A DNA stretch of 64,000 nucleotides, taken from IMG/VR virus record IMGVR_UViG_3300025671_000038. The stretch is one strand, 5' to 3'. The DNA is from a virus. The translations under genes were made by a program, and so were the position numbers. Below the pieces are notes generated by a model that saw nothing but the letters and a program-made list of their open reading frames with translations, was not told the origin of the DNA and did no database searches. This document shows positions 1 to 64,000 of the stretch, piece by piece; positions within the stretch are counted from its first letter, which is position 1; the number at the start of each line of letters is the position of its first letter.

Positions 1-17
1 TGTGGGGTTGGAATCTG

Positions 18-317
18 TTATTCGTTTCCTCGAGCTTCGTGATACATTTCCCAGATATCCTGAGCATTTTTTTCTGGACTCTCTACGTAGCTTGAAGATG
101 GATCGTTGTTTTTAGTCGAATCGATCAGAGCCTGGTAGTTATCTAGTTCGGTTAGAATCCTTTCGCTATGGTTGAGTGATTCTACCTCTTCTGTCCGTGG
201 CTCTACGATTCCGTAGGAGACATCCTTCGGGCTGCTTAGAAAAGTAAGCTTGATAACCCAAGCAGTTCCGAAAATTGCCAAGAAGGCAGCGATGGTTTTA
301 AAAGTTTGATTTTTCAT
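18..317 (-). CDS. hypothetical protein with N-terminal transmembrane anchor
   Basis: 99 aa ORF; hydrophobic IAAFLAIFGTAWVI segment. Confidence 0.6.
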   Translation of the reverse strand: MKNQTFKTIAAFLAIFGTAWVIKLTFLSSPKDVSYGIVEPRTEEVESLNHSERILTELDNYQALIDSTKNNDPSSSYVESPEKNAQDIWEMYHEARGNE

Positions 318-435
318 GATTCTTCCTTTTTGTTATACAATACAAATATTGGAATAAAGGACGTAGGTAAAAAATGAAATCCGGTTTTTTTGGAAACTTT
401 CTAAGGTTTTGTGTCTTTAATGAATAAATAAAGGC

Positions 436-567
436 ATGAGCAAGCAAGAGCTATTCGAACTATTCTTAAAATACCCAAATGCACAAGATTTCCATAGAGA
501 AATGCATTCGATGGTCTGGGATTGGCATAAAAACGGGGAGGTTAAAACAAAAGAAGAGGTTGATTAA
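436..567 (+). CDS. small hypothetical protein (43 aa, MSKQELFELF...; not in ORF track)
   Basis: Open ATG436 to TAA; stop overlaps the next ATG (TAATG). Confidence 0.6.
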   Translation: MSKQELFELFLKYPNAQDFHREMHSMVWDWHKNGEVKTKEEVD

Positions 568-1442
568 TGAGGATAGTGGTTACTGGAGCTCTGGGCTTCG
601 TTGGTTCTAACCTGGTCGAGCATCTAAAATCCCTTGGACATGAGGTAAAAGGTATCGATAACCTAAGTTCCTCATCTGCACACATGGATAATTGCTCCAC
701 TGGGGTTAATTACGAGATTGGCGACTTCATAGATTCAAAAACCCTGGACGAGGAATTCGATGTCGTTTATCACCTGGCTGCGGATGCTAGGATTCAACCA
801 AGTTTTAAGGACCCTTTGGGTACATTCCACAATAATGCTTTCGGTACAGCATATGTTGCGGATAAGGCCAGAGAATTTGGTGCTAAAATGATATTTTCCT
901 CAACGAGTTCCTCTCTTCATGGAGATTACGTTAGCCCATACACTCTTTCCAAGAGATCTGGCGAAGAATATCTCAAGATGATGGCGAACTGCTACGATTT
1001 GGACTGTGCCAGTGCTAGATTCTTCAACGTTTATGGTCCAAGAGAACCTTGGGCCGGGGAATACGCAACGGTGGTTAGAAAATTCCAGAGGCAGTGGGAA
1101 GCTGGAGAACCCATGACGGTTGTTGGTGACGGAACTCAGTCACGCGATTTTACACACGTGGATGACATCTGTTCTGGTCTTGTTGCAATAATGCAGGAAA
1201 AGAGGAGCGGTGAAATAATCAATCTGGGTAGAAACGATCCGTATACCATAATGGACCTTGTTAAAATGTACGCGGGTGAAGACGCTCAAGAAGGTACGGA
1301 TTGGGTCAAGGTACCACTTAGAAAAAATGAGGGGCAAAGAACACAATGGTTCGAGACGGTTAAAATTGACTGGAAACCTAAGATCAATCTACCCGATTAT
1401 ATCTCAGAGATTGTTTCTGCAAGACTGGAGAAAGATATATAA
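567..1442 (+). CDS. NAD-dependent nucleotide-sugar epimerase/dehydratase (extended SDR)
   Basis: TGALGFVG Rossmann motif, YTLSK (YxxxK), RFFNVYGP, RDFTHVDD. Confidence 0.92.
   Translation: MRIVVTGALGFVGSNLVEHLKSLGHEVKGIDNLSSSSAHMDNCSTGVNYEIGDFIDSKTLDEEFDVVYHLAADARIQPSFKDPLGTFHNNAFGTAYVADKAREFGAKMIFSSTSSSLHGDYVSPYTLSKRSGEEYLKMMANCYDLDCASARFFNVYGPREPWAGEYATVVRKFQRQWEAGEPMTVVGDGTQSRDFTHVDDICSGLVAIMQEKRSGEIINLGRNDPYTIMDLVKMYAGEDAQEGTDWVKVPLRKNEGQRTQWFETVKIDWKPKINLPDYISEIVSARLEKDI
1434..1441 (+). promoter_or_regulatory. GATATATA late-promoter-like motif overlapping the upstream stop codon
   Basis: Same octamer recurs 26-29 nt before several other starts (17829, 22241, 26931, 28055, 30488). Confidence 0.6.
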
Positions 1443-1460
1443 AGAAACTAATATTTAGAA

Positions 1461-2054
1461 ATGAGACATATTCAGATTTTTGAAAATTATAGTGATTCGG
1501 ATTTCGAAATCCCTAGCGCTTTTCAACTTGGAGACGGGTTTGATCCAGTAAAGGCAAAAAAAGCCGTCGAGGAAGCATCTGAAGAAAGAGGTGGGAAATC
1601 CAAGGAAGACCGAGGTTTGAACTTTCCTAATATAAAAGAGGTTTACGGTACAGACTCATATAACACGAGATTTTATATAGCGCAAGCTCTCCACATCTTG
1701 GGATATTCACTATTTCCTTATAATAGCCATTTCCCATTGGAAAAAGCTAAACCTGGAGACATAGCTAAGATGACTTATTATATTGGTGAACCCTGGCAAA
1801 ATGAGATCATGAAGAATATTTCACCTAAGCTACTAAGAGCTATAGCACCCTGGGTGGAAAAAATCATGCTTTACCCTGATAAATTCCTTAGAACTAATGT
1901 AGACTTACAAAGGACCACTAAAAGTCCAGGAGTTGCAAGAGAGTCTAGGATGATTCTCCCGATGGTTAGTAAATTGGTTGCGGATTCCTCTCTGGAGAAA
2001 ATAGACGGTAAGGGAATTCCCACATATCTGAACGTCTATCGTAAGCTGTCTTAA
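1461..2054 (+). CDS. hypothetical protein with capsid-targeting-like leader (MRHIQIFENY)
   Basis: 197 aa; preceded by GATATATA; leader resembles other late genes. Confidence 0.6.
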   Translation: MRHIQIFENYSDSDFEIPSAFQLGDGFDPVKAKKAVEEASEERGGKSKEDRGLNFPNIKEVYGTDSYNTRFYIAQALHILGYSLFPYNSHFPLEKAKPGDIAKMTYYIGEPWQNEIMKNISPKLLRAIAPWVEKIMLYPDKFLRTNVDLQRTTKSPGVARESRMILPMVSKLVADSSLEKIDGKGIPTYLNVYRKLS

Positions 2055-2085
2055 TAACAGGAACAGTTTCGGGTAAAATAACCAT

Positions 2086-2142
2086 TTGGCACTTTAGCCC
2101 CTTATTCACTTGGCACTTTAGGGCATATTTATTTGGCACTTT
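2086..2142. repeat. three direct repeats TTGGCACTTT
   Basis: Exact copies at 2086, 2110 and 2133, intergenic upstream of the LamG array. Confidence 0.8.
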
Positions 2143-2208
2143 GTGTTTAGCAATATAATCTGATTTTTTACTCCGAGTGAGGGTGAAATTTCCGAATATA
2201 TAAGGCAC

Positions 2209-3270
2209 ATGCCAAATACCATAAAATATAGCGAAACCCCAGAAAGCAATTCTTTAAATGTAAGAAATTGGTGGATTGGTGCTGGGGATGTAGGTAAAGG
2301 ACCAACCAACTTAACCGGATTTTGGAATGGAGTCGATCCTCCGGCAGGTGGCTGGACCATCTATATAAACAAGGCAACTAAAGGTCCAACGATAGATGTT
2401 GCTAACAATAGTTCCGAACTCATAGCAAAGACAAACGCAATGGCTGGAACCTCATACACAACAGTGGATGAGTGCTTCGATTATTTTGCTACACAGAACG
2501 ACAAATTACTTTGGGGAGGAGAGGTTAGTCCTGTAATTACTGATGGACTTCAAAGCTACATAGATTTTTCCTCCACCGCATGCTTCCCCCGAACAGGTAA
2601 TAAATTCTACAACTTAGCTAATTCTGGAGTTGGATATTTTCAATCAGCAACATTCTCAACTGGTGACGACGGTAAAGTTACAACAACGGGGGGTAATGAC
2701 GGTACTGTTAATTACGTGGGTAGTAGAATCAATATTAACACGACCTCTGATAATTTAGACCGGTTCGGGAAGACCAATGATTGGTCGATAGCCTTTTGGG
2801 TTAAATATACTGGCAGCGGGACGAGAATATTCTCAACTGGATCTGCAGGATCTGGCACAACTGACTCGTGTGTTTGGCAGTTTTATCTTTTGTCTAGCCA
2901 ATTTTATTGGTGGAACTCCGGTGGAGGTGGTACAAATAATATTTACTGCTATACATCCTCTGTACCAACCAACTCTTGGTCATACATCACAATTACATAC
3001 AAATACGACGAATCCGGGGATAACGTTGTTAGGGTTTACAGAAATGGATCCCAGGTAGGAACTGGTTCTACCCCTACTGCAACACACGATGCTAGGGATA
3101 GAAGAGGGCAAACCAATCTTCAGTACACTTTGGGTGGTGGATATAATGGTTCTTGCAGAACAGCAAATAGTGCTGGAGAATATGCTATTTTCCAGGTTTA
3201 TAACAGAACACTCACCTCGGAGGAAGCAACAAGGAACTACAACCTAACAAAATCAAGATTCGGTCTATAA
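2209..3270 (+). CDS. LamG/concanavalin A-like lectin domain virion fibre protein, paralogue 1
   Basis: Conserved array N-terminus; WSIAFWVKY, WSYITITY, VYRNG, YNRTLTSEE..RNY..KSRFGL. Confidence 0.8.
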   Translation: MPNTIKYSETPESNSLNVRNWWIGAGDVGKGPTNLTGFWNGVDPPAGGWTIYINKATKGPTIDVANNSSELIAKTNAMAGTSYTTVDECFDYFATQNDKLLWGGEVSPVITDGLQSYIDFSSTACFPRTGNKFYNLANSGVGYFQSATFSTGDDGKVTTTGGNDGTVNYVGSRININTTSDNLDRFGKTNDWSIAFWVKYTGSGTRIFSTGSAGSGTTDSCVWQFYLLSSQFYWWNSGGGGTNNIYCYTSSVPTNSWSYITITYKYDESGDNVVRVYRNGSQVGTGSTPTATHDARDRRGQTNLQYTLGGGYNGSCRTANSAGEYAIFQVYNRTLTSEEATRNYNLTKSRFGL

Positions 3271-3278
3271 TATCAAGG

Positions 3279-4157
3279 ATGGTTATAAAAAATATTGGTA
3301 CCTCTGCAGATAGTCGAGCATTTAAAAAGGGTAATGTTGCGATAGGGGATAAGCCATATGGTTATGGTCCGACCACTGTTACTGGTTATTGGAACGGTAT
3401 CGATCCTCCGTCGGGTGGTCACACATTGTATTTAATGGGTAATGCATCAACTACGGTTTCACCTTCAATCTATACCGCTGATTCGAATTCAGAATTAATT
3501 AACTTAGTTAATCTGATCACAGGTCAGAATTACACAACCATTCCGCAGGTTTTAGCATACGTAAATTCGGATAACAACGTTTACTTAGATAGCGATATTT
3601 CACAGAATGCAGTTATGATGGTTGATAGCTACGATCAGCAATCCTATCCAGGTAATGGAAGTATTTGGTATGACATCTCAGGAAACGGTAATAATATAAC
3701 CTTGTATAACTCCCCATCCTATACTAATAATAACATAGACTTTGATGGAGCAAACGATTATGGAAAAATAGCTTCGACAACATATCGCTCAATATCTTTA
3801 TGGGGATATCAGACAAATTCAGGGCCTAGTGGTTGGAAATATCTTTTTGATGCCAGAAGTGGAATGGGAAGCGGTTGGTTCGCTAATAATAGCCAAGGTT
3901 CAAACTGGTCTTCAACCATGTATATAAACGGAGTCTCCGTTAGTAGGAATTGGAGTAATGTTCCGGTGAATTCTTGGTTTCATTTATATATTCAGGCAGA
4001 TAATTCTTATACGGGTACAATAAACTTAATGAGCAGATATTCCAACAACGAGCAACTTGGCGGATATTTGAATTCAATAGAATTATATAATACAACCAAA
4101 TCTGATGACGATATTGCTCTGCTATTTAATTCAAAAAGAAATAGATTCGGTTTATAA
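3279..4157 (+). CDS. LamG-like fibre protein, paralogue 2
   Basis: Diverged array N-terminus; SYPGNGSIWYDISGNGN, FDGANDY; ends RFGL. Confidence 0.78.
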   Translation: MVIKNIGTSADSRAFKKGNVAIGDKPYGYGPTTVTGYWNGIDPPSGGHTLYLMGNASTTVSPSIYTADSNSELINLVNLITGQNYTTIPQVLAYVNSDNNVYLDSDISQNAVMMVDSYDQQSYPGNGSIWYDISGNGNNITLYNSPSYTNNNIDFDGANDYGKIASTTYRSISLWGYQTNSGPSGWKYLFDARSGMGSGWFANNSQGSNWSSTMYINGVSVSRNWSNVPVNSWFHLYIQADNSYTGTINLMSRYSNNEQLGGYLNSIELYNTTKSDDDIALLFNSKRNRFGL

Positions 4158-5137
4158 TGCCAAATGCAATAAAATATAACACAGGATCTGAATCTTTAGC
4201 TTTGAAGAAAGGCAACTGGTGGATCGGTACTGGTGATGTAGGTAAAGGACCAACAAGTACCACTGGATATTACAACGGAATTACACCACCCGCTGGAGGT
4301 TATACAATCTATCTTAGCAAAGAATCTCAGGGACCAGTAATATATGAGTGCCCCGACGTCTCGTCACTGATAGATCTAACCAACAATATTTCTGGCAATT
4401 CCTACACCAGTGCTGATGAGTGCCTTTATTATTACGCTGGGCAATCCGACAAGATGTGTATGGTAAGGGATTTCGAATCCATAATTACGAATGGTCTAAA
4501 CTTTGCTTATGACTTGGAATCACTGGAAACATTCCAGTATCTGTCCAACAGATCAGCTGACTTTTCAAAAAATGGATACGAGATTACCCTCGGTACTGCA
4601 TACAATGCCAAAAGCTCAATTGGAGATCAGGGTTGGCTAAACCAGATTGAGAATATTACTATTCAGGTGGTGCTTGAAAAAATTGGGACCGGGACTGGGT
4701 ATGCGAATCATCCATTATCTAAATGGAACTCATCTTCAACACAAACAGCATCTTTTGTTTTATATCACTTCGAAAATTATCAAAATAACGGAGATGATGG
4801 TGAGATTGGATTTTATGCAAATACCCAAAATAACGGCTGGACTTCATTAACAGGTAGATATACTCTTACACTCGGAGAAACTGTCCTTGTCACTCTCGCT
4901 TATGGGGACGGGGAATCCACAGATCTCTGGATAGATGATACAATAGTCTCAACTGTATCAAATAGGGGAACTCTATCCCCCACTGTATCTGTTGCTTCAG
5001 GCTTAGGTAGAAATATGGAAATATCAACCCCTTTTGGTCACGGTACATCCCTTGTACATAGGGCATTAATTTATGACAGAAGGCTGTCTGATGCTGAAAT
5101 ACTCCATAACTATCAACAAATTCAACCCTCGCTATGA
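4157..5137 (+). CDS. LamG-like fibre protein, paralogue 3
   Basis: Conserved N-terminus; YDRRLSDAEILHNY terminal motif. Confidence 0.78.
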   Translation: MPNAIKYNTGSESLALKKGNWWIGTGDVGKGPTSTTGYYNGITPPAGGYTIYLSKESQGPVIYECPDVSSLIDLTNNISGNSYTSADECLYYYAGQSDKMCMVRDFESIITNGLNFAYDLESLETFQYLSNRSADFSKNGYEITLGTAYNAKSSIGDQGWLNQIENITIQVVLEKIGTGTGYANHPLSKWNSSSTQTASFVLYHFENYQNNGDDGEIGFYANTQNNGWTSLTGRYTLTLGETVLVTLAYGDGESTDLWIDDTIVSTVSNRGTLSPTVSVASGLGRNMEISTPFGHGTSLVHRALIYDRRLSDAEILHNYQQIQPSL

Positions 5138-5271
5138 TGTACACAGTTAAAGAGCTACAGTTAACCGACCCAAGCCTTCCATTCTATGCTGCTGAGGACT
5201 TGAATGGTACCGTGGTTGCTTGGTTTACGACTTTCGGGGAGGCGCAAAAATGGGTTGAAGAAATGAATTAA
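5134..5271 (+). CDS. small hypothetical protein (45 aa, MMYTVKELQL...; not in ORF track)
   Basis: Open frame filling the gap; ATGA overlap with the upstream stop. Confidence 0.55.
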   Translation: MMYTVKELQLTDPSLPFYAAEDLNGTVVAWFTTFGEAQKWVEEMN

Positions 5272-5279
5272 GTTTTACG

Positions 5280-6281
5280 ATGCCAAATACAATAAAATAT
5301 AACACAGGATCGGAATCTTTAGCTCTAAAGAAGGGTAACTTCTACATTGGTACTGGCGATGTAGGTAAAGGTCCGACAAATACCACAGGTTATTATAACG
5401 GAATTACTCCACCAGCAGGGGGTTATACGATTTACCTCAATAAGGAATCTCAAGGACCTTCCATCTATACTTGTGCAAATGATACAGAGCTAATAAGCTT
5501 AACAAATAGAATTGCTGGAACTTCATACACAACAGCAAACGAGTGTTTTAATTACTACCGGGGACAAGCCGATAAAATGATTTTGAACCAGGATTACGAA
5601 GGAATTGTAACGGACAGTTTAATTTTTAGCATAGATGCCGGGTTTATCCCTTCATATCCCAGAAATGGATCAACAGCTTATGATTTGGGTAATTCCATAA
5701 ATGGTACTTTGACCAATTCGCCTTCATTCATCAATGTGAGCGGTGGTACTTGGAGGTTTGATGGTACTGATGAGTATATTTCACTGGGAGCATCAAATGC
5801 TATAGGCTGGGATGTAGATAACTTAACACTGGAGGTCTGGATTAAAAGTGCGGATACAGGGGGAGGTTCGGACCAGTGGTGTGCTTTTATAGGAACGAGA
5901 TATGGTAGAGACATACAAATAGGAAGATATAGCGGTACAACTAATTTAGGAATCCTAGCAACAACGAATGGTGCTAATATCAATCTTCCGGACTCTGGAG
6001 TAAACGTGTTTGACCAACAGTGGCATCATTGTGTTTGTGTTTTTGCTGGTGGAATTTTCTATGTATATGTGGATGGTGTTCTTGAACAAACGAACAGTAG
6101 TAGAACGGGGCAATCGTTGAGTCCTTCCGGTAGCACGTTTGGTGTAGGAGGTTCTCCGCATCCCTCATCTCCCCGATTTTTTGATGGTGATATACCTGTT
6201 GCTAGAATATATAATAAAGCTCTGCTATCATCGGAGGTATCACAAAACTATAACGCTCAAAGGGGAAGATTCGGATTATGA
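5280..6281 (+). CDS. LamG-like fibre protein, paralogue 4
   Basis: FDGTDEY, LTLEVWIK, WHHCVCV, VYVDG, IYNKALLSSEVSQNY..RFGL. Confidence 0.82.
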   Translation: MPNTIKYNTGSESLALKKGNFYIGTGDVGKGPTNTTGYYNGITPPAGGYTIYLNKESQGPSIYTCANDTELISLTNRIAGTSYTTANECFNYYRGQADKMILNQDYEGIVTDSLIFSIDAGFIPSYPRNGSTAYDLGNSINGTLTNSPSFINVSGGTWRFDGTDEYISLGASNAIGWDVDNLTLEVWIKSADTGGGSDQWCAFIGTRYGRDIQIGRYSGTTNLGILATTNGANINLPDSGVNVFDQQWHHCVCVFAGGIFYVYVDGVLEQTNSSRTGQSLSPSGSTFGVGGSPHPSSPRFFDGDIPVARIYNKALLSSEVSQNYNAQRGRFGL

Positions 6282-7303
6282 GTAATACAATAAAATATAG
6301 CACAGGATCGGAATCTTTAGCTCTGAAGAAGGGTAACTGGTGGATTGGAACTGGCGATGTTCCTAAGGGACCGACAAATACCACAGGATATTATAACGGA
6401 ATTACGCCACCAGCAGGGGGTTATACAATATATCTTAATAAGGCATCTCAGGGACCATCAATCTATACCTGTGCAAACGATACGGAGCTTATAAGTCTTA
6501 CAAATTCCATCGCTGGGGCATCATACTCAACTGTGAATGAATGTTTAACTTATTTCGTGGGTCAAGAAGACAAGGTATGCTTTAATCGTGACTACGAGGG
6601 TATTGTAACTGACGGACTTGTTCTAAATTTAGATGCTGGTTTTATCCCATCATATCCTAGAAATGGAACTGTTAGCTATAATTTAAGTAACTCACCGGAT
6701 GGTACTTTAACTAACGGGGTTTCTTTTAGTAGTTCTGATGGAGGTAGTTTTTCATTCGATGGCACGGATGATTATATACAAATTCCCAACGATTCATATT
6801 TATCTTCCAATGTGTTCGGGGATACGAATTATTTTACACTTAGTTGCTGGACATATTTTACACAATTCCAAAATTGGACTTGTATGATTAATAAAGCAAC
6901 TGGGGGTTACTATTCTCATACAACCTCAGGATTATGGTGTAATTCATCAGGTATGATAAGTGCTGTAATAGGTACTAATCAACCTAATAATCCTACTGGA
7001 GGTTATTTAGATGCTAGATATTTTGATACACAATTAAATACCTGGTATAATGTAGTAGGAGTAGCAGATGGGACTTACTTAAAATTATACATAAATGGTG
7101 AATTACAAGAACAAAAACTATTATCAGGTATAACCCTTTCTAGAACTGAAAATAGTGCCCCTATAACTATAGGTAGAAGATGTACAGGATGTAATCCGAG
7201 CCATAATGGGGAAATTGCTAATGTTATGGCATACGATAAAGGGTTATCAGCATCGGAAGTTCTCCAAAACTATAACTCACAAAAAGGGAGATTTGGTCTA
7301 TAA
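6278..7303 (+). CDS. LamG-like fibre protein, paralogue 5
   Basis: FDGTDDY, FTLSCW, WYNVVGV, LYING, YDKGLSASEVLQNY..RFGL. Confidence 0.82.
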   Translation: MSNTIKYSTGSESLALKKGNWWIGTGDVPKGPTNTTGYYNGITPPAGGYTIYLNKASQGPSIYTCANDTELISLTNSIAGASYSTVNECLTYFVGQEDKVCFNRDYEGIVTDGLVLNLDAGFIPSYPRNGTVSYNLSNSPDGTLTNGVSFSSSDGGSFSFDGTDDYIQIPNDSYLSSNVFGDTNYFTLSCWTYFTQFQNWTCMINKATGGYYSHTTSGLWCNSSGMISAVIGTNQPNNPTGGYLDARYFDTQLNTWYNVVGVADGTYLKLYINGELQEQKLLSGITLSRTENSAPITIGRRCTGCNPSHNGEIANVMAYDKGLSASEVLQNYNSQKGRFGL

Positions 7304-7317
7304 AAAAAATAATAGCT

Positions 7318-7569
7318 ATGTACGAAGAAAGAGAATATCTAATTTTTAATGTATCTGAGTTGGATAAGATAAATTTCAACGAGGTATTGGAAACGTCCCA
7401 ACAGACTGTTAGAAAATCTGTCGATGAAACAAAGACCTTTGTTAAATGGAATGGTGAACCCCCGTCGTTTGTTGAAACATTAACAACTGCGGAAGGTCCA
7501 TACACTCATGCGGAGATTCTGTCAATATTAGGAACTCCGGAGTGGACAAGCAATCAAGAACAACCTTAA
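7318..7569 (+). CDS. small fibre-associated phage protein
   Basis: 83 aa directly after the LamG array; the chaperone/accessory role is inference. Confidence 0.55.
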   Translation: MYEEREYLIFNVSELDKINFNEVLETSQQTVRKSVDETKTFVKWNGEPPSFVETLTTAEGPYTHAEILSILGTPEWTSNQEQP

Positions 7570-7603
7570 GGTGTATCAAAATATATAATCAAACATCCGC
7601 CAA

Positions 7604-7804
7604 ATGATAACAAGAATTAAATATGAGGATCCATTAAATCACGGGTCATATATCATCGAAGAGATAGATGATGATATAGTGGATTTACCTGAATATTGCT
7701 TAAATCTCCACGAGAATTATCTATGCAATACCTCCGAATGTGATGGTGAGCATTGTAAAATATGGGTAGAAGTGGATGGTGAATTCTTTTTAGCTGGTAT
7801 TTGA
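7604..7804 (+). CDS. hypothetical acidic, Cys-containing protein
   Basis: 66 aa; AATATATA at 7580. Confidence 0.5.
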   Translation: MITRIKYEDPLNHGSYIIEEIDDDIVDLPEYCLNLHENYLCNTSECDGEHCKIWVEVDGEFFLAGI

Positions 7805-7835
7805 AAAAAGGTATATAATAGAAAGAGCCACTAAT

Positions 7836-8807
7836 ATGGAAACAATAAAGAAAGGAAGCAAGGGATTAATAGTAGGATACTGGCAAGAATTCCTAAAAAA
7901 TCTACAGCTATACAAGTATAAGATAGATGAGGATTTTGGTAATCTTACACACAATTCTACCGTAGAATTCCAAAAAGCCAATGGCTTGGTTACTGACGGC
8001 GTAGTTGGTAAGAAAACCTGGGACAAAGCATTCGAGCTTGGTATAATTACCACTGACGAGATGGAAGAGCCGGTAGTTCCTGAGGACTTTGGGTTTAGTG
8101 TCTCTAAGGCTTACATGCCGAGAGACGAGTACTACACCACCGATGAGAAAAAGAACTGGTTATTTATACACCACACTGCGGGTTGGAACAATCCCTACAA
8201 TACTATAAAAAATTGGGCTAATGACTCCAGAGGGAGGGTAGCTACCGAGTTCTGTTTAGGTGGACAAAAGATAACCGATGGAGATAAGGAATATGATGGA
8301 GTTGTAGTACAAGCTTTCCCTGAAGGTGGATATGGATGGCACCTTGGTATAGGGAATAATATCATGCATCGGACTTCAGTCGGTATCGAGGTAAATAATT
8401 TCGGCTATCTAACTGAGGGAGGATATTACAAAAAGATCGACGGGGTCAGGACATGGATTAAAAGAACGTCCGGAAAATTCTACACATACGTTGGAACTGA
8501 AGCAGATCCTTGCCAGGTGGTGGAACTTTCTAAGAAGTTTAGAGGCTATAAGCACTGGCACAGATATTCAGATAGTCAGATAAAGGAACTTGAAAAACTA
8601 ATAAGATATGTGGGGGAAAGGGACGAGATAGATGTTAGAAGAGGACTACCCGACCTTATAAGAGATAAGGGAGCTGATGCATTTGATGTATGTAGTGTAA
8701 GTATGTGCAATTCTACAAAAGGCCTATGGTCTCACACTAACTGCAGATCTACAAAATTCGACATGTTTCCTCAGCAAGAGCTTATAGACATGCTAATATC
8801 ACTATAA
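7836..8807 (+). CDS. endolysin: peptidoglycan-binding domain + N-acetylmuramoyl-L-alanine amidase (Amidase_2)
   Basis: FQKANGLVTDGVVGKKTW (PG_binding_1); HHTAG, SVGIEVNN, SH..C..K.D Zn-amidase motifs. Confidence 0.88.
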   Translation: METIKKGSKGLIVGYWQEFLKNLQLYKYKIDEDFGNLTHNSTVEFQKANGLVTDGVVGKKTWDKAFELGIITTDEMEEPVVPEDFGFSVSKAYMPRDEYYTTDEKKNWLFIHHTAGWNNPYNTIKNWANDSRGRVATEFCLGGQKITDGDKEYDGVVVQAFPEGGYGWHLGIGNNIMHRTSVGIEVNNFGYLTEGGYYKKIDGVRTWIKRTSGKFYTYVGTEADPCQVVELSKKFRGYKHWHRYSDSQIKELEKLIRYVGERDEIDVRRGLPDLIRDKGADAFDVCSVSMCNSTKGLWSHTNCRSTKFDMFPQQELIDMLISL

Positions 8808-8811
8808 ATCT

Positions 8812-8952
8812 ATGAAGAATTGTAAATGCCAAAATTGTAAATGTGAAAGAAAGGATCCCTTCAAAACTGAGGAATTCAAGGCACTTAGTCCAGCTGGAAG
8901 ATTCTTATATAGGCTAAGGAAAGCTTTTTTTGAAACCCTATCCATGTATTAA
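8812..8952 (+). CDS. small protein with CKC..CKC N-terminus (46 aa; not in ORF track)
   Basis: Open ATG8812 to TAA8952 between the endolysin and the holin candidate. Confidence 0.5.
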   Translation: MKNCKCQNCKCERKDPFKTEEFKALSPAGRFLYRLRKAFFETLSMY

Positions 8953-9026
8953 AGATCGCCTTGGACTTTTTTTTGTACCCCGTCATTCTTCTCATTTCCG
9001 ATAAATATCTCAAAGTAAGTTTTGGT

Positions 9027-9278
9027 ATGAAAAGAATTATTGAATGGCTTTCCGGCCTTCTGAAGGACGAAAAGGGAACTCCCTCTTCGAAAAGATTTAT
9101 AGGAATAACATCGGGCTTATCCCTATGTGTTGCACTATTCATAAACCTATTCACCGAGAAGCCAGTAGAGCCAACCTTAGTTCAAGCAGTTGCAGCTATA
9201 TGCATAGGTGGTTTGGGCTTAGCCTCCGCTGATAAGATCTGGGGAAACAAAGGCGGGAGTAATTCCGAGGAGAGATAA
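9027..9278 (+). CDS. holin candidate (two TM helices)
   Basis: SSKRF.G motif, two hydrophobic segments, next to the endolysin; start moved from 8961 to 9027. Confidence 0.6.
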   Translation: MKRIIEWLSGLLKDEKGTPSSKRFIGITSGLSLCVALFINLFTEKPVEPTLVQAVAAICIGGLGLASADKIWGNKGGSNSEER

Positions 9279-9291
9279 ATTTCTGATATCC

Positions 9292-10314
9292 CTATATTCT
9301 TATACAATTTGCTACCCTCATTTCTATAGGGTTAGGATATCTCCCTAGATATGCATTCTCGTCCATTATTTGATGATATACCTCTCTTAAAGGCGAGGAC
9401 ATATTGGTCTTAGGGTGCTGTGTAAGACTTCCGGGAGATCTTCTTCTAAAAAACAGATAGCTGTTGATTGGGTCTGGACCTATCTTTAAGCTATTAGCCC
9501 TCTGCTGAAATTCTGAGTCCGCAGAGGTTCTCCAAGGAAAAAATCCATTCATTTTCATAAATTGATTTCTCGTTATAGCAAAAACCCCATGTGTCAGAAA
9601 TCCATTTTCCATCTTTGAGGTGTCCCCAATATCCTCTCCATCATTGAACCATTTAAATTTCCAATTGACCATCTTTGATGTGTTCATCTCCTCCATAACA
9701 GTGCTTACCATTCTGCTGAATGGGATATCATCGGCATCGAAGAAAACCAGATAATCCCCGGTAGATTTCGAGGCCAGAGTGTTTCTAATTACATAGGGGC
9801 CTACGTTTTCATCAAAGAAATACGTCTTTATTATTGGCGGGTATACGTTTTTAGACATCTCCTTGGTGGTTTCCATGCAGTTGTCTATCCCTACCAAGAT
9901 CTCCATATCAAGGTGAGGATTTCCGACAGATTCGTGTATGAATGGCTCTAGACACTCAGCTATAAATTTATGAGCCTTGTAAGCAGGTATTATCACCGAG
10001 ACCTTTTTCTTGTGTCCCAATATGTCTTTTCCCGTGATATCTTCCACCTTCCTGGATTTCATATGCATTCTGTATCTAATCTGTCTCGAATTTACTGGGT
10101 CTGAAAGAACTATATCCGCAATTCCTGATTTTATCCCGGGTTCCCAGAGGAAGAGGTTTGTCTCACACCAAGTATTAGGCTTAAAAACAGCATTCCTATA
10201 TCCCTTCGCTGATGTAACCGGATCTTCTATATGGAGAATATAAGAATGTCTGGAAAAATTCTGCAGTCTTATGGATTTGTCAGATATGCTGATTTCTATC
10301 TGCTTGTTTCCCAT
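9292..10314 (-). CDS. GT2-family glycosyltransferase with N-terminal extension
   Basis: VSVIIPAY, RNTL, FFDADD (DxD), ADSEF. Confidence 0.85.
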   Translation of the reverse strand: MGNKQIEISISDKSIRLQNFSRHSYILHIEDPVTSAKGYRNAVFKPNTWCETNLFLWEPGIKSGIADIVLSDPVNSRQIRYRMHMKSRKVEDITGKDILGHKKKVSVIIPAYKAHKFIAECLEPFIHESVGNPHLDMEILVGIDNCMETTKEMSKNVYPPIIKTYFFDENVGPYVIRNTLASKSTGDYLVFFDADDIPFSRMVSTVMEEMNTSKMVNWKFKWFNDGEDIGDTSKMENGFLTHGVFAITRNQFMKMNGFFPWRTSADSEFQQRANSLKIGPDPINSYLFFRRRSPGSLTQHPKTNMSSPLREVYHQIMDENAYLGRYPNPIEMRVANCIRI

Positions 10315-10318
10315 CGTC

Positions 10319-10612
10319 TTATATTTCCTCTATCCTTTTTGTTTTATCACATATTAGGAGATCATAAGGCGGCTTTTCCCCCGTGCTGATCTCATGATAC
10401 TTGCATCCCCATTCATCCAGTTGCTTTATGGTAAGTTCCCGCCAATCTTTTTTGGTCACTGCTCCTCTAGCGGTCCAGTACTTTATATGGTTCCCCTGGT
10501 CATATAGGAGGTTTATTTTTTCGATATTTTCTTTAATTGGTATGGCGTCCGGATAATTTCTCTCACCCTCATAGGTGCATATCGTTTCGTCTATATCTAC
10601 ATATATTAGCAT
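10319..10612 (-). CDS. HAD-superfamily (capsular biosynthesis-type) phosphatase
   Basis: VDIDETI (DxDxT), WTAR, KP..D..I.DK. Confidence 0.8.
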   Translation of the reverse strand: MLIYVDIDETICTYEGERNYPDAIPIKENIEKINLLYDQGNHIKYWTARGAVTKKDWRELTIKQLDEWGCKYHEISTGEKPPYDLLICDKTKRIEEI

Positions 10613-10702
10613 GTATCGGTATTTATGGTTATAGATTGTATGACGATCCTGGTATTTAATTTCGATCTTAGAAACAATCGGATAAAATACATCTACTAAT
10701 CT

Positions 10703-11809
10703 ATGAAACGAGATAGACTTAAAATGAGTGATAAATTCTCGATAGTTACTTCTTTTTACGGAGAGCCGGTTAGATATGTCAACCGGCTATATAAAGCCAT
10801 ATGTGACCAATCTGTTGATTGGGAATGGGTTGTTACCGAAGATTTTTCTGATAATGAAAATACCAAGAAGGCCCTGATCGATTTGTCTTCACAAGATCCG
10901 AGGGTTAGATACGTAGAGCAAAGACATAAGAGGGAATTGTACGTAGATCCCTCCGTCTATTCTGACGGTGATTACATATTCCACATAGATGCGGATGACT
11001 TGGTTCATCCCAACTACCTTATACATTGCCTCTACTGGTTCAAGAGATTCCCCCACGTGGGGTGTATACTATCGGGGGGATATTTCTATATGGAGGAGGG
11101 ACAGAGATTCAGCAGATATGTCATACACACTGAGGATAACTTGGATTCCCTACAGTCATACGTCGGAAGAGTTTGGAGATCCGGTTATGAATTTCCCTGG
11201 AATTCTATATTCTCAAACCCACAGGATATAATCAGGATGAACGACATGTTCATAGTTAGGAGCATGGAATGCAGCAGTGATATACTATGTCTACCGCGCC
11301 ACTATATTAAATACCTGATTAGGGAAAACTCTAATTCCACTAAATCCAGAACTCCGGAGGAAATAAAAAAGATAGACAGATGCCACAGGGAATTCGAAAA
11401 CTGGTATTCTTTAAATTCGAGAGAATCCTCCAGGGACCCATTCTTCTACGATACTGAGGAATATCTTCTCGGATTTCTTGGGATAGAATGGGAAGATATC
11501 GGATCCCATATACAGTATCTGGGTAAAAAGCCCAAACCACACCAGAGAAGAAAGCTACGGGAATTATATAGGGAATACTACATATCGTTTGGAAATCTGC
11601 CGGAGGGGGTAGAAACCCCGGACATCCAAATAATAGATTGCACTCATGGGTTTTCCGGGCACACGGTTAACGGGGAAAAGAATATTATAGTCTGTAAGAT
11701 CGGAGATAATGATTCTTACTTACATTATAGTAACAAGCTGAAGGAACAGGGAAAAATACACAGATGGATAGAACTCTGGGATTACCGGTGGATACTCTCC
11801 ATCACATAG
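10703..11809 (+). CDS. GT2-like glycosyltransferase
   Basis: FSIVTSFY, WVVTEDFS, FHIDADD. Confidence 0.78.
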   Translation: MKRDRLKMSDKFSIVTSFYGEPVRYVNRLYKAICDQSVDWEWVVTEDFSDNENTKKALIDLSSQDPRVRYVEQRHKRELYVDPSVYSDGDYIFHIDADDLVHPNYLIHCLYWFKRFPHVGCILSGGYFYMEEGQRFSRYVIHTEDNLDSLQSYVGRVWRSGYEFPWNSIFSNPQDIIRMNDMFIVRSMECSSDILCLPRHYIKYLIRENSNSTKSRTPEEIKKIDRCHREFENWYSLNSRESSRDPFFYDTEEYLLGFLGIEWEDIGSHIQYLGKKPKPHQRRKLRELYREYYISFGNLPEGVETPDIQIIDCTHGFSGHTVNGEKNIIVCKIGDNDSYLHYSNKLKEQGKIHRWIELWDYRWILSIT

Positions 11810-12224
11810 TGTTATGTCTGGAATTGAATCCCCCATATTTACGGTAAGCCTTGTCAACCTCACCTATTTCTAACCAAGAGTCTTCCCCATTTTCTGAGGT
11901 GTCCGAATACACACTCATCTCTCCACCGAAGAGAAGTCCAAGCGCTTCCGCATCGTCGTCCATTCCGAGCCTTTCTAACTCATACAGAGTTTCGTACCAA
12001 TCCATCTCCTCCCAATAAAGATCATGGAGATATTGCAGAAATTCCAACTCGTTTTTGACATCCCCCGTATAGGGGAATCCCCTTAATTTGGAGAAGTTTT
12101 CCGGATTAAGATTTACTGCTTCGGTGGCTTCCCATATCGTTCTTCTCTCAACTTTTCGTAATGTAAAATTCATAACAATCTTTTCATTTGTTACGCTACC
12201 AATTATTCCATTTTCTTGCAGCAC
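11802..12224 (-). CDS. hypothetical acidic protein
   Basis: Open frame; true start probably internal. Confidence 0.5.
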   Translation of the reverse strand: MLQENGIIGSVTNEKIVMNFTLRKVERRTIWEATEAVNLNPENFSKLRGFPYTGDVKNELEFLQYLHDLYWEEMDWYETLYELERLGMDDDAEALGLLFGGEMSVYSDTSENGEDSWLEIGEVDKAYRKYGGFNSRHNTM

Positions 12225-13345
12225 TGTTTTATACCAAAGAATGAGTGTAGTGACAAGAAATCATTAAGGATGTTATAATTCTCATGAAGGTAATCGGTAT
12301 CGTTATATGACACGCTTGTTTGTACCTCTACATATGAATTGGGATCTGGACCTACAATACCTATATTCGGACTAACCTTCCATTGTCTGGGTGGGAGGGA
12401 AATTGAATCGTGATGTAGAACTATTCCCTGTCCACCATTACCTGGTGGGTTAGAGTATAAAGTGATTCTTGAGGTAAATTTCATTTCCTTATTTCTATCC
12501 AGGTTTACCGCAACGTGGGACATTTCAAAGGATCCGTCAGAGTTGGATAAAAAGTATGGGCAATTTATGGATAAGGTATTAATTATGTGGGATTTTTCAT
12601 CCTGTGATATCTTATCATCATCTAGACTTAGAGAGAATGTGGGCCTTTCCCATTTCCCCAGCTCGTTTAAAAATTCGGACGAAAGACTATGAACATTGGG
12701 ATATTTATAGGATAGATCCTCCACAAATTCTTCCACCTTGAAATTAGGTAAATGGAGTCCGGATTCCAGAAGTCTAGAGATGTCCTGACCTACCTTTCTG
12801 CTTACGACAAAAAAGTCCGGAACAATATCCCTGTCTACGTTCCTAAATACAATCATATCCCTGGATTCTAGCTCAGCTTTGCTCAGTATCTCTCCGATTC
12901 TATCTGGGAAGTTTTCGGAGGGGACCAATCCAGTGGATATAAAAGCAATATGGGAGTAGCCTTCGTCGGTTAAATCAATGCCTGCTTTTATCCTCTTTAA
13001 TATTCCATGTATCCACGGATAGCTATGAGATCTGTCCGAAAAAAAGAAATCCCCCAATTGTATGGTCGTTGAATACCTGGATGGTCTCGTAGATCTAAGA
13101 AAATTGTTATAGGTGTTGGATTCTTGTGTATCTATTTTTTCAGGATTTGACCTGACATGGTTGTCTAATAAGGAGTGGTTTATCCTGTCGATAAAACTCA
13201 GATCCTGTGTGATTTCCTCAAGGAGGGAGAATGTATATTCTTCCGATTCGCTTGCCAGATATGATAGGTAATTAACTTCTACTGGATCTATCGCTGTCTT
13301 GGGCCAGTTCCAGAGACAAATCATTTTCTTCATATCGCTTTCCAT
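12203..13345 (-). CDS. hypothetical protein, possibly a GT-A-like glyco-enzyme
   Basis: 380 aa; architecture resembles neighbouring glyco-proteins, no decisive motif. Confidence 0.4.
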   Translation of the reverse strand: MESDMKKMICLWNWPKTAIDPVEVNYLSYLASESEEYTFSLLEEITQDLSFIDRINHSLLDNHVRSNPEKIDTQESNTYNNFLRSTRPSRYSTTIQLGDFFFSDRSHSYPWIHGILKRIKAGIDLTDEGYSHIAFISTGLVPSENFPDRIGEILSKAELESRDMIVFRNVDRDIVPDFFVVSRKVGQDISRLLESGLHLPNFKVEEFVEDLSYKYPNVHSLSSEFLNELGKWERPTFSLSLDDDKISQDEKSHIINTLSINCPYFLSNSDGSFEMSHVAVNLDRNKEMKFTSRITLYSNPPGNGGQGIVLHHDSISLPPRQWKVSPNIGIVGPDPNSYVEVQTSVSYNDTDYLHENYNILNDFLSLHSFFGIKQCCKKME

Positions 13346-13563
13346 TTCTTTAACAGAGAATTTAGCTTATCTTCCGATACACCAACCAAAAATCCCTCAT
13401 TTACTATTATTCCCTCTCCATCTTTCTCTATATCTTCCTCCCTCCTGCTATACACTTGGAAAAAATATCCCGGCTTAAATCCCGGAACATGGTCCCATCC
13501 ATATGCGATATCCACGATCTCTCCGTTTTGTGGATTTATCCCTTGCGTTTGTAACCTACTCAT
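13330..13563 (-). CDS. hypothetical protein
   Basis: 77 aa, coupled to its neighbours. Confidence 0.5.
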   Translation of the reverse strand: MSRLQTQGINPQNGEIVDIAYGWDHVPGFKPGYFFQVYSRREEDIEKDGEGIIVNEGFLVGVSEDKLNSLLKKWKAI

Positions 13564-14141
13564 TCAAATATCTTTTTCAACTCTTCTTCTTTTATTACTG
13601 ATTTTAAAGCAGATACGTATTTTGGTGATTCTGCATAACTCCCGGAGAGGTATTGAAAATATTCCTCCTCCGTTTTTATTTTTCCCAGGTATCTGCACTG
13701 ATAAAAAGCATAGTCGTAAAGGGATTCTTTCCAATCCCTATAATATGCATGGTTCAGATTAGTACCCTCCGCGGTATTTACCCTTATTCTCGCCTCTTTC
13801 ATGCCAAATAGATTGTGGTTGTGCATAAATATCTCACTTGTCCAATGTCCAGTTTCTATTATGGATTGAGCCATGACTATATGAGGGAATTTTATATTCA
13901 GCCTTTTAATTTCTTCTATAAGTTTATCCCTTGAGAAATCCTGGTCCATAGAATTCGGTCTTTCTCCATGTAATACTATTATTTCACCCTCAAGCTCCCG
14001 AATAATCTCGGGACTTGTATATCTCCCTAGAAAAAAGAAGCAGGATACTCCTAATAGAAAGAGGGGAGCAAAAATTACCCACTTGCTTTTCTGTTTAACC
14101 TCTTCGTAGATCAGTCTTTTTTCATCGTATCTGTAGAGCAT
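13560..14141 (-). CDS. GH73 glucosaminidase-domain peptidoglycan hydrolase with N-terminal TM anchor
   Basis: AQSIIETG (catalytic Glu), HNLFGMK, YAESPKY. Confidence 0.82.
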   Translation of the reverse strand: MLYRYDEKRLIYEEVKQKSKWVIFAPLFLLGVSCFFFLGRYTSPEIIRELEGEIIVLHGERPNSMDQDFSRDKLIEEIKRLNIKFPHIVMAQSIIETGHWTSEIFMHNHNLFGMKEARIRVNTAEGTNLNHAYYRDWKESLYDYAFYQCRYLGKIKTEEEYFQYLSGSYAESPKYVSALKSVIKEEELKKIFE

Positions 14142-14240
14142 AATTCTGAATGATGTGTAAGATTACCCAAAATACTCGTGGAGAAAAAATTATTTCCCGT
14201 TTTTCTTACCTCCGGTGATAAGTATATAAGTCTAAACCGA

Positions 14241-15155
14241 TTAAGTTTCGGAGGAATTCTTTTGCAAAACCCTGAATGACCTTACCAGCATCGAGGATTC
14301 GTCCGGATTTTCTGGATAATCTCCATGTAATCCGTGATTGAGTATTACGAAATGATTACCCCCCTCATTGAACCACTTTAGAATGTTCTTTTCCGTACAA
14401 ATGAAAACAGGTGATCCATCGTAATAGATTTTGATAAAATCCTCCTCCCAATGACAAACATATTGGACAAACCGGTCAGTCAAATTAGCCACCTGGTTAT
14501 TGTAAGATCCGTAGTCATCCTTAGTTCCTTCCTCAACTGAGCCGTAGTGTAGATTAGGTCTTAGGTTTCTATTGGGAAGGTTCAGAAATCCTCCTCCATA
14601 CAGAGGGCTTTTATCTGAGTAAGCCTCGAATATATCTATTTCTGGAGGCCAAGAATCCACCCCGCAAGTCCAAAAAGCAGGCCAGTAGTGTTGTCCCCTA
14701 GGTATTTTTACCCAAGCTTCGAACCACCCATATTTCCAGGATCTCCTGGATGAGATGTGACCTACTCCAACATCTATGGTAAACCTTTCGGGTAAGTGAG
14801 GTGCTTGCTGCCACTCTTCGAGTTCTGCTTTTACGAATTCCTTCGGAGATTTTCTAAGCAGTAGATTTAATCCGTCTTCGTTTACATAAGAAAGATCCCC
14901 ATTGGTGTCATAGTACTGGTGTAGTGAATTTGGATGAAAAGTTCCCCAGGGCATTGCATACCTCCACTCGGATTCGTTCAGATCCGTGTCGAATTTATCT
15001 TCGAATGCTGTGGAATAATTCTCCGGCGGAGTTAATGCTCTTTTCTCTCCCTCCCTGTAGTTGAGATATCTGAATAAACTTTTGAATTGGTAAGAGAAAA
15101 TCTGAAGAGCATCCGATAGTTTTTTCTCAAAAAGAAAAGCAAGATTAAATTCCAT
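14241..15155 (-). CDS. GH16 family glycoside hydrolase (beta-glucanase-like)
   Basis: YGWFEAWVK, WPAFW, EIDIFE catalytic ExDxxE. Confidence 0.88.
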   Translation of the reverse strand: MEFNLAFLFEKKLSDALQIFSYQFKSLFRYLNYREGEKRALTPPENYSTAFEDKFDTDLNESEWRYAMPWGTFHPNSLHQYYDTNGDLSYVNEDGLNLLLRKSPKEFVKAELEEWQQAPHLPERFTIDVGVGHISSRRSWKYGWFEAWVKIPRGQHYWPAFWTCGVDSWPPEIDIFEAYSDKSPLYGGGFLNLPNRNLRPNLHYGSVEEGTKDDYGSYNNQVANLTDRFVQYVCHWEEDFIKIYYDGSPVFICTEKNILKWFNEGGNHFVILNHGLHGDYPENPDESSMLVRSFRVLQKNSSET

Positions 15156-15157
15156 AT

Positions 15158-15397
15158 CTAGAATGAGCTTGGGCCGGAGGGTCCGGAAGAATTTACAAAA
15201 TACCCGCTTGAGTATTTGCTCTCTTCCAATATTCCCCTTGAGGTTAATTTTTGTAGCATATCCAGAGTTTTATCCTCTGGTTCTTTTAAAATATACCTGG
15301 CTATATAAGAGTAGTGTATGGGTCTTCTGAGCTTACTGAAAAAAAGCTCGGCATTTCCCGGTATTATGTTGCCGATGGGATTCATAGAGCTAGACAT
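15158..15397 (-). CDS. hypothetical protein (winged-helix-like)
   Basis: 79 aa; helical pattern then GILEES..GYF. Confidence 0.4.
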   Translation of the reverse strand: MSSSMNPIGNIIPGNAELFFSKLRRPIHYSYIARYILKEPEDKTLDMLQKLTSRGILEESKYSSGYFVNSSGPSGPSSF

Positions 15398-15415
15398 GGG
15401 TTCTTGTTTTTTTGA

Positions 15416-15598
15416 TTATTGATTTTCGATTCTTACCGCATTAAGAGAATCCAATAGTTGACCTACGTTTTTGATTGAGTCAATTTCAAAGGGTAAATCC
15501 GTTGCATCAGTACAGCATGGATGAATGACAATTGGATCCTCGTGGGAATTGCAGGCAATTAAACCTAGTACTGCGGTGGTAATGAATAGATTTTTCAT
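15416..15598 (-). CDS. putative lipoprotein
   Basis: MKNLFITTAVLGLIAC signal peptide with lipobox Cys. Confidence 0.55.
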   Translation of the reverse strand: MKNLFITTAVLGLIACNSHEDPIVIHPCCTDATDLPFEIDSIKNVGQLLDSLNAVRIENQ

Positions 15599-15630
15599 CG
15601 TTTTATTTTATATATTCTCTTTCGGAGTTT

Positions 15631-16344
15631 TCATATTCTGTCCTCAATTCTTACCTCGTTCCCCATGTGCTCGAATAGCAACCTCTTATAAAACATCTGC
15701 TTGGGCGAAATCTGGGAATCAGCAAAATCGTGTTCGAAAGATTGGATGTTTTTGAATTGACCATTCCTAAAAACTGAAGATCTTGTAACGGAGGGGTTGT
15801 TTGTGTAATTGTTCATTCTTACTTCAGAGAAAGAGTAGCTGTTTTCTCCTACAACTCCTGAGATGTGTCTAAATTCATTGGGCCATGGATTTTCCCAATA
15901 TTGACTATCATTGTCGTGTTTTTTCTGTAGATGCTCTTCTTGAATCCAGATGGGATCACATAAAGACACCTGGGTGACTGACTTCTCTTGTTCCATGTAT
16001 TGAATTATATTCTCTATCGGCACTTCCTCCCTACATTTCCAATCATCTTCCAGAACGAATACATAGGTTCCTTCTTCAGAAAGCTTCCCTATGCAATTAA
16101 ATTTATCAACCCACATAAAGGGCAATCCGTTATCGAATGTTATTAAACTCACTACCTCTCCGAAATGTGATTTAGTAACTTCCGCCATTTCTATCCTATC
16201 TGCCCAACTCGATCTATCATCAAGTATCCAAACCTTCTGAAACATGGAAGTGGAGGATGGATTCATTTCGACGAAACTCGATATGGTATCTCTAAAAAGG
16301 TTTATTCTTCTCCCGGTTAATATAAAAAGATCTATCCTTGGCAT
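15631..16344 (-). CDS. GT-A fold glycosyltransferase
   Basis: ILDDRS, FVLEDDW, YTNNPS, FEH.G. Confidence 0.72.
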   Translation of the reverse strand: MPRIDLFILTGRRINLFRDTISSFVEMNPSSTSMFQKVWILDDRSSWADRIEMAEVTKSHFGEVVSLITFDNGLPFMWVDKFNCIGKLSEEGTYVFVLEDDWKCREEVPIENIIQYMEQEKSVTQVSLCDPIWIQEEHLQKKHDNDSQYWENPWPNEFRHISGVVGENSYSFSEVRMNNYTNNPSVTRSSVFRNGQFKNIQSFEHDFADSQISPKQMFYKRLLFEHMGNEVRIEDRI

Positions 16345-16427
16345 CTTCGAATTAATTCTTTCTTTTTAGAGAAATAGGACATGTTTTGTTTCGGATTTCT
16401 CTATTGTCCAGAAGCATTGTTTCGCAA

Positions 16428-16452
16428 AGAACCCCGGGGATACCGGGGTTCT
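16428..16452 (-). terminator. GC-rich hairpin, probable intrinsic terminator
   Basis: Perfect 10-bp stem AGAACCCCGG/CCGGGGTTCT, 5-nt loop, downstream of the Zn-ribbon gene. Confidence 0.65.
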
Positions 16453-16485
16453 AAGAGAGCGAGATTTACCTTTTACCTTATTTGC

Positions 16486-17295
16486 TTATTCTAAACTTTC
16501 CCCGCAGTTGGGGCAGAATTTCCAAGTCGATTTTCTGATTCTAGTTCCGCACCCAGAGCAGTAATTTCGGATCTCTGTTGTTTCCACTGGAAGTTGGCTC
16601 ACTGGAAGAATTTGGTACGTGCTTGTGTGTGATGCCCAAGCGTTGAATGTACCATAGCCATTCTCAAAAGTCTGATCCGATTCTTCCCCTTGTTGCACCC
16701 TTCCAGTTTCTAGACTTCCAGCATCAGCTGTTCTGGTTTCAGCATTATTCGAAAGTGTAAATGACGAACCATTAGTGGAGGTATTAAGGAATTTTAAGTT
16801 CGGTTCTCCAGACATGCTTGTGTTCATGGTGAAGGTTCGAGTACCGTCATATGTTGTCCATATAGGTGTGTAAGTTCCGGTTGCCCAAATAGTTGTTGTG
16901 GTAGTACCACCAAAACTTATTGGCTTGTACTCCTCAAAGAATTGGACCGACACCAGTCCATTATCTGCAATAGCATTCTTAGCCTCCTGAGTGTTTTCAA
17001 CCTCGTAGGTTTCATAAACTAGTTTCCGGTTGTCGTCTATAAACCTCTCCAGGAAAACCCGTTGACCCGGCTTCAAGATAATCCCTCGGGAGCTAATGTG
17101 CTTTCCGTTGATTAGGACCTTTGCAAGATAAACTGATTTTGTTGGGTTGTGTAGCTCAATTTCGAACTCCTGTCCATCTTCGAGATAGACCTTTTTGCCC
17201 TTGTAGATTTTTTGCCTATTTTTCTGGGTGGCAACCCATGCTTCTGGCTTGAAACTGCTGTTCAGCCTAAAGCTGTTTGTACTTGTTACTTTCAT
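16486..17295 (-). CDS. phage protein with C-terminal zinc ribbon
   Basis: CSGCG...FCPNCG; beta-rich N-terminal domain. Confidence 0.7.
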   Translation of the reverse strand: MKVTSTNSFRLNSSFKPEAWVATQKNRQKIYKGKKVYLEDGQEFEIELHNPTKSVYLAKVLINGKHISSRGIILKPGQRVFLERFIDDNRKLVYETYEVENTQEAKNAIADNGLVSVQFFEEYKPISFGGTTTTTIWATGTYTPIWTTYDGTRTFTMNTSMSGEPNLKFLNTSTNGSSFTLSNNAETRTADAGSLETGRVQQGEESDQTFENGYGTFNAWASHTSTYQILPVSQLPVETTEIRNYCSGCGTRIRKSTWKFCPNCGESLE

Positions 17296-17299
17296 GTTA

Positions 17300-17395
17300 C
17301 TTTACCTTTGTTTTTGTTAAAATCCATTTATAGCCGGTTAAGACTATTCTAAAGCCGCTTAGCGACTCTGGACATCAAACGGTAAAAGGTTCCGC
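17300..17395 (-). promoter_or_regulatory. candidate structured 5' leader RNA (three-way junction)
   Basis: Three complementary stems found by eye plus an alternative pairing near the start codon. Confidence 0.4.
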
Positions 17396-17434
17396 TCTCT
17401 GTATATAACTTTAGTACAAAAACTTAGTAAAGTT

Positions 17435-17812
17435 TCACTTTTTTGATTTGTGGTTAATCTCCAAATATTCCCAGAGGCTCTCATAAGAATAACAGATTGG
17501 ATTCCCATTTTCGTCGTGGGCACCGTGTCTAGCCTCCCCAGCCTCTTTAATTAGCTTCCCGTTTTCTGAATATAAAGGTGCTGTGCTCCAATCCTTTTGA
17601 CCATATTCATTTTCGTAAATGAACCAATTAACCCAATCTAAACCCTCTTCCCCGTACGAATCCTCTATGAATGATTCGAAAAGTCTCCCTACGTTTTCCA
17701 GTATTTTAAACTTACCCTCAATTAAATCAACGCCAATATCGTGAAGTTCTGATACATCTTCCGAGATCTTTTTGAAAGTCATGAGTGATTTTAGAAAATT
17801 GCTGTACTCCAT
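17435..17812 (-). CDS. hypothetical phage protein
   Basis: 125 aa; DWVNWFIYEN.YG and C...ESLWEYL patterns. Confidence 0.55.
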   Translation of the reverse strand: MEYSNFLKSLMTFKKISEDVSELHDIGVDLIEGKFKILENVGRLFESFIEDSYGEEGLDWVNWFIYENEYGQKDWSTAPLYSENGKLIKEAGEARHGAHDENGNPICYSYESLWEYLEINHKSKK

Positions 17813-17854
17813 CTCCTAGGTTTCTGTAGATATATAGTCTAATCGATTAGTTGT

Positions 17855-18520
17855 ATGATTCATCTCCAGAAATATTCCCACGGGTTCAGATTAAATGAAT
17901 CCACCGATAGAAAGAGGTTTGATAGGCCTGATCTTAATTATAAGCTGAATTCCATTGAGCCTTATATAGATAAGGAAACAATGGATGAGCATTACAATGT
18001 CCACTTTGCAGGTTACACGAAGAAATTAAACCAAGCAATTAAGGAAGAGAATATTGATATACAGATGGGGCCTGAAATGCAGGGAATTAAGCAGATACTT
18101 AGAAACGTAAGAAAGTATTCGGACAAGGTTAGAAATAACGGCGGTGGTTTTTACAACCACTACATCTATTTCGAGAATCTAAGTCCTGAAAAGAAGAGAC
18201 CTGCGGGTAGGATAAGACAAGCGATCATAGATAACTTTGGTTCATATGCTTCCTTTAAGAAGAAATTCTCTGAGGAAGGACTTGGAAGGTTTGGTTCTGG
18301 ATGGGTTTGGCTTGTGCAGAATGGGAATAGACTGGATATTCTAAGTACACCCAACCAAGATAATCCGCTGATGGAAAGATCATTTAGGGGTGAGATTTTA
18401 TTGGGAATGGATGTTTGGGAGCATGCCTATTATCTTAAACACAAGGCAGACCGTAAATCATACATCACGGATTTCCTTGATGCTATTGATTGGGATGTTG
18501 TCGAATCCAGAATGAAATGA
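17855..18520 (+). CDS. sodA: Mn/Fe superoxide dismutase (Mn-type signature) with N-terminal extension
   Basis: HYNVH, NNGGGFYNH, FGSGWVWL, NQDNP, DVWEHAYY. Confidence 0.95.
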   Translation: MIHLQKYSHGFRLNESTDRKRFDRPDLNYKLNSIEPYIDKETMDEHYNVHFAGYTKKLNQAIKEENIDIQMGPEMQGIKQILRNVRKYSDKVRNNGGGFYNHYIYFENLSPEKKRPAGRIRQAIIDNFGSYASFKKKFSEEGLGRFGSGWVWLVQNGNRLDILSTPNQDNPLMERSFRGEILLGMDVWEHAYYLKHKADRKSYITDFLDAIDWDVVESRMK

Positions 18521-18536
18521 CAAAAGATAATTCAGA

Positions 18537-19007
18537 ATGAAAAAGTATATCAAGCACCTCAAGGAATATGAGGATTCAGAATTACTAGATCTCATGGGGG
18601 ATCTGGGGGATATAGGATTTGAAACCTACCAGGGATGGATATTCTCCTGGGATAGCTCCACAGAAAAACCCCTCGTCGAGATAATGATAGCTCCTAGCCC
18701 TAGACAAGCGTTCGAGCTGTATAAAGCTAATGGCTGGTTTGGACCTGATATAGACTATGCATCCAAAAAAAGAAGCTTCGAGGATCTGGATCAAGTTTTC
18801 AAATATCTAGCAGATAACAAGATCATAAACTCCTACAACTTGGTATGGGGATTAAATGCAGTGAAGGAAATAAAAGAACCTGAGTTTATTAATATGCATA
18901 GCATAAATCCTTACTCCCTAGTTAATCTAATCAATTCCAAATTTACTAATGGAGAGGAAAAATACAACTCACTTCTACCGTCGAGGCCGATTCAACTAGT
19001 GCCTTAG
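18537..19007 (+). CDS. hypothetical protein with capsid-targeting-like leader
   Basis: MKKYIKHLKEYE; N-region similar to the 22270 protein. Confidence 0.55.
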   Translation: MKKYIKHLKEYEDSELLDLMGDLGDIGFETYQGWIFSWDSSTEKPLVEIMIAPSPRQAFELYKANGWFGPDIDYASKKRSFEDLDQVFKYLADNKIINSYNLVWGLNAVKEIKEPEFINMHSINPYSLVNLINSKFTNGEEKYNSLLPSRPIQLVP

Positions 19008-19011
19008 TAAA

Positions 19012-19500
19012 TTAAAGATTCTTGGTTAATACGGGGGTAGATCCTTTGAGAGCTCTTAGATTCCAAATACACCCCGAGGGAACATCCCACAGATTAAACC
19101 ATATACTAGGACCACCTATGGGTGAATCTGTGTAGTTGGAGAATTTGAGATCATAGTAATTCCTGATTTCAATTCCATCGAAATCCTTGGAAAGCTTGTC
19201 CCAATCGATGGTTATGTAACCTCTTCCCCATTTTTCGAACTCCTCATCGATTCCCTGGTATGATTTCTCCAATCTTCTTATATCGTCTACAGTACTTATA
19301 ATGAAAATCCTTGAGATATCAACATCCAACATATGGTTGTATTTGGAGATCCATTGGGGCATTTCAGATCCGCACCAATTAACCCATTCTTTGCCCAAGG
19401 AATACCATAGTCCCTTGGGCTTCATCTCATTGGTTCCTTGAGTATAAGACCTGGACATGGAGAGTGAGCTTCTCTCCGTCATATGTAATCTTGTGATCAT
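19012..19500 (-). CDS. conserved viral hypothetical protein (possible ADP-ribosyltransferase-like fold)
   Basis: KPKGLWYS, IDW..L..DFDGI, WDVPS.CIWN. Confidence 0.4.
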   Translation of the reverse strand: MITRLHMTERSSLSMSRSYTQGTNEMKPKGLWYSLGKEWVNWCGSEMPQWISKYNHMLDVDISRIFIISTVDDIRRLEKSYQGIDEEFEKWGRGYITIDWDKLSKDFDGIEIRNYYDLKFSNYTDSPIGGPSIWFNLWDVPSGCIWNLRALKGSTPVLTKNL

Positions 19501-20186
19501 CTTAAGAATTCTAGTTCATTTGTCTGAGGATCCCAGTCAGCAGTTATCGGTTTATTCACCAATTCGTATCTCTCATTGAGTACGGATGCATTAATGAAGT
19601 GAGTTCCATTGTGGTGTTTATAACCTGAACTTCCGTGAATGTGCCCAAATACGTGTATCTTTGGATTTATCTCATCAACTCTAACCCTAAGTAATTCACA
19701 TCCTAAATTACCCTCGTTGTATGGGGGACCACTAATATCGAGATGTCCCTGAGGTGGTCCGTGGGTTACTAGGATATCTGCATCTGGTGGTATTTTATCC
19801 CACTTTTCCTTTAGCTCTTCTCCTCCCCGGGGAAGATTAAATGCCCAATTATAAAACTCTGGCTGCCAAGGGCTTCCGTATATCTTGACCTTCCGGTCTC
19901 TAAAGTTATCATATTCCAACATTTCGTCCTGGATGTAGTCAATCCCGTATGTATCGAATATCGAAGAAGCCTGATCCGGGGAAATTTCAAAAATGCGATC
20001 GTGGTTACCCGCGATGAAAATACAGGCATCATAGTCCTGTTCTTCGAACCATTTGCAGAAGTCCGTTATTTCATAGGCGCTGTAGCCGCTGTTCATGATA
20101 TCTCCAGCATGAATCAATAGGTCTCCACCCGGAAGATCTAGTTTCCTGTGTTTGGTGTGGGTATCGCTGATGAATGTTATTCTCAT
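19497..20186 (-). CDS. calcineurin-like metallophosphoesterase
   Basis: SDTH, AGD, GNHD, THGPP, GHIH. Confidence 0.92.
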   Translation of the reverse strand: MRITFISDTHTKHRKLDLPGGDLLIHAGDIMNSGYSAYEITDFCKWFEEQDYDACIFIAGNHDRIFEISPDQASSIFDTYGIDYIQDEMLEYDNFRDRKVKIYGSPWQPEFYNWAFNLPRGGEELKEKWDKIPPDADILVTHGPPQGHLDISGPPYNEGNLGCELLRVRVDEINPKIHVFGHIHGSSGYKHHNGTHFINASVLNERYELVNKPITADWDPQTNELEFLR

Positions 20187-20235
20187 AATTTTTACAATAT
20201 TAAGTAAATCCTACGTACTGTAAAAATTTATATGA

Positions 20236-20901
20236 CTAAAATTCAGGATGTGGTTCTCTATTGGTGTATTCTATCCATCCGGTAATGATGTATTTGTTAT
20301 TACCCTTACCCGGGGGGTTACCTCTGTGTAGATGTGTCCAAAATGCTGGAGCAATTAATAAATCTCCAGCTTTGGGTGAAACTTTACCTCCAGAATACCG
20401 AAACTCGGTTTCACCCCCAGAATCCACGTCGTTTAGATAGTATATGAAAAAAAGTTGTCTGTCTATTGAGCTACCACCTTCGTTCTCTGCATGCCAAGCA
20501 TAGTATCCCTCCTCGTCGATATATCTTTGCATTTGCATGTACGGATTCCCCATGTTGGATGCCGAAAGAAGCTGATGTGCCTCCCTTACGAAAATCTCCT
20601 CCTGAGGTAAATTCTCTATGTTATTAAAGATAAATGGAAAATCGCGAAGATAGTCCACAGTCTTGTGGAACAGTACCTCCAGCAGGTGGTCGCAGATCTT
20701 CTTCCATTCCGGATTTATTTCGGACATCCCCGTAATGTTCAGATCCATAGATGCCTTATATGACTTATTAACTCCGCTGGATGTTTGTCCCTCGAATTTA
20801 TGGTTCTCCTCTTCCTCGAATAGATTTATGATTTTTTCGCACATTCCAGTGGGAAGTACGGACCCGAAGGTTTTTGTAAGATATGTTGTGTTTTGCTTCA
20901 T
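20236..20901 (-). CDS. 2OG-Fe(II) oxygenase
   Basis: WHAE (HxE), YLNDV..GGETEF, HRG..P, KYIITGW. Confidence 0.88.
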   Translation of the reverse strand: MKQNTTYLTKTFGSVLPTGMCEKIINLFEEEENHKFEGQTSSGVNKSYKASMDLNITGMSEINPEWKKICDHLLEVLFHKTVDYLRDFPFIFNNIENLPQEEIFVREAHQLLSASNMGNPYMQMQRYIDEEGYYAWHAENEGGSSIDRQLFFIYYLNDVDSGGETEFRYSGGKVSPKAGDLLIAPAFWTHLHRGNPPGKGNNKYIITGWIEYTNREPHPEF

Positions 20902-21389
20902 TAGAATTCTTTATTGACTATAAAACTAAATTGGAGATCCGGATCATCTATATTTTGGTTAAATCTTAGGGGGATTATACCTCTGCTTTCCAGATCGTGG
21001 TTATAGCTATTTTCAAAAAAACAATAAGTCTTCCCTCCAAGCTCGGATATTTTGGAAGCATATGAGTACAGGCTTTCTAGATCGGGCTTTCCATATTCGT
21101 TTTTAAAAGTCGGGAAAAGAAGAACCTTGGAGCCGTTCAATAGGTGGTAGTGGGTTGTAACAATACCTTGGCTTTCCGGATCTATGAATTCTATTTTCCA
21201 TTCTTCAAGATCCGATGTTGGATAAGCACCCCATGTTCCTGATGAGAGATAAAATTCTCCGATAAATTCGCCTCCGTCTAGTTTGTACCATTTAACTAGG
21301 TATTCACCTGATTCGATGGATACTTTTACTGCTTCATCAGCAATGGATACTGTAGCATAATCGTTGGGTCTTAGGTCTTTTACTGTCAT
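20901..21389 (-). CDS. hypothetical protein
   Basis: 162 aa, coupled to the oxygenase. Confidence 0.5.
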   Translation of the reverse strand: MTVKDLRPNDYATVSIADEAVKVSIESGEYLVKWYKLDGGEFIGEFYLSSGTWGAYPTSDLEEWKIEFIDPESQGIVTTHYHLLNGSKVLLFPTFKNEYGKPDLESLYSYASKISELGGKTYCFFENSYNHDLESRGIIPLRFNQNIDDPDLQFSFIVNKEF

Positions 21390-21392
21390 AAC

Positions 21393-22199
21393 TTATTTAT
21401 TCTTCCATATGTGTACTTGGTGAAGATCTCCAGATCCATGAAATAAAGTAAAATGGCTATATCCTAAACTTTCCACCCTTCTGAGTAGTCTGTCTTTATA
21501 TATTGGCCCAAGATCTCCGTTGTGATATTCCATTGATATCTTTTCTATCCTTAGCAGATCTTTATCTGAGATGGATCCTATGATCTCTTTCTCCGCTCCC
21601 TCGCAATCTATTTTTAGAAAATCTACTCTCTCCGGTAATATTCCGATCTCAAAAAGTTCCGATATAGACATGGATATGGATATCTCCTTCCTGGTATATG
21701 ATTTTCCATTTTCGGCGTACATGGTGCCCCCTCCTAGATCGTAGAATTCATGTCTATCTGGTATAAGCATTTCCACTGGGCTTGTTTTAGGACCTATTGC
21801 TATTTTGTGGAACTCAGCTATTCCTTTCAGGTTGTCTACTAGACATGAAAACGTAAGAGACATAGGTTCGAAAGATATGATTCTGGAAGCTCCTCTCAAG
21901 TGAGCCCATCTGGAAAACATGCCGATGTTTGCTCCAATATCAACCACTACGTCACCTGGATTTATGGTACATCCGAGTCTCTCATAGTCAGATCCGGTAC
22001 ACCCATAATCACCATCATCTCCTTTGAATTCATAATTCTCGAAGAACATGTAATTAAAATCGTCGAATCCATTTCCCGACCGATACTTATCTATGGTGAA
22101 TCCTGATTCATTCTCACTCTTGAGATCCCTCAGAATTTTATTACCCACTTGATCTATCAACCAGAATTTTCCATAATCATTTAAGTCCATTTGTGGCAA
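21393..22199 (-). CDS. FkbM-family SAM methyltransferase
   Basis: VVDIGANIGMFS, FEP, LKIDCEGAE, MEYH. Confidence 0.9.
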   Translation of the reverse strand: MPQMDLNDYGKFWLIDQVGNKILRDLKSENESGFTIDKYRSGNGFDDFNYMFFENYEFKGDDGDYGCTGSDYERLGCTINPGDVVVDIGANIGMFSRWAHLRGASRIISFEPMSLTFSCLVDNLKGIAEFHKIAIGPKTSPVEMLIPDRHEFYDLGGGTMYAENGKSYTRKEISISMSISELFEIGILPERVDFLKIDCEGAEKEIIGSISDKDLLRIEKISMEYHNGDLGPIYKDRLLRRVESLGYSHFTLFHGSGDLHQVHIWKNK

Positions 22200-22269
22200 T
22201 ATTTCATTTTTATATTGTATCTAACCATAAAAGTTCTCTGGATATATAGTTTACAAAATAAAACTAGGT

Positions 22270-22734
22270 ATGACTCTGAAATCTTTTAAGGCTTTTGAAA
22301 GCGATGAGAGGGATCTTCTATCTGATTTAGACAAGATAGGAATTGAACAACATAAAGGATGGCTTGTTTGTACATCAGCCTCATATGAGAGGGATCAGAT
22401 GGGATCTAACGTTTATGCAGTAATAGCAAAAAATCCAGGCGAGGCTTCAGCTTTGATTATGGAATCGATGGGTATTGATGACGAGGATGATCTAGCAGAA
22501 GCAAGAAAGGGAGGGGATTTTATAGACGGACTTCAGGAAGCAATGAGTAACATCATGTCATGGGAAGGAAGGTTTGAGGTCGTAAAAGTTCATGATGGTC
22601 TTAGCCCCTTCAAAATGGAAGATTATTGTCTTGAAATAGATTGGACAAACCCAATCATGGCGGCTAAAGACGTGAAATACGTCTTTCCGAATGCCGAGCA
22701 AATCCTAGGTTCCAAAATGTCTTCCCCCAGGTAG
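22270..22734 (+). CDS. hypothetical protein with capsid-targeting-like leader
   Basis: MTLKSFKAFES; GATATATA at 22241. Confidence 0.55.
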   Translation: MTLKSFKAFESDERDLLSDLDKIGIEQHKGWLVCTSASYERDQMGSNVYAVIAKNPGEASALIMESMGIDDEDDLAEARKGGDFIDGLQEAMSNIMSWEGRFEVVKVHDGLSPFKMEDYCLEIDWTNPIMAAKDVKYVFPNAEQILGSKMSSPR

Positions 22735-22789
22735 ATCTGGGCCGAAAAATTTTCCGCTATACACACTATAATTACAAATATTTTCCACT

Positions 22790-23869
22790 ATGGGCAAGAA
22801 CATACTTGTGACTGGTGGTTTGGGGTTTATTGGATCTCATACTGTAGTCGCTCTCCACGAAGCTGGATTTAATCCGGTAATAGTAGATAACCTTTCAAAT
22901 TCCAGAAGAGGAATACTGGATCACATAGAACACATTACTGGGGAAAGACCTAAATTCTACGAGGAAGATGTTATAAACACTGTAGCCCTGGAGGATATCA
23001 TAGAAGAGGAGGAAATAGATGCAGTTATACACTTCGCTGCTTTTAAATCGGTTTCCGAAAGCTTGGAGCATCCTCTTGTTTACTATGACAATAATGTTGG
23101 TGGTCTTTTGAGCCTACTGAATGCAATGAAATTTGCGGACTGTAAGCATCTTGTATTTAGCTCTAGCTGTACTGTTTACGGTGAACCTGATATAATCCCT
23201 GTTGACGAGCAAAGTCCTGTTAAACAAGCTAAAACAGCTTATGGATCCACAAAGCAAGTTGCTGAGATTATGCTTAGGGATAACACATGGTTGAATACCA
23301 TTGCTCTTAGATACTTCAACCCAGTTGGTGGACATGAAAGCGGAATGCTCGGTGAACTCCCACTAGGAGTTCCGAATAATTTGATGCCTTATCTTACACA
23401 AACTGCTGCTGGTATACGGGATCAACTTACTGTTTTTGGCGATGATTATGACACAAGAGATGGATCATGTATAAGGGACTTTATTCATGTGATGGACCTA
23501 GCAGAGGCACATGTTAAGGCTGTTGAAAGACTATTGGATGGAGATCGAGATACAACACAAAATATCTATACTCCCGATACTGAAAACTTCGAAGCGATTA
23601 ATGTAGGTACGGGAAACGGTTATACGGTCTTGGAGATTATAAAAAAATTCGAAGAAGTCAACGGAATAAGGGTCAATTATAAGATCGGTCCGAGGAGGGA
23701 TGGTGATATAGTTAGGATCTGGGCAGATACCACAAAGTCATACTGGAGGCTTGGATGGCAAGCTAAAAGAGGATTGGTAGATATGGTTAGAGATTCTTGG
23801 GCATGGCAGAGAAACCTCCCCGGGAAAGATTTATTTAATCCGGATGGAAGGACGAATGGAGATGTATAA
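22790..23869 (+). CDS. galE: UDP-glucose 4-epimerase
   Basis: GGLGFIGSH, HFAAFKSV.ES...PL.YY.NN, YGSTK, LRYFNP.G, PNNL.PY, RDFIHVMDLA. Confidence 0.95.
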   Translation: MGKNILVTGGLGFIGSHTVVALHEAGFNPVIVDNLSNSRRGILDHIEHITGERPKFYEEDVINTVALEDIIEEEEIDAVIHFAAFKSVSESLEHPLVYYDNNVGGLLSLLNAMKFADCKHLVFSSSCTVYGEPDIIPVDEQSPVKQAKTAYGSTKQVAEIMLRDNTWLNTIALRYFNPVGGHESGMLGELPLGVPNNLMPYLTQTAAGIRDQLTVFGDDYDTRDGSCIRDFIHVMDLAEAHVKAVERLLDGDRDTTQNIYTPDTENFEAINVGTGNGYTVLEIIKKFEEVNGIRVNYKIGPRRDGDIVRIWADTTKSYWRLGWQAKRGLVDMVRDSWAWQRNLPGKDLFNPDGRTNGDV

Positions 23870-24215
23870 TCTCCCATCCTCCAAGAAGCATACTCTTCTT
23901 TCTAAATATCATAGTATATCTAGCGTGAACAACAGGTTCCTCCTGCCCCTTTATTCTAAAATCCCAATCACCAGTTACGGATATGGAGCTATTTCCAAAT
24001 GTCTGAGAATATTCAGACACCACCTCTCCTACTGGATTCTGTGGTAGGAAGGTTTCCAGAAAATATTTAGCTATTTCTTCTCTACCTATGTACGTTTCTT
24101 TTGAAAGGAACGGTAACAATATAGCATCCTTGCTAAATAACTCCGCTATTTTCTTTTCGTCTCCCTCGCTTAGCTTATCTAGGAATTTTTCTACAAGATC
24201 TTTTCCGTTTTGCAT
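23835..24215 (-). CDS. NTF2/SnoaL-like fold protein
   Basis: IAELFSKDA, GREEI..YF, ARYTMIF, WEIIHLHSS. Confidence 0.8.
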   Translation of the reverse strand: MQNGKDLVEKFLDKLSEGDEKKIAELFSKDAILLPFLSKETYIGREEIAKYFLETFLPQNPVGEVVSEYSQTFGNSSISVTGDWDFRIKGQEEPVVHARYTMIFRKKSMLLGGWEIIHLHSSFHPD

Positions 24216-24226
24216 AATTGTGATTT

Positions 24227-24808
24227 TTAATCCTTTTTCTTCTTAAGGTTAGCTTTAGCCTGTTTGTAGAGCGCTTTATCCCCTACCTCTGTTGTTCTTC
24301 CACCAACAATGAAACTGTTGACTCTGGCCATAGCCCATTGCTGAGGAGTTGTTCCTGGAACGTGACCGGTTTTCCAAGCTGCATATCCTCTATCCCAAAC
24401 CTTCTTTAGTATGGATAGGGGAAATCTGGATTTGTCTGATTTCTTTTTGAGGGCTTTATAGACGGGACTGTCCTTGCCCATTTTGGAAGATTCCATCATC
24501 TCGTCACCGGGTATTTCTTCGTCTAATATTATCTCTTCTACCAAGTTTGCCACCTCTCGATAGTCCTCATAGGTCATTAATAGATCTATATCGATCTCCT
24601 CCGATTCACCGAAAAGTTCTTTAAACTTTTTGGTGTATTTGCTAACCTTAGTTTTAACCGCCTTACCCTTTCCCGCCTTCCTAGACTTGTAATCAGCATC
24701 CCAAGGACCATATGCTGAAGAATCGTCATCAGCTTTATCCTTGTGCTTTTCGATCTCCCTCCTCATAACACGAGGGTTTGTAGTAAGATATTTCTTGGGT
24801 AGTTTCAC
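24227..24808 (-). CDS. viral basic protein with TPQQWAMARVNSF motif (DUF5824-like)
   Basis: RG.AAW.TGH.PGTTPQQWAMARVNSF; GATATATA upstream (24813-24820). Confidence 0.55.
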   Translation of the reverse strand: MKLPKKYLTTNPRVMRREIEKHKDKADDDSSAYGPWDADYKSRKAGKGKAVKTKVSKYTKKFKELFGESEEIDIDLLMTYEDYREVANLVEEIILDEEIPGDEMMESSKMGKDSPVYKALKKKSDKSRFPLSILKKVWDRGYAAWKTGHVPGTTPQQWAMARVNSFIVGGRTTEVGDKALYKQAKANLKKKKD

Positions 24809-24822
24809 AAACTATATATCCT

Positions 24823-25122
24823 TCAGTGCTTTCCGGACCTGAATTCAATGTTTGTGGGTTTAGCTATGGACATTTCTATATCTCCGCCGCAATCTGAAGG
24901 ACATATTGAAACATCCTGATAACTCATTGCCTTTATAGTGATTCTTTCCTCCCCGCTGGTTTCTAGCTTAAAGAAACCGTTTATATCTGTATATGTTGTA
25001 TCCCTGAGGGTGTAAACCATCGCACCAGATATGGGGAATCCGTCTTCTATATCAATAACTCGAGCAGTTCTTATGTCCTGGCTCGTGCTAAGGGAAATTA
25101 TTAAAGATAGTAGGAAAATCAT
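24823..25122 (-). CDS. secreted CarboxypepD_reg-like domain protein
   Basis: Signal peptide; V.D...G.PI.GA.V, TDING.F, SY pattern. Confidence 0.7.
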   Translation of the reverse strand: MIFLLSLIISLSTSQDIRTARVIDIEDGFPISGAMVYTLRDTTYTDINGFFKLETSGEERITIKAMSYQDVSICPSDCGGDIEMSIAKPTNIEFRSGKH

Positions 25123-25204
25123 TCGGTATCCTTTTTCTTTGATATATCAATACCTGATGGATGTTTTAGGGAAAAAGGAGCAAGGTTAACGAATTGATAA
25201 TATA

Positions 25205-25549
25205 TCAGTAGTAGCGGTACTGAGAGGCTAAGATTAAATCCCCCTTCCTGTTAAACTTCTTCTGGTAGACTAGATCTCCGTTCTCATTCCAGAATTTCCA
25301 GGTTCCTCTCCTCCTACCCTCGGTGAATTTAATTATCGCTTGAATATCTCCGTCAGGCCATCTTCTGACCCATGTTCCGTGTCTTTCGTTGTTTAAATAT
25401 TGTCCTTGCTCCAACACAATGTTGGTTGTTGTATCCACCAGTGTATAGTAGATGTAGGAATCATCTTTCTGTGATTCATACCTCGCAACCTCTTGCGAAT
25501 ATAGGGTGGTGGACATAAGGCAAAGAATAACCCATATAAATTTCCTCAT
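25205..25549 (-). CDS. secreted MORN-variant (YwqK-like) repeat protein
   Basis: Signal peptide; RHGTWVRRWPDG, RRGTWKFWNENG. Confidence 0.72.
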   Translation of the reverse strand: MRKFIWVILCLMSTTLYSQEVARYESQKDDSYIYYTLVDTTTNIVLEQGQYLNNERHGTWVRRWPDGDIQAIIKFTEGRRRGTWKFWNENGDLVYQKKFNRKGDLILASQYRYY

Positions 25550-25588
25550 GTCGTTTGATTTTTTTTGTCAACGTAAATATAACGTCTT

Positions 25589-26053
25589 CTATATATTATC
25601 GGCGATATCTGAGTTTGTTTCTCCTGTGCCTCCGGGAGTATGATCTCCCTCCTGTGAAACCGGCTCTTCCAGCTCAGTCTGGTAATCGGATAACTTATTA
25701 TACAGAAGTTCTATTTCCTCGAAAGATAGATTGCTTTTCTTAGCATTGATATCCACCGTGCAAGCTACTACATTGCCCTCTACATATCCCTTGTTAGAAT
25801 CTATCCGGTCGAAGCTTCTGGCGAAGTTGCCGCTATCCTCAAACTCCTTTTCCGTATAATAGCACTTTTTTTCTAGAAGTAGTGATTTAACTGTTAGGAA
25901 GCTCAGATCAAATTCTAAGCTTCTGTCCTGAGCGCTCTGGTGGATCTTTAGCATCTTCCTAGCCACCTCTAGATCGCTCACTTCAGATCTGTTATTTCTT
26001 CTACGGGTTCTGGTGGGTTTGCCTGGTTTAGCAGGGCTTCTTTTTTTCCTCAT
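25589..26053 (-). CDS. HNH-like endonuclease
   Basis: CYYT, SFDRIDSNKGYVEGNVV.C...N..K; start probably 26053. Confidence 0.65.
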   Translation of the reverse strand: MRKKRSPAKPGKPTRTRRRNNRSEVSDLEVARKMLKIHQSAQDRSLEFDLSFLTVKSLLLEKKCYYTEKEFEDSGNFARSFDRIDSNKGYVEGNVVACTVDINAKKSNLSFEEIELLYNKLSDYQTELEEPVSQEGDHTPGGTGETNSDIADNI

Positions 26054-26067
26054 ATGTTTCGTATTTT

Positions 26068-26739
26068 TTATACAGATGCCACGGAGGAGGTAAAAAGATC
26101 CCAACACCCAGCGAGATCCTTTTCTTCCGTAGGGCTTACAATAAAGATAGAGATATCTCCATCTCGAAGGACCTGTGAGTGAGGTATTCTGCTTTCTTCT
26201 AACTTGTTAAAGTACTTCCTATGTGGATCGTGGAATCCTAAAACCCCTATCTTTCCGTGCTCTTTAGCTTTTTCTATAAAGGATCCTTTACCCCACGGGA
26301 GAATATAGTCTGGATCTTTCAGAAGAATTTCCTCCTTCGTTTGTGGATCCACCATCAGTATTCCAGACGATCTTATCTCACCGCACTCTTTAACCAGGTC
26401 TTCATATATTTTACCATAGTGAGAATCCTCACTAAAGTGACCCGAGCAACTTGGTGTTGTTGGTATTTCCTTCTTGTGGAGAATTTCTACCGCTTCTCTA
26501 ATTAGGGGATCCAGTGTTTCTTTAAATTCCCTGTCTAATGATGAGCTGAGAATTCCGTTGGATTCTTCTTGGTAGTACCACTTATTTTTTCCTGACTTGG
26601 GAATCAGCCACTTATGGCGGTGAAATTTCTCATGCGGTATGAAGTCCGGTGATATTTTCTGGTCTTTTAAGAAAACCTGGAGATCCGAAGACATCTCCGG
26701 TGTTGATTCAAAAACAGAAAATCTCTTTATAAACTTCAT
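26068..26739 (-). CDS. hypothetical protein with capsid-targeting-like leader
   Basis: MKFIKRFSVFES; GATATATA at 26744-26751 (minus). Confidence 0.55.
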   Translation of the reverse strand: MKFIKRFSVFESTPEMSSDLQVFLKDQKISPDFIPHEKFHRHKWLIPKSGKNKWYYQEESNGILSSSLDREFKETLDPLIREAVEILHKKEIPTTPSCSGHFSEDSHYGKIYEDLVKECGEIRSSGILMVDPQTKEEILLKDPDYILPWGKGSFIEKAKEHGKIGVLGFHDPHRKYFNKLEESRIPHSQVLRDGDISIFIVSPTEEKDLAGCWDLFTSSVASV

Positions 26740-26959
26740 ACATTATATATCAGCCCCAGGAAATGTCAATACCCCAGTAAATCCACCCGATCGTGAGAGT
26801 GTAGTTACCAAGGATACTCTTGTCGTATGTAACAGAGACAACGGGCATAAGATCTATCTTTCCCCAATTTTTGTATAGGCTAAGGTTCATCCTTTCTTCC
26901 CTATAGTTAGAATAGTAGGATAAGTTTCCTGATATATACTTAAAAGAATAAGAGACACC

Positions 26960-28027
26960 ATGCCTAGACCATTTGCATATAACACAGGAGGAGCTATTGC
27001 TGGAACTTCTCAGGTTGGAGATATAGCGGTTGGTACTCCATCCTCGGGATTTTCATCAACCGGATTAAAATGGTGGAATGGACCCGATGAAACACTAGGC
27101 TATGTAATCGCTTACCCAAACCCAGCGGGTCAACAAGGAGCGGATGGGAATACGGCTAGAGTTGGATTCTTGAGATCTAAAGCATTAACAGACTCTTCCT
27201 TCATATCAATATCCTCGGTTCTTGCAAAACAGACCTTCGAGGATGCATCTTCCGCTAAGACATGGCTGGATTCCAACGGATATTGGACTTCCTGGACAAG
27301 CTCAGGTCCTTTATTATTAGCAGACTTAAACGCTTCTGAGCCTGCTTCTTACGGAGGATCTGGAAATACATGGGTTGATTTGACTACCAACAACAATGAT
27401 GGTATTCTAAGCTCAGGTTCAGGATCCCTTACCTTCGGTACCACCTTCGGGGGTGAGTTTGATTTAGACGGGGGAAGCGGAACAAGAATTGACTTTGCAA
27501 GCAATTCAGATACCCAATTAAGTACTTCAGCAACAAAGGCATACTCAATATGGTTTAAAGCAGATGCTGTTGGATTTATGAGCTTCTCCAGAACCCTTAT
27601 GTGTAAACTTCAGGGCTTAGGGGGATCATCAACGGGTGACGGTTTTTTGATGGCTATCAATTCATCGAATCAGCTTATAGCTAAAGTAGTTTCAGATAAC
27701 GGAGCAACCACGAGAAATATTGCTGGTATTGGAGCCACGGTAAGTACTGGTACTTGGTATATGGCTACACTTGTTGTTAAGGTGTCAACGGACGCAGACA
27801 CATTTAAACTATATCTTAACACCACGGAGGTAGGTAGCACTAGCGGTGGAGGAACTTCGCTTTCCAGTGATAACCGAAATTTGTTGCTGGGTAACTTCGA
27901 TAGCGGGGTACAAAATGCTCAAGCATTTGATGGCATGATCGGTAACTTCTACATTTACGAAGGGGACTTTGATTCAACGCAGGTTCAGTCCCTCTTTGAT
28001 AGAACAAAGACAAGGTTCGGATACTAA
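26960..28027 (+). CDS. LamG-like fibre/lectin protein (different N-terminal family)
   Basis: WWNGPDE.LGYVI N-terminus; SYGGSGNTW.DL, YSIWFK, WYMATLV, ends KTRFGY. Confidence 0.8.
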   Translation: MPRPFAYNTGGAIAGTSQVGDIAVGTPSSGFSSTGLKWWNGPDETLGYVIAYPNPAGQQGADGNTARVGFLRSKALTDSSFISISSVLAKQTFEDASSAKTWLDSNGYWTSWTSSGPLLLADLNASEPASYGGSGNTWVDLTTNNNDGILSSGSGSLTFGTTFGGEFDLDGGSGTRIDFASNSDTQLSTSATKAYSIWFKADAVGFMSFSRTLMCKLQGLGGSSTGDGFLMAINSSNQLIAKVVSDNGATTRNIAGIGATVSTGTWYMATLVVKVSTDADTFKLYLNTTEVGSTSGGGTSLSSDNRNLLLGNFDSGVQNAQAFDGMIGNFYIYEGDFDSTQVQSLFDRTKTRFGY

Positions 28028-28081
28028 TTACGACTCCTTCTCATATTCTCCACCGATATATACTTAAAATAAGATTTTCCG

Positions 28082-29059
28082 GTGGCTTATAGAATTGTAC
28101 TTAGACAGGATACTGCAGCAAAATGGACCAAAAACAACCCAATACTACTTAAGGGTGAATTTGGGTTCGAGGAGGATACCAACAAACTAAAGTTAGGTGA
28201 CGGGGTAAAAACTTGGAGGGAATTGCCATATTGGGTTTCCGGTTCTCAAGGAGCTACTGGAGCAACTGGACCACAGGGAGACACCGGAGCAACCGGACCT
28301 CAAGGAACTACTGGAGCCGCGGGAGCTAATGGTGCAACTGGACCTGCTGGAGCTGATGGTGCAACCGGACCTCAGGGACCTGCTGGACCTGCTGGAGCAG
28401 ACGGTGCAACTGGACCTGCTGGAGCTGATGGTGCAACCGGACCTCAGGGACCTGCTGGACCTACAGGAGCAGATTCTACTGTCCCAGGACCTACTGGACC
28501 TGCTGGAGCTGATGGTGCAACCGGACCTCGGGGACCTGCTGGACCTACTGGAGCTGATGGTGCAACCGGACCTCAGGGACCTGCTGGACCTACAGGAGCT
28601 GATGGTGCAACTGGACCTGCTGGAGAAGACGGAGCAACTGGACCCCAAGGACCTGCTGGACCTACTGGAGCTGCTGGAGCAGACGGTGCAACTGGTTCCT
28701 TCATTTCACCATACACAGGAAATATACAGATAAATGGACAAGCATGGATAACCTCAGATGCTAATGGAAACACTACCTCATCAACTACGGTTGACTGGAA
28801 CGATAGCAATATACAAACATTCACGCTAAATGCTGCAACTACTACATTCACTTTCAATAACGGTAATGCAGGAGCAACATACATTCTAATAATAAAGCAA
28901 AATGCCGCAGGATCACAAACAATTACCTGGCCTGCAGCAGTAACCTGGGCTGGTGGATCTACCCCTACTATGACACCAACGTCGGATAGATATGACGTAT
29001 TTACTTTTATCTATGATGGAGCTAAATACTTTGGTTCCTATATACAAAACTTTGCATAA
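28082..29059 (+). CDS. collagen-like tail fibre with Mtd_N-type N-terminal domain
   Basis: LRQDTAA.W...NPIL..GEFG.E.DT.KLK.GDG..W..LPY; about 49 Gly-X-Y triplets; beta-rich C-terminus; GTG start. Confidence 0.85.
28241..28693 (+). repeat. collagen Gly-X-Y tandem repeat with near-identical DNA blocks
   Basis: Block GCTGATGGTGCAACCGGACCTCAGGGACCTGCTGGACCT recurs (one copy CAG>CGG). Confidence 0.9.
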
Positions 29060-30456
29060 TGATAGTAGCTCCATTTTCATTTGTTGGCTCTACCTCTGAC
29101 TTGGATAGGGGTCTTATTATCCATTTAGATGCAAATAATCCATCCAGTTATCCGGGTACGGGTACGACGGTCAGTGATTTAGCCAGCTCATACGATCACA
29201 CACTAACCAATGCACCTTACACGGAACTGGATGGTATTAAATGTTTTGATGCGAGCGGATCTCCCACTACATACATCCAAGTAAACGGAACTGGCCCGAC
29301 TCTACCAACATCCGGATACACGTACATAACATGGGCAAGAATTAAATCAAGCTCGGCAAGTTGGAGAACTTTATTCAGAACAGAACCTAACGACCACCCA
29401 ATACTAGTCGAGATCGGAAACGAAAATCTCGGATTTTACGACAACGATACAAGTGCATTTATCGATTCCGGTTATGATGTAACCTCAATTATAGATACAT
29501 GGGCCCAGTTTGCTGTTGTCGGTGATTCTTCTAGTAGCATATTTTACATCAACGGGGTACAAGTAGGATCAACTGAATACGGAGCTGGTGGAAATAATCA
29601 TTTTCGTTGGGGAGGTCATCCGGGTCAATCTTTTGGTTATGTCGCAAACATGTATTTATGGGATAGAAAGTTAACACTGCAGGAAATATTATTAGAATAT
29701 AACCAATCTTATAGCACATTTAGTAATAAAGGAAGTCTAGATAACCCGGGAATCTCTGCACAGGATATTTACGATTCAGGCCAGACAACTTCAGGATGGT
29801 ATTACATCCAAACCTCCACAATGGCTCAGCCTAAGCAGGTCTATTGTAATATGACCGACGAATCTGGGGGATGGATGCTAATAGGGTATACTCCTAGCTT
29901 TAATAATTCTAATGGGGGATTGGGTGCGGGACTTGGATACCCCAACACATGGGAAAATGGCGAGGGTACACTAAATAGACTAAGGACCAATGCTATGGAC
30001 CTTTGGTTCCATAATGGTTCTCCCCAGTGTACACAGGTTTTAAAAATGGCCACCACTGTTTATAACCAAGATCCTTTTCTAGCTAACGCACAAATTGCTA
30101 ATAAGGTAGTTTACACAAACCCAAGTAATTTATTATTAAGCTCCGTATCTAATTACCCATCATTTGTTAATGATACCCCCATGACCGGAACTTGGTACCC
30201 CGTCAAGGGACACACTTTAATGAGCACCTCGTTGACTGTTAATGCACCAGGGGACTGGATATATTATGGTGGTAGCTGGTGGACCGTATGCGGGCCGAGT
30301 ACACAATTGTTATCAAATGGTAGATCAGGAAATGCCCAAGGAACCGGATCCTGGACCAACCCATCTAGCAGTAATCTCTACGGGATGAGCAATGTGGCAG
30401 CTACAACAAACTCAAATAGAACTGATATACAGACCTACGCGGTTTACATCAAATAA
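29059..30456 (+). CDS. LamG-like + fibrinogen-C-like domain fibre protein
   Basis: LDANNPSSYPGTGT, LamG core; SGWYYI...QVYCNM...GGWMLI. Confidence 0.75.
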   Translation: MIVAPFSFVGSTSDLDRGLIIHLDANNPSSYPGTGTTVSDLASSYDHTLTNAPYTELDGIKCFDASGSPTTYIQVNGTGPTLPTSGYTYITWARIKSSSASWRTLFRTEPNDHPILVEIGNENLGFYDNDTSAFIDSGYDVTSIIDTWAQFAVVGDSSSSIFYINGVQVGSTEYGAGGNNHFRWGGHPGQSFGYVANMYLWDRKLTLQEILLEYNQSYSTFSNKGSLDNPGISAQDIYDSGQTTSGWYYIQTSTMAQPKQVYCNMTDESGGWMLIGYTPSFNNSNGGLGAGLGYPNTWENGEGTLNRLRTNAMDLWFHNGSPQCTQVLKMATTVYNQDPFLANAQIANKVVYTNPSNLLLSSVSNYPSFVNDTPMTGTWYPVKGHTLMSTSLTVNAPGDWIYYGGSWWTVCGPSTQLLSNGRSGNAQGTGSWTNPSSSNLYGMSNVAATTNSNRTDIQTYAVYIK

Positions 30457-30514
30457 ATTCGGTTGAGATCTAGGATTTATCCAGGTAGATATATAAAGAA
30501 AATATTCTAACAAC

Positions 30515-30826
30515 GTGGCTTATAGAATAGTACTTAGACAGGATACAGCAGAGAATTGGACCGAGAACGACCCAATACTTCTTAGCGGGGAATTTGGTTT
30601 CGAGACCGATACAAATAAGCTTAAGCTTGGTAACGGAAGAGGCAAATGGACAGAGCTTTCTTATTTCCAGCCCGGTCCAACTGGAGCAACTGGCCCTACT
30701 TGGTCTTCTGCTCCAGCTACAGCGGGATCGACAGGATCAACTGGGGATCTAGCTTATGATTCGGACTACCTATATGTTGCAGTAGGAGCTAACACTTGGA
30801 AGAGGACTACTCTTACCTCCTGGTAG
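30515..30826 (+). CDS. short Mtd_N-type protein with three Gly-X-Y triplets
   Basis: N-terminus highly similar to 28082; ends YLYVAVGANTWKR. Confidence 0.75.
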   Translation: MAYRIVLRQDTAENWTENDPILLSGEFGFETDTNKLKLGNGRGKWTELSYFQPGPTGATGPTWSSAPATAGSTGSTGDLAYDSDYLYVAVGANTWKRTTLTSW

Positions 30827-30986
30827 ATTCCTTATCCCACTTTTTCTTATTTTCGTAAGCTCTCTTCTGGAACTTATCAAACTGGCGGTTTGCGTAGTCT
30901 TTTCCAGTATCTATCAGAGCCCAAATAACTAGTAATACAACTGCAATCACGCAGAGAAAACCGAATAGTTCAACTATTATCATCGC

Positions 30987-31301
30987 TTATTCCTGTATTC
31001 GTGGTTCAACAATTTTATCGTAATCCTCCTCTGTGAGAACAATTATAACAGGCCTTGTCTGATCTGGTTCGTCATAAACTCCCCTCTCCCAACTTTCCTT
31101 TATTGTGTTTGCAATTTCATTCCTAGAGGGACACAAGAAGAGAGTGTCCCTTTTCTTGGTAGTCGCAGAAAATTCAGAATGCTTTTCGAGAGGCAAAACC
31201 GGTATCTCAGAAGATGTAGATTCAAAGCTTCCCTCATGTGCTAAGATTACGCTAAAACAAACGGCGGCGCAAGATAGCAGAAATAATTTTTTACGTATCA
31301 T
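30987..31301 (-). CDS. hypothetical exported protein
   Basis: Signal-like N-terminus. Confidence 0.45.
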   Translation of the reverse strand: MIRKKLFLLSCAAVCFSVILAHEGSFESTSSEIPVLPLEKHSEFSATTKKRDTLFLCPSRNEIANTIKESWERGVYDEPDQTRPVIIVLTEEDYDKIVEPRIQE

Positions 31302-31358
31302 AAGACATCAAATTTATGATATCTAGCGATACAGTTGATAAAAAGTTTCGATTTATCT

Positions 31359-32063
31359 TTAGATACTACACCCCGGGGGATTCTTGAACTTAGCTTCAGT
31401 TCCAGATCCCTTTTGTGAATTGTATCTATTCTTCCACCATTTAGCCTGCTCTGAGAGTGATTTAGGGATAGGATGATCTTTGGATGTTAAAACCCCCGTT
31501 GATTGGTTGTATGAATAGGATTTTAATTTGACCTCTATAAATAACCTACATGCAAGAGCTGAGTAAAGAGGCTTAGCTAAACTTGAATATGGAACCATGT
31601 TCCAGTCCATACCTAGCTTGGTTTTTATTTTTTTCTTGGCATCTTCCAGCCTTTTTCTAATATCGGAATTGGCTTTAGGGGTCACTCCCTTGTAACCTAT
31701 GGTTCTAAGAGAGCTGTTCTTATCTAACTGGAAAAGACCCTTTGTGTAGGATGGTCTTGAATATGTGTTAGGGTTTGTACCATAGCAACTTTCCACCTTT
31801 GCTAATCTCGACATAAATTCTTTGACCTCCAGTGGATCTTGAAATATCTCATCGCAGACAATATCGAGTATTTTATCCACGAAGTCTTTTGCCCCTTCTG
31901 ACGAGTAATACCTCTCGTATTTTTCGAACGTATCTGGGTTTTCTGGGATAGCTCTCATAGCATCCCATTCTTCCTCCGATATATCGTATTTAGGAAGTAT
32001 CGGATGTTCGGATTCTCTTTCCAGAAGGATCCTATATTCTTTAAATCGTTTTAGTACCCTCAT
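31359..32063 (-). CDS. lysozyme-like fold protein with capsid-targeting-like leader
   Basis: AKVES (catalytic Glu-like), GLFQL, W...YN; leader MRVLKRFKEY..LLE. Confidence 0.55.
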   Translation of the reverse strand: MRVLKRFKEYRILLERESEHPILPKYDISEEEWDAMRAIPENPDTFEKYERYYSSEGAKDFVDKILDIVCDEIFQDPLEVKEFMSRLAKVESCYGTNPNTYSRPSYTKGLFQLDKNSSLRTIGYKGVTPKANSDIRKRLEDAKKKIKTKLGMDWNMVPYSSLAKPLYSALACRLFIEVKLKSYSYNQSTGVLTSKDHPIPKSLSEQAKWWKNRYNSQKGSGTEAKFKNPPGCSI

Positions 32064-32247
32064 CTGTCATTTTTCTTTGTCTGCGGCTAAAAGTCCTTGC
32101 AATATTAACAGCACATATCTGGCATTTGACAATATGAAAAACAGCTAATGAAGCTGTAGCAAAAGCCCAAAGCCTCGGGGCAAAGAAAAGAACGGATAAC
32201 CAAAGTAATAAGAGTGCGATTTTTAATAGCGGTCTTTCAAATCTCAT
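32041..32247 (-). CDS. small membrane protein
   Basis: Hydrophobic segments. Confidence 0.4.
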   Translation of the reverse strand: MRFERPLLKIALLLLWLSVLFFAPRLWAFATASLAVFHIVKCQICAVNIARTFSRRQRKMTDEGTKTI

Positions 32248-32252
32248 GCTTA

Positions 32253-32462
32253 TCAGGAGTTAATTTGATTATTTCTTCTCATGAACTCTTGAGCAGCCCT
32301 TCCTTGCCACTCCATCGGATCCATATAACCTGGATCATTCATGGGGTTTACTTGGTGGTGTTGCTTCGATTTGGAATTTGGATCCGCTTTCTGTAGTCTA
32401 TCAAGTTTATCTGCGATAGCTTTTATATAAGATTGTGGATCCCTCTGGTAAAGTTGGTTCAT
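32253..32462 (-). CDS. hypothetical protein
   Basis: 69 aa; GATATATA at 32483-32490 (minus). Confidence 0.5.
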   Translation of the reverse strand: MNQLYQRDPQSYIKAIADKLDRLQKADPNSKSKQHHQVNPMNDPGYMDPMEWQGRAAQEFMRRNNQINS

Positions 32463-32526
32463 GATAATTCTAAATTATCAATTATATATCGGGACGGCTG
32501 AACCAAATTTTCGTTACCCCCTGGAT

Positions 32527-32784
32527 CTAGAGATTACTTTCTTTCCTAACCAGTGAGATCACATCAGATAGAGTTTTCCATATTACCATATCTGGTTCTT
32601 CTTCAGACTGTATAGCAAGTAACATCTGTCCTTCGTCGGATTTTGCTACTCCCAGAGTCCCTAGTCCCTCGCATATCAAGGGATAATATTGATTCTCACC
32701 AAGTTTATTGAAAATTTCTTCGTAATCGAAATCGTGCCAGTCGAAATCGAAGCTATCTCTATATTGTTTGCTAAATTCAGCCAT
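32527..32784 (-). CDS. hypothetical protein
   Basis: 85 aa ORF. Confidence 0.5.
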   Translation of the reverse strand: MAEFSKQYRDSFDFDWHDFDYEEIFNKLGENQYYPLICEGLGTLGVAKSDEGQMLLAIQSEEEPDMVIWKTLSDVISLVRKESNL

Positions 32785-32791
32785 ATCAAAT

Positions 32792-33382
32792 CTATTCTAT
32801 TAAAAAATCAGACCAATCCTTGCCACTTACATCCTCGTTAGGAAAATAAAATTCCAGTTTCTGTTCACCCACTAGTATGATCTTCGTAAATCCAACCGGA
32901 AGTGCTGCACCATACTCCAGTATTTGTGGAGAGGGGCCAAAGTGTACTATGATTTGTACTTCCACGTTACCAAATACCTTGGCAAGGTCTCTTTCGAACC
33001 TCTCCAGCTCCTTCCATGGACCCCTGTTTAACCCTTCGTGCTGAAGAGCACAGTTGAGATACGAGAAAGTTTTTCTAAGAGTTTCCTTATCACAGTTGAA
33101 AGCTGCAGCAGGAGCTAAATGTCCCTTATCCCATACGTTATTTTTGTAATCGTCGTTGTCTGAAGTGTGGATCCCATCTACCTCTCTGAAGTCCATCCCC
33201 TTCCTGGATGCATTACCGGTTGGGCATTCCACATCATACCAAAGCTCAAGCGGTTGCTCCAAGATTTCCGAATATCTGACCTTAAAAATATCGGTTATGA
33301 TGGTGTCTCCGGAAATAGTATAATCCTGAGCCAGGATATTTCCCGTTGCGATCAGGGATAATAATAGAATCTTGATCTTCAT
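32792..33382 (-). CDS. secreted DNA/RNA non-specific endonuclease (NucA-like)
   Basis: Signal peptide; DKGHLAPAA, FSYLN...Q...LNRGPW..LE. Confidence 0.88.
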   Translation of the reverse strand: MKIKILLLSLIATGNILAQDYTISGDTIITDIFKVRYSEILEQPLELWYDVECPTGNASRKGMDFREVDGIHTSDNDDYKNNVWDKGHLAPAAAFNCDKETLRKTFSYLNCALQHEGLNRGPWKELERFERDLAKVFGNVEVQIIVHFGPSPQILEYGAALPVGFTKIILVGEQKLEFYFPNEDVSGKDWSDFLIE

Positions 33383-33408
33383 GAGCTTCTTGTTTTCTTT
33401 CCGTATAT

Positions 33409-33711
33409 CTATCCTATGAATGGAGAAATAAGATTAGCAATCTTGTATCCGGTAAATGCTCCAAGAGCAGCTGGAACTGGGAAAACTATAAATTTACCTA
33501 AGGAGGTAACATATTTAGGTCTGTTCACTACCTTTCCCACAAAGAAATAGTAACATAGATAACTAACGAGAACTGCGATATCCACCCGATTAGCAATAAA
33601 AACCACTATGATGGATCCGATGAATCCATATGTAGCGTTTTCTAATATCGCACGACGAATCTCCTCTTTTGGAGTTTCTCTATATTCTTTCTGTATCTTT
33701 TTTAAGCTCAT
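33409..33711 (-). CDS. membrane protein
   Basis: Three hydrophobic segments. Confidence 0.55.
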   Translation of the reverse strand: MSLKKIQKEYRETPKEEIRRAILENATYGFIGSIIVVFIANRVDIAVLVSYLCYYFFVGKVVNRPKYVTSLGKFIVFPVPAALGAFTGYKIANLISPFIG

Positions 33712-33814
33712 AATTCAGGTATGTATGATAGGAGTAGTACGAAAGCTATTATTATAGCCCACTGGAATATTTCCTGAACTATGTTGTTCTCTAGTATTTT
33801 CTTTATCTTCATTT

Positions 33815-34852
33815 TTAGTTGCTTAAAGGGGCTTGTATTGCCGGGTGTGACTCGTAACCATCCAGTATAAAGTCCTTCACTCTAAGTATATCAATAATGC
33901 TATCGAAATCCTTTAGATGGTCTTTAAAAAGTATTCTGGGCAAATCAAAAGGCTCTCTACGGATCTGCTCCTTTGCTTGCTGAATGTGATCGTTGTAGAG
34001 ATGAACGTCCCCCAAGTTACCTACTAATTCCCAGGGAACCATATTGACTTCCTTTGCGATTATCTCGAGGAGGAGACCATAAGATGCTATGTTGAAAGGT
34101 AGCCCAAGAAAAGTATCTACAGATCTCTGGTTCCACATTAAAGAAAGCTTCCTTCTGGGGGCTTTTACAGAATCCATCTTTTCGTGGCTCATATTTTGAG
34201 TAAAACTCTTATCCTTATCGATGATGATAGCCCACTGTTCCTGTCTTTCTTCCTCTTCCATCTCGGTAGTGTAGCACTGAAATCCGTAGTGACACGGAGG
34301 TAGGGTCATTTTTCCCAGCTCCCCTACGTTCCAGGAGTTAACCATAAGTCTTCTGCTGTCCGGATTTTCCTTCAGATCCCTTACTAGGTTTTTTATCTGG
34401 TCTATGTATAGGTGATCCCTGTCTTGCCAACTTCTCCACTGCTTACCGTAGATAGGACCTAGTTCGCCCCATTTCTTGGCAAACTCGTCATCGGTTTTAA
34501 TCTTTTCGATAAACTCATTTTTTGACAAAACAAAATCATGAGGTGGTATTCCAGGTGTAGTTTCTTTATCCAAGTATGCTTTGTATGCATCACCATTCCA
34601 AATGTTACATCCATTATCCACCAGGTACTTAATATTGGTATCTCCTCTTAAAAACCACAGTAACTCGGTTACCATAGTTCTGAATGCCATTTTCTTCGTG
34701 GTTAAAAGGGGATAACCCTCGGACATCCTGTGCCTGATCTGTCTGCCAAATACCGAGATAGTTCCAGTACCTGTGCGGTCTGATTTCTCAACCCCGTGGG
34801 TTATGATGTCCATTAGTAAACCTTGGTATTGGGTATCTAAGTTGTTCCTCAT
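33815..34852 (-). CDS. thyA: thymidylate synthase
   Basis: DRTGTGT, PLLTTKK, LGPIYG.QWR, SRR, LPPCH, QRSVDTFLGLPFN, D.HLY..H. Confidence 0.97.
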   Translation of the reverse strand: MRNNLDTQYQGLLMDIITHGVEKSDRTGTGTISVFGRQIRHRMSEGYPLLTTKKMAFRTMVTELLWFLRGDTNIKYLVDNGCNIWNGDAYKAYLDKETTPGIPPHDFVLSKNEFIEKIKTDDEFAKKWGELGPIYGKQWRSWQDRDHLYIDQIKNLVRDLKENPDSRRLMVNSWNVGELGKMTLPPCHYGFQCYTTEMEEEERQEQWAIIIDKDKSFTQNMSHEKMDSVKAPRRKLSLMWNQRSVDTFLGLPFNIASYGLLLEIIAKEVNMVPWELVGNLGDVHLYNDHIQQAKEQIRREPFDLPRILFKDHLKDFDSIIDILRVKDFILDGYESHPAIQAPLSN

Positions 34853-35082
34853 AAGTCGAGATCTATGCTATATTCATTTAACTTACCGTAGAAGAAGTCG
34901 CTAATTTCTTCATATGCTTTATAGGTATCCTCGCTAGTACCATCGGGAGCATACTTAATCTTTGCTCTAAGCTCCTGAGAAATATCCCACAGAACCATTT
35001 GCATATCAATAGCTTTGAGCATTCTCTTGTGCTCTCTAGCATCATCAGGTTCGTGGAGATCGAATTTTATAATAGCTTCCAT
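34849..35082 (-). CDS. hypothetical protein
   Basis: 77 aa; ATGA overlap with thyA. Confidence 0.55.
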   Translation of the reverse strand: MEAIIKFDLHEPDDAREHKRMLKAIDMQMVLWDISQELRAKIKYAPDGTSEDTYKAYEEISDFFYGKLNEYSIDLDL

Positions 35083-35456
35083 AGTTCGTAGATTGAATTT
35101 TCAGTATGAAACTTTAAGTAGTCTTCCCTTTGCTCTACAATCTCGGTAATAACCGTTGTTTGCCAAGTGAAGAATTCATTAAACGGGGACATAAGCAAAG
35201 ATCGACCAACAGCAGGTTCATCGTGTTTTGATTTGAATGTACCGTCTTCATTCCATTCAAACCACACGATATCATTAGATTGTTTAGTTAGTCCATCCCT
35301 TTCCCGAACCAGCTTCCAATTCATCTCAGTTCCTCCGAAAAGAATTTTAGCCTGCTCGTCATTCATTTTAAGATTCCCGCTCTCGTCCATTTCTAGCAGG
35401 ATCTTTGGTTGTGCTCCAGTTATCATAGATATTTTTCTTTTAAAACCTCGTCCCAA
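35067..35456 (-). CDS. hypothetical phage protein
   Basis: 129 aa ORF. Confidence 0.5.
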   Translation of the reverse strand: MGRGFKRKISMITGAQPKILLEMDESGNLKMNDEQAKILFGGTEMNWKLVRERDGLTKQSNDIVWFEWNEDGTFKSKHDEPAVGRSLLMSPFNEFFTWQTTVITEIVEQREDYLKFHTENSIYELWKLL

Positions 35457-36019
35457 TAGCAGATAGACTCTTTCTTATCTGGTCCAAAACTACGTTTCCA
35501 AATCTCCGGATTAATTTTTCTTGCCGCTTCGATTCTTTCACGGACGCTCATTAAATCTGCATCTGTATCATTTTCATAGGTCAACCAACAAACCCAATAG
35601 TGATCTGGATGTGGTACGTGAAAGAATAGTGCTAGTTGCCATTTTAGAAATACAAAAGACCACATTGGACCCCACTCGAAACGATAATCAGTGGGATCCC
35701 ATTTTGTTTTGTAACCTAATCCTACAAAATCAAAACCAATCTTTTTTGGGACAGGGAATCGATAATTCATTTTTTCTTTTACCAACTCATCGACACTCTT
35801 TATTGTCTTCTGATAACCATTCTTGGCATTAAGTTCGTTAAACCTTTCATCTTCTTTGATTTGTCTTAATGCCGCCTCCATTGCCAATTTAGGAGTTGCT
35901 TTAACCCATCTACGAGGAAAGAAGTAAGGCGTGCCGAAGGCAATCTTACCTAAATACCACTTTAGCTTTGGCCTTTTGAATGGTGAATTGAACGCTTTCA
36001 GGAACCTAAATTTATTCAC
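35423..36019 (-). CDS. hypothetical phage protein
   Basis: 198 aa, aromatic/basic. Confidence 0.5.
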   Translation of the reverse strand: MNKFRFLKAFNSPFKRPKLKWYLGKIAFGTPYFFPRRWVKATPKLAMEAALRQIKEDERFNELNAKNGYQKTIKSVDELVKEKMNYRFPVPKKIGFDFVGLGYKTKWDPTDYRFEWGPMWSFVFLKWQLALFFHVPHPDHYWVCWLTYENDTDADLMSVRERIEAARKINPEIWKRSFGPDKKESICYWDEVLKEKYL

Positions 36020-36203
36020 TTTCCCTCCCTACCAGCTCTAACTGGCTTTCGTTAAATATGTGTAGTAATCCATGCTCTTCCATCTCTGCTACTATCCGGA
36101 CATCACCTTTGGTGGTTTTGAAAACGCTTACCACGGTGCAAGGGAAACTATATCCCTTAGGTTTGTATGCCTTATCACCCTCCTTAAATTTGTATTCCAT
36201 CAT
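36012..36203 (-). CDS. SH3-like protein resembling DfrB/R67 type II dihydrofolate reductase
   Basis: F..GD...K..G....VV..F.T......E.E.HG.LHIF....LE aligns by eye to the R67 core. Confidence 0.5.
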   Translation of the reverse strand: MMEYKFKEGDKAYKPKGYSFPCTVVSVFKTTKGDVRIVAEMEEHGLLHIFNESQLELVGRESE

Positions 36204-36399
36204 TTCCTGATGTATTTAGGATAAATCAATTATTCAAAATGGATTTACCGAGTATTAAGGGTGAAGCGTCCTTATGGGAACTAATTCTGAAGTGATTATC
36301 CCCCTCCACGATAATTAGCGGTTTTCCTGCGAAAGCTCGAGAATAGTTCTTGTAAACGTAGTCAGTTACCTTTTGTTCGATTGCCTTGTCCATTGCTTA

Positions 36400-36735
36400 T
36401 TATTTAAAGATTTTGTTCAGTATTGCAAGTTTAACTCTTTCTATCCGATTTAATCTGCTTCCCCACATTTTTCTATCACTTAGATCGTCATATTGCTTGA
36501 ATAGAAAATTGTATAGGAAAAATATGTCCCATTCATCCACAGTAAATTTCCTTACATCCGTCATGTTAGGTAATCTAAAATGAAATCTAAGAAGGGAATA
36601 AGTACGGAGCGAAGTGAAGCTAAAGAGTCTAAATCCCCATGAAGAATAGTGATCGTGAAAAGATAGGTCTAGCAGGCTGAATGAGTAATTCCATCTTCTC
36701 GTTAGCCATGCTATTTTTTCTAATATACCTCCCAT
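36400..36735 (-). CDS. hypothetical protein
   Basis: 111 aa ORF. Confidence 0.45.
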   Translation of the reverse strand: MGGILEKIAWLTRRWNYSFSLLDLSFHDHYSSWGFRLFSFTSLRTYSLLRFHFRLPNMTDVRKFTVDEWDIFFLYNFLFKQYDDLSDRKMWGSRLNRIERVKLAILNKIFK

Positions 36736-36799
36736 AAAAATCCTGTTAAATTCATATATTTTACAGGATAGGATAAGGTTTTGTTTCGCCGAATCTTGA

Positions 36800-37720
36800 C
36801 TATTTCTTGGCCTTGAACTTAAGGTTTATAGGCTCATCCATCCGGTTGTCTATCACGTAACCCGGAGAAACTACCTCAGCTTTTACCCAGTCCCCATCTT
36901 CTCCTATGGGTAATTCTATTATCTCTCCGACCGGTAGCTTTTTCGGGAGCTTCAGATCTTTGCCATCCACGTTTATATTAAGATCTAGCCCTACTCCTTC
37001 ATCCCGGAATTTATCATCGATCCTATTATTGATCTTATCTATTTCACCCTCTACGAATCCTTTGGCGAATTTTACGAAGACCTTGATCTTATTACCCCTT
37101 CCTAGATTGTACTGCTGCTCCTTGGTGTAATCTATTGGTACGGATTTACGATCTTTGTATGGTGATACCTCTCCGCCCTTTACTTCCAGCTTATATACGT
37201 ATTCCGGCTGTCTGGGGATCATTTTGAATGGCCCAGCTGATTCTCCAAAGTTTCTAATTGAATGCTCCGCCTGCCTCTTCTCTATTTCTAATTCATCCAT
37301 GTTTGCCGGATATGGAATTATGGTCATAAGGTTTCCGTCTTTTATCGGGATGTAAACTTGATTTCCCCTACTTTCCTTGGGGATCCCTGTTTTCTCGTCT
37401 TTTACCTCAGAAACTATAATTATCGGATAATCAACGCCGTCATGGGTAATATAGGGAGATATCAGGGGATAGCCAGAGTTACGATCGAAAGCTAATGTTG
37501 ATTTCTCTAGCTTTTGGATCCTCTTGGAAATCTCCTCCTGGATAAGTTTTTTAGCCTGTTCTTTAATCTTGCTAGCCGGAGTAGGTATCTTAGCCAAGAG
37601 TTGCTGAGGGAGTAGAACGTCCTTCATGTTCTCTATTCTTTCCTTCACCCTTTCCTTAAAGTGAGCAGTCGGATCTAAATCCTCCTGAAGTAAAAGCCAT
37701 TCTTTAAAATTAAAAACCAT
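36800..37720 (-). CDS. hypothetical protein with capsid-targeting-like leader
   Basis: MVFNFKEWLLLQED; directly downstream of the M23/GH19 gene. Confidence 0.55.
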   Translation of the reverse strand: MVFNFKEWLLLQEDLDPTAHFKERVKERIENMKDVLLPQQLLAKIPTPASKIKEQAKKLIQEEISKRIQKLEKSTLAFDRNSGYPLISPYITHDGVDYPIIIVSEVKDEKTGIPKESRGNQVYIPIKDGNLMTIIPYPANMDELEIEKRQAEHSIRNFGESAGPFKMIPRQPEYVYKLEVKGGEVSPYKDRKSVPIDYTKEQQYNLGRGNKIKVFVKFAKGFVEGEIDKINNRIDDKFRDEGVGLDLNINVDGKDLKLPKKLPVGEIIELPIGEDGDWVKAEVVSPGYVIDNRMDEPINLKFKAKK

Positions 37721-37734
37721 AGCTATCGTTTCAT

Positions 37735-39234
37735 TTAAGCTAGCATAGACCCGTCTGGATTGGAAATATCAAAATTCGACGCATATTCCTTAGCATTCCG
37801 GAGTGCTTTGCTTCCTTCTATATTTTTTCCCCATCCAGAATTGGCATTGGTAGCTGCTTTTAAAGCAGTGTCAAAGTCGATAAAATCGTTGGGGTCATCG
37901 TTTCCGTATTTCCTTTTGGAGTGTTTACTGTTCAGCCTATTAAGGAAAAAGAGAGCTGCTATCTCTGCAGCTATTTTTGGGTCATTTACCATGCTCGGAT
38001 TGTTCACTATATCTACATTAGTGCCGTTCTTCCTTAGAAGATCATTATACTTCTTATAGCTATCCTTGAAGGTAAGCTGGTTAAACCCTCTTCCTCTGTA
38101 TTTAGCTCCATCCCCCGGAGAATCGTTTCCGTATCGCCCACCATAGACAACATCCCAGAATCTATCTACATCTTTCTTGAGATCGGTCAATTCGGATTCA
38201 GTGTAGTTTGAAACCCTGCTTCCAAATATCTCCCTTATCCGTTCGTTTGATGTTTTATTGTATGGATTCTCGTCCTTAGGTACAAAGTTAGACTCCTTCC
38301 CTATTACACTTAATATTCCCTTTTGTATCAACGGGTTTATAATTCCATACTTATTTAATGCGCTTACAACTATTTCGATATTTTCCCTGTGAGGGATTGC
38401 TTTGCCTCTGGGAACTATCGCGCCAACCACAGGAGACAATTCGCTATGAAGGTCTCTTGCAACGGATAGCTCTGTCTCTCTACCCTGATTTGCTGACAGT
38501 CTCGAAGGAACTGGGCCTTTCGAAATTGGTTGTGATGAGGTCTGAGGAAGATTTAATAGAGTAAATAAAGGAGTTGAACTAGCGCTTCCCCCTGCAGAGG
38601 CAACCGCTTCCTCCTTCTTCTTTTGCAGAAACTTAAGAAATCCCATCACATTGGAACTGGATTTGCTTCCGCTATCAGAGTAGTCTTGATCCCACTTTAT
38701 ATCAGCGGGGGACATGCCACCGGTGATCTTCCTCCCTTTCTTGGGTGAATTCGGGTCAATAAGAAGAAGGGACCCATCTTCTTTCATATAATCTCTTATG
38801 TGCTTATCATTGCTTAGACCTATATGAACGTGTGTAGATTTGCTTTTGCCCCATTCCGATATTTCTCCTATTAAGTCTCCAGCTTCTATCTTATCTCCGG
38901 GCTTTACTGAAACGTTCTTAAGGTGGGTATAGAAAACCTGTGGGTCTCTGCCAGAGCTGTCAACCGTAACATGTGTTCCATAAACCTTTCCTGATTTTTT
39001 CCCTGTGTCCTTTACTTTCGTTACCTTTCCGCTTGTAATGGAGTATACCGGGGTACCAGCTTTTGCAAAAATATCCCAAGCATTATCCGATTGCCAGTTT
39101 CCTAGGGGTCTGGCAGAATGATCCCTCGGTCCATTTTCGTAGGATCCCCATTTAGGGTCTGTTCCACCGAAGATGGTTACTGCCTCTTTCAGGATCCCGT
39201 TTGAATTCTTGAATTGGTTATAGTTGGAGATCAT
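37735..39234 (-). CDS. M23 peptidase + GH19 lysozyme/chitinase-like virion peptidoglycan hydrolase
   Basis: WDIFAKAGTPVYS...G.V, YTHL, HVHIG (HxH); KES.F, YRGRGFNQLT..SY; start moved to 39234. Confidence 0.85.
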   Translation of the reverse strand: MISNYNQFKNSNGILKEAVTIFGGTDPKWGSYENGPRDHSARPLGNWQSDNAWDIFAKAGTPVYSITSGKVTKVKDTGKKSGKVYGTHVTVDSSGRDPQVFYTHLKNVSVKPGDKIEAGDLIGEISEWGKSKSTHVHIGLSNDKHIRDYMKEDGSLLLIDPNSPKKGRKITGGMSPADIKWDQDYSDSGSKSSSNVMGFLKFLQKKKEEAVASAGGSASSTPLFTLLNLPQTSSQPISKGPVPSRLSANQGRETELSVARDLHSELSPVVGAIVPRGKAIPHRENIEIVVSALNKYGIINPLIQKGILSVIGKESNFVPKDENPYNKTSNERIREIFGSRVSNYTESELTDLKKDVDRFWDVVYGGRYGNDSPGDGAKYRGRGFNQLTFKDSYKKYNDLLRKNGTNVDIVNNPSMVNDPKIAAEIAALFFLNRLNSKHSKRKYGNDDPNDFIDFDTALKAATNANSGWGKNIEGSKALRNAKEYASNFDISNPDGSMLA

Positions 39235-39288
39235 ATGGATTCTACCGAAATTTATCTCCATATATATCAACCTCGTATACTGGAGTAT

Positions 39289-40077
39289 TTACCAGCATTC
39301 CAGGGATGGATAATAGGTATCACCATCCACGAAGGGAAATAAATATGCGTGTTCCCGGATCCGAAATTCCATATTTTTTGGACATCCCTTATGATCGGAG
39401 TAGCTAAGATACTCCCTGGAGACCATTGGCCATATGGTATAGTTATTTATCGGGGTATCTTCGCTGGTAATAAAGTGGTCTATATCCATCTTATCTCCCT
39501 TCCTCATGTCGATATTATCCTTTATCTTTTGGAGAGCAGTGCTTCTTATTATGGAAAAGTTAATGGTTGATGCTGTAGAGATAGGTTTCGCTAGATGTTC
39601 CGTTATGATACCCATTTTGCCAAAGAAATAATGGTTACCTATAAGTATATCCCAGTCTGGGGGAAGCTGGGAATAAGCTAGTCTTATTTTTTCCATTGCT
39701 CCTTCTGCTAAATATGCATCATCCTCCATGACAACTATAGAATCCTGAGATTCGTCCACAAAAGCTTTCTCCATCAAGGATAAGTAGCTTCTAAATATGG
39801 CCCAAGGCACATCTGACTGATCCTCTATGGCAAGGAATCTCTCGACCTTGAAGTTACTGAAAAGCTGCTCATTTCTTTTGTTAAACTCATCCCATCTATC
39901 CGTTCTCCTCTCGAGATTTAATATGTATGCTTTGCTTGGGAATGGGACCTCATTTTCCCCTTCGATATTAAAGTCCCCGCTGATATCTACTATTCTGGAG
40001 AGATCCCTCTCCTTATTCAATTCACAGATTCTTCTGAAATCCCCCGGTCCATAATTAGAAGCTCTGCTTGGATCCAT
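39289..40077 (-). CDS. GT25-family glycosyltransferase
   Basis: YILNLERRTDRW, VMEDDA, DID. Confidence 0.82.
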   Translation of the reverse strand: MDPSRASNYGPGDFRRICELNKERDLSRIVDISGDFNIEGENEVPFPSKAYILNLERRTDRWDEFNKRNEQLFSNFKVERFLAIEDQSDVPWAIFRSYLSLMEKAFVDESQDSIVVMEDDAYLAEGAMEKIRLAYSQLPPDWDILIGNHYFFGKMGIITEHLAKPISTASTINFSIIRSTALQKIKDNIDMRKGDKMDIDHFITSEDTPINNYTIWPMVSREYLSYSDHKGCPKNMEFRIREHAYLFPFVDGDTYYPSLECW

Positions 40078-40083
40078 ACTATA

Positions 40084-40524
40084 TCAATTTTCCCATTCAT
40101 CCCATTCCGGATCCCTCCAGCTATCTCCTGAATAGTAGTCGTCAGTTTCGACATGAGATAATTCCCATTGGTAATTGTCCTTGATCCAGATTTTCCTCGT
40201 GTACGGAAATTCAACTTCCCATTTGAATGACGAGCCGTAATCAAACTGACCCGTTATGGACTCTACCTTTGATATGAGATCTATGAAAGAATCCGGGCAA
40301 TCGTCATTAAAGGAATTGCTCTCAATGTATATCTCTATCTTACCATCCGCGTTCAGGGTTAATACCGAGCACAGATCTTCTAAGATTTCGGGATATTCGA
40401 AAGGTATCTCCCTTATTTTGCTAACTATAACATCGATCATGTGATCTTGGCATCGATTCTCAGAAACCAAATCCAAGCTGAATGTGCAGCTTTCTCCCAT
40501 TTTTACTTCCTCTATATTTTCCAC
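40084..40524 (-). CDS. hypothetical acidic protein
   Basis: 146 aa ORF. Confidence 0.5.
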   Translation of the reverse strand: MENIEEVKMGESCTFSLDLVSENRCQDHMIDVIVSKIREIPFEYPEILEDLCSVLTLNADGKIEIYIESNSFNDDCPDSFIDLISKVESITGQFDYGSSFKWEVEFPYTRKIWIKDNYQWELSHVETDDYYSGDSWRDPEWDEWEN

Positions 40525-40537
40525 TATATAACCTTAA

Positions 40538-41113
40538 TTAAAAAATAGAATTGCCTTTTATAAAACGGGAGCAAAAAGATCTCCTGTGTTGGGAAGTTAA
40601 ACCGTGTTTTTCTATAGCATTCATATGATCCTTGGTGCCATAGCCAGAATTCCTTTCCCAGAGATATTCGGGGTACGACGAGGAAAGATCCTCCATCATC
40701 CTATCCCTGGTAACTTTTGCTATAATAGATGCTGCTGATATGGAAGGAACTTTGGAATCCCCCTTTATGATACATTCGAAAGGAATGTTCTTATATCCGG
40801 GGAATTTATCCCCGTCGACCATCAGCATCTCTGGCAAGATTCCGAGATCATCAATTGCCCTAAACATGGATTTGAAGGTAGCCTGGAGTATGTTAATCCT
40901 GTCTATCTCCTCCGGTTGTGAACTACCTACCCCAACGTAGAGAGCACTATCCAGAATTAAATCATAAGCGATTTCTCTCTTTTTCTTGCTTAGCTTCTTG
41001 CTGTCTGTTATGAGATTGTGAGAAAACCCAGGTGGTAATATTACTGCGGACGATACCACAGGACCAGACAGACATCCCCTACCTACCTCATCTATCCCTG
41101 CTGTCATCCCCAT
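40538..41113 (-). CDS. rnhB: ribonuclease HII
   Basis: GIDEVGRGCLSGPV, DSKKL, VDG, KGD, SAASIIAKVTRD, GYGT..H, HRRSF. Confidence 0.96.
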   Translation of the reverse strand: MGMTAGIDEVGRGCLSGPVVSSAVILPPGFSHNLITDSKKLSKKKREIAYDLILDSALYVGVGSSQPEEIDRINILQATFKSMFRAIDDLGILPEMLMVDGDKFPGYKNIPFECIIKGDSKVPSISAASIIAKVTRDRMMEDLSSSYPEYLWERNSGYGTKDHMNAIEKHGLTSQHRRSFCSRFIKGNSIF

Positions 41114-41297
41114 TCATTTCTTCTAGAGACTCCTGGAAAGCCCTATCGTAAAGTTCTTCCCTATCGATGTACTTCCTGCCCTCCGAATGTAATCTTTCAG
41201 CCTCTTTTGTTACTTTCTCTATCACCCGGTCTTTAATACCTAAATTCCAAGCTTCGATCAGGATTTCTTCTATGTAGCTCATATTCGGATTAAACAT
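41088..41297 (-). CDS. hypothetical protein
   Basis: 69 aa, coupled. Confidence 0.5.
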   Translation of the reverse strand: MFNPNMSYIEEILIEAWNLGIKDRVIEKVTKEAERLHSEGRKYIDREELYDRAFQESLEEMNGDDSRDR

Positions 41298-42843
41298 TTG
41301 CCATCAAAGTGGCTTTTATTCCATTTTCGGGGTGAATTACATAAGCATGTAAAGCACGGGTTGATCCTTCATAGCCGTGATTGTGATGCCATCTATCTGA
41401 ACCAGAAAGGCTGGGCATTTGGAAGACTTTTACTCCCTTATAGTCCTTGACCATCTCATGGTGTAAGTGTCCCGTGAAAAAAGCTCTGTGCTTAGTTTTT
41501 GACCATAAATCCGGAGCTTCGTTTGCCATCATATATGGAAGGTCTTGTAGTTTCATACCGTCTCCATGAGTAAATCCCATGAGGGTATTTCCGTAGCTGA
41601 AATATTGTCTAAACCTGTGACATCTTATCACATTTACATCTTCGCACTCTCTGTAATAAGCATCCAGATATTGTAGCAGGACATGGGAAAGCTTGAAGTC
41701 GTGATTTCCTGCGGTGAGAATTATTTCCACCTCAGCTACTTGTCTTAGTATGTCAAGAAATTCTACCATTAGCTTCTGTCCTTCCACCATTATTTGGATG
41801 AAAGTTCCGTCGCAGTCCTGGGGTGTCCCTTTAGTGGTAGTTCCTCTCATCGTATCAACATGGAAAAAGTCAGAACCGACGGGTACTATTATTTTTTCTA
41901 TATTGTACTTAAGAATATCTGGGATAAGTTCGTTGGTCTTTTGCATCAGAAGGTCTCTTGCCATCTGCCTGTTATATTCTTCTCTAACCTCACCAGACCA
42001 AGCATATTTACCGTAGTGAAGATCAAATGGAGATATTACTAAAGCGTGGTTATCACCATCCGGCATCGAAAGCTTAGGGACAGTATAATTTGCAAAAACA
42101 TTCTCAAGCTTTTCTGCAAGGGGATTTAGAGTGAGTCCCTTAAAAGCCCACCAATTATTAGCAGCGTCCTTGATTAGTTTTTCTTCACTCCTCGTATATT
42201 TCTGGAAGAATGAGAATTTCCTCTTCTGTAGTGCGTCTTGAACCATCTCATCCTCACCTCTTGCAAACATCTCCTCATCGGTAAAGGGCTCTGAGTCGTG
42301 AGTCCAACCCATGATGGATTTCAGAGCGATAAAGATGTTCCTTGGGATTTCAAAGTTCCTACACACCTCATTAATTGTCTCAGGGGAGCCGTCCATATTA
42401 GAATATCTGGACTTCATGTCTCTGACTATGGTTCCCGTGAATTTATAAGGCTTGTTTTTAATGTAAACTATATAGAGATCCTTAGCTTCGTCGTAATAGT
42501 ATGCGGTGCTATGCTTGTATTTTTTATATGCACTTTTAGCAAGAGTGGATTCCTCCTCTTCTATATCCTGAATAACATTATCGTCAACATCCTCCATTTC
42601 GAATTTTTTCCGAATATTCTGCTCTACGTCTTCACTTCCTTCGTCCTGAGGATATGAATTTTCAGGCTTTAACTCTGAGAAAAAAATAGTAATCTGTCTT
42701 CTCAAGGAATCTGGTTTAGCTTCTCCTATAACTACGCCCTTCTCGGATACTAGTTTTCTTGCGATTTCAGCATGGCTTATACCCTGGCGGCTTAGGTTAG
42801 TAATATAATCGCTAAATTTTTCGACGATTTCTCTTAGTGACAT
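41290..42843 (-). CDS. large calcineurin-like metallophosphoesterase/nuclease
   Basis: DLHYG, GSDFFH, AGNHD, THGD, TGHLH in the C-terminal half. Confidence 0.82.
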   Translation of the reverse strand: MSLREIVEKFSDYITNLSRQGISHAEIARKLVSEKGVVIGEAKPDSLRRQITIFFSELKPENSYPQDEGSEDVEQNIRKKFEMEDVDDNVIQDIEEEESTLAKSAYKKYKHSTAYYYDEAKDLYIVYIKNKPYKFTGTIVRDMKSRYSNMDGSPETINEVCRNFEIPRNIFIALKSIMGWTHDSEPFTDEEMFARGEDEMVQDALQKRKFSFFQKYTRSEEKLIKDAANNWWAFKGLTLNPLAEKLENVFANYTVPKLSMPDGDNHALVISPFDLHYGKYAWSGEVREEYNRQMARDLLMQKTNELIPDILKYNIEKIIVPVGSDFFHVDTMRGTTTKGTPQDCDGTFIQIMVEGQKLMVEFLDILRQVAEVEIILTAGNHDFKLSHVLLQYLDAYYRECEDVNVIRCHRFRQYFSYGNTLMGFTHGDGMKLQDLPYMMANEAPDLWSKTKHRAFFTGHLHHEMVKDYKGVKVFQMPSLSGSDRWHHNHGYEGSTRALHAYVIHPENGIKATLMANV

Positions 42844-42954
42844 ACGATATTGTTTATTTCCCTCTGGGTTATAATACGTTGGGAGTTTTCTAATATATTG
42901 ACAACCACTGAAAAGATTTCGGGCCTTTCGAAGATTTGTGATAGTCTTTGGTCA

Positions 42955-42984
42955 CAAAAAAATGGGTAAGTCAATTACCCATTA
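42955..42984 (-). terminator. intrinsic terminator
   Basis: 9-bp stem AATGGGTAA/TTACCCATT followed by a T-run on the minus strand. Confidence 0.8.
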
Positions 42985-43010
42985 TATATGACCATTAAAA
43001 GAAGCTTTCG

Positions 43011-43265
43011 TTACTCCTCTTTTAATTTTCCTATGATTCCCAGAAGTGTTATTTCCTTCTCCACTGTGTTGAAGAAGTCGGTGACGTATTTGCACTTTTC
43101 ATACTCCTCGGTTGATTCATAATAATCCAGAAGTGATTCTTTGATCGCATGCCTCTTCTCTATAAGGCGGGGTTGCAATATAGCTTTTGTTCCAAGCGTT
43201 TCCATCCTGCTTATAGCATTTTCGTAAATGTCCCTTTCAAGTGGCTTATTGCCTTTCACTTCCAT
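43011..43265 (-). CDS. small protein with UVR-like E.YEKC motif
   Basis: YYESTEEYEKC. Confidence 0.5.
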   Translation of the reverse strand: MEVKGNKPLERDIYENAISRMETLGTKAILQPRLIEKRHAIKESLLDYYESTEEYEKCKYVTDFFNTVEKEITLLGIIGKLKEE

Positions 43266-43467
43266 TATTATTATTTTTTCTGTCCGGGTGTTTAAATTTT
43301 ATCACTTCATAAAGATCCGAGCATTTCTCATATTCTTCAAAATCTTCTAGTATAGACATACAATCTTCTGATCTATCAAGAACAGGACTTTCCAATCCTC
43401 TTCTAACAATATCTGAGTAAATTTTCAGAGCCCAGTTTAGTTCTTCTATAGATCGTAGAGTTTTCAT
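43246..43467 (-). CDS. small protein with UVR-like E.YEKC motif
   Basis: LEDFEEYEKC. Confidence 0.5.
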   Translation of the reverse strand: MKTLRSIEELNWALKIYSDIVRRGLESPVLDRSEDCMSILEDFEEYEKCSDLYEVIKFKHPDRKNNNNGSERQ

Positions 43468-43494
43468 TATATCCCATTCTAAGTATATATTTAC

Positions 43495-43716
43495 TTAGGA
43501 TAGGAAAGAGAATGACTCTAGAGGTTTTTGGAATACCCCGGATCCACCCGAAGGTGAATTGTATTCGACCTGAAGAAGATGTTGATTTTCTGAATTTCTA
43601 AGAACATTCAATACCTTGACTGTCTTAGAGGTACTATTTTCCCTCAGGATATCTCCTTTGGAAACCTGTATGCCATTTATCCTTGCAGATTGTGCTAATC
43701 TAAATTCTTTTCCCAT
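43495..43716 (-). CDS. small SH3-like hypothetical protein
   Basis: VSKGDIL...VKVLNV. Confidence 0.4.
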   Translation of the reverse strand: MGKEFRLAQSARINGIQVSKGDILRENSTSKTVKVLNVLRNSENQHLLQVEYNSPSGGSGVFQKPLESFSFLS

Positions 43717-44006
43717 AGTTCATATTCATTTATTAAAGTCTTAACCTCCATACATGTTTCGTATCTTTCAAGCTCTTCTGACCAAAGAAGAAAATTACTC
43801 AGAAAAGTCCCATAATCTTTCTTCTGGATTACTATGGAATATCCGTCATCATTTTCTATCCCAAGTTCATCCATGTGAAAGATGAGAGTAAATGAGTGCT
43901 TTTTCCTTACCGCCTTTGAGACCTTCTTATAGATAATACTCCAGAATGCATCCTTCTCTTCGAAAGACATCCCATCGGAGTCAAGGAAAACGTCTGATCC
44001 TTCCAT
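43695..44006 (-). CDS. small protein with UVR-like E.YE.C motif
   Basis: SEELERYETC. Confidence 0.5.
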   Translation of the reverse strand: MEGSDVFLDSDGMSFEEKDAFWSIIYKKVSKAVRKKHSFTLIFHMDELGIENDDGYSIVIQKKDYGTFLSNFLLWSEELERYETCMEVKTLINEYELWEKNLD

Positions 44007-44011
44007 GCTTT

Positions 44012-45076
44012 TTATTCTTGTAGAGAAACTTCGTTGTTTAGCTCGAGAATCCCATCCATATATGCGGTAATTAGATATGGATCTGCATTAGATCCGGGTC
44101 TTCTATCTTCCAGGTACCCCCTCCAATCTTTTGCAGTAGTAATTGGGACTCTTATAGAAGCTCCACGATCGCTAAATCCCCAGGAGAATTTTTCTATGCT
44201 CTGAGTTTCGTGATCTCCTGTTAGTCTTTGGTCGTTGTCAGACCCATATATTTCTATAGCCTCAGAGTGTGTATTTTCCAAAGATTTGAATATTGATTCG
44301 AAGAGATCTTTACCACCAACATCTCTCATCAGAGAATTTGAGAAATTCACGTGCATTCCGGAGCCATTCCAATCTTCCCCCCTTCCCATAGGCTTCGGGT
44401 GAAAGTCGACCTTGACTCGATATTTTTCTGCAATTCTTTGTAGAAGAAATCTAGAAATCCATAGATCGTCTGCTGCATTTTTATTTCCCTCACCGAAAAC
44501 CTGATACTCCCATTGTCCAAGCATCACCTCCGCATTGGTTCCGGTAATATTTATCCCGCAAGATAAACATGCATCCATGTGCTCGTCAGAAATTTCTCTC
44601 CCCGCACTGTATGGATGTCCAACGGAACAGTAGTATTTTCCTTGCTTTTCCGGTGGATTGAAGTTTTCAAATCCGAGAGGCATGTTGTCCTTTCTATTAA
44701 ACCACCTTAGAACATATTCCTGTTCAAAACCAAACCAGTTATCTTCTCCCTCAGATCCTATGGTAGATCTGGTGTTGGTCTCGTGTGGACTTCCATCCGG
44801 ATTGAGAACCTCACACATAACAATGTACGAAAATCCTCCTCTAATTGGATCTGGGTATAATTTTACGGGATTTAGTATGCAGTCCGAAGAATTCCCCTCT
44901 GCTTGCATCGTAGAGCTTCCGTCGAAAGACCATTGGGGTATGTCTTCTAACTTTGGCATGATTAGGGATATGGGATTTTCTATGTCGCCTCCAAAATCGG
45001 CTACTTTAACCTTGGATCTCAAATTTGGCTCCGGTTTGTAACCATCTAGCCAAACGTATTCTAATTTCATCTTCAT
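44012..45076 (-). CDS. glnII: glutamine synthetase type II
   Basis: EYVWLDG, LRSK, WSFDGSST, EQEY, NAEVM.GQWEYQ, DWNGSGMH, RGASIRVP, YLEDRRP. Confidence 0.95.
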   Translation of the reverse strand: MKMKLEYVWLDGYKPEPNLRSKVKVADFGGDIENPISLIMPKLEDIPQWSFDGSSTMQAEGNSSDCILNPVKLYPDPIRGGFSYIVMCEVLNPDGSPHETNTRSTIGSEGEDNWFGFEQEYVLRWFNRKDNMPLGFENFNPPEKQGKYYCSVGHPYSAGREISDEHMDACLSCGINITGTNAEVMLGQWEYQVFGEGNKNAADDLWISRFLLQRIAEKYRVKVDFHPKPMGRGEDWNGSGMHVNFSNSLMRDVGGKDLFESIFKSLENTHSEAIEIYGSDNDQRLTGDHETQSIEKFSWGFSDRGASIRVPITTAKDWRGYLEDRRPGSNADPYLITAYMDGILELNNEVSLQE

Positions 45077-45162
45077 CGGAAGAACTATTTTTTTTAGGAT
45101 GTACTATTTATATACTACCTTCCCTAAAAATTTTCGGCCTTCCTTGAAATAAATTTTAGAAA

Positions 45163-45348
45163 TTATTTGGATTGTACCCCCTTTGCAGCTTTAGAGAAAT
45201 CTTCATACTGCATTAATTTACCTACGGTCTCCCTCTCTAATCCAAGGGATCCCTTTTCACTTCCGAATGTTTTCTGATCAAACCACTTGACGAAGTTGTC
45301 GATTGTTTTGAATTTTTTATCCGGTTCTACTACTGGTAACTTAGCCAT
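45163..45348 (-). CDS. hypothetical protein
   Basis: 61 aa ORF. Confidence 0.5.
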   Translation of the reverse strand: MAKLPVVEPDKKFKTIDNFVKWFDQKTFGSEKGSLGLERETVGKLMQYEDFSKAAKGVQSK

Positions 45349-45368
45349 TTTTATGCTCTTTCTTTTAT

Positions 45369-45749
45369 TTATTTATCCATGAAGAACATTTTAGCCAAAA
45401 TGCCCACCAGTGCTGAAAATATTATCCACAATGCCTTTGTCACATTACCTTTCCATTTAACCAATTCAGCATGTTCCAGTAATAGCTCTTGGCTAGCCTT
45501 CTCATCTCTCTCGTGGTCTAATCTGTGTCTAGTGTTTTGGTTGACCTTAACTATAACCCCATCCTCGGGATCTAGCAACTTTCTCTTGAGTTCGGATAGG
45601 TCTTGTTTCATATCCGCCTGAGCTTGTTTTAGCTCCTGTATGCTAATCTCAATAATCTTCAGCTCCCCGTTAGGAAGCTGACTTTGCATCGTGTTAAGCT
45701 GATTCAGTATGTCTTGAATCAATTCTGGTATATCCCTATTTTGGCTCAT
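45369..45749 (-). CDS. coiled-coil protein with C-terminal TM helix
   Basis: Heptad pattern, then ALWIIFSALVGILAKMFF; GATATATA at 45798-45805. Confidence 0.55.
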   Translation of the reverse strand: MSQNRDIPELIQDILNQLNTMQSQLPNGELKIIEISIQELKQAQADMKQDLSELKRKLLDPEDGVIVKVNQNTRHRLDHERDEKASQELLLEHAELVKWKGNVTKALWIIFSALVGILAKMFFMDK

Positions 45750-45851
45750 ATACTTTAATTCGGTTCGTTCCCCAACTACCCAAAATAAAGTGTATACTAT
45801 ATATCAGAATAGGGCTAACCCGGAGGACAATTTTTTGTTGGCTTTAGAATT

Positions 45852-46049
45852 TTATTCCTCCCAGTGGATTTCTACATTGTCCAAAAGGAGCAGTAGATCC
45901 ATGGATTCTTCTGGGGTGTCGATCTCAAAGTACCCATATGCTTCGTCTGTGGCGAGACCATTCTCCAGTATACTGGCCTCAAAGACTCTTATTATATTAC
46001 ACACCTCTATGTGTGCCTGTGGAGAATATGTTATGATGTCTACTATCAA
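45852..46049 (-). CDS. hypothetical acidic protein
   Basis: 65 aa ORF. Confidence 0.45.
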   Translation of the reverse strand: MIVDIITYSPQAHIEVCNIIRVFEASILENGLATDEAYGYFEIDTPEESMDLLLLLDNVEIHWEE

Positions 46050-46055
46050 TCCTGG

Positions 46056-46325
46056 TTAATTGAGAATAAGTGGTGTAACATCATCTATATGGACAATGTA
46101 GAACTCTCCACTTTCTAGATTTGATAGGACCACGTCGGTCGAACTAGAACTTCCTAATAGCTTGTGATTCTCTTGGAGAAAGATAAATTCCGATCCAAGA
46201 TGGGATTGCTCAAGTTTAGATCTCCTCATCCACTTGCTTTGATTCCTGAGATAGAGGTCTTCATAATATTTCCTCATCGATTCGGTTGGCTTCTTAATCT
46301 TCCGTGGTTTCTTCTTTAGATCCAT
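46056..46325 (-). CDS. hypothetical protein
   Basis: 89 aa; overlaps the upstream GT. Confidence 0.45.
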   Translation of the reverse strand: MDLKKKPRKIKKPTESMRKYYEDLYLRNQSKWMRRSKLEQSHLGSEFIFLQENHKLLGSSSSTDVVLSNLESGEFYIVHIDDVTPLILN

Positions 46326-47268
46326 TTTCGTAATATCCCTTATTTTTAAGAACTTTCAAATATTCTATGATCGATTCTACCTCTTGTTTCCTCTTTTCCC
46401 CATGAAGAACCTTTATATCTTTTTTATCGTCGGGTATTCTGTAGAAATCCGAGATTAGCCCCCGTTCCGAATCATCGCCCTCAAAAAAATGTCTTACCGT
46501 GCTCATCCCTTCTATATTGATATAGGACATCGGTAATCCACCTCCTCCGTTTTTCCATACAAGTGTATTCATTACACTTTCGTCCTGGAAGGGGGAGTAT
46601 TCATAAACATCTACCACCTTCCATAGAACATTTAGCATTTCCTCAAGCACCACCAGAAAATCCCGGCACCTCTGATTAAATATGAAGAGATTACCTGTTC
46701 TATACTCATCCCTCGCATCGAGAGGAACCTGTAAGAATTTCATAAGCGGGTACTCTATGGTTTTGGTTAGATCTCTTTCTGGCCAAGCCCCCTCAAATGG
46801 GTTACCCTTCTCATTTCCATCGTCGTCGATCACTAAGACAAACTCGTGGGGTCCTTTGGTCATTAGAGGAGTAGTCTTTATGAGGTTTGAATGCAAGAAT
46901 ATCTCATCTATATTTGGACAAGCTATACTGTCGCCGTCTATAAAGCAACATTCATCATATCCCATGTCCAGTACCCTAATGCAGGCTTCGGATTTCCTGG
47001 TCATTATCTGGAAGCTTCTTAGATTTTTCCGATCCACGTAAAAATTCCCTCCCTCCGTGTAGTGAAATATAGTACCGTCTTCGCTAATTTCATACTCTAT
47101 ATCATGGAATGAAACCCCAGCGGGTATTTCAAGCCCTTCCTTCCTCGGATTGTAGTTAATACAGAAGATGTGAATGGGATAATCAGAGAACTCCGATATG
47201 CTCTTAGCTAGAAGGACGGAGAGGTAATGATAATTTTTGGTTGTTATAGAAACGAAGCACCTTTTCAC
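46294..47268 (-). CDS. GT-A fold glycosyltransferase (GT8/GT77-like)
   Basis: CFIDGDSI (DxD), TGNLFIFN, QDESVMN, LHG. Confidence 0.75.
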   Translation of the reverse strand: MKRCFVSITTKNYHYLSVLLAKSISEFSDYPIHIFCINYNPRKEGLEIPAGVSFHDIEYEISEDGTIFHYTEGGNFYVDRKNLRSFQIMTRKSEACIRVLDMGYDECCFIDGDSIACPNIDEIFLHSNLIKTTPLMTKGPHEFVLVIDDDGNEKGNPFEGAWPERDLTKTIEYPLMKFLQVPLDARDEYRTGNLFIFNQRCRDFLVVLEEMLNVLWKVVDVYEYSPFQDESVMNTLVWKNGGGGLPMSYINIEGMSTVRHFFEGDDSERGLISDFYRIPDDKKDIKVLHGEKRKQEVESIIEYLKVLKNKGYYENGSKEETTED

Positions 47269-47272
47269 CGAA

Positions 47273-48274
47273 TCAGAATTTGTATATTGATAAAACTTCT
47301 CCCTTGGGAGATTTAGCCTCTACGTAGCCATCGTCTGGCACTTCACCCATATCAAAGTAGTAATACCCCGACCTTGAGAGGCTTTTGAAATCGAAAGTGT
47401 GGAGAGGGTTTCCTTCCTTGTCCTTATATCTTATTGTTACAGCCTCTATATTAGCCAGAGGGGAGAATGTAATTCTTCTGCCTGATTCGATTGTATCTTT
47501 ATGCCATTGCCCTATTAACCCCCCGGCAAATCCGGATAGCAATTTGAGTATCTCTACCCTCTCATCTCTAGCGTATGATGTCACATGAACTATGAAATCT
47601 CCGGGCTGCCAGAGATTCTCCACCATATGGGGAAAGGAGTGTATAATATAGGGGTTTTTAGGATACCAGAATCTATTTAATTTTTTCTCTTCAACTAGCT
47701 TAATCCCATTTCTCCAATGATCCTTTCGGTACGATAATCGGATCTGTCTCATCTCGTGGTCAAACTCACCAAGTCCCATTCCTTCTGGCCAGTCAGGAGC
47801 TTCCCATATCTCTTGTAGGAATTGTTTAGACTTTTCACAATTCTTTATCAGAATATGTGAAGACATGATGTTGTTATCCCTGTATCCTCCACCTATACCA
47901 TTATCTGGAGAGCCACCTCCCTTTGGCATTACAACAAACTCGTCACCCACGGGGATAAGATCCTCTAATTTTTTACCGAAATTCATGAATAGGCAATCAC
48001 AGTCTATAAAAAAGATCCACGGGTTTTCTACCTCGTCAAGCAATTTTCTTAGCAGCTTAATCTTTCCCCATTGAGCTGGTCTCCCCTCAAGAAACGATTC
48101 ATCTATCTTTTCCCCCCTGAGATCGTAATCATGAAGAGAGCAATACCCGGAAAAATTTCCATGTATGGTTATATCCGCCATACGAGAGTAGTGATCGTCA
48201 TACATGGAAACAACTAGGATCCTCCCGTCCTCGAGAGAATTGTATCCGATGGTCCACTCTACAGATTTCATCAT
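47273..48274 (-). CDS. GT34 (GMA12/MNN10-like) glycosyltransferase
   Basis: WGKIKLL, WIFFIDCDCLFMN, LIKN...S..FL..IW, WQPGDFIVH. Confidence 0.8.
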   Translation of the reverse strand: MMKSVEWTIGYNSLEDGRILVVSMYDDHYSRMADITIHGNFSGYCSLHDYDLRGEKIDESFLEGRPAQWGKIKLLRKLLDEVENPWIFFIDCDCLFMNFGKKLEDLIPVGDEFVVMPKGGGSPDNGIGGGYRDNNIMSSHILIKNCEKSKQFLQEIWEAPDWPEGMGLGEFDHEMRQIRLSYRKDHWRNGIKLVEEKKLNRFWYPKNPYIIHSFPHMVENLWQPGDFIVHVTSYARDERVEILKLLSGFAGGLIGQWHKDTIESGRRITFSPLANIEAVTIRYKDKEGNPLHTFDFKSLSRSGYYYFDMGEVPDDGYVEAKSPKGEVLSIYKF

Positions 48275-49065
48275 ATATTTTTCTGTTTTAATATTCCTTT
48301 CTCCTTATTAAAGCAGTGAAGTGATATTATGTGCATCGAATAATATCCGGGGGTGACTTTTTTCCACCTCTCTGGGTCTCTTTTCTGAAGAGATTCCAAT
48401 ATCCAGTACAATTTTCTACATGCTAAGTAAATATCGTCCCTAAAATGCCTTATGATATCGCAGGATCTGATGAAGTAGGCTATGTGAAAATTATTTCCCC
48501 TCCTCATAAAGTGATATCCAATCGTACACGGAACCCTCTCCTTATGGGGAGCCCCGGTATCTTCAGGAAACCAAATAGGCAAAAAAGCTTGCCTTGTAAA
48601 GGGTTCTCTTTCCAACATGTCCACTAAATCTGACAGGTCACCATATTCGAACCTAATTCCCTTTAGTGGGTTTCTCTTAACCTTACCGGTTAAGTTATCG
48701 ATTGGTGCCTTTTTTGGCCAGATCCTCTCCGGATAAGTGTGTGAAAACATCTCGTCCTTCTTGAACTGCTCGTTCTTCTTGCGGTTAAATGGCCACCATT
48801 CATTAGATGGCGGAGGGTTAAGAGGTAACCCACCGATTCTTTCCTGGAAGTGATCCTCCGCCCATGGTAAATTTGGGTTTACCTCAGCTATGAGTTCTTC
48901 CTGTGTGTTTGGAATAAACATCTGGAAGGAATGATTCATCACCTCCCACATATCATCCGGCGAAGGAACCCCTTGCCATCTCTCGGTTTCTACTACATAC
49001 CCGTGATTATAAAGTCTTTCCTTACTCCATTTAATTGCTTCGGATGGCTTGTAAAATGTTTTCAT
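48271..49065 (-). CDS. thymidylate-synthase homologue, dCMP hydroxymethylase/methylase-type
   Basis: TRQAFLPIW, VPCT (catalytic Cys), RSCDIIRHFRDD with Asp at the position of ThyA Asn, SLHCF. Confidence 0.72.
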   Translation of the reverse strand: MKTFYKPSEAIKWSKERLYNHGYVVETERWQGVPSPDDMWEVMNHSFQMFIPNTQEELIAEVNPNLPWAEDHFQERIGGLPLNPPPSNEWWPFNRKKNEQFKKDEMFSHTYPERIWPKKAPIDNLTGKVKRNPLKGIRFEYGDLSDLVDMLEREPFTRQAFLPIWFPEDTGAPHKERVPCTIGYHFMRRGNNFHIAYFIRSCDIIRHFRDDIYLACRKLYWILESLQKRDPERWKKVTPGYYSMHIISLHCFNKEKGILKQKNI

Positions 49066-49183
49066 ATTAAGAAGTTACACCTTTATACAGCCTGAGACTT
49101 TCATAGTTTCCAGTGTTTTCTTTTAACTTAGAATATTTTACCAGAGGTATCTGAGGAGGTGAATTATGACTCAGATGGGTCGT

Positions 49184-49450
49184 CTAGTTTTTTATCTTCA
49201 TTCGATATTTGTTTTCTATCCATGACATCTCCATCTCGGCCTTGGTTCGGTCGCAGTCGGAAATTGACATGATTGAGTTTACCCCGTACTCTAGCCATTC
49301 CTGATATTCCCTTTTAGTGAGTGATTTCGTATTCTGCCAGAACGGGTTTTTCCTAACATCCTCTCTTGTTAAACCGAGATAATTCAGGTGTCTTTCCTGG
49401 AGGAGGTTCATGATAACATCTTCCTTTTTATTGGTACTAGAAGAACTCAT
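49184..49450 (-). CDS. hypothetical protein
   Basis: 88 aa ORF. Confidence 0.5.
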   Translation of the reverse strand: MSSSSTNKKEDVIMNLLQERHLNYLGLTREDVRKNPFWQNTKSLTKREYQEWLEYGVNSIMSISDCDRTKAEMEMSWIENKYRMKIKN

Positions 49451-49536
49451 TTGATAGTAAATTTGATACTCTTTGGATTTTTAAATTTTATCTACCTGGG
49501 GTATTTATGTTTCGATCGATGTTTTCTTATTTATAC

Positions 49537-49947
49537 TTATGCCTGTTGATCAGCATTAGTCTTCGTTTGAGAGTCTCCCCTCCACACTCTATATGAGTCT
49601 GAGTCAAAGTGTTCGGTTGATACCTCATACACTACACCGTCTTCCAAAGCTTCCAATTGGTGAGGCTGTCCAGGTCTCTGTCTAACGGAATCTCCTACTC
49701 TTAGTTGAACCTCATTAACTTCTGCAGTTTCGGTGTCAATCCATCTATAAATGAAAGATCCCTCTTGGACATACCAGGTCTCATCCTTTATCATGTGATA
49801 GTGCATTGAAAATTTGGCACCTTTTTTAAAGCAGAGAAGCTTCCCGCAGTAGAGCTCGTTATTTTCGAAAATTATTTCATGTCCCCATCCTTTGGGTACA
49901 TTACACCCTGAGCATTCGATTGCATTAAATACGTGTGGTTTTTCCAT
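49537..49947 (-). CDS. cupin (sugar isomerase/epimerase-like)
   Basis: KGWGHE, SMHYH..KDETWYV..G, PHQL, EVST. Confidence 0.82.
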   Translation of the reverse strand: MEKPHVFNAIECSGCNVPKGWGHEIIFENNELYCGKLLCFKKGAKFSMHYHMIKDETWYVQEGSFIYRWIDTETAEVNEVQLRVGDSVRQRPGQPHQLEALEDGVVYEVSTEHFDSDSYRVWRGDSQTKTNADQQA

Positions 49948-49948
49948 G

Positions 49949-50077
49949 TTATTCTTCTTTATTAATAGACTTCATTATAGAGTTCAAAACTTCCCTATTT
50001 TGAGCTTGAAGCTTTGCTCTTTTCTTGCTGGACTTTTTGCTCAGGGGTTTTTTTAGACTTTTTCTTGCTCTTGCCAT
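49949..50077 (-). CDS. small Lys/Arg-rich peptide (42 aa; not in ORF track)
   Basis: MARARKSLKKPLSKKSSKKRAK...; fills the operon gap, stop 1 nt before the cupin start. Confidence 0.55.
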   Translation of the reverse strand: MARARKSLKKPLSKKSSKKRAKLQAQNREVLNSIMKSINKEE

Positions 50078-50088
50078 CTTTGTGTTTT

Positions 50089-50511
50089 TTATTTTAATAG
50101 TAATTCTTGAAGCATATCCAAGTATCTAGGGAGAATCCTTACACTTGCCTCTTCATATGTCATGAATTTAGCATCGTCGATTTCTTCTAATTGTAGCATA
50201 CTCTGCGGAATAATTTCACCCGACAGGTCTAACTCAGAAAGTGATTCAACTCGGTATTCATAAATAAATACCTCCTTGAAAATCTTTTTAGCCCTGATGT
50301 AATTGATCTTAAATTCCCTGCCCAATGAATCTATAGGTACGCTTATCCCTACCTCTTCCATGGTTTCCCTACATGCGGCTTCCTTATTAGACTCCCCATC
50401 CTCCACGTGGCCCTTGGGTGGCATATAACTTTTAAACCATCTAGATTTGACGCTGTGGCACAGTAGTATTTTATTTCCACATACTATGGCTATCCCCGCC
50501 GACTTTTCCAT
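50089..50511 (-). CDS. Nudix hydrolase
   Basis: PKGHVEDGESNKEAACRETMEEVG Nudix box. Confidence 0.92.
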   Translation of the reverse strand: MEKSAGIAIVCGNKILLCHSVKSRWFKSYMPPKGHVEDGESNKEAACRETMEEVGISVPIDSLGREFKINYIRAKKIFKEVFIYEYRVESLSELDLSGEIIPQSMLQLEEIDDAKFMTYEEASVRILPRYLDMLQELLLK

Positions 50512-50550
50512 ATCATCTGATGTTTGTTCTAATTATCTATCCGTCAGAAC

Positions 50551-52077
50551 TCAGCTTGTTCCGCGATCAAAGTAATAATTTGCTACTTCCCTTCCTTGAC
50601 CGAAATTTTCATAGACCCTGATGTGATATGTGTTTACATCGATTTTATCTTTAGCTGATCCAAGATCAAGAAAATGCATATCACACACATCATCCGGAGG
50701 AATAAGGGGGAAATCCCAGTATATGAAATGATTACCTCCATTATCAAAAAGAACGACCCTTACATTCTCCATTGGCTCCAATGGATGCATAAAAATTTTA
50801 CCCTCTGCTGGGTCGTAACTCCAAGACCCTATAATTCCACCCCTATAATTCCCCGCACGCTCCATAAACAAAATCTTCTCGCTCTTGCTATATCCGGAGA
50901 ATTTAACTATAAAATCCCCCGGATTCCAGGAATTCTTATTTATGTGCTTAGCAAGAAGAACCTTAGCAATATGTGGGTTGGGCCAATAAGAAACAAGGAG
51001 TCTTTGCTTTAAATATTTAATGCCATGCTTCAGATTGTTGTCAGTGGAGAAATTCTCAATAAAATTGTATTCATAGTCCGGTAACTCTATTCCCTTCCCT
51101 GGATACGAAAGATTCCCATACATCCTATCGAAGCAGATCCTTTCAAGTAGAAGGATGGACTCCTGGCATTTTCTAATTAATAGGGGAAAAGAGGTATTAT
51201 CCCCTGGGAGTATCATGAAATAATCGTCATCTATGTAGTCCTCAATCTTCCTTGTGGTGTTCATGAATATGGAATCGGGATCGACACACAAGATCCAATC
51301 TCCCTCTTCGCAATATTTCAGCTGATCTAAGATGGACCTAAATTTTCCTCCCCCTGTATTGCGAACAGTTTTTAATTCGTAGTTGTGTACACTGCAGTAG
51401 TATTTAAAATTCTCGAGAGATTTTCCATCCTTCATAATGTCCCACTCAGAATTATCATAGAAACATATGACTGATATGGACCTTTTCTTGACGAACTTGA
51501 AATCTTGTCCCCTATATTCATCCAAGATGTATCCGTTGGATTCCAATTTCCTAGTTATCGAGTTAAGCTGATCCCTCCGGTCGTCATTAAAATCAGCCCG
51601 ATATTCAAAAATTATAACCTCAGGAAAAACCTTACCGTAATCAATCAGTGCTTCTACTACGTCCAAATCATGCCCCTCGAGGTCAGTTTTAAATATCCCG
51701 ATTTGCGTTACCTGGTTTGTTTCTAGTATTTCAGATATTGGAACCTTTTGGATTGGCAATTTCTCGTAGAGGTGTTCTATGTTTCTTTTCCTGAGTTCCT
51801 CCAATAGAGGTGGGTTTGGAATGTCTATACTGGAGCATCCTCTGGCCCAGGATGGGAGTTCATATCTTTCTATGGTTTCCTCTGAAACTGTGAATAGAAA
51901 AGAATCCCCGGCAGAATCTGATACAGCTGCACATATTTTTTTTACGTTGGATTTATCAGGCAAATTGTCGAGGTATCCCTGGACCACGTCTATGGTAATT
52001 CCATTTTGCCAATCATAGCAGGTTTGATGCAGGGTATTAAAATCACAGCTCCCTACCTCCACGAAATCATATTTCAT
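50551..52077 (-). CDS. FkbM-like methyltransferase fused to GT34-like glycosyltransferase
   Basis: N: VEVGSCD, KTDLEGHD, FEY; C: WILCVDPDSIFMN, WNPGDFIV. Confidence 0.75.
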   Translation of the reverse strand: MKYDFVEVGSCDFNTLHQTCYDWQNGITIDVVQGYLDNLPDKSNVKKICAAVSDSAGDSFLFTVSEETIERYELPSWARGCSSIDIPNPPLLEELRKRNIEHLYEKLPIQKVPISEILETNQVTQIGIFKTDLEGHDLDVVEALIDYGKVFPEVIIFEYRADFNDDRRDQLNSITRKLESNGYILDEYRGQDFKFVKKRSISVICFYDNSEWDIMKDGKSLENFKYYCSVHNYELKTVRNTGGGKFRSILDQLKYCEEGDWILCVDPDSIFMNTTRKIEDYIDDDYFMILPGDNTSFPLLIRKCQESILLLERICFDRMYGNLSYPGKGIELPDYEYNFIENFSTDNNLKHGIKYLKQRLLVSYWPNPHIAKVLLAKHINKNSWNPGDFIVKFSGYSKSEKILFMERAGNYRGGIIGSWSYDPAEGKIFMHPLEPMENVRVVLFDNGGNHFIYWDFPLIPPDDVCDMHFLDLGSAKDKIDVNTYHIRVYENFGQGREVANYYFDRGTS

Positions 52078-52093
52078 ACCAATGGGAGGATTT

Positions 52094-52924
52094 TTATTCG
52101 GAGGCTGAGACTGCTCTACCTTTCATTTTTTCCCAATCCCTCTCCGGTCTTACCTCCAGGTTGGTTTTCCACCCGCCTTCTATAGTGTTCAAAGGAGCAC
52201 CAGCTTCCCTTGCAAAGGAAATCATTGCATTAACATCTTTGGGAAAACAAGTTCCCCCATATCCCATTTTCCCGTCTGGTCCGGGAACATGGAGGTGTGA
52301 ATCACCAACTCTACCGTCGGAAGCGAATCCATGAATAGCATCGTCCCAATTAATTCCTATCACTTTACCAAGTCTGTGGAATTCGTTCATCATAGACACC
52401 TTGGTTGCAAAAAAGGTGTTATTCATATACTTGATATACTCCGCTGTTGTAGAATCTGTGTAGATGATATGCTTATTCATGAATCTCTCTGAAAATAGCT
52501 CCCCTACCTCACGTGTAAAATTCTCATCACCCCCAAGGATAATCCTCGCCTGTGTCAATATGTCAAGCTTTGCTGTCCTCTCTGTTAGAAATTCAGGTGA
52601 GAATATTATCCGGTATCCAAATTTATCTATAAGACTCCTTGTTGTCCCTGGTAGCACAGTCGACTTTATGATGAATATGGAATCTGGTGAGGGTATAACG
52701 GATTCGAAGAAATCCTCAATAAAAGATAAATCTTGTGTTCCGTCGGATCTCATCGGAGTTGGCAAACAAACAAAGATGTACTTCTGTTCTAATACTTCTG
52801 CTAGATCGTGTGTCCTCCTCTTTTTATCTATGTCGTAAACTCTAACATCAGCGACGGGGGAAAAGGCGAAAGCCTGTGCTTCTCCGACAAACCCATTGCC
52901 TACAACTCCTACTGTTTTTTTCAT
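52094..52924 (-). CDS. UDP-glucose/GDP-mannose dehydrogenase family (short form)
   Basis: GNGFVG, FVCLPTP, KSTVLPG, SPEFL, KYMNNTF.A.K, GYGGTCFPKD; C-terminal domain absent. Confidence 0.88.
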   Translation of the reverse strand: MKKTVGVVGNGFVGEAQAFAFSPVADVRVYDIDKKRRTHDLAEVLEQKYIFVCLPTPMRSDGTQDLSFIEDFFESVIPSPDSIFIIKSTVLPGTTRSLIDKFGYRIIFSPEFLTERTAKLDILTQARIILGGDENFTREVGELFSERFMNKHIIYTDSTTAEYIKYMNNTFFATKVSMMNEFHRLGKVIGINWDDAIHGFASDGRVGDSHLHVPGPDGKMGYGGTCFPKDVNAMISFAREAGAPLNTIEGGWKTNLEVRPERDWEKMKGRAVSASE

Positions 52925-52935
52925 ATTTGTAGATT

Positions 52936-53769
52936 TTATTTTTTGTACATTAAATCAAGACTTTCCTTATAGTCCCTTATCCTATCCTTTATTTCCTTTC
53001 TCGGATTCCATCCGGGAAGTCTTCTATTGACATCAGCACAGGTTAAAAATTGATATCCTGTTGGTATTTTCTCCTCGGTCGTGTAGGTGTAAGGTATACC
53101 AAATATGGTCATGAAGTCTTCGAAATAGCAAGGGGTTCCAGTCCCTATGTCCCAGGTAGTTCCTGTTCTAACTTCCTCCATGGCGACTATATTAGCACTA
53201 ACGATATCGTCCACGTGGATAAAATCACGCATAGGCTTTTTAGGAAATAACTCCATGACGTCAAGGGACTTCTCTACATAAAATTTATAGTAAGCCTGGT
53301 ATGCTACGGAGGCCATCCTACCCTTATTTTGCTCACCAGGTCCGAAAACATTGAAATATCTTAGACAAACGGCTGCTGACATTCCATGGAGAAATCCCTC
53401 TGCACTATATTTTGACCAAGCATACAAGTTTGAAGGCTTTTCCCCGTCGGTTCCGTAACAAGCTGCAGAAGACGAATAAACCATCTTGACTCCATATTGC
53501 ATACACAAATCTCCCAGATATTTGGAAAACTCGTAATTGAGGAACATCATGTAATTTACATCTTGGTTCAGTGTGTCTGAACAAGCACCTACATGAAAAA
53601 CCCCATCCAGGCTTACCCCCTTAAATATATTCTCAAGAGCTTCTTTCCAATCCGGCCTCATGACATCTTCCTCCTCGAAAGAAAATACCGAATTTCCCTG
53701 GACCATCAGGGTATCCTTTAGATTGCTTCCTATAAATCCAACGGATCCGGTAACCAAGTAGTTCTTCAT
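52936..53769 (-). CDS. ADP-L-glycero-D-manno-heptose 6-epimerase-like SDR (HldD/RfaD-like)
   Basis: GSVGFIGS, FHVGACSDT, YSSSAACYG, P.NLYAWSK, LRYFNVFGP.E..KGRMASV. Confidence 0.85.
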   Translation of the reverse strand: MKNYLVTGSVGFIGSNLKDTLMVQGNSVFSFEEEDVMRPDWKEALENIFKGVSLDGVFHVGACSDTLNQDVNYMMFLNYEFSKYLGDLCMQYGVKMVYSSSAACYGTDGEKPSNLYAWSKYSAEGFLHGMSAAVCLRYFNVFGPGEQNKGRMASVAYQAYYKFYVEKSLDVMELFPKKPMRDFIHVDDIVSANIVAMEEVRTGTTWDIGTGTPCYFEDFMTIFGIPYTYTTEEKIPTGYQFLTCADVNRRLPGWNPRKEIKDRIRDYKESLDLMYKK

Positions 53770-53840
53770 AGAGATCGTTTACTCTATGATATGGACCCAA
53801 TTAAGAAATATTTCGATTAGTGGAATTTATTTGTGTGGAA

Positions 53841-54341
53841 TTATGAATAATAGTCCCACTCAATATCTTCGAAATCAATATCAACGATCTCATATCCAGC
53901 GTATTCACTCCCTCCAACGTCTGCTGGGAAGCTAAATACATATTTCTCATCGTTGGTTACACCGCTTAGAAATCCTAATCCCTCACGTGGCTCAGTGATT
54001 TCCAACTCGTCAATTATAACGATGTCCTCTAATCCATCAGGTCTGGTAACGACAACCGCTTCTGCTTGATCTCGATTAAAAAAATTAATGACCTTTTGTG
54101 GATCTACTTTACCCGAATCATCCAGAAAGACAGAATAATCGGCGTAGATACCTTTCTTCCCATTCTTTTGTGCTTCTACCCACTCAGCTATTTTTTCAGA
54201 TATCTCCTCGAGATCAAATTTATCTCCTCCTGGAAACAGGCGGCGTATAAATTTTACTCCCCTACTGTGCTTCCTCTGCGGGAAGGAGGATGCTTTTTTT
54301 CCAAGATAATAATCCTCAAATAGATGTAATCTTTTCATCAA
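53841..54341 (-). CDS. hypothetical protein with capsid-targeting-like leader
   Basis: MKRLHLFEDY (ATG 54338); GATATATA at 54344-54351. Confidence 0.55.
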   Translation of the reverse strand: MMKRLHLFEDYYLGKKASSFPQRKHSRGVKFIRRLFPGGDKFDLEEISEKIAEWVEAQKNGKKGIYADYSVFLDDSGKVDPQKVINFFNRDQAEAVVVTRPDGLEDIVIIDELEITEPREGLGFLSGVTNDEKYVFSFPADVGGSEYAGYEIVDIDFEDIEWDYYS

Positions 54342-54342
54342 G

Positions 54343-56304
54343 CTATATATCCAGTAATATCCACTGCTCCTGGTAGTATCTGTGGTCCTGAATAAATATT
54401 TTCAAATCCTTACCCAGCCAGCTTTCGTAAAACCCTACCCAATAACTATTCCCCCTGGTTAATTCGAGCGAGTACCTAATCAGGGTTTGTCCGTACTGAT
54501 CCTCTAGAACTACTGTCTGACTTCCTTGAGATCTACCATTATATTTAAAAGACAGTCTACCGGTAAGTTTGTCGAAAGAAAAATCCAGGAAAGGATCCGG
54601 GGACAAGGTAGAAAGTCTCTCCGATATTATTGCTCTTATTATATGGGATTCCAGTAATCTCACAATTTCATACCAGCTGGAATCCATATCTAGGTGAACT
54701 ATATTTAGTGGATTCCCCAAAAGATCTCTTGTTGATTTTTCGGGGAATGCGGTTCTTATGGATTTTCCCGTAGCTTCCTTCGCAGTCCTTAAAACGGCAG
54801 GGTTATTTTTTTTGCCTTTCAGGGTCCCATCCAGCGATAGGAAGAAGAAAGGGCATTCTGTGGACTTGGAAACTTTTTCTGCATCTCTTAGTGTATAAAC
54901 CAGTATAACGTCATACATAAAGAGGTCGTCATAAGGATTTCTAATATCTACATTATGCCCTCTCTCCCTTAGTAGGGACGATATCTTCATTACAGTTCCA
55001 TAGAAAGGGAAGTCCGAATATTCTACAGGATCCACTATTGCAATATTTAGCGAAGATATGGATTCTTCAATATCAACGACTGATTCGTGTCGAACCATAT
55101 CAAAACCAACGGAATGCTTATACCAATCAGATCCTGTAGCTAAGGAAGCAAATATTTCTTCAAAACCGGTTTTGTATTGAGATTCGTATACTTTATTAAG
55201 AAGAATCTTAGAATCTAGATCATCCTGAGATATAGGATTTGGTGATATTGAAAAAACCCTTATTTGTGATTCTCTAAACACATCCACAACCATATCATGA
55301 ACCTCTATGTGCTGGATATGTCCATATTCACCATATCTTCCGTGTGTTACCACACATTCCCAATCTCCGGAGGATCTTAGGTACTGCATATCTGAATATA
55401 TGGAGGCTCTATCCCTCAGAGGGGAAAGCGAAAACTCATAATCCCATATTTCATAATCCTCTATCCCGAGCATTCCCATTGATCTTAGGAATTCAGCCTT
55501 TCTAACCTCATCATTGCCACCAGTTACACAAACTACCCTGGTATTTTCTCTATTCTTGGAAAGCCAATTTCCGAAAAAGATGGCTTCATCGTCAGGGTGT
55601 GCAATTACCAGGAGATTCTTTTTCATATCTAAGCATTTACATTTCTTTCTTTCAACATTAGTGTAAACCCATCTATTTCTACACAGATTACAAAACCCTA
55701 TTGAATAATTAGGTTGCTTTGTAGGATATATCTTACCTTCCCGTGGGATAAATTTCCACTTATAACCAAAATCACCGGAGGAGCTGGATTTTTCCCGATT
55801 CCTTATAACTTCGTGCCACGATGAGGATTTGCCTTCGGGTGCTACGAAATCTAGGTATTCCATGGAGGGCATGTGTGTGATAAAGTACTCGATGAGTTTT
55901 ATCCACATCCATTTGCCTAATCCTGGATGTAATTTTTTATCGTATAATGGGGCATTACAGTAAGCATAATTTCCCCACCTGAATATGAAGTGAACAGCTA
56001 CCTCGTCCTCCCCTATTTTCCCGGCAAAGAGAACTACATCGTTATCTTGCTTTATGGAATCTGAATTCCAGTTTCCCCATAGAGGAAACCCACCGTTGGA
56101 AAGTGGCTGGGAAGCCCAGAGATCCATATATCTCTGAACCAGATCCGGATCGTATTCAACCTGGTGATACGAAAGGCTCCTGTTTTTTGATAGGGTGTTT
56201 TTCAGATCCTTCCTCGATGGCTTGGACAGGGAAGAAATATACTCATCCAGATTATCATAATCTGAAACCTTCAGGATTAATGGATTGTTTAGCTCGGGTA
56301 TCAT
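54343..56304 (-). CDS. multidomain protein: acyltransferase (GNAT)-like + PIG-L/LmbE deacetylase + C-terminal domains
   Basis: AHPDDE, THG.YGEYGHIQH (PIG-L); N-terminal LSKPSRKDL, YD.K.H.GLG..W..LIEY pattern. Confidence 0.7.
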   Translation of the reverse strand: MIPELNNPLILKVSDYDNLDEYISSLSKPSRKDLKNTLSKNRSLSYHQVEYDPDLVQRYMDLWASQPLSNGGFPLWGNWNSDSIKQDNDVVLFAGKIGEDEVAVHFIFRWGNYAYCNAPLYDKKLHPGLGKWMWIKLIEYFITHMPSMEYLDFVAPEGKSSSWHEVIRNREKSSSSGDFGYKWKFIPREGKIYPTKQPNYSIGFCNLCRNRWVYTNVERKKCKCLDMKKNLLVIAHPDDEAIFFGNWLSKNRENTRVVCVTGGNDEVRKAEFLRSMGMLGIEDYEIWDYEFSLSPLRDRASIYSDMQYLRSSGDWECVVTHGRYGEYGHIQHIEVHDMVVDVFRESQIRVFSISPNPISQDDLDSKILLNKVYESQYKTGFEEIFASLATGSDWYKHSVGFDMVRHESVVDIEESISSLNIAIVDPVEYSDFPFYGTVMKISSLLRERGHNVDIRNPYDDLFMYDVILVYTLRDAEKVSKSTECPFFFLSLDGTLKGKKNNPAVLRTAKEATGKSIRTAFPEKSTRDLLGNPLNIVHLDMDSSWYEIVRLLESHIIRAIISERLSTLSPDPFLDFSFDKLTGRLSFKYNGRSQGSQTVVLEDQYGQTLIRYSLELTRGNSYWVGFYESWLGKDLKIFIQDHRYYQEQWILLDI

Positions 56305-56483
56305 AAACCTTGGAAATCTATACCCGCTATATAATGGAGAATCGAGAAGAATATAACTTGCATGATCAGAAGGAGAACAAAGAAGATGAACTCCTCCGTA
56401 AGTGTTTCTTTAAAGCTTATACTTTTTGACCACAGAAGTCTCCCGAAAATAGTCGCAACTACTATAAAAGTGAAGCTAGGCAT
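56301..56483 (-). CDS. small membrane protein
   Basis: Two hydrophobic segments. Confidence 0.4.
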   Translation of the reverse strand: MPSFTFIVVATIFGRLLWSKSISFKETLTEEFIFFVLLLIMQVIFFSILHYIAGIDFQGL

Positions 56484-56873
56484 TTATCCCTTTTGCTTGG
56501 CCTTAAAATATTTGATCATAATGTGGGCTGATTTGTAGTTGGTAGCAAGGGGAACCTCGTGTACATCGCACAGCCTCATCAACATAGAAATATCTACGTC
56601 GTGTGGGTGCTTGTCTAGCGGATCTCTAAAGAATATCACTCCGTCAACCTCACCTCTGGTTACCATGGCTCCTATTTCTGCGTCTCCTCCCATCGGACCG
56701 GAAGCTACCCTTTCAACCTTATCCACTCCCGCGTGGGTTATCATTGTTCCGGTGGTTCCTGTTGCTACTATGCCAACCTCATCCAGCTGGAAAAAAGAGA
56801 GCCTCTTCATTACGAAAGATACCATATCCGCTTTTTTCCCGTCATGTGCTATTAATGCTAATTTTATCTTCAT
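56484..56873 (-). CDS. mgsA: methylglyoxal synthase
   Basis: ALIAHDGKK, ATGTTG, SGPMGGD.EIG, FFRDPL..HPHDVD, RLCDVH.VPLATN. Confidence 0.95.
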   Translation of the reverse strand: MKIKLALIAHDGKKADMVSFVMKRLSFFQLDEVGIVATGTTGTMITHAGVDKVERVASGPMGGDAEIGAMVTRGEVDGVIFFRDPLDKHPHDVDISMLMRLCDVHEVPLATNYKSAHIMIKYFKAKQKG

Positions 56874-56887
56874 ACCCTATTTATTCT

Positions 56888-57385
56888 TCAGTCCCACCAA
56901 CCTCGGATATTATGGGAAATAAATTTCCACACCAAATCCTCAGCTCGTTCCTGTTTTTCTTTAGCCTCTTTGAAGAGTTTGGTTTTCGTTTCCTTGATCT
57001 CCTCAGAGTTGTCCCACTTTTCGTATTCCCATTTCAACTCATAGAGTGGTTTACCGTCGTAGTCGCTCTTGTCATCCAACTCAACAAACTCCCAATTCAT
57101 TACATTTTCTCCGTAGAGTTCCTTGAGTTTGTCCTGGTATTCACATCCATATTCCTCGTCATAAACCTTCCTAAGAAGCTCGATTGCTGTACGAATGCGT
57201 TTCGCCCTTTCTTTTGCGTCCATCGTTATTGCCAGGTCGGATTCCATGTAGTCTGCAGTTCGTTTGAGTTGATGTTCAAAAAGTTCAATAGCATACCGAT
57301 AGTCAAAGTCGTATCCCTTCCAGATCATTGGAAGAAAATCGATAACCCTTCTAATTTTTCTAAAAAATCTTCTAAACGAACCCAT
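56888..57385 (-). CDS. hypothetical phage protein
   Basis: 165 aa ORF. Confidence 0.55.
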   Translation of the reverse strand: MGSFRRFFRKIRRVIDFLPMIWKGYDFDYRYAIELFEHQLKRTADYMESDLAITMDAKERAKRIRTAIELLRKVYDEEYGCEYQDKLKELYGENVMNWEFVELDDKSDYDGKPLYELKWEYEKWDNSEEIKETKTKLFKEAKEKQERAEDLVWKFISHNIRGWWD

Positions 57386-57393
57386 ACACTTTC

Positions 57394-57660
57394 CTACTCG
57401 TAGAAATTATCCTTCAGATCTTCTAGCCTATCAAGCTCGTTTTGTATCTCGTCTTCTACTGTATAAATTTGAAGAGCACCATCCTGAACTTCCCAAAAGT
57501 ATATACACCCGACCGAATCCAGTTGAGACAGGTCTATCTCGTACTTGGGCTGAGGTATTGGACCTCTTTTTTTTACCCTTCTATTGTACCTCTGCTCTGT
57601 GCTACAACCTATTATCAGTGCTATTGCGAGTATAGGTAGCATTAATCTCTCCATTACCAT
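57394..57660 (-). CDS. putative lipoprotein
   Basis: MLPILAIALIIGC lipobox. Confidence 0.55.
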   Translation of the reverse strand: MVMERLMLPILAIALIIGCSTEQRYNRRVKKRGPIPQPKYEIDLSQLDSVGCIYFWEVQDGALQIYTVEDEIQNELDRLEDLKDNFYE

Positions 57661-57787
57661 AGTTCTTCTATTATTCGTTATCTAGCTAACAATTAGATTA
57701 GCTAGAACAATTGCGATGGCGATAAGTATGGAATAAAATACCACTTGTGCCGAAAATTCGTAGCTCTTGTTTCTCATTTTTTTAGTG

Positions 57788-58021
57788 TTAATGGTTAATA
57801 TTTTCATCATCCCTTGTGTTAAGGGTTAATACGTTTTTTCTTGCTCCCTCGATCATCTTTTCGAGAGACCATATGATACTCTCAACCGATTCAGCTCGAA
57901 CACTTACAGGGTTTTTCGAATATCCTTTTATTTTACCCTCATCATCGTAGTAAACCTCATGGATAGAAAATTCCCTCTCCCCACTGGACTCGGTTTCTAT
58001 GATCCTATAATTCCATCCCAT
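57788..58021 (-). CDS. conserved phage hypothetical protein
   Basis: WNYRII...IHEVYYD..G pattern. Confidence 0.55.
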   Translation of the reverse strand: MGWNYRIIETESSGEREFSIHEVYYDDEGKIKGYSKNPVSVRAESVESIIWSLEKMIEGARKNVLTLNTRDDENINH

Positions 58022-58380
58022 TTTTCGCTGCTTTGTAATTTCCTAGAGTTCCTATAGTTGAAAAGGAGAGCGTTTATATTCTCCTTACCAACCGGGTTGG
58101 AACTCTGTATCTTCCACGCCGGAACATCCAGGTCTTGATCCATACAATATTCAACCAACCACTTTGCGCAGTCGTAACCACTTTCTCCCTCGCCTAGATC
58201 GTGATCAAAACAGATAAGGTCAGGCATTCCTCTTGTTGCGAAGTAAGTGACGAAATCATCGAAATCCTTAGCCCATGTTACGTCATCAGATCCCAAGACA
58301 TATCCAACGGCATAAATGCTAAGCCATTTACCGTCAAAAGGACTTCTACAATCATCCAACCAAAGTAACTTCCTATTCAT
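57997..58380 (-). CDS. cyclic-phosphate-processing receiver-like domain protein
   Basis: LWLDD.R.P, FDHDLG, GYDCAKWL, SSNPVG..NI. Confidence 0.78.
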   Translation of the reverse strand: MNRKLLWLDDCRSPFDGKWLSIYAVGYVLGSDDVTWAKDFDDFVTYFATRGMPDLICFDHDLGEGESGYDCAKWLVEYCMDQDLDVPAWKIQSSNPVGKENINALLFNYRNSRKLQSSEKWDGIIGS

Positions 58381-58655
58381 TCCACGATTTTTATACCGGA
58401 GGTTGTCTCCAGAACTACCCTTGCTCCGCAGCTAAGGATGGGTTTTTTATCTCCGCTCCCACAGTAAGATAGATTAGATGGACCCAAAATTTCTATAGCG
58501 TTGCAGTAATAATTTTTCTTACCAACTTTTATAGTGATAACAGGCAGATCAGTTCCATCCTTTTTGTTGGATCTGATATTATGTTGGTTTATATGAATCT
58601 TTTTTACTGCTCTCGATTCCTCGAGATATTCGCCCGAATTGAGTACCTCTATCAT
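58377..58655 (-). CDS. conserved phage hypothetical protein
   Basis: IHINQH.I..N, PVITIK, ILGPS, LSCGARV. Confidence 0.6.
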   Translation of the reverse strand: MIEVLNSGEYLEESRAVKKIHINQHNIRSNKKDGTDLPVITIKVGKKNYYCNAIEILGPSNLSYCGSGDKKPILSCGARVVLETTSGIKIVE

Positions 58656-58666
58656 CTATCTCTCAT

Positions 58667-58873
58667 TTAATCGCGTACCAAATCTAGCTGGTCCCCGATG
58701 TTCTTAATGGTTTTTCCTAGCTGTTTTGATAAATTTATCAATGCTTCTCTTTCCAAGCTTTGAAGCCACTTGTCCTGTGTGGATTCTTGGCAGTCTTCAA
58801 AGCAGGTCGGTTGTCTTTTTTCCTCGCCTTCGAATTTATCGAAGATGAAAATGCCGCTTAGGTTTCTTCTCAT
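58667..58873 (-). CDS. hypothetical protein
   Basis: 68 aa ORF. Confidence 0.5.
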   Translation of the reverse strand: MRRNLSGIFIFDKFEGEEKRQPTCFEDCQESTQDKWLQSLEREALINLSKQLGKTIKNIGDQLDLVRD

Positions 58874-58901
58874 TCCCGTGATTTGTAATTATTAATCCTA
58901 G

Positions 58902-58973
58902 TAGCCCCGCCAGGAATCGAACCTGGATCTAAAATTTAGGAAATTCTTATTCTATCCGTTGAACTACGGGGCC
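58902..58973 (-). tRNA. tRNA-Arg (anticodon CCU), CCA not encoded
   Basis: GGCCCCG/CGGGGCT acceptor stem, D-arm, AGAAT-TTCCTAA-ATTTT anticodon arm, GGTTCGATTCC T-arm. Confidence 0.95.
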
Positions 58974-58979
58974 ATTATC

Positions 58980-59246
58980 TCAATTCTTATACCGTTCGGA
59001 GGCTTGATTTAGATTTTCATTTAGTTCCGGTTTAGTTTGGCTAGCATCGATAATTTCTTGAATGTCCTCTTCGCTTAAGTCGGATAACATAGAATTCAAT
59101 ACCATATCGTGGGCATGATCTTCATCCCAATCTTCATAGAGACCTGCTTCCTGATCCATCCTCATGATCTCGGAAATGAGCCTTTCTCTTCTCCCCGGAA
59201 TAACGAAGTTCATGAATTTATTCCAGTATCTTTTATACCAAATCAT
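58980..59246 (-). CDS. hypothetical protein
   Basis: 88 aa ORF. Confidence 0.5.
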   Translation of the reverse strand: MIWYKRYWNKFMNFVIPGRRERLISEIMRMDQEAGLYEDWDEDHAHDMVLNSMLSDLSEEDIQEIIDASQTKPELNENLNQASERYKN

Positions 59247-59247
59247 C

Positions 59248-59931
59248 CTAGTAAAATTTTCTTAATAGAGCAATAACATCCTTTGCATCATCAACCGCAT
59301 CGTGGGTTACCAAACTGTCTAAACCGGCCCTGTTCTTGCAGTCAGAAAGACCTGGGATAGATTCATCATTAACCCAATCTGTGAAAAGAATTCCGGGATC
59401 AAGTACTCTAGATCTAACCCTGAATATTTGTTTCCATCCCGGTAATCTTTCCAAGAATCTTAGGTCAAAGGAGGAAAAGTTCTTTCCTGCCGCATTAAAA
59501 CAGACCTTGGGCAGGTCTGAGGTAAACATAGGATACGTCTTCCCATTAACTATCTGAACATGCCCATTGAAAGCATCCGAAGGATCCTTCCAATTAGGCT
59601 CTATTCCATTATCATACAGGAAGCGGAAAATTATCTCGACGGCATCATCCTCTTTGCAGAAAACCATCCCCTTCATCTGCACGAGATCGTTTTTCTCGTC
59701 CTGATCTTTTGCTGTCTGATAATAAACGATGGACTCTATGATATCCTTGTTCATATTGATAGCAAAGGGACTTCCAACTATCTCATCTCTCAGGATAGCA
59801 ATATGGATAGAGGGGAGTTCTTGAAAAGGCACCTTATTGCTGGTGTCCTCTACGACTACCCCAATTGTTAGAATCTGATGCTTCTCCGGATCTAGCCCGG
59901 TAGTTTCAATATCGATGCTTACGTACTTCAT
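59248..59931 (-). CDS. DEDDh 3'-5' exonuclease (DnaQ-like)
   Basis: SIDIETTG, N..SFD..FL, THDAVDDA. Confidence 0.88.
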   Translation of the reverse strand: MKYVSIDIETTGLDPEKHQILTIGVVVEDTSNKVPFQELPSIHIAILRDEIVGSPFAINMNKDIIESIVYYQTAKDQDEKNDLVQMKGMVFCKEDDAVEIIFRFLYDNGIEPNWKDPSDAFNGHVQIVNGKTYPMFTSDLPKVCFNAAGKNFSSFDLRFLERLPGWKQIFRVRSRVLDPGILFTDWVNDESIPGLSDCKNRAGLDSLVTHDAVDDAKDVIALLRKFY

Positions 59932-60262
59932 AATTTCCTATTTATTTCCTATATTCGACAATATTAGAAAAAATAGTCGATAAGAAAAAATGAAATCGCG
60001 AGTTTGGTTAGATGAAAAGAATTACGTCCCCGTATTCAGGAAATTCGGAGTCCTGGTTAGAATCTTGTTCCTCGTTAATGGCCCTTACCTCATCTCCCAG
60101 AAAAGTCTCGGCTTGGTGTGTTTTTTCTTGGCTGGTGTTGCCCGCTTTTTCTTCCGGGTCTGGGGTGAGATAGTGATTCATGGATAGATTGGGTATTTTG
60201 ACATATCTATCCTAAAAAACCACCCTTTTTGCCCCGTAAATGGATATTTTTTCAGGCTAATA

Positions 60263-60910
60263 TCACTTTATCCACTTGCTATAATCCATGGTCTGGTTTT
60301 GTATATCACTATACCCAGATCTCTGCACTGCTACAGCCGGATAGAAGCAATAGAAATTGTGAATTTTCTGTAGATCCGTGTACGCAACATCGAGTGGTGA
60401 ATCAACTCTCCCTATCCTATCTAATACTTCCTGTATGAAATCCCCTTTGAATCCAACCGCGTGGGTAGAAAAGGTGTGATGAATCTTACATAACCCATCG
60501 GATACTTTCTCGGGAGGACTAACACCCTTGTGGGAGTTATGATTTCCCCCTAGATATAGGGAGTCCCAATTCTCAGGCAGTCCCTTGAGAATTCCCCCCG
60601 CTGATCTCATTCGTGGGGTAAAAACTACATCATCTTCCAAGATTAAAACAGAGCTAACCCGGTCGCTTAAACATTCTTCGAGGATCTTTATATTGGTCAT
60701 TACCAGACCCATGGCGGATCTGGGGAACTTCCTGGTCCCTTTGTATCTTTCAGGAAGATCCTTCCCATCTATCCCTGGATACCTTCTTATACCTTCAAAT
60801 CCCCATCGTTTGGTTTCATCCTGGAATAATTCAAGCCTATCACTTCTCCTGTCCAGATTTATGCAATAGATTCTATCGAAGATCCTGCCTATCGCCTCAG
60901 TCATAACCAA
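60263..60910 (-). CDS. GT25-family glycosyltransferase
   Basis: YCINLDRRSDR, LILEDDV, W..LYLG, STHA, PLD. Confidence 0.88.
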   Translation of the reverse strand: MVMTEAIGRIFDRIYCINLDRRSDRLELFQDETKRWGFEGIRRYPGIDGKDLPERYKGTRKFPRSAMGLVMTNIKILEECLSDRVSSVLILEDDVVFTPRMRSAGGILKGLPENWDSLYLGGNHNSHKGVSPPEKVSDGLCKIHHTFSTHAVGFKGDFIQEVLDRIGRVDSPLDVAYTDLQKIHNFYCFYPAVAVQRSGYSDIQNQTMDYSKWIK

Positions 60911-61943
60911 ATTGTCCCTCTTCTATCCAATTTTCTATATTCTCGTTTATCTCGGTATAGATCAGATTATCATCCATATCGAATACCTCTATCTTAATGA
61001 GATCCTTCGGGAATCCGTGGAAAGACCATCCACCATCGTCTATCTTAAATATAGATTCAGTAACACTATCAGGTAGGTGTGCTAAAACCTTTCTCTCAAC
61101 TCTCTGCCCCGAGAAATTCATACCAAGGACAATAACCTCTTCATCCTCTCTTCCAACAAGCCTAAAGATTCTAATCGGACATCCAGAATACTTGGATTCG
61201 AAGTTCAGTGAAGAAATCATGGGGGGAGAATCAACACCATCAAAGTCGATCCGATACATGGAGGAATCCCTCTTGATTATTTCATCGTCGCTATTCTTTT
61301 CTAGGAAATAGTAAATAAACCTCTCAAAAATTAAAAACTCCAGAGAACCGAGATTGTCCACGAGTTGCTTTCTATAATCTTCTTCGTTTTGGACATCCGG
61401 TATTTTGGATAAAAAGTAGTCAATTTCACAGAAGAAGTAGGTACCCTCTATATCAGGAGAGTAACCCTGGTTATTGTTGTAATAGAAAAGCCCCTTTTTA
61501 CCCTTGCTCTCACAGAACGAGGGTATGTTTTTTATCCAGCCCAAACACTTATCACTAGGCTCCAAGTCATAAAGAACCTTTTGAAAATGGGTGTACCCCA
61601 GGGATTTAGCTAATTTTACTGAGTTGATCAGATTGATTAAAACCGCTAACCCGTGTCTTTGTCTGGAGTAATAGTGGTGATGTGATCTGTAATTGTTGCC
61701 AGTGTTTATCCAAAAGGTCCACCTCTGAGTGTAGTTGTAATCGTCCATTTGGAAAAGCTGGTTCCTCTTATCGTGATATAGATAATCAACCATTTCCTGT
61801 ATATCCTCCGGTACAACAGCACCGCTGGTAAGCATAATATCATGTCCCAAGGATCTGCACTTAGTAATACTATTTTTTACAGCATTCCTGGTTTTTTCGT
61901 TTTGCGCAAAACTGTCTATAATCGTTATGATCTTCATAGCCAT
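60897..61943 (-). CDS. hypothetical protein, probably glycosylation-related
   Basis: 348 aa between a methyltransferase and GT25; GT-A-like start, no firm DxD. Confidence 0.45.
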   Translation of the reverse strand: MAMKIITIIDSFAQNEKTRNAVKNSITKCRSLGHDIMLTSGAVVPEDIQEMVDYLYHDKRNQLFQMDDYNYTQRWTFWINTGNNYRSHHHYYSRQRHGLAVLINLINSVKLAKSLGYTHFQKVLYDLEPSDKCLGWIKNIPSFCESKGKKGLFYYNNNQGYSPDIEGTYFFCEIDYFLSKIPDVQNEEDYRKQLVDNLGSLEFLIFERFIYYFLEKNSDDEIIKRDSSMYRIDFDGVDSPPMISSLNFESKYSGCPIRIFRLVGREDEEVIVLGMNFSGQRVERKVLAHLPDSVTESIFKIDDGGWSFHGFPKDLIKIEVFDMDDNLIYTEINENIENWIEEGQFGYD

Positions 61944-62575
61944 TGGTCAAATTGTTCTGGTTCTATAAGGTTTAGAATCTCAACCCGATTCTCATCGAAT
62001 TTTTTAAAGTCATAGAATGGATTTACCCAGTGTGGTAACCGGGGGAGAAGTTCCCCATGGAATCTCATAACCCCAACTCCAAAATCAGAGGAAACTGTGG
62101 CCATGCTAATGTCATACTCGGTTCTGATTCTTTGTATTGCTTTCCATACTGTGCCGTTCCACCATCCTCCAGCTGGGGTGTCGTGGTCATGATAATCCTC
62201 TCTCGCATGATTGTGGGTAGGAGGGTTACAATCATGAAAAACCATGTATCCGCCTTCAGAAAGATGGTTCCGGGCATTAACAAAGTCCCTATACACCTGA
62301 TCCGATATGTGAAGACCATCTATAAATATTAGGTCCCATTTATGATACGGCGGGAGGTCTAGATTCCCGTTATCCAACTCCCGAAAGAAATCATCTGATG
62401 TGTACGAATAAGTGGCTTGGTTGTCACCACCTGATTCGTAACCCGGATCTACGCTCCATTTGCTTTTGCAGTTGATTTTATGAAAGCATTCATATGGATT
62501 CCTTACACCTATCTCCAGATAAGTCCCGATATTCTTCTTTTCTACTATCCTGTTTATAACGTCATATCTTTCCAT
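61934..62575 (-). CDS. class I SAM-dependent methyltransferase (Methyltransf_24-like)
   Basis: YLEIGV, SVDP, DLIFIDGLH, VFHDCNP. Confidence 0.88.
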   Translation of the reverse strand: MERYDVINRIVEKKNIGTYLEIGVRNPYECFHKINCKSKWSVDPGYESGGDNQATYSYTSDDFFRELDNGNLDLPPYHKWDLIFIDGLHISDQVYRDFVNARNHLSEGGYMVFHDCNPPTHNHAREDYHDHDTPAGGWWNGTVWKAIQRIRTEYDISMATVSSDFGVGVMRFHGELLPRLPHWVNPFYDFKKFDENRVEILNLIEPEQFDQWL

Positions 62576-62798
62576 AAAGTGGACACTAATTAATTTCTAA
62601 ATGTTCTAGAGATATATCCGCGGACTGTTTCGCCCGATGGAATATTAACCTAGTAAATATCCCGTACCTAGGGGTAGCTGGAATATATAAGATATCCTCT
62701 AGGTTAAAACGTTAACCAACCCACCGCTATTTATATGAATTTCGTCCGGATCGTTTAAATCCATATGTCTTCTAGTGTGTGGTTTTCAAAAAATACAC

Positions 62799-64000
62799 AT
62801 GGCAATGGTCAGAAATGTGCTTTTATTACTTTCGCTCGTACTGGCGGTTCCAAAAATGGTACTACCGCAGTGTGATGTTTTTATCGAGGTGGGATCGGTT
62901 GTAGTAACCGATAATGGTAGTGGGGTCAAATTTACATTCGACGTTACAAATAACTCCAGCACAGATTGGTACGGTGACGTTTTGAAAATGTATTGGAGTT
63001 TAAACTCGGGTGCTCCCATATGGAATATTGATTATTCCACCGGAACAAGCCAACCCCCGATTGCTCCTGGAGAAACTAGGACAATCAAAACACCCTGGTT
63101 CGATATTCCAAATTTACCCTCTTGGTTTCCTGCACAGGATCCATCAAGTGCTAATCCTTGGCTGGAATCTATGGAATGGCCCTACTATGGTCTTCCTTTC
63201 CCCTTCGAAGGATCATGGTCTCCGGTCAATCTAAGACTCGGTAGCTGCGGATTGGCTGATGGAGCATGGGTATATGACTCGGAGGGGGAACTTTATTATG
63301 GTCCAACCAATACGGATTGTCCTGACGTAAATAGTGATGCTCTTTGTGACTGTGATTTGGAATTTGCGGGGTTTGATCCCATAACCTTGGACATTGCAGT
63401 TGAGGTTGTAAGTCACTGGAACTGTGGCCAACCTCTGAATGGGCTGGGCAATATTAACTCGTCGAATAATGATGCAGTGGGACACGTTCACTTCGGTATA
63501 CACGTTCCCGGCATGGATTACCAGTGGGGATGTACTACCGGTTCATTTCACCCAGGTTGGACTTTTGCTGGATGGTCAGCTTTAAATAATCCAAACCAAT
63601 TCCTGTATTCCGGGGATATGCTAAGCGTAAATCTTCTCAATATAGGAGGTAACGGGGCTTGCTTCCAGGAGATACTACAGAACGATACCCTCGAAGCTTG
63701 TCCCGAGATTGTCATATGGCAAATCAACTACTCACAAACATTAATGGTTGATGATGGAGGATGGGCGGTTAATGAAAACTCTGGTGACAGCACACAAGAA
63801 TACCCGGATTTCCAAATCATGGATAATTCGATCATGATATGTGAAATACCAAGCGTAGAGGGATGTACAGATCCAGAAGCTTTGAACTACAACCCACAGG
63901 CAGATGTGGATGATGGCTCTTGCGAGTATGGTTATCCAAACGCTTATCCGGGATCCAGTAACCCCAATACGATTTGCAATGATGGAGTTACATCGAATGT
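62799..64000 (+). CDS. large secreted protein with GCTDPxAxNY repeat (partial, runs off the window; not in ORF track)
   Basis: Frame open from ATG62799 to the window end (~400 codons); signal peptide; GCTDPEALNYNPQADVDDGSCEY. Confidence 0.8.
   Translation, partial: MAMVRNVLLLLSLVLAVPKMVLPQCDVFIEVGSVVVTDNGSGVKFTFDVTNNSSTDWYGDVLKMYWSLNSGAPIWNIDYSTGTSQPPIAPGETRTIKTPWFDIPNLPSWFPAQDPSSANPWLESMEWPYYGLPFPFEGSWSPVNLRLGSCGLADGAWVYDSEGELYYGPTNTDCPDVNSDALCDCDLEFAGFDPITLDIAVEVVSHWNCGQPLNGLGNINSSNNDAVGHVHFGIHVPGMDYQWGCTTGSFHPGWTFAGWSALNNPNQFLYSGDMLSVNLLNIGGNGACFQEILQNDTLEACPEIVIWQINYSQTLMVDDGGWAVNENSGDSTQEYPDFQIMDNSIMICEIPSVEGCTDPEALNYNPQADVDDGSCEYGYPNAYPGSSNPNTICNDGVTSN

What the first reader, a model, noticed from the sequence alone, without database searches (positions are those of the whole stretch)
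1461..54341. Family of unrelated proteins sharing a T4-like capsid-targeting leader: a putative injected cargo set
Seen: nine otherwise unrelated ORFs begin M-x(1-4)-[K/Q/H]-x-[F/Y/L]...[L/F]-x(0-1)-E: MRHIQIFENY (1461), MIHLQKYSHGFRLNES (SOD), MKKYIKHLKEYE (18537), MTLKSFKAFES (22270), MKFIKRFSVFES (26739), MRVLKRFKEYRILLE (32063), MVFNFKEWLLLQE (37720), MISNYNQFKNSNGILKEA (39234), MKRLHLFED (54338). Six have GATATATA directly upstream; two more lie just downstream of such genes. Known: T4 internal proteins use a short leader such as MKTYQEFIAE, cleaved after Glu by the prohead protease. Inference: these proteins are packaged in the head and delivered at infection, and most have no known function.
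Basis: partly seen in the sequence, partly recalled or inferred. Interest (0 to 1): 0.8.

Follow-up and report, generated by a model that had tools for sequence, protein, structure and literature searches.

The report
T4-style capsid-loading leaders, freshwater huge phage
Nine late genes of an uncultured freshwater giant phage, among them a superoxide dismutase and a cell-wall hydrolase, start with a short tag built like the one phage T4 uses to load proteins into its head, so they are probably packed into the virion and delivered with the DNA, though nobody has measured this.

Summary
The nine N-termini and the GATATATA sites are real. In this window alone the motif is only weakly above chance (p about 0.01-0.04). 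Relatives settle it. The window shares 35 of 101 proteins with complete 270-343 kb IMG/VR phage genomes. There, leader-type words are the top or near-top N-terminally enriched words, and 0 of 1000 composition-preserving shuffles reach the observed count. Seven listed leaders rank 1-11 of 100 window proteins for likeness to N-termini of those proteomes. This lineage has a T4-type capsid protein and a gp21-type (Peptidase_S77) protease fused to a scaffold, in 5 of 5 records searched. T4 IPI-III leaders reduce to the same word classes. Viral SODs almost always carry such a leader in front of the enzyme, and fusions keep a hydrophobic-x-Glu site there.

Best reading, confidence 0.6: a T4-like capsid-targeting propeptide on a variable late cargo set. 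Packaging and cleavage are untested, and the window's own protease gene could not be seen.

The scan found the same thing before, in neighbouring windows of this genome and in other phages. Novelty: new member of a known kind.

The parts
1434..1441 (+). GATATATA late-promoter-like site, 19 nt before the ATG at 1461
1461..2054 (+). 197-aa ORF of unknown function. Leader MRHIQIFE|N: Ile4, Phe7, Ile-Phe-Glu8.
   Evidence: No Pfam or PHROG family. Rank 1 of 100 for leader-likeness.
17829..17836 (+). GATATATA site, 18 nt before the SOD start
17855..18520 (+). Fe/Mn superoxide dismutase with a roughly 20-aa N-terminal extension, MIHLQKYSHGFRLNE|S
   Evidence: Pfam Sod_Fe_N starts at residue 22. The 25 listed of 30 phage-collection matches start at query residue 15 or later. 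Viral homologues carry leaders at the same place.
18537..19007 (+). 156-aa ORF, 16 nt after the SOD stop. Leader MKKYIKHLKE|YE. Distant paralogue of 22270.
   Evidence: Rank 2 of 100.
22241..22248 (+). GATATATA site, 21 nt before 22270
22270..22734 (+). 154-aa ORF. Leader MTLKSFKAFE|S, kept in the 13 homologues aligned out of 26 found.
   Evidence: Rank 3 of 100.
24227..24808 (-). 193-aa basic protein from a GTG start 4 nt after GATATATA (24813-24820). It has no N-terminal leader but an internal leader-like stretch. Tenth candidate cargo.
   Evidence: phrog_3041 matches its C-terminal part. Homologues in G001, G002 and G009.
26068..26739 (-). 223-aa ORF. Leader MKFIKRFSVFE|S. GATATATA at 26744-26751, only 4 nt before the ATG.
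   Evidence: Homologues in G001 and G002 begin MIYSFSVFES. Rank 4 of 100.
31359..32063 (-). 234-aa ORF. Leader MRVLKRFKEYRILLE|R. Third gene of a same-strand run behind GATATATA at 32483-32490 (genes 32253-32462 and 32041-32247 precede it).
   Evidence: The closest homologue P0027 has a different leader of the same build. phrog_3108.
36800..37720 (-). 306-aa ORF, 14 nt after the hydrolase gene. Leader MVFNFKEWLLLQE|D.
   Evidence: Orthologues keep F..W...[QN]E. Only the first 13 residues resemble G009 gene 50949.
37735..39234 (-). 499-aa M23 peptidase plus lysozyme-like protein. Leader MISNYNQFKNSNGILKE|A. GATATATA at 39261-39268.
   Evidence: Pfam M23 62 bits, PHROG endolysin 1e-25.. 25 N-terminal against 9 internal look-alikes.
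53841..54338 (-). 165-aa ORF. Leader MKRLHLFE|D. GATATATA at 54344-54351, 5 nt before the ATG.
   Evidence: Rank 8 of 100.

Best explanation
THE READING. The nine ORFs, in eight families, carry an N-terminal capsid-targeting propeptide of the T4 type. It has a hydrophobic or aromatic pair three residues apart near positions 4 and 7, followed within 8-17 residues by hydrophobic-x-Glu.

PROPOSED STEPS, all inferred:
1. The genes are transcribed late from GATATATA sites.
2. The leader binds the scaffolding core of the prohead, so the protein is enclosed as the shell forms.
3. The gp21-type (Peptidase_S77) prohead protease cuts after the Glu and frees the mature protein inside the head.
4. The proteins leave with the DNA at infection.

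WHAT IS SHOWN. The motif, its position, its link to the promoter-like site, its recurrence on unrelated proteins in related phages, and a T4-type capsid protein and protease in that lineage.

THE CARGO. It varies between relatives. Here it includes a superoxide dismutase and a peptidoglycan hydrolase.
For: 1. LINEAGE.
- 35 of 101 window ORFs have homologues at 22-74% identity in the complete genomes G009 (270 kb) and G010 (343 kb).
- Both carry the capsid gene used as query, which found 185 related loci in IMG/VR.
- Peptidase_S77 was found in 5 of 5 such records, about 1.5 kb upstream of the capsid gene, inside a 649-691-aa frame that looks like a protease-scaffold fusion. Phage PTm1 is annotated the same way.

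2. UNBIASED ENRICHMENT IN RELATIVES.
- Leader-type words lead the N-terminal enrichment in G001, G002 and G009, and rank third and fourth in G010. After Bonferroni they pass 0.01 in G002 (all five words), G009 (fkEf, lnEn, flnE) and G010 (klfE, lfEn). In G001 only fEnf passes.
- The five-word set hits 33 of 340 ORFs in G009 and 40 of 468 in G010. 0 of 1000 composition-preserving shuffles reach these counts.

3. LIKENESS TO T4. T4 IPI reduces to fkEf and IPII/III to fnEf. fkEf is the top word in G009.

4. IN THE WINDOW. 5 of 9 GATATATA ORFs carry the words, against 2 of 92 others (Fisher 3e-5). Leader-likeness ranks are 1-11 for seven ORFs.

5. SAME TAG ON UNRELATED PROTEINS. 37720 and G009 gene 50949 share 8 of their first 13 residues and nothing else.

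6. MOTIF POSITIONS ARE SELECTED. The 64%-identical homologue of 32063 has another leader, MKIITPFEDFYPINE. It keeps Phe7, an aromatic at 10, a hydrophobic residue two or three places before the Glu, and Glu15.

7. THE SOD.
- The leader is an extension absent from cellular-type SOD matches.
- By my reading of the N-termini printed, most of the roughly 45 viral SOD ORFs there begin with a leader. Complete phages G003 and G004 also have S77.
- Five fused forms examined (L004, L005, L006, L027, L029) keep a hydrophobic-x-Glu site 3 to 13 residues before the SOD's first conserved aromatic. L027 keeps a whole standalone leader internally.

8. THE CAPSID PROTEIN. Its N-terminus holds PIIE|S (variants PLIE|S, PIIE|Q, PILE|S) in all 28 distinct sequences, and HSLNE|SAG unchanged in all 28. 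This has the same form as the leader ends.
Against: - No virion proteomics or cleavage data exist for this lineage. I found no cultured member.
- The window's own genome could not be searched for the protease.
- In the window alone the enrichment is weak.
- Leader coding regions are more AT-rich than other gene starts (GC 0.31 against 0.38, p 0.005). The motif residues use AT-rich codons, so part of the signal could be an expression bias.
- The SOD leader is atypical: rank 76 of 100.
- In the 22270 family the leader is no more and no less conserved than the rest of the protein.
- Glu8 in two leaders would give a propeptide shorter than T4's 10-19 residues.
- 22270 has Ala, not Leu, Ile or Val, two places before the Glu.
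- PTm1 has the same protease-scaffold arrangement but only 3 of the 78 N-termini I examined (of 308 annotated features) carry the words, which is background level.
- The promoter link is not significant in G001 and G002.
Confidence: 0.6

Rival explanations
1. The shared N-termini are a by-product of selection for AT-rich, unstructured 5' coding regions in highly expressed late genes. Lys, Asn, Ile, Phe, Tyr and Glu codons are AT-rich. On this reading the N-termini have no targeting role.
For: The first 15 codons of the listed ORFs have GC 0.308, against 0.376 for the other 93 ORFs (p 0.005). In the window alone the order-specific signal is weak: 42 of 1000 shuffles reach the observed count.
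Against: Shuffles that keep each N-terminus's composition never reach the observed count in G001, G002, G009 or G010 (0 of 1000 each). Orthologues with different leaders keep the aromatic spacing and the Glu. Internal copies sit at module joints of SOD fusions, where start-codon context cannot act.
Confidence: 0.12
2. The tag is real but serves another partner. It could be a handle for a phage chaperone or unfoldase, a site for a modifying enzyme, or an address to another virion part such as tail, baseplate or head surface, without delivery from inside the head.
For: Nothing here shows where the proteins end up. Iyer et al. (PMC7824862, passages) suggest AAA+ chaperones of such phages might move proteins into heads. 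An earlier scan note (e1-127136) found a shared phage N-terminal tag linked to a radical-SAM enzyme rather than to the capsid.
Against: G009 and G010 show strong leader enrichment and have no Radical_SAM domain: 0 of these 2, against 2 of the 2 larger genomes G011 and G012. The tag matches the T4 capsid-targeting sequence in both its parts and also matches the capsid protein's own N-terminal sites. In G009 a run of leader genes follows directly after the capsid gene.
Confidence: 0.15
3. Some of the nine are chance look-alikes picked out by a loose pattern.
For: My coding of it also catches 24215, and the word set catches 40500 and 43265, which have no promoter site. The SOD leader ranks 76 of 100.
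Against: All nine lie in GATATATA-headed same-strand runs. Seven rank in the top 11 of 100, and 39234, scored apart, has 25 N-terminal against 9 internal look-alikes. The SOD is supported independently by its homologues.
Confidence: 0.08

Closest known systems
Phage T4 capsid-targeting sequence on internal proteins IPI, IPII and IPIII, removed by prohead protease gp21
   Same: A short N-terminal propeptide on otherwise unrelated, fast-evolving proteins. A hydrophobic or aromatic pair sits at about positions 4 and 7, and the propeptide ends in hydrophobic-x-Glu. T4 leaders were read from the T4 record. Their roles come from PMC9026906 and PMC3012670 (passages). Relatives of the window have a T4-type capsid protein and an S77 protease.
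   Different: Two leader styles occur: an 8-residue M-K-H-I-K-L-F-E type and a longer F-x-x-F...N-E type. About one ORF in ten carries the words in complete relatives, against about 3.6% and 3.2% by chance. The cargo includes enzymes (SOD, M23/lysozyme hydrolase) rather than only small basic proteins. The protease appears fused to the scaffold. The hosts are probably Bacteroidota, as I infer from related cultured phages. Nothing has been tested at the bench.
Ejection proteins of giant phages of the phiKZ/SPN3US group, processed by their prohead protease
   Same: Many head-internal proteins are cut by a prohead protease and delivered to the cell. I saw only the starts of the abstracts of PMC5694885, PMC7411985 and PMC10052503, in the listing.
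   Different: That is a different phage lineage with a different head gene set. I did not compare sequences or cleavage motifs here.
'Moraphages', freshwater jumbo phages of Bacteroidota (PMC12619734; abstract and passages)
   Same: Freshwater origin. Genomes of 200-307 kb. T4-like structural core that includes a 'prohead core protein protease'. Glutamine synthetase in nine genomes, and the window has one at 44012-45076. Placed near the Lak phages, which are also the best named capsid matches here.
   Different: Membership was not tested: I had no moraphage sequences, and supplements are closed. The terms 'N-terminal' and 'superoxide' do not occur in the paper's main text.

Membership tests
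T4-type capsid-targeting propeptide system | Short N-terminal propeptide (10-19 residues in T4) shared by otherwise unrelated proteins | tested here: met
   Eight families share it. The first hydrophobic-x-Glu ends at residues 8-17. Two leaders, at 8 residues, are shorter than in T4.
T4-type capsid-targeting propeptide system | Targeting residues at positions 4 and 7 (Tyr/Phe4 and Phe7 in T4) | tested here: met
   A hydrophobic residue at 4 with an aromatic at 7 occurs in 5 of 9 (1461, SOD, 26739, 32063, 54338). In the other four the pair is shifted by one or two places (compared and PMC9026906). This is sequence only, not function.
T4-type capsid-targeting propeptide system | Processing site hydrophobic-x-Glu at the end of the leader | tested here: met
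   Leu, Ile or Val two places before a Glu in 8 of 9; Ala in 22270. Actual cutting was not tested.
T4-type capsid-targeting propeptide system | gp21-type (Peptidase_S77) prohead protease in the same genome | not testable with these tools
   No whole genome is held. The window is not in IMG/VR or the JGI contigs. In relatives the protease is present in 5 of 5 records of the same capsid lineage. It is absent from five fragments estimated at 16-36% complete.
T4-type capsid-targeting propeptide system | T4-type major capsid protein (Gp23 family) with a scaffolding core | tested here: inconclusive
   PF07068 is present in G001 and G002 and the capsid gene in G009 and G010. The window holds no head genes. 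Kinship rests on 35 of 101 shared proteins.
T4-type capsid-targeting propeptide system | Late expression together with head genes | tested here: inconclusive
   GATATATA precedes both leader genes and tail-fibre-like genes. RNA-library contigs match several leader genes exactly, but they cannot show timing and may be DNA carry-over.
T4-type capsid-targeting propeptide system | Protein found inside virions with the leader removed | not testable with these tools
   No cultured member of the lineage was found. No proteomic paper was found.
Fe/Mn superoxide dismutase (ORF 17855-18520) | Both SOD domains over the Pfam cut-offs | tested here: met
   Sod_Fe_N 65.9 bits (cut-off 27) and Sod_Fe_C 119.3 bits (cut-off 20.9). 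Metal ligands were not checked.
Peptidoglycan hydrolase (ORF 37735-39234) | M23 peptidase domain and a lysozyme-type domain | tested here: met
   Peptidase_M23 scores 62.1 bits (cut-off 28.7). Glyco_hydro_19 scores only 16.6 bits, below its cut-off of 25.5, but PHROG endolysin phrog_181 matches residues 287-437 at 1.3e-25.

The most novel reading that the evidence does not exclude
This lineage of 270-434 kb freshwater phages uses the capsid as a delivery vehicle for a large, rapidly changing enzyme kit. Several per cent of all genes would be involved, tagged by two leader styles and released by a protease fused to the scaffold. Working enzymes such as a superoxide dismutase would then act in the host before any phage gene is expressed, for example against oxidative or abortive defences.
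Probability: 0.35. Interest if true: 0.7.

Novelty: new member of a known kind. Interest (0 to 1): 0.5.

Why it matters
If the tag works as in T4, a simple sequence rule predicts which proteins of these uncultured giant phages travel inside the capsid. That turns dozens of 'hypothetical' genes into a defined set of first-minute effectors to test. It would also extend the T4 loading mechanism to a distant lineage, probably infecting Bacteroidota and related to the Lak megaphages. Finally, it suggests that enzymes such as SOD and cell-wall hydrolases are delivered ready-made. The principle itself is long known from T4. The scan has also met it repeatedly, in other windows of this genome and in other phages.

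Tried and rejected
STATISTICS THAT LED NOWHERE.
- Loose regular expressions (aromatic-x-x-aromatic, with or without a following Glu) were not enriched at window N-termini.
- A home-made EM motif finder on G001 and G002 converged on a weak, redundancy-driven profile. I dropped it.

FINDING THE WINDOW'S OWN GENOME.
- Megablast of 20 kb against the phage collection found no match.
- An exact 48-nt search in IMG/VR and in the JGI metagenome contigs gave 0 matches each.

SEARCHES FOR THE PROTEASE IN FRAGMENTS. No S77 was found in G001, G002, G006, G007 or G008. All five are estimated 16-36% complete, so this says nothing about absence.

FUNCTION OF THE UNKNOWN CARGO.
- No Pfam family for seven of the nine, and no PHROG family for six.
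- The Atlas search of 26068-26739 gave only chance-level scores of about 0.8; the TYW3 and DUF6919 rows are leads only.
- The C-terminal domain of 31359-32063 has 185 distant relatives of many lengths. Seven of the ten I scanned had no Pfam family; the other three had only unrelated families, CBM_14 or VWA/MAM/LDLa/EGF.

CULTURED MODEL. PTm1 carries the words in 3 of the 78 N-termini I examined, out of 308 annotated features. That is background level. The PTm1 paper itself is not in the library.

RADICAL-SAM READING. Rejected for G009 and G010, which have no such domain.

RNA DATA. Four metatranscriptome libraries hold short exact contigs over parts of the SOD, 18537, 22270, 26739 and 32063 genes, but also over non-late genes. 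Contigs show neither starts nor levels, and parts without cover mean nothing.

LITERATURE. Searches found no paper that links 'capsid targeting' to huge, jumbo or Lak phages, or SOD to phage virions. Only these libraries were searched. Supplements are closed, so genome lists (moraphages) and proteome tables that might bear on this were not seen.

Full report
WHAT THE WINDOW IS. The window is a 64-kb stretch of an uncultured phage with about 40% G+C.
- It has no near match in the phage collection, in IMG/VR or in the JGI contigs.
- No whole genome is held for it.
- Freshwater metagenomes of more than ten studies hold it.
- It carries glycosyltransferases, sugar epimerases, a glutamine synthetase, five tandem lectin-like fibre genes and collagen-like tail-fibre genes. 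It has no head genes.

THE OBSERVATION.
- A simple longest-ORF caller (ORFs of 60 aa or more, overlaps limited, some calls surely spurious) gave 101 ORFs. All nine N-termini are present at the stated starts.
- GATATATA occurs 12 times against 5.2 expected; 0 of 100 shuffles reach 12.
- By my reading, each site lies 4-48 nt upstream of a same-strand ORF start.
- Six sites precede listed ORFs. The other six precede three fibre-type genes (26960, 28082, 30515), a basic protein (24808), and two small ORFs (32462, 45749).
- Three further listed ORFs (18537, 32063, 37720) follow in the same runs.
- 18537 and 22270 are distant paralogues, so there are eight families, not nine.

STATISTICS WITHIN THE WINDOW. 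These are modest.
- Unbiased reduced-alphabet word enrichment shows nothing for the leader.
- A five-word set learnt elsewhere hits 7 of 101 N-termini against 2.9% of internal windows (p 0.026). 42 of 1000 shuffles reach that count.
- The link to the promoter-like site is clear: 5 of 9 against 2 of 92 (Fisher 3e-5).

RELATIVES MAKE THE MOTIF REAL.
- The SOD query found 60 viral loci.
- The two closest, fragments G001 and G002, have SOD leaders MKIINFQDYFSINE|S and MKIINFYDYLPINE|A. Many other ORFs there start in the same way, and many sit behind GATATATA.
- Both fragments begin with the end of a T4-type capsid gene (PF07068).
- That capsid gene found 185 IMG/VR loci, on contigs of up to 434 kb.
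- I fetched two complete members, G009 and G010. 35 of 101 window ORFs have homologues there at 22-74% identity, many of them in a similar (inverted) order, so the window belongs to this lineage.
- Leader words are among the most N-terminally enriched words in all four relatives: fEnf in G001; lfEn, fEnf, klfE, lnEn and flnE in G002; fkEf, lnEn and flnE in G009; klfE and lfEn in G010.
- Shuffles that preserve composition never reach the observed counts there: 0 of 1000 in each.
- I scored each window N-terminus against 865 N-termini of these relatives. The listed ORFs rank 1, 2, 3, 4, 7, 8 and 11 of 100, and the SOD ranks 76 (Mann-Whitney p 1e-4). ORF 39234, scored apart, has 25 N-terminal against 9 internal look-alikes.

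WHY A CAPSID-TARGETING PROPEPTIDE IS THE BEST READING.
- T4 IPII and IPIII start MKTYQEFIAE and IPI starts MKTFKEF...ITE.
- In T4, residues 4 and 7 target and residues 8 and 10 direct processing; propeptides are 10-19 residues long (PMC9026906, passages; PMC3012670, passages).
- In my reduced alphabet the T4 leaders are fnEf and fkEf. fkEf is the top enriched word in G009.
- The lineage has the matching machinery. Peptidase_S77 is present in 5 of 5 records searched, just upstream of the capsid gene, in a frame of 649-691 residues that looks like a protease-scaffold fusion. PTm1 is annotated in the same way.
- The capsid protein's N-terminus carries PIIE|S (or a one-residue variant) in all 28 distinct sequences and HSLNE|SAG unchanged in all 28. 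These have the same form as the leader ends. That they are cut is my inference, by analogy with T4 gp23.
- In G009 a run of leader-bearing genes follows the capsid gene.

EVIDENCE FROM SINGLE FAMILIES.
- SOD. The Pfam domain begins at residue 22. The 25 listed of 30 matches in the phage collection begin at query residue 15 or later. By my reading of the N-termini printed, most of the roughly 45 viral SOD ORFs there carry a leader. These include complete T4-like phages with S77 (G003 and G004).
- SOD fusions. The five fused forms I examined (L004, L005, L006, L027, L029) keep a hydrophobic-x-Glu site 3 to 13 residues before the SOD's first conserved aromatic. L027 keeps internally the leader of the standalone genes.
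- 32063. Its 64%-identical homologue has a different leader with the same key positions.
- 37720. Four orthologues keep F..W...[QN]E. An unrelated G009 protein shares only the first 13 residues with it.
- 22270. The leader is conserved in the 13 homologues aligned.
- Variability. None of the nine has a full-length homologue in G009 or G010, and only the lysozyme half of the hydrolase matches. By contrast, 34 of the other 92 ORFs do have one. This fits a variable cargo set like T4's internal proteins.

WHAT SPEAKS AGAINST.
- Nothing shows packaging, cutting or injection.
- The window's own protease gene is unseen.
- Leader codons are AT-rich.
- The SOD leader is atypical.
- Two leaders would be only eight residues long.
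- PTm1, with the same protease arrangement, shows background levels of the words.
- The radical-SAM tag reading raised by an earlier scan note does not fit. G009 and G010 have no such domain.

KNOWN OR NEW. The principle is T4's. The lineage resembles the 'moraphages' (PMC12619734, abstract and passages) and is related to the Lak megaphages by its capsid protein. In the searches I found no paper that describes such leaders in these phages or SOD as a virion cargo. Supplements were closed. The scan itself has reported the same phenomenon in neighbouring windows of this genome and in other phages.

VERDICT. A real leader family, most likely a T4-type capsid-targeting propeptide (confidence 0.6). 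Novelty: new member of a known kind. Interest 0.5.

Noticed in passing
window 24808-24820, 26739-26751, 54338-54351: In three late genes the start codon lies only 4-5 nt after GATATATA. The G009 orthologue of 24227-24808 shows the same arrangement (CGATATATAGAAT then ATG). If the site is a -10-like element, these messages would be leaderless or nearly so.
   Followed up: partly
window 24227-24808 (-): Basic 193-aa late protein with an internal leader-like stretch (..MTYEDYREVANLVEE..). Its G001 and G009 homologues have ..MDYESFSNSLNE.. and ..VDFDSFGLPDNLFE.. at the same place. Its C-terminal part matches the end of a PHROG named cytidyltransferase (phrog_3041). It looks like a two-module cargo protein with an internal cut site.
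   Followed up: partly
window 2209-7303 (+): Five tandem paralogous genes of 292-353 aa. They begin MPNTIKY.. or similar and the one scanned carries a Laminin_G_3 lectin-like domain. Homologues in G009 and G010 are longer, with repeated domains. Probably exchangeable receptor-binding fibre tips.
   Followed up: partly
G009 46011-47960 (L169); G010 to G013 likewise; PTm1 217853-219547: The prohead protease domain sits in a 649-691-aa frame directly before the capsid gene. This is apparently a protease-scaffold fusion. In the T4 arrangement, as I recall it and did not check here, gp21 and gp22 are separate genes.
   Followed up: partly
G001 1-2267 and G002 1590-3175 (L064, L069): The capsid gene of G002 appears split into two ORFs of 317 and 195 aa. 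In G001 a homing-endonuclease-type ORF (phrog_3339) lies right after the capsid gene's end. This may be a mobile element or intron in the capsid gene.
   Followed up: no
window 31359-32063 (-), residues about 58-228: The C-terminal domain has 185 distant relatives of very different lengths, often at the C-terminus of 800-1300-aa proteins. Some co-occur with eukaryote-type extracellular domains (VWA, MAM, LDLa, chitin-binding). Seven of the ten relatives scanned had no Pfam family, and none of the families found covers this domain.
   Followed up: partly
window 28082-29059 (+): Collagen-like tail-fibre gene. RNA-library contigs from four studies pile up at 28.4-28.7 kb with variant letters and with joints that skip 147-246 bases. 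This fits repeat-length variants or related phages rather than this phage alone.
   Followed up: no
window 26068-26739 (-): An invariant PTTPSCSGHF stretch is shared with the G001 and G002 homologues. Weak Atlas rows name TYW3 and DUF6919, but the scores are at chance level.
   Followed up: partly

Follow-up and report, generated by a model that had tools for sequence, protein, structure and literature searches.

Phage homologues of thymidylate synthase (TS) that act on dCMP have been described with several products, and known dCMP hydroxymethylases carry Asp or Glu at the position of ThyA Leu143, while replacement of Asp169 by Asn (D169N) is the mark of 5-hydroxy-dCMP synthases (PMC13326640). 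In every studied phage with a glycosyltransferase (GT) gene adjoining that of a dCMP-type TS homologue, the GT acts on DNA, and the proven TS-coupled DNA glycosyltransferases all have the GT-B fold (PMC13326640). Such DNA hypermodification determines whether a phage genome can be read by restriction enzymes, CRISPR nucleases and sequencing chemistries. Here we describe a second TS-like gene, besides ThyA, in the large uncultured phage IMGVR_UViG_3300025671_000038, of which a stretch of 64,000 nucleotides (the window) was analysed. Our preferred reading, with a probability of roughly 0.45, is that an active dCMP-acting enzyme of a TS clade stands beside a mobile GT pair serving a glycan toolkit on a non-DNA acceptor.

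Layout of the locus

The TS-like gene is followed on the minus strand by a GT34 and a GT8-like gene (Table 1), with an overlap or a gap of 4 nt at each junction. The stop of the TS-like gene and the start of the GT34 gene overlap as ATGA (ATATGATGA), and between the GT34 stop and the GTG start of the GT8-like gene stands TTCG. The original prediction of a GT34-like gene overlapping the TS homologue, with a GT-A gene 4 nt further on, agrees with the junction sequence, the PF05637 match and the GT-A model. It had also placed Nudix, cupin, UDP-sugar dehydrogenase and heptose-epimerase-like genes upstream on the same strand, where family matches located them together with an FkbM-GT34 fusion; sugar genes are dispersed through the window. 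The nucleotide-sugar dehydrogenase retains GNGFVG and the catalytic GGTCFPKD and is without the C-terminal domain. The Nudix protein could be a nucleotide or NDP-sugar pyrophosphatase, and a Nudix gene lies near the TS gene in relatives (by synteny in L023, L025, L032 and L044), including those that have no GT cassette. Two small genes flank this arrangement: that of the 89-aa protein is the conserved downstream border of a variable slot, which in 44 of the 80 related loci follows either the TS gene or its cassette, and the 88-aa ORF was found only in the sub-lineage bearing the sugar island.

Table 1. Features of the locus and the matches on which their assignment rests
Feature	Position	Strand	Length (aa)	Matches and remarks
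Small basic protein	46056..46325	(-)	89	pI 9.2; no family match
Virus-restricted retaining GT-A, GT8/GT6-like	46294..47268	(-)	324	DGD motif; GTG start; structural model
GT34-family glycosyltransferase	47273..48274	(-)	333	DCD motif; PF05637 1.6e-11
TS-fold enzyme, dCMP-type active site	48271..49065	(-)	264	phrog_160 1.2e-23; fold match
Small conserved ORF between cupin and TS gene	49184..49450	(-)	88	no family match
Cupin, sugar isomerase/epimerase-like, WbuC type	49537..49947	(-)		PF07883 8.6e-9; TIGR04366 2e-4
Nudix hydrolase, Nudix box intact	50089..50511	(-)		PF00293 7.8e-14; top NCBIfam matches MutT/YtkD-like
FkbM methyltransferase fused to second GT34 domain	50551..52077	(-)	508	PF05050 3.3e-6; PF05637 3.2e-4
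Short nucleotide-sugar dehydrogenase	52094..52924	(-)	276	TIGR03026 5.3e-50; two Pfam domains
SDR epimerase/dehydratase, ADP-heptose-6-epimerase-like	52936..53769	(-)		PF01370 9.6e-28; TIGR02197 1.1e-46
Canonical ThyA, dUMP type	33815..34852	(-)		RSVDTFLGLPFN; full C-terminal lid; PF00303 1.8e-94

Active site and probable product of the TS homologue

The TS-like protein scored 18.2 bits against PF00303, under the cut-off of 24.3, and its model showed the TS alpha/beta fold along the full protein. All seven TS-fold cluster representatives matched it at Z 16.5-18.6 (MilA and the flavin dCMP hydroxylase 9iqc at 18.6, T4 dCH at 16.5), with the next unrelated match at Z 4.4. As first predicted, the catalytic PC and RSxD are kept and Asp occupies the ThyA Asn177 position: the protein contains the motifs ERVPCTI and RSCDIIRHFRDD, and the last Asp of the latter, counted from Arg, falls at that site. 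The key residues are Cys180, Thr181, Arg177, Arg200/Ser201/Asp203, Asp211 and Tyr111, among which Cys180, Arg200, Ser201, Asp203 and Tyr111 (equivalent to the catalytic Cys, Arg166, Ser167, Asp169 and Tyr94 of ThyA) were invariant in the homologue alignment. When the protein was aligned with MilA (by profile, ungapped) and with T4 gp42 (by hhalign), Asp211 fell in each case on the Asn177 position and Thr directly followed the catalytic Cys; Asp211 was invariant within the clade. As Asp203 at the Asp169 position is invariant, the D169N mark of the 5-hydroxy-dCMP synthases is absent. The loop reads RHFRDD, its FR.D resembling the loop of T4 gp42 and MilA, and a conserved insertion of ~60 residues (PNLPWA...HTYPERIWP) is present. 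The C-terminal tail is short, with 12 residues past SLHCF compared to 28 in T4 gp42, 59 in ThyA and ~60 in the Xp12 5-methyl-dCMP synthase, and in clade representatives the profile stops near the C-terminus, without a ThyA-type lid.

The clade is large, phage-restricted and common across metaviromes (166 representative clusters at 50% identity; 231 viral contigs in a single scan), and includes cultured Gordonia, Streptomyces, Serratia and Yersinia phages. Since ERVPC[TS] and RSCD..RH.[RK]DD were kept in 62 out of 62 distinct homologues (80 viral loci, 50-89% identity), the active-site motifs are not due to chance. A T4 gp56-like dCTPase was detected in all five related phage records tested, the closest one included (E 5e-20 to 1e-26), and phages of a sub-lineage that we call A possess both the TS gene and a dCTPase; neither a dCTPase nor a dNMP kinase was found inside the window. 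The separate ThyA indicates that the homologue is a second, non-redundant enzyme and, the enzyme being of dCMP type, the phage very probably produces a modified cytosine for use in its DNA. The original prediction of a second, dCMP-type homologue feeding modified cytosine is supported by the invariant Asp, the Cys-Thr pair, the FR.D loop, the missing lid and the dCTPase of the relatives. From the fold and motifs we infer the substrate and product, the gene probably encoding a dCMP C5-hydroxymethylase; a pre-replicative modified-cytosine pathway, most likely leading to 5hmC, is well supported.

In such a pathway, a gp56-like dCTPase would turn dCTP back into dCMP, and the TS homologue, working as T4 gp42 does, would place a one-carbon unit on C5 of dCMP, with a hydroxymethyl group as the most probable outcome. 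Through a kinase and the phage polymerase, the modified base would then enter DNA instead of cytosine, with canonical ThyA continuing to supply dTMP in parallel.

The ThyA Leu143 position, three residues ahead of the catalytic Cys, is taken by the invariant Arg177 and is thus not acidic; with Arg in place of Asp or Glu, the product is uncertain. The acidic rule is not strict, as the Xp12 methylase, counted alike, has Asn there. It is improbable, in our judgement, that the enzyme yields either a terminal modification that lacks a free hydroxyl (5-methyl-dCMP, as in Xp12) or yet another product, next to GTs that are unrelated neighbours and that, with no free hydroxyl on the base, would be unable to act on it. 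Besides the non-acidic Leu143 position, this alternative draws on the fact that Asp at 177 alone cannot tell methyl from hydroxymethyl products, and on the 5mdC produced by five of seven tested deaminase-linked N177D homologues (10.1101/2024.12.05.627091). Cultured clade members at 40-47% identity (Streptomyces KimJongPhill, Serratia Opt-155 and Yersinia P744) have the Xp12-like gene order kinase, NTP-pyrophosphatase, TS, dCMP deaminase and PolA, and the complete sub-lineage A genomes have neither a GT8-like gene nor a carbamoyltransferase, as this alternative would also allow. Weighing against it, the known 5mdCMP synthases (Xp12 and PaMx-type) form another clade, which is ThyA-like and has a GLPYD loop together with a lid of ~60 residues that is missing here. 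The phage also has its own ThyA, so that a route to dTTP by deamination of 5mdC is not needed, and tblastn with a phage deaminase query found no dCMP deaminase near the TS gene or elsewhere in the window.

The literature yielded no experimental product assignment for this clade, whose active site, in which Arg occupies the Leu143 position, does not conform to the predictive rules in the literature. Such an assignment would annotate hundreds of phage genomes and probe those rules.

Association of the GT pair with the TS gene

The GT34 protein matched PF05637 at 44.9 bits (cut-off 23), with its DxD motif in FFIDCDCLF; in L002/L003 its orthologue forms the C-terminal half of an FkbM-GT34 fusion whose gene immediately follows that of the TS. 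The GT8-like protein had no match in Pfam (E up to 1), PHROG or NCBIfam, PF01501 (GT8) thus being unmatched, and its 41 homologous clusters are all unnamed, the nearest named Atlas cluster being a GT8 of giant viruses. Its model (pLDDT 85.7) has a retaining GT-A fold, matching LgtC (Z 16.0), glycogenin (Z 15.5), BoGT6a (Z 15.5) and the PBCV-1 capsid glycosyltransferase A064R (Z 14.2); the DxD motif lies in FIDGDSI, and Asp111 and Asp113 are invariant. Elsewhere this domain is fused into multidomain proteins of 870-1030 aa with GT34, GT1 and FkbM methyltransferase domains, and its best viral structural matches are proteins of 936-985 aa annotated with FkbM methyltransferase or GT1 domains.

In one sub-lineage, variable sugar cassettes always lie directly after the TS gene, with at least five different versions in one slot between it and the conserved small gene. 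The closest relative, L001, has a minimal pair of TS and GT8-like genes, and longer cassettes with FkbM, GT2, DegT, GNAT, CmcI-type methyltransferase, ATP-grasp and GT11 genes fill the same slot in L002, L030, L034 and L044. Seven TS-clade records hold a close relative of the GT8-like gene; in each of them it was confined, over 90-220 kb, to the cassette that immediately follows the TS gene, and it always closed the cassette.

This arrangement speaks for a full pathway of the T4 kind, which we hold to be a serious though tentative alternative. In it, 5-hydroxymethyl-dCMP would be made and, after replication, the GT8-like enzyme would add the first sugar to 5hmC and GT34 would extend it, with the dehydrogenase, SDR and cupin proteins supplying an unusual UDP-sugar, the FkbM domain methylating and cassette swaps varying the glycan. 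It gains from the translational coupling of the TS and GT genes, from the minimal and longer cassettes in one slot, from the constant place of the GT8-like gene and from the same gene order in T4 (42-β-gt). The TS-linked GTs form two sub-clades that are ~36% identical to each other, suggesting that the gene was retained long or recruited repeatedly. Second sugars are reported to be added to 5hmC glycans by GT-A enzymes that are GT8-like and have a PBCV-1 A064R-like fold (10.1101/2023.12.21.572611), and an Endonuclease_NS gene adjoins the TS gene in relatives.

Wider distribution tells against it, the GT8-like family being mostly independent of any dCMP-type TS. The TS clade was within 10 kb in only nine of 80 viral loci with a GT8-like relative, and anywhere in none of the 24 other GT8-like records (positive control 5/5). 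Among those records, a search for TS-family genes found none in eight of ten near-complete genomes, and the L088 GT nests inside the TS-linked clade, its 476-kb genome having only a dUMP-type TS. Conversely, ~65 of 80 related TS loci have no GT gene of either kind beside the TS gene, and the GT8-like family was found in none of seven complete sub-lineage A genomes, in which TS and dCTPase occur without such a GT. The slot also accepts small non-sugar ORFs (L012 and L025), and the GT-B fold of every proven TS-coupled DNA glycosyltransferase (PMC13326640) differs from the folds found here. The acidity of the GT8-like protein (pI 4.9, net charge -19) is a weak argument in the same direction, because the T4 α-GT has a pI of 6.1 and the β-GT one of 9.05.

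From synteny and distribution we infer the acceptor and the timing of glycosylation, and on balance we read the GT pair as belonging to a glycan toolkit acting on a non-DNA acceptor. The GT34 and GT8-like proteins would be a mobile glycan-building pair, inserted into the variable slot in this sub-lineage only, and part of a wide phage toolkit that may attach an O-methylated glycan to, for example, a protein of the virion or a molecule of the host surface; the site beside the TS gene would be an insertion hot spot. This reading also draws on the FkbM genes, which 22 of 27 TS-clade phage records carry at differing places, on the multidomain fusions and the A064R match of the GT8-like domain, and on the sugar genes dispersed through the window.

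Several observations run counter to a non-DNA acceptor. The cassette position is not random, given the seven of seven records and the multiple versions in one slot. In L002, the third gene upstream of that of the TS encodes a carbamoyltransferase, and some members of this enzyme family carbamoylate 5hmC (PMC8670742). The T4 gene order and the DNA-acting GTs of studied phages point the same way.

The original prediction that the GT34 and GT-A enzymes may decorate the modified base is no more than a possibility: the cassette slot and T4-like order favour it, and the many TS loci without a GT, the sub-lineage A genomes and a GT family mostly found without a dCMP-type TS do not. In one sub-lineage a sugar cassette always follows the TS gene, but most clade members have no adjacent GT. 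Clusters of TS homologues with GTs have already been mined from metaviromes (10.1101/2023.12.21.572611), so the description as a candidate new pathway was overstated. The locus is rather a credible new variation on a known strategy, with DNA glycosylation by the adjacent GTs a possible part of it.

A more far-reaching reading, which we regard as rather unlikely, is that a new dCMP hydroxymethylase clade anchors exchangeable sugar cassettes in a single lineage of large Bacteroidota-type phages. The glycans assembled by GT-A enzymes on 5hmC in DNA, with the GT8-like enzyme acting first and GT34, GT2 or GT11 following, would be variously O-methylated, aminated or pentose-containing, so that even close relatives among the phages would differ in their DNA glycans. 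The GT34 and GT8-like folds would represent a new recruitment to DNA glycosylation in a pre-replicative pathway. Should the cassettes act on DNA, they would contribute GT-A/GT34 chemistry and a natural way of varying DNA glycans by cassette swapping; otherwise the locus is a warning against deducing DNA glycosylation from adjacency alone.

Comparison with known systems

The T4 gene 42 system shares with this locus the Asp at the Asn177 position, the Cys-Thr pair, the FR.D loop and a short C-terminus; β-gt lies directly downstream of 42, td encodes a separate ThyA, and the gp56-like dCTPase has its counterpart in relatives of our phage. However, identity to gp42 is only ~21-24% (hhalign probability 27.6%), gp42 has Asp where Arg occupies the Leu143 position here, our clade has the conserved ~60-residue insertion, and the T4 GTs are GT-B whereas those here are GT-A (GT34 and GT8-like). 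MilA, the CMP 5-hydroxymethylase of mildiomycin biosynthesis (5jnh/5b6d), is a tied top structural match (Z 18.6, 220 residues, rmsd 2.8) and among the top profile matches, aligning ungapped through the active site including Cys-Thr and the specificity Asp. It differs in its ribonucleotide substrate, the Asp at its Leu143 position, an extra C-terminal region and its place in a bacterial antibiotic pathway.

The flavin-dependent 5-hydroxy-dCMP synthases of RB69, DLP3 and HY126 (9iqc) are equally close in structure (Z 18.6), of similar size and dCMP type, and have adjacent GT and sugar-nucleotide genes (PMC13326640), but they bear their own diagnostic Asp169-to-Asn change and their arabinosyltransferase partners are GT-B. 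The Xp12/PaMx-type 5-methyl-dCMP synthases also have Asp at the Asn177 position; in their phages cytosine in DNA is replaced completely, and cultured relatives of our clade share a similar dCMP-deaminase neighbourhood. They nevertheless belong to a separate clade, 27% identical over 89 residues only, and Xp12 has a GLPYD loop and ~60 aa past AHAHLY (aligned with ThyA DVHLY) in contrast to RHFRDD and a 12-aa tail. An adjacent dCMP deaminase and the lack of a separate ThyA, both hallmarks of the Xp12 type, are not features of this locus.

The metavirome clusters of Pyle et al. (ThyS or 5mYOX with GT-A/GT-B) likewise combine a base-activating enzyme, one or more GTs and sugar-tailoring genes, and include GT8-like GT-A enzymes of PBCV-1 A064R-like fold that add secondary sugars (10.1101/2023.12.21.572611). 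The GTs tested there were 5mYOX-dependent and GT34 was not reported (10.1101/2023.12.21.572611), whereas the link here is one of synteny alone. PBCV-1 A064R and similar multidomain glycan synthases resemble the GT8-like protein in GT-A fold (Z 14.2) and in the fused, multidomain form of its relatives, but at this locus the domains are separate genes beside that of a nucleotide-modifying enzyme.

Organisation of the locus

Every gene between about 30 and 62 kb of the window lies on the minus strand, and the description of the locus in the original prediction was found to be right in every detail when ORFs, motifs, junctions, upstream genes and the canonical ThyA were checked. The translation of the thymidylate synthase (TS) homologue carries the motifs ERVPCT and RSCDIIRHFRDD, and its stop overlaps the start of the GT34-family gene (junction ATATGATGA). 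The GT8-like gene opens with a GTG start 4 nt past the GT34 stop, and its 3' end overlaps a conserved ORF, o89. Megablast of 10 kb of the window against 50,697 phage records gave zero matches, and the phage therefore has no close cultured relative in that set.

Features of the TS locus and of other genes named in the text (positions in the window)
Feature	Position	Strand	Details
PF01223 endonuclease	32792-33382	-	non-specific DNA/RNA endonuclease
Canonical ThyA	33815-34852	-	345 aa; RSVDTFLGLPFN; PF00303 at 1.8e-94
Glutamine synthetase	44012-45076	-	GlnII type; NF041605 at 7e-107
o89	46056-46325	-	89 aa; basic, pI 9.2; no family match
GT8-like (GT-A) gene	46294-47268	-	324 aa
GT34 gene	47273-48274	-	333 aa
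TS homologue	48271-49065	-	264 aa
o88 (1st upstream of TS homologue)	49184-49450	-	88 aa
Cupin (2nd upstream)		-	
Nudix hydrolase (3rd upstream)		-	Nudix box intact
FkbM-methyltransferase/GT34 fusion (4th upstream)		-	
Nucleotide-sugar dehydrogenase (5th upstream)	52094-52924	-	276 aa; GNGFVG and GGTCFPKD kept
Heptose-epimerase-like SDR (6th upstream)		-	
GNAT/PIG-L fusion (7th upstream)		-	
tRNA-Arg	58901-58973	-	anticodon CCT

Scans for sigma-70 promoters and intrinsic terminators gave results not above shuffled controls. By eye, a (G)ATATATA(A/G)-like motif was seen to recur in front of several minus-strand genes (15-40 nt upstream; before 32462, 42974, 45076, 45749 and 49065), with a weaker version at the TS gene (TGTATAAAG, 22 nt upstream of its start); it may represent a class of phage promoters from which the transcription units could be delimited. 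The glutamine synthetase, an unusual auxiliary gene for a phage, shares its position with related loci L001, L002 and L025, and the tRNA-Arg lies amid the minus-strand genes. The canonical ThyA carries a charged insertion of ~40-50 residues (EEEERQEQ...KAPRR) between its catalytic Cys and RSVD. The dehydrogenase is a 'mini' form, in which the Rossmann motif and the catalytic motif are present and the entire C-terminal UDP-binding domain is missing, and this short form is also found in L001, L083 and L084.

Fold, substrate and product of the TS homologue

The TS homologue is barely visible to sequence methods, with the Pfam TS profile scoring 18.2 bits, under its cut-off, and phrog_160 matching at 1.2e-23. 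A structure model (29 homologues as input, pLDDT 78.7) matched every TS-fold representative in the PDB, including the CMP hydroxymethylase MilA and the flavin-dependent dCMP hydroxylase 9iqc (both Z 18.6), ThyAs (Z 16.5-17.8) and T4 dCMP hydroxymethylase (Z 16.5), and unrelated folds were all at or below Z 4.4. The profile of the phage relatives (the TS clade) aligned ungapped with MilA across the active site and aligned with T4 gp42 by hhalign (E 6.5e-4). Both alignments placed Cys180-Thr181 on Cys-Thr, Asp211 on the specificity Asp (equivalent to ThyA Asn177) and Arg177 at the site of ThyA Leu143, which is occupied by Asp in both MilA and gp42.

The motifs ERVPC[TS] and RSCD..RH.[RK]DD were present in 62/62 distinct homologues from 80 viral loci (50-89% identity), and the clade comprised 166 clusters at E ≤ 1e-30 among 1.84 billion representative proteins. 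A single scan yielded 231 viral contigs with the clade. With the window's own ThyA the clade profile gave a mere 42-column hhalign match (E 0.21); judged by sequence, the clade is too far removed from ThyA to allow a reliable tree of the superfamily. Some clade proteins (P0046, P0054, P0061 and others) are 360-420 aa long and align to the profile in two blocks, as would be expected from an insertion of ~130 aa, and one member of 636 aa may contain an intein.

Under published rules, Asn177-to-Asp gives dCMP selection, and contigs with modified cytosine can be told from those without it by positions 147 and 177 (PMC8670742). Flavin-dependent 5-hydroxy-dCMP synthases are recognised by Asp169-to-Asn, and hydroxymethyl products go with an acidic position 143 (PMC13326640). 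In ThyA numbering the TS homologue has Asp177, Thr147, Asp169 and Arg143, and it was accordingly classed as dCMP-type and not as a 5-hydroxylase; we put its specificity for dCMP at a probability of roughly 0.8. Position 143 does not decide between methyl and hydroxymethyl, this residue being Arg throughout the TS clade and, by the same count, Asn in the proven Xp12 methylase. After SLHCF (the ThyA His207/Tyr209 equivalent) only 12 residues follow in the TS homologue, compared with 28 in T4 gp42 and as many as 59 in ThyA; the Xp12 5-methyl-dCMP synthase has about 60. For hydride transfer, TS closes the ternary complex with its C-terminal segment, and the short tail is offered as a structural argument on the product, as the two methyl-forming enzymes compared, ThyA and the Xp12 synthase, have far longer C-terminal segments. 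Xp12-type enzymes, moreover, carry a GLPYD loop and form a ThyA-like clade of their own, distinct from that of the TS homologue.

A caution comes from cultured members of the clade, Streptomyces KimJongPhill, Serratia Opt-155 and Yersinia P744 (40-47% identity), in which the gene order kinase / NTP-pyrophosphatase / TS / dCMP deaminase / PolA resembles the Xp12 neighbourhood; among N177D enzymes with a linked deaminase, 5/7 tested made 5mdC (10.1101/2024.12.05.627091). The clade also has a cultured member in a Gordonia phage. On balance 5hmdCMP is favoured as the product at somewhat better than even odds, 5mdCMP is unlikely and the remaining probability goes to some other product. An ORF upstream of the P744 TS gene, annotated as 'pyrimidine hmase synthase', was rejected as a candidate, having no TS similarity.

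A T4 gp56-like dCTPase was found in 5/5 related phage records tested (30-40% identity, E 5e-20 to 1e-26), lying about 50 kb from the TS gene in the nearest relative (TS 89% identical). A PF00692 search for trimeric dUTPase found none in the five relatives where the T4 gp56 query did match, and tblastn queries with four proteins of related or cultured phages (dUTPase-like protein, NT5C, thymidylate kinase, dCMP deaminase) had no match in the window. A carbamoyltransferase is encoded in 3-4 of the 27 TS-clade records. One, of 557 aa (L002 5054-6727(+) = G030:20268-21248), is the third gene upstream of the TS homologue in that relative, with a second copy on the contig; it could carbamoylate 5hmC, an activity shown for another family member (PMC8670742), or a sugar. 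In L025, L028, L002 and L030 a counterpart of the window's PF01223 endonuclease sits upstream of the dCMP-type TS gene at a distance of 1-3 genes, which would fit breakdown of unmodified host DNA by a phage with its own DNA protected.

The variable slot and its glycosyltransferases

A synteny survey of 80 related loci revealed two patterns. In the majority (sub-lineage A) the order is metallophosphatase / TS / o89 / o74 / o126, with sugar genes absent. In sub-lineage B, which includes the window, Nudix, cupin, o88 and often Endonuclease_NS lie upstream and a variable cassette separates TS from o89. The cassette is GT8-like alone in L001, GT34 plus GT8-like in the window and FkbM-GT34 plus GT8-like in L002 and L003. 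L030 and L031 carry FkbM / 373 aa / GT2 / DegT aminotransferase / GNAT / CmcI-type methyltransferase / 308 aa / GT8-like, L034 includes a TylF-type methyltransferase and an ATP-grasp enzyme with GT8-like again the last gene, and L044 has FkbM / GDP-mannose-dehydratase-like / GT11. Cassette-bearing contigs come from metagenomes IMG 3300034375, 3300034374 and 3300023172. The ORF o89, which follows the TS homologue in 44/80 loci, marks the fixed border of this slot, and its product may act together with the TS enzyme.

In relatives, the glycosyltransferase (GT) of GT8-like type is syntenic with the TS gene: all seven TS-clade records having a close GT8-like relative (7/7) carry it in the TS-adjacent cassette and nowhere else on the contig. 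T4 likewise has a GT, β-gt, directly after gene 42, behind its dCMP-type TS homologue. This position and the T4 gene order are the best evidence for a putative functional TS-GT link.

The reverse test, of GT family distribution against the TS clade, weakens that link. Homologues of the GT8-like protein fall into just 41 clusters, none of them named, and the TS clade lay within 10 kb of a GT relative at 9/80 viral loci, all nine from one lineage. Among 24 further GT-carrying records the TS clade was found in none (positive control 5/5), and 8 of the 10 near-complete genomes among GT-carrying records lacking the TS clade had no TS-family gene at all. The GT8-like gene was likewise absent from 7/7 complete sub-lineage-A genomes. 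In a quick IQ-TREE search the TS-linked GTs and six TS-less rows formed one supported clade, and L088, a 97%-complete genome of 476 kb whose only TS is dUMP-type (RSNDYIMAGYIN), nested among the TS-linked rows.

The GT8-like model has a retaining GT-A fold (LgtC Z 16.0; glycogenin and BoGT6a Z 15.5) and matches the PBCV-1 capsid glycosyltransferase A064R at Z 14.2. Its best viral structural matches are proteins of 936-985 aa with annotated FkbM or GT1 domains, and elsewhere the domain adjoins GT34 or is fused with it in proteins of 870-1030 aa. The protein is very acidic (pI 4.9), but overall charge says little about whether DNA is the acceptor, as T4 α-GT (pI 6.1) is mildly acidic as well.

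Such long proteins with a related domain (870-1030 aa) lie at L093 9998-13072, L095 9998-13090, L104 2532-5144 (a giant-virus bin contig, GVMAG) and L121 8852-11665, with a GT34-like part in L093, L104 and L121 and no TS homologue near these four loci; these resemble A064R-type multidomain glycan synthases. A 316-kb phage (L175, G011:252000-253400) carries a distant GT8-like/GT34 fusion and, roughly 40 kb away, a T4 gp42-like dCMP-type TS homologue (RSNDVIRGFHTD) of a clade different from that of the window.

FkbM methyltransferases occur in 22/27 TS-clade records at varied positions, and two GT25 genes, a second FkbM, a GMD-like SDR and a PIG-L domain are dispersed in the window, and these phages thus have a broad glycan programme independent of the TS gene. 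In sub-lineage-A jumbo phages the region 8-10 kb downstream from the TS homologue holds a 645-656-aa ORF with an FkbM domain (G028:~168785, G029:~155140, G037:~158113, G043:~161170).

The proposed pathway thus stands in part. Motifs, alignments, fold and dCTPase in 5/5 give good support to a dCMP-type enzyme and to a genome with modified cytosine, whereas decoration by the GTs is only possible, the GT family occurring mostly without the TS clade. Glycosylation of DNA by the neighbouring GT34 and GT8-like enzymes is a tentative reading; at least as likely, at a little under even odds, is a non-DNA acceptor, the genes then being neighbours because the slot is an insertion hot spot for cassettes.

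Comparison with known systems

The overall design, a base-modifying TS homologue with a GT, is not new, with worked examples in T4, RB69, DLP3 and RL38J1 (PMC13326640), and about 25,000 GT-containing contigs from metaviromes and metagenomes have already been mined, a minority of them beside ThyS/5mYOX (10.1101/2023.12.21.572611). What is new here is a TS clade that is uncharacterised and unusual in its active site, a TS-adjacent position filled by GT-A/GT34 enzymes and not GT-B, and the swapping of cassettes at one slot.
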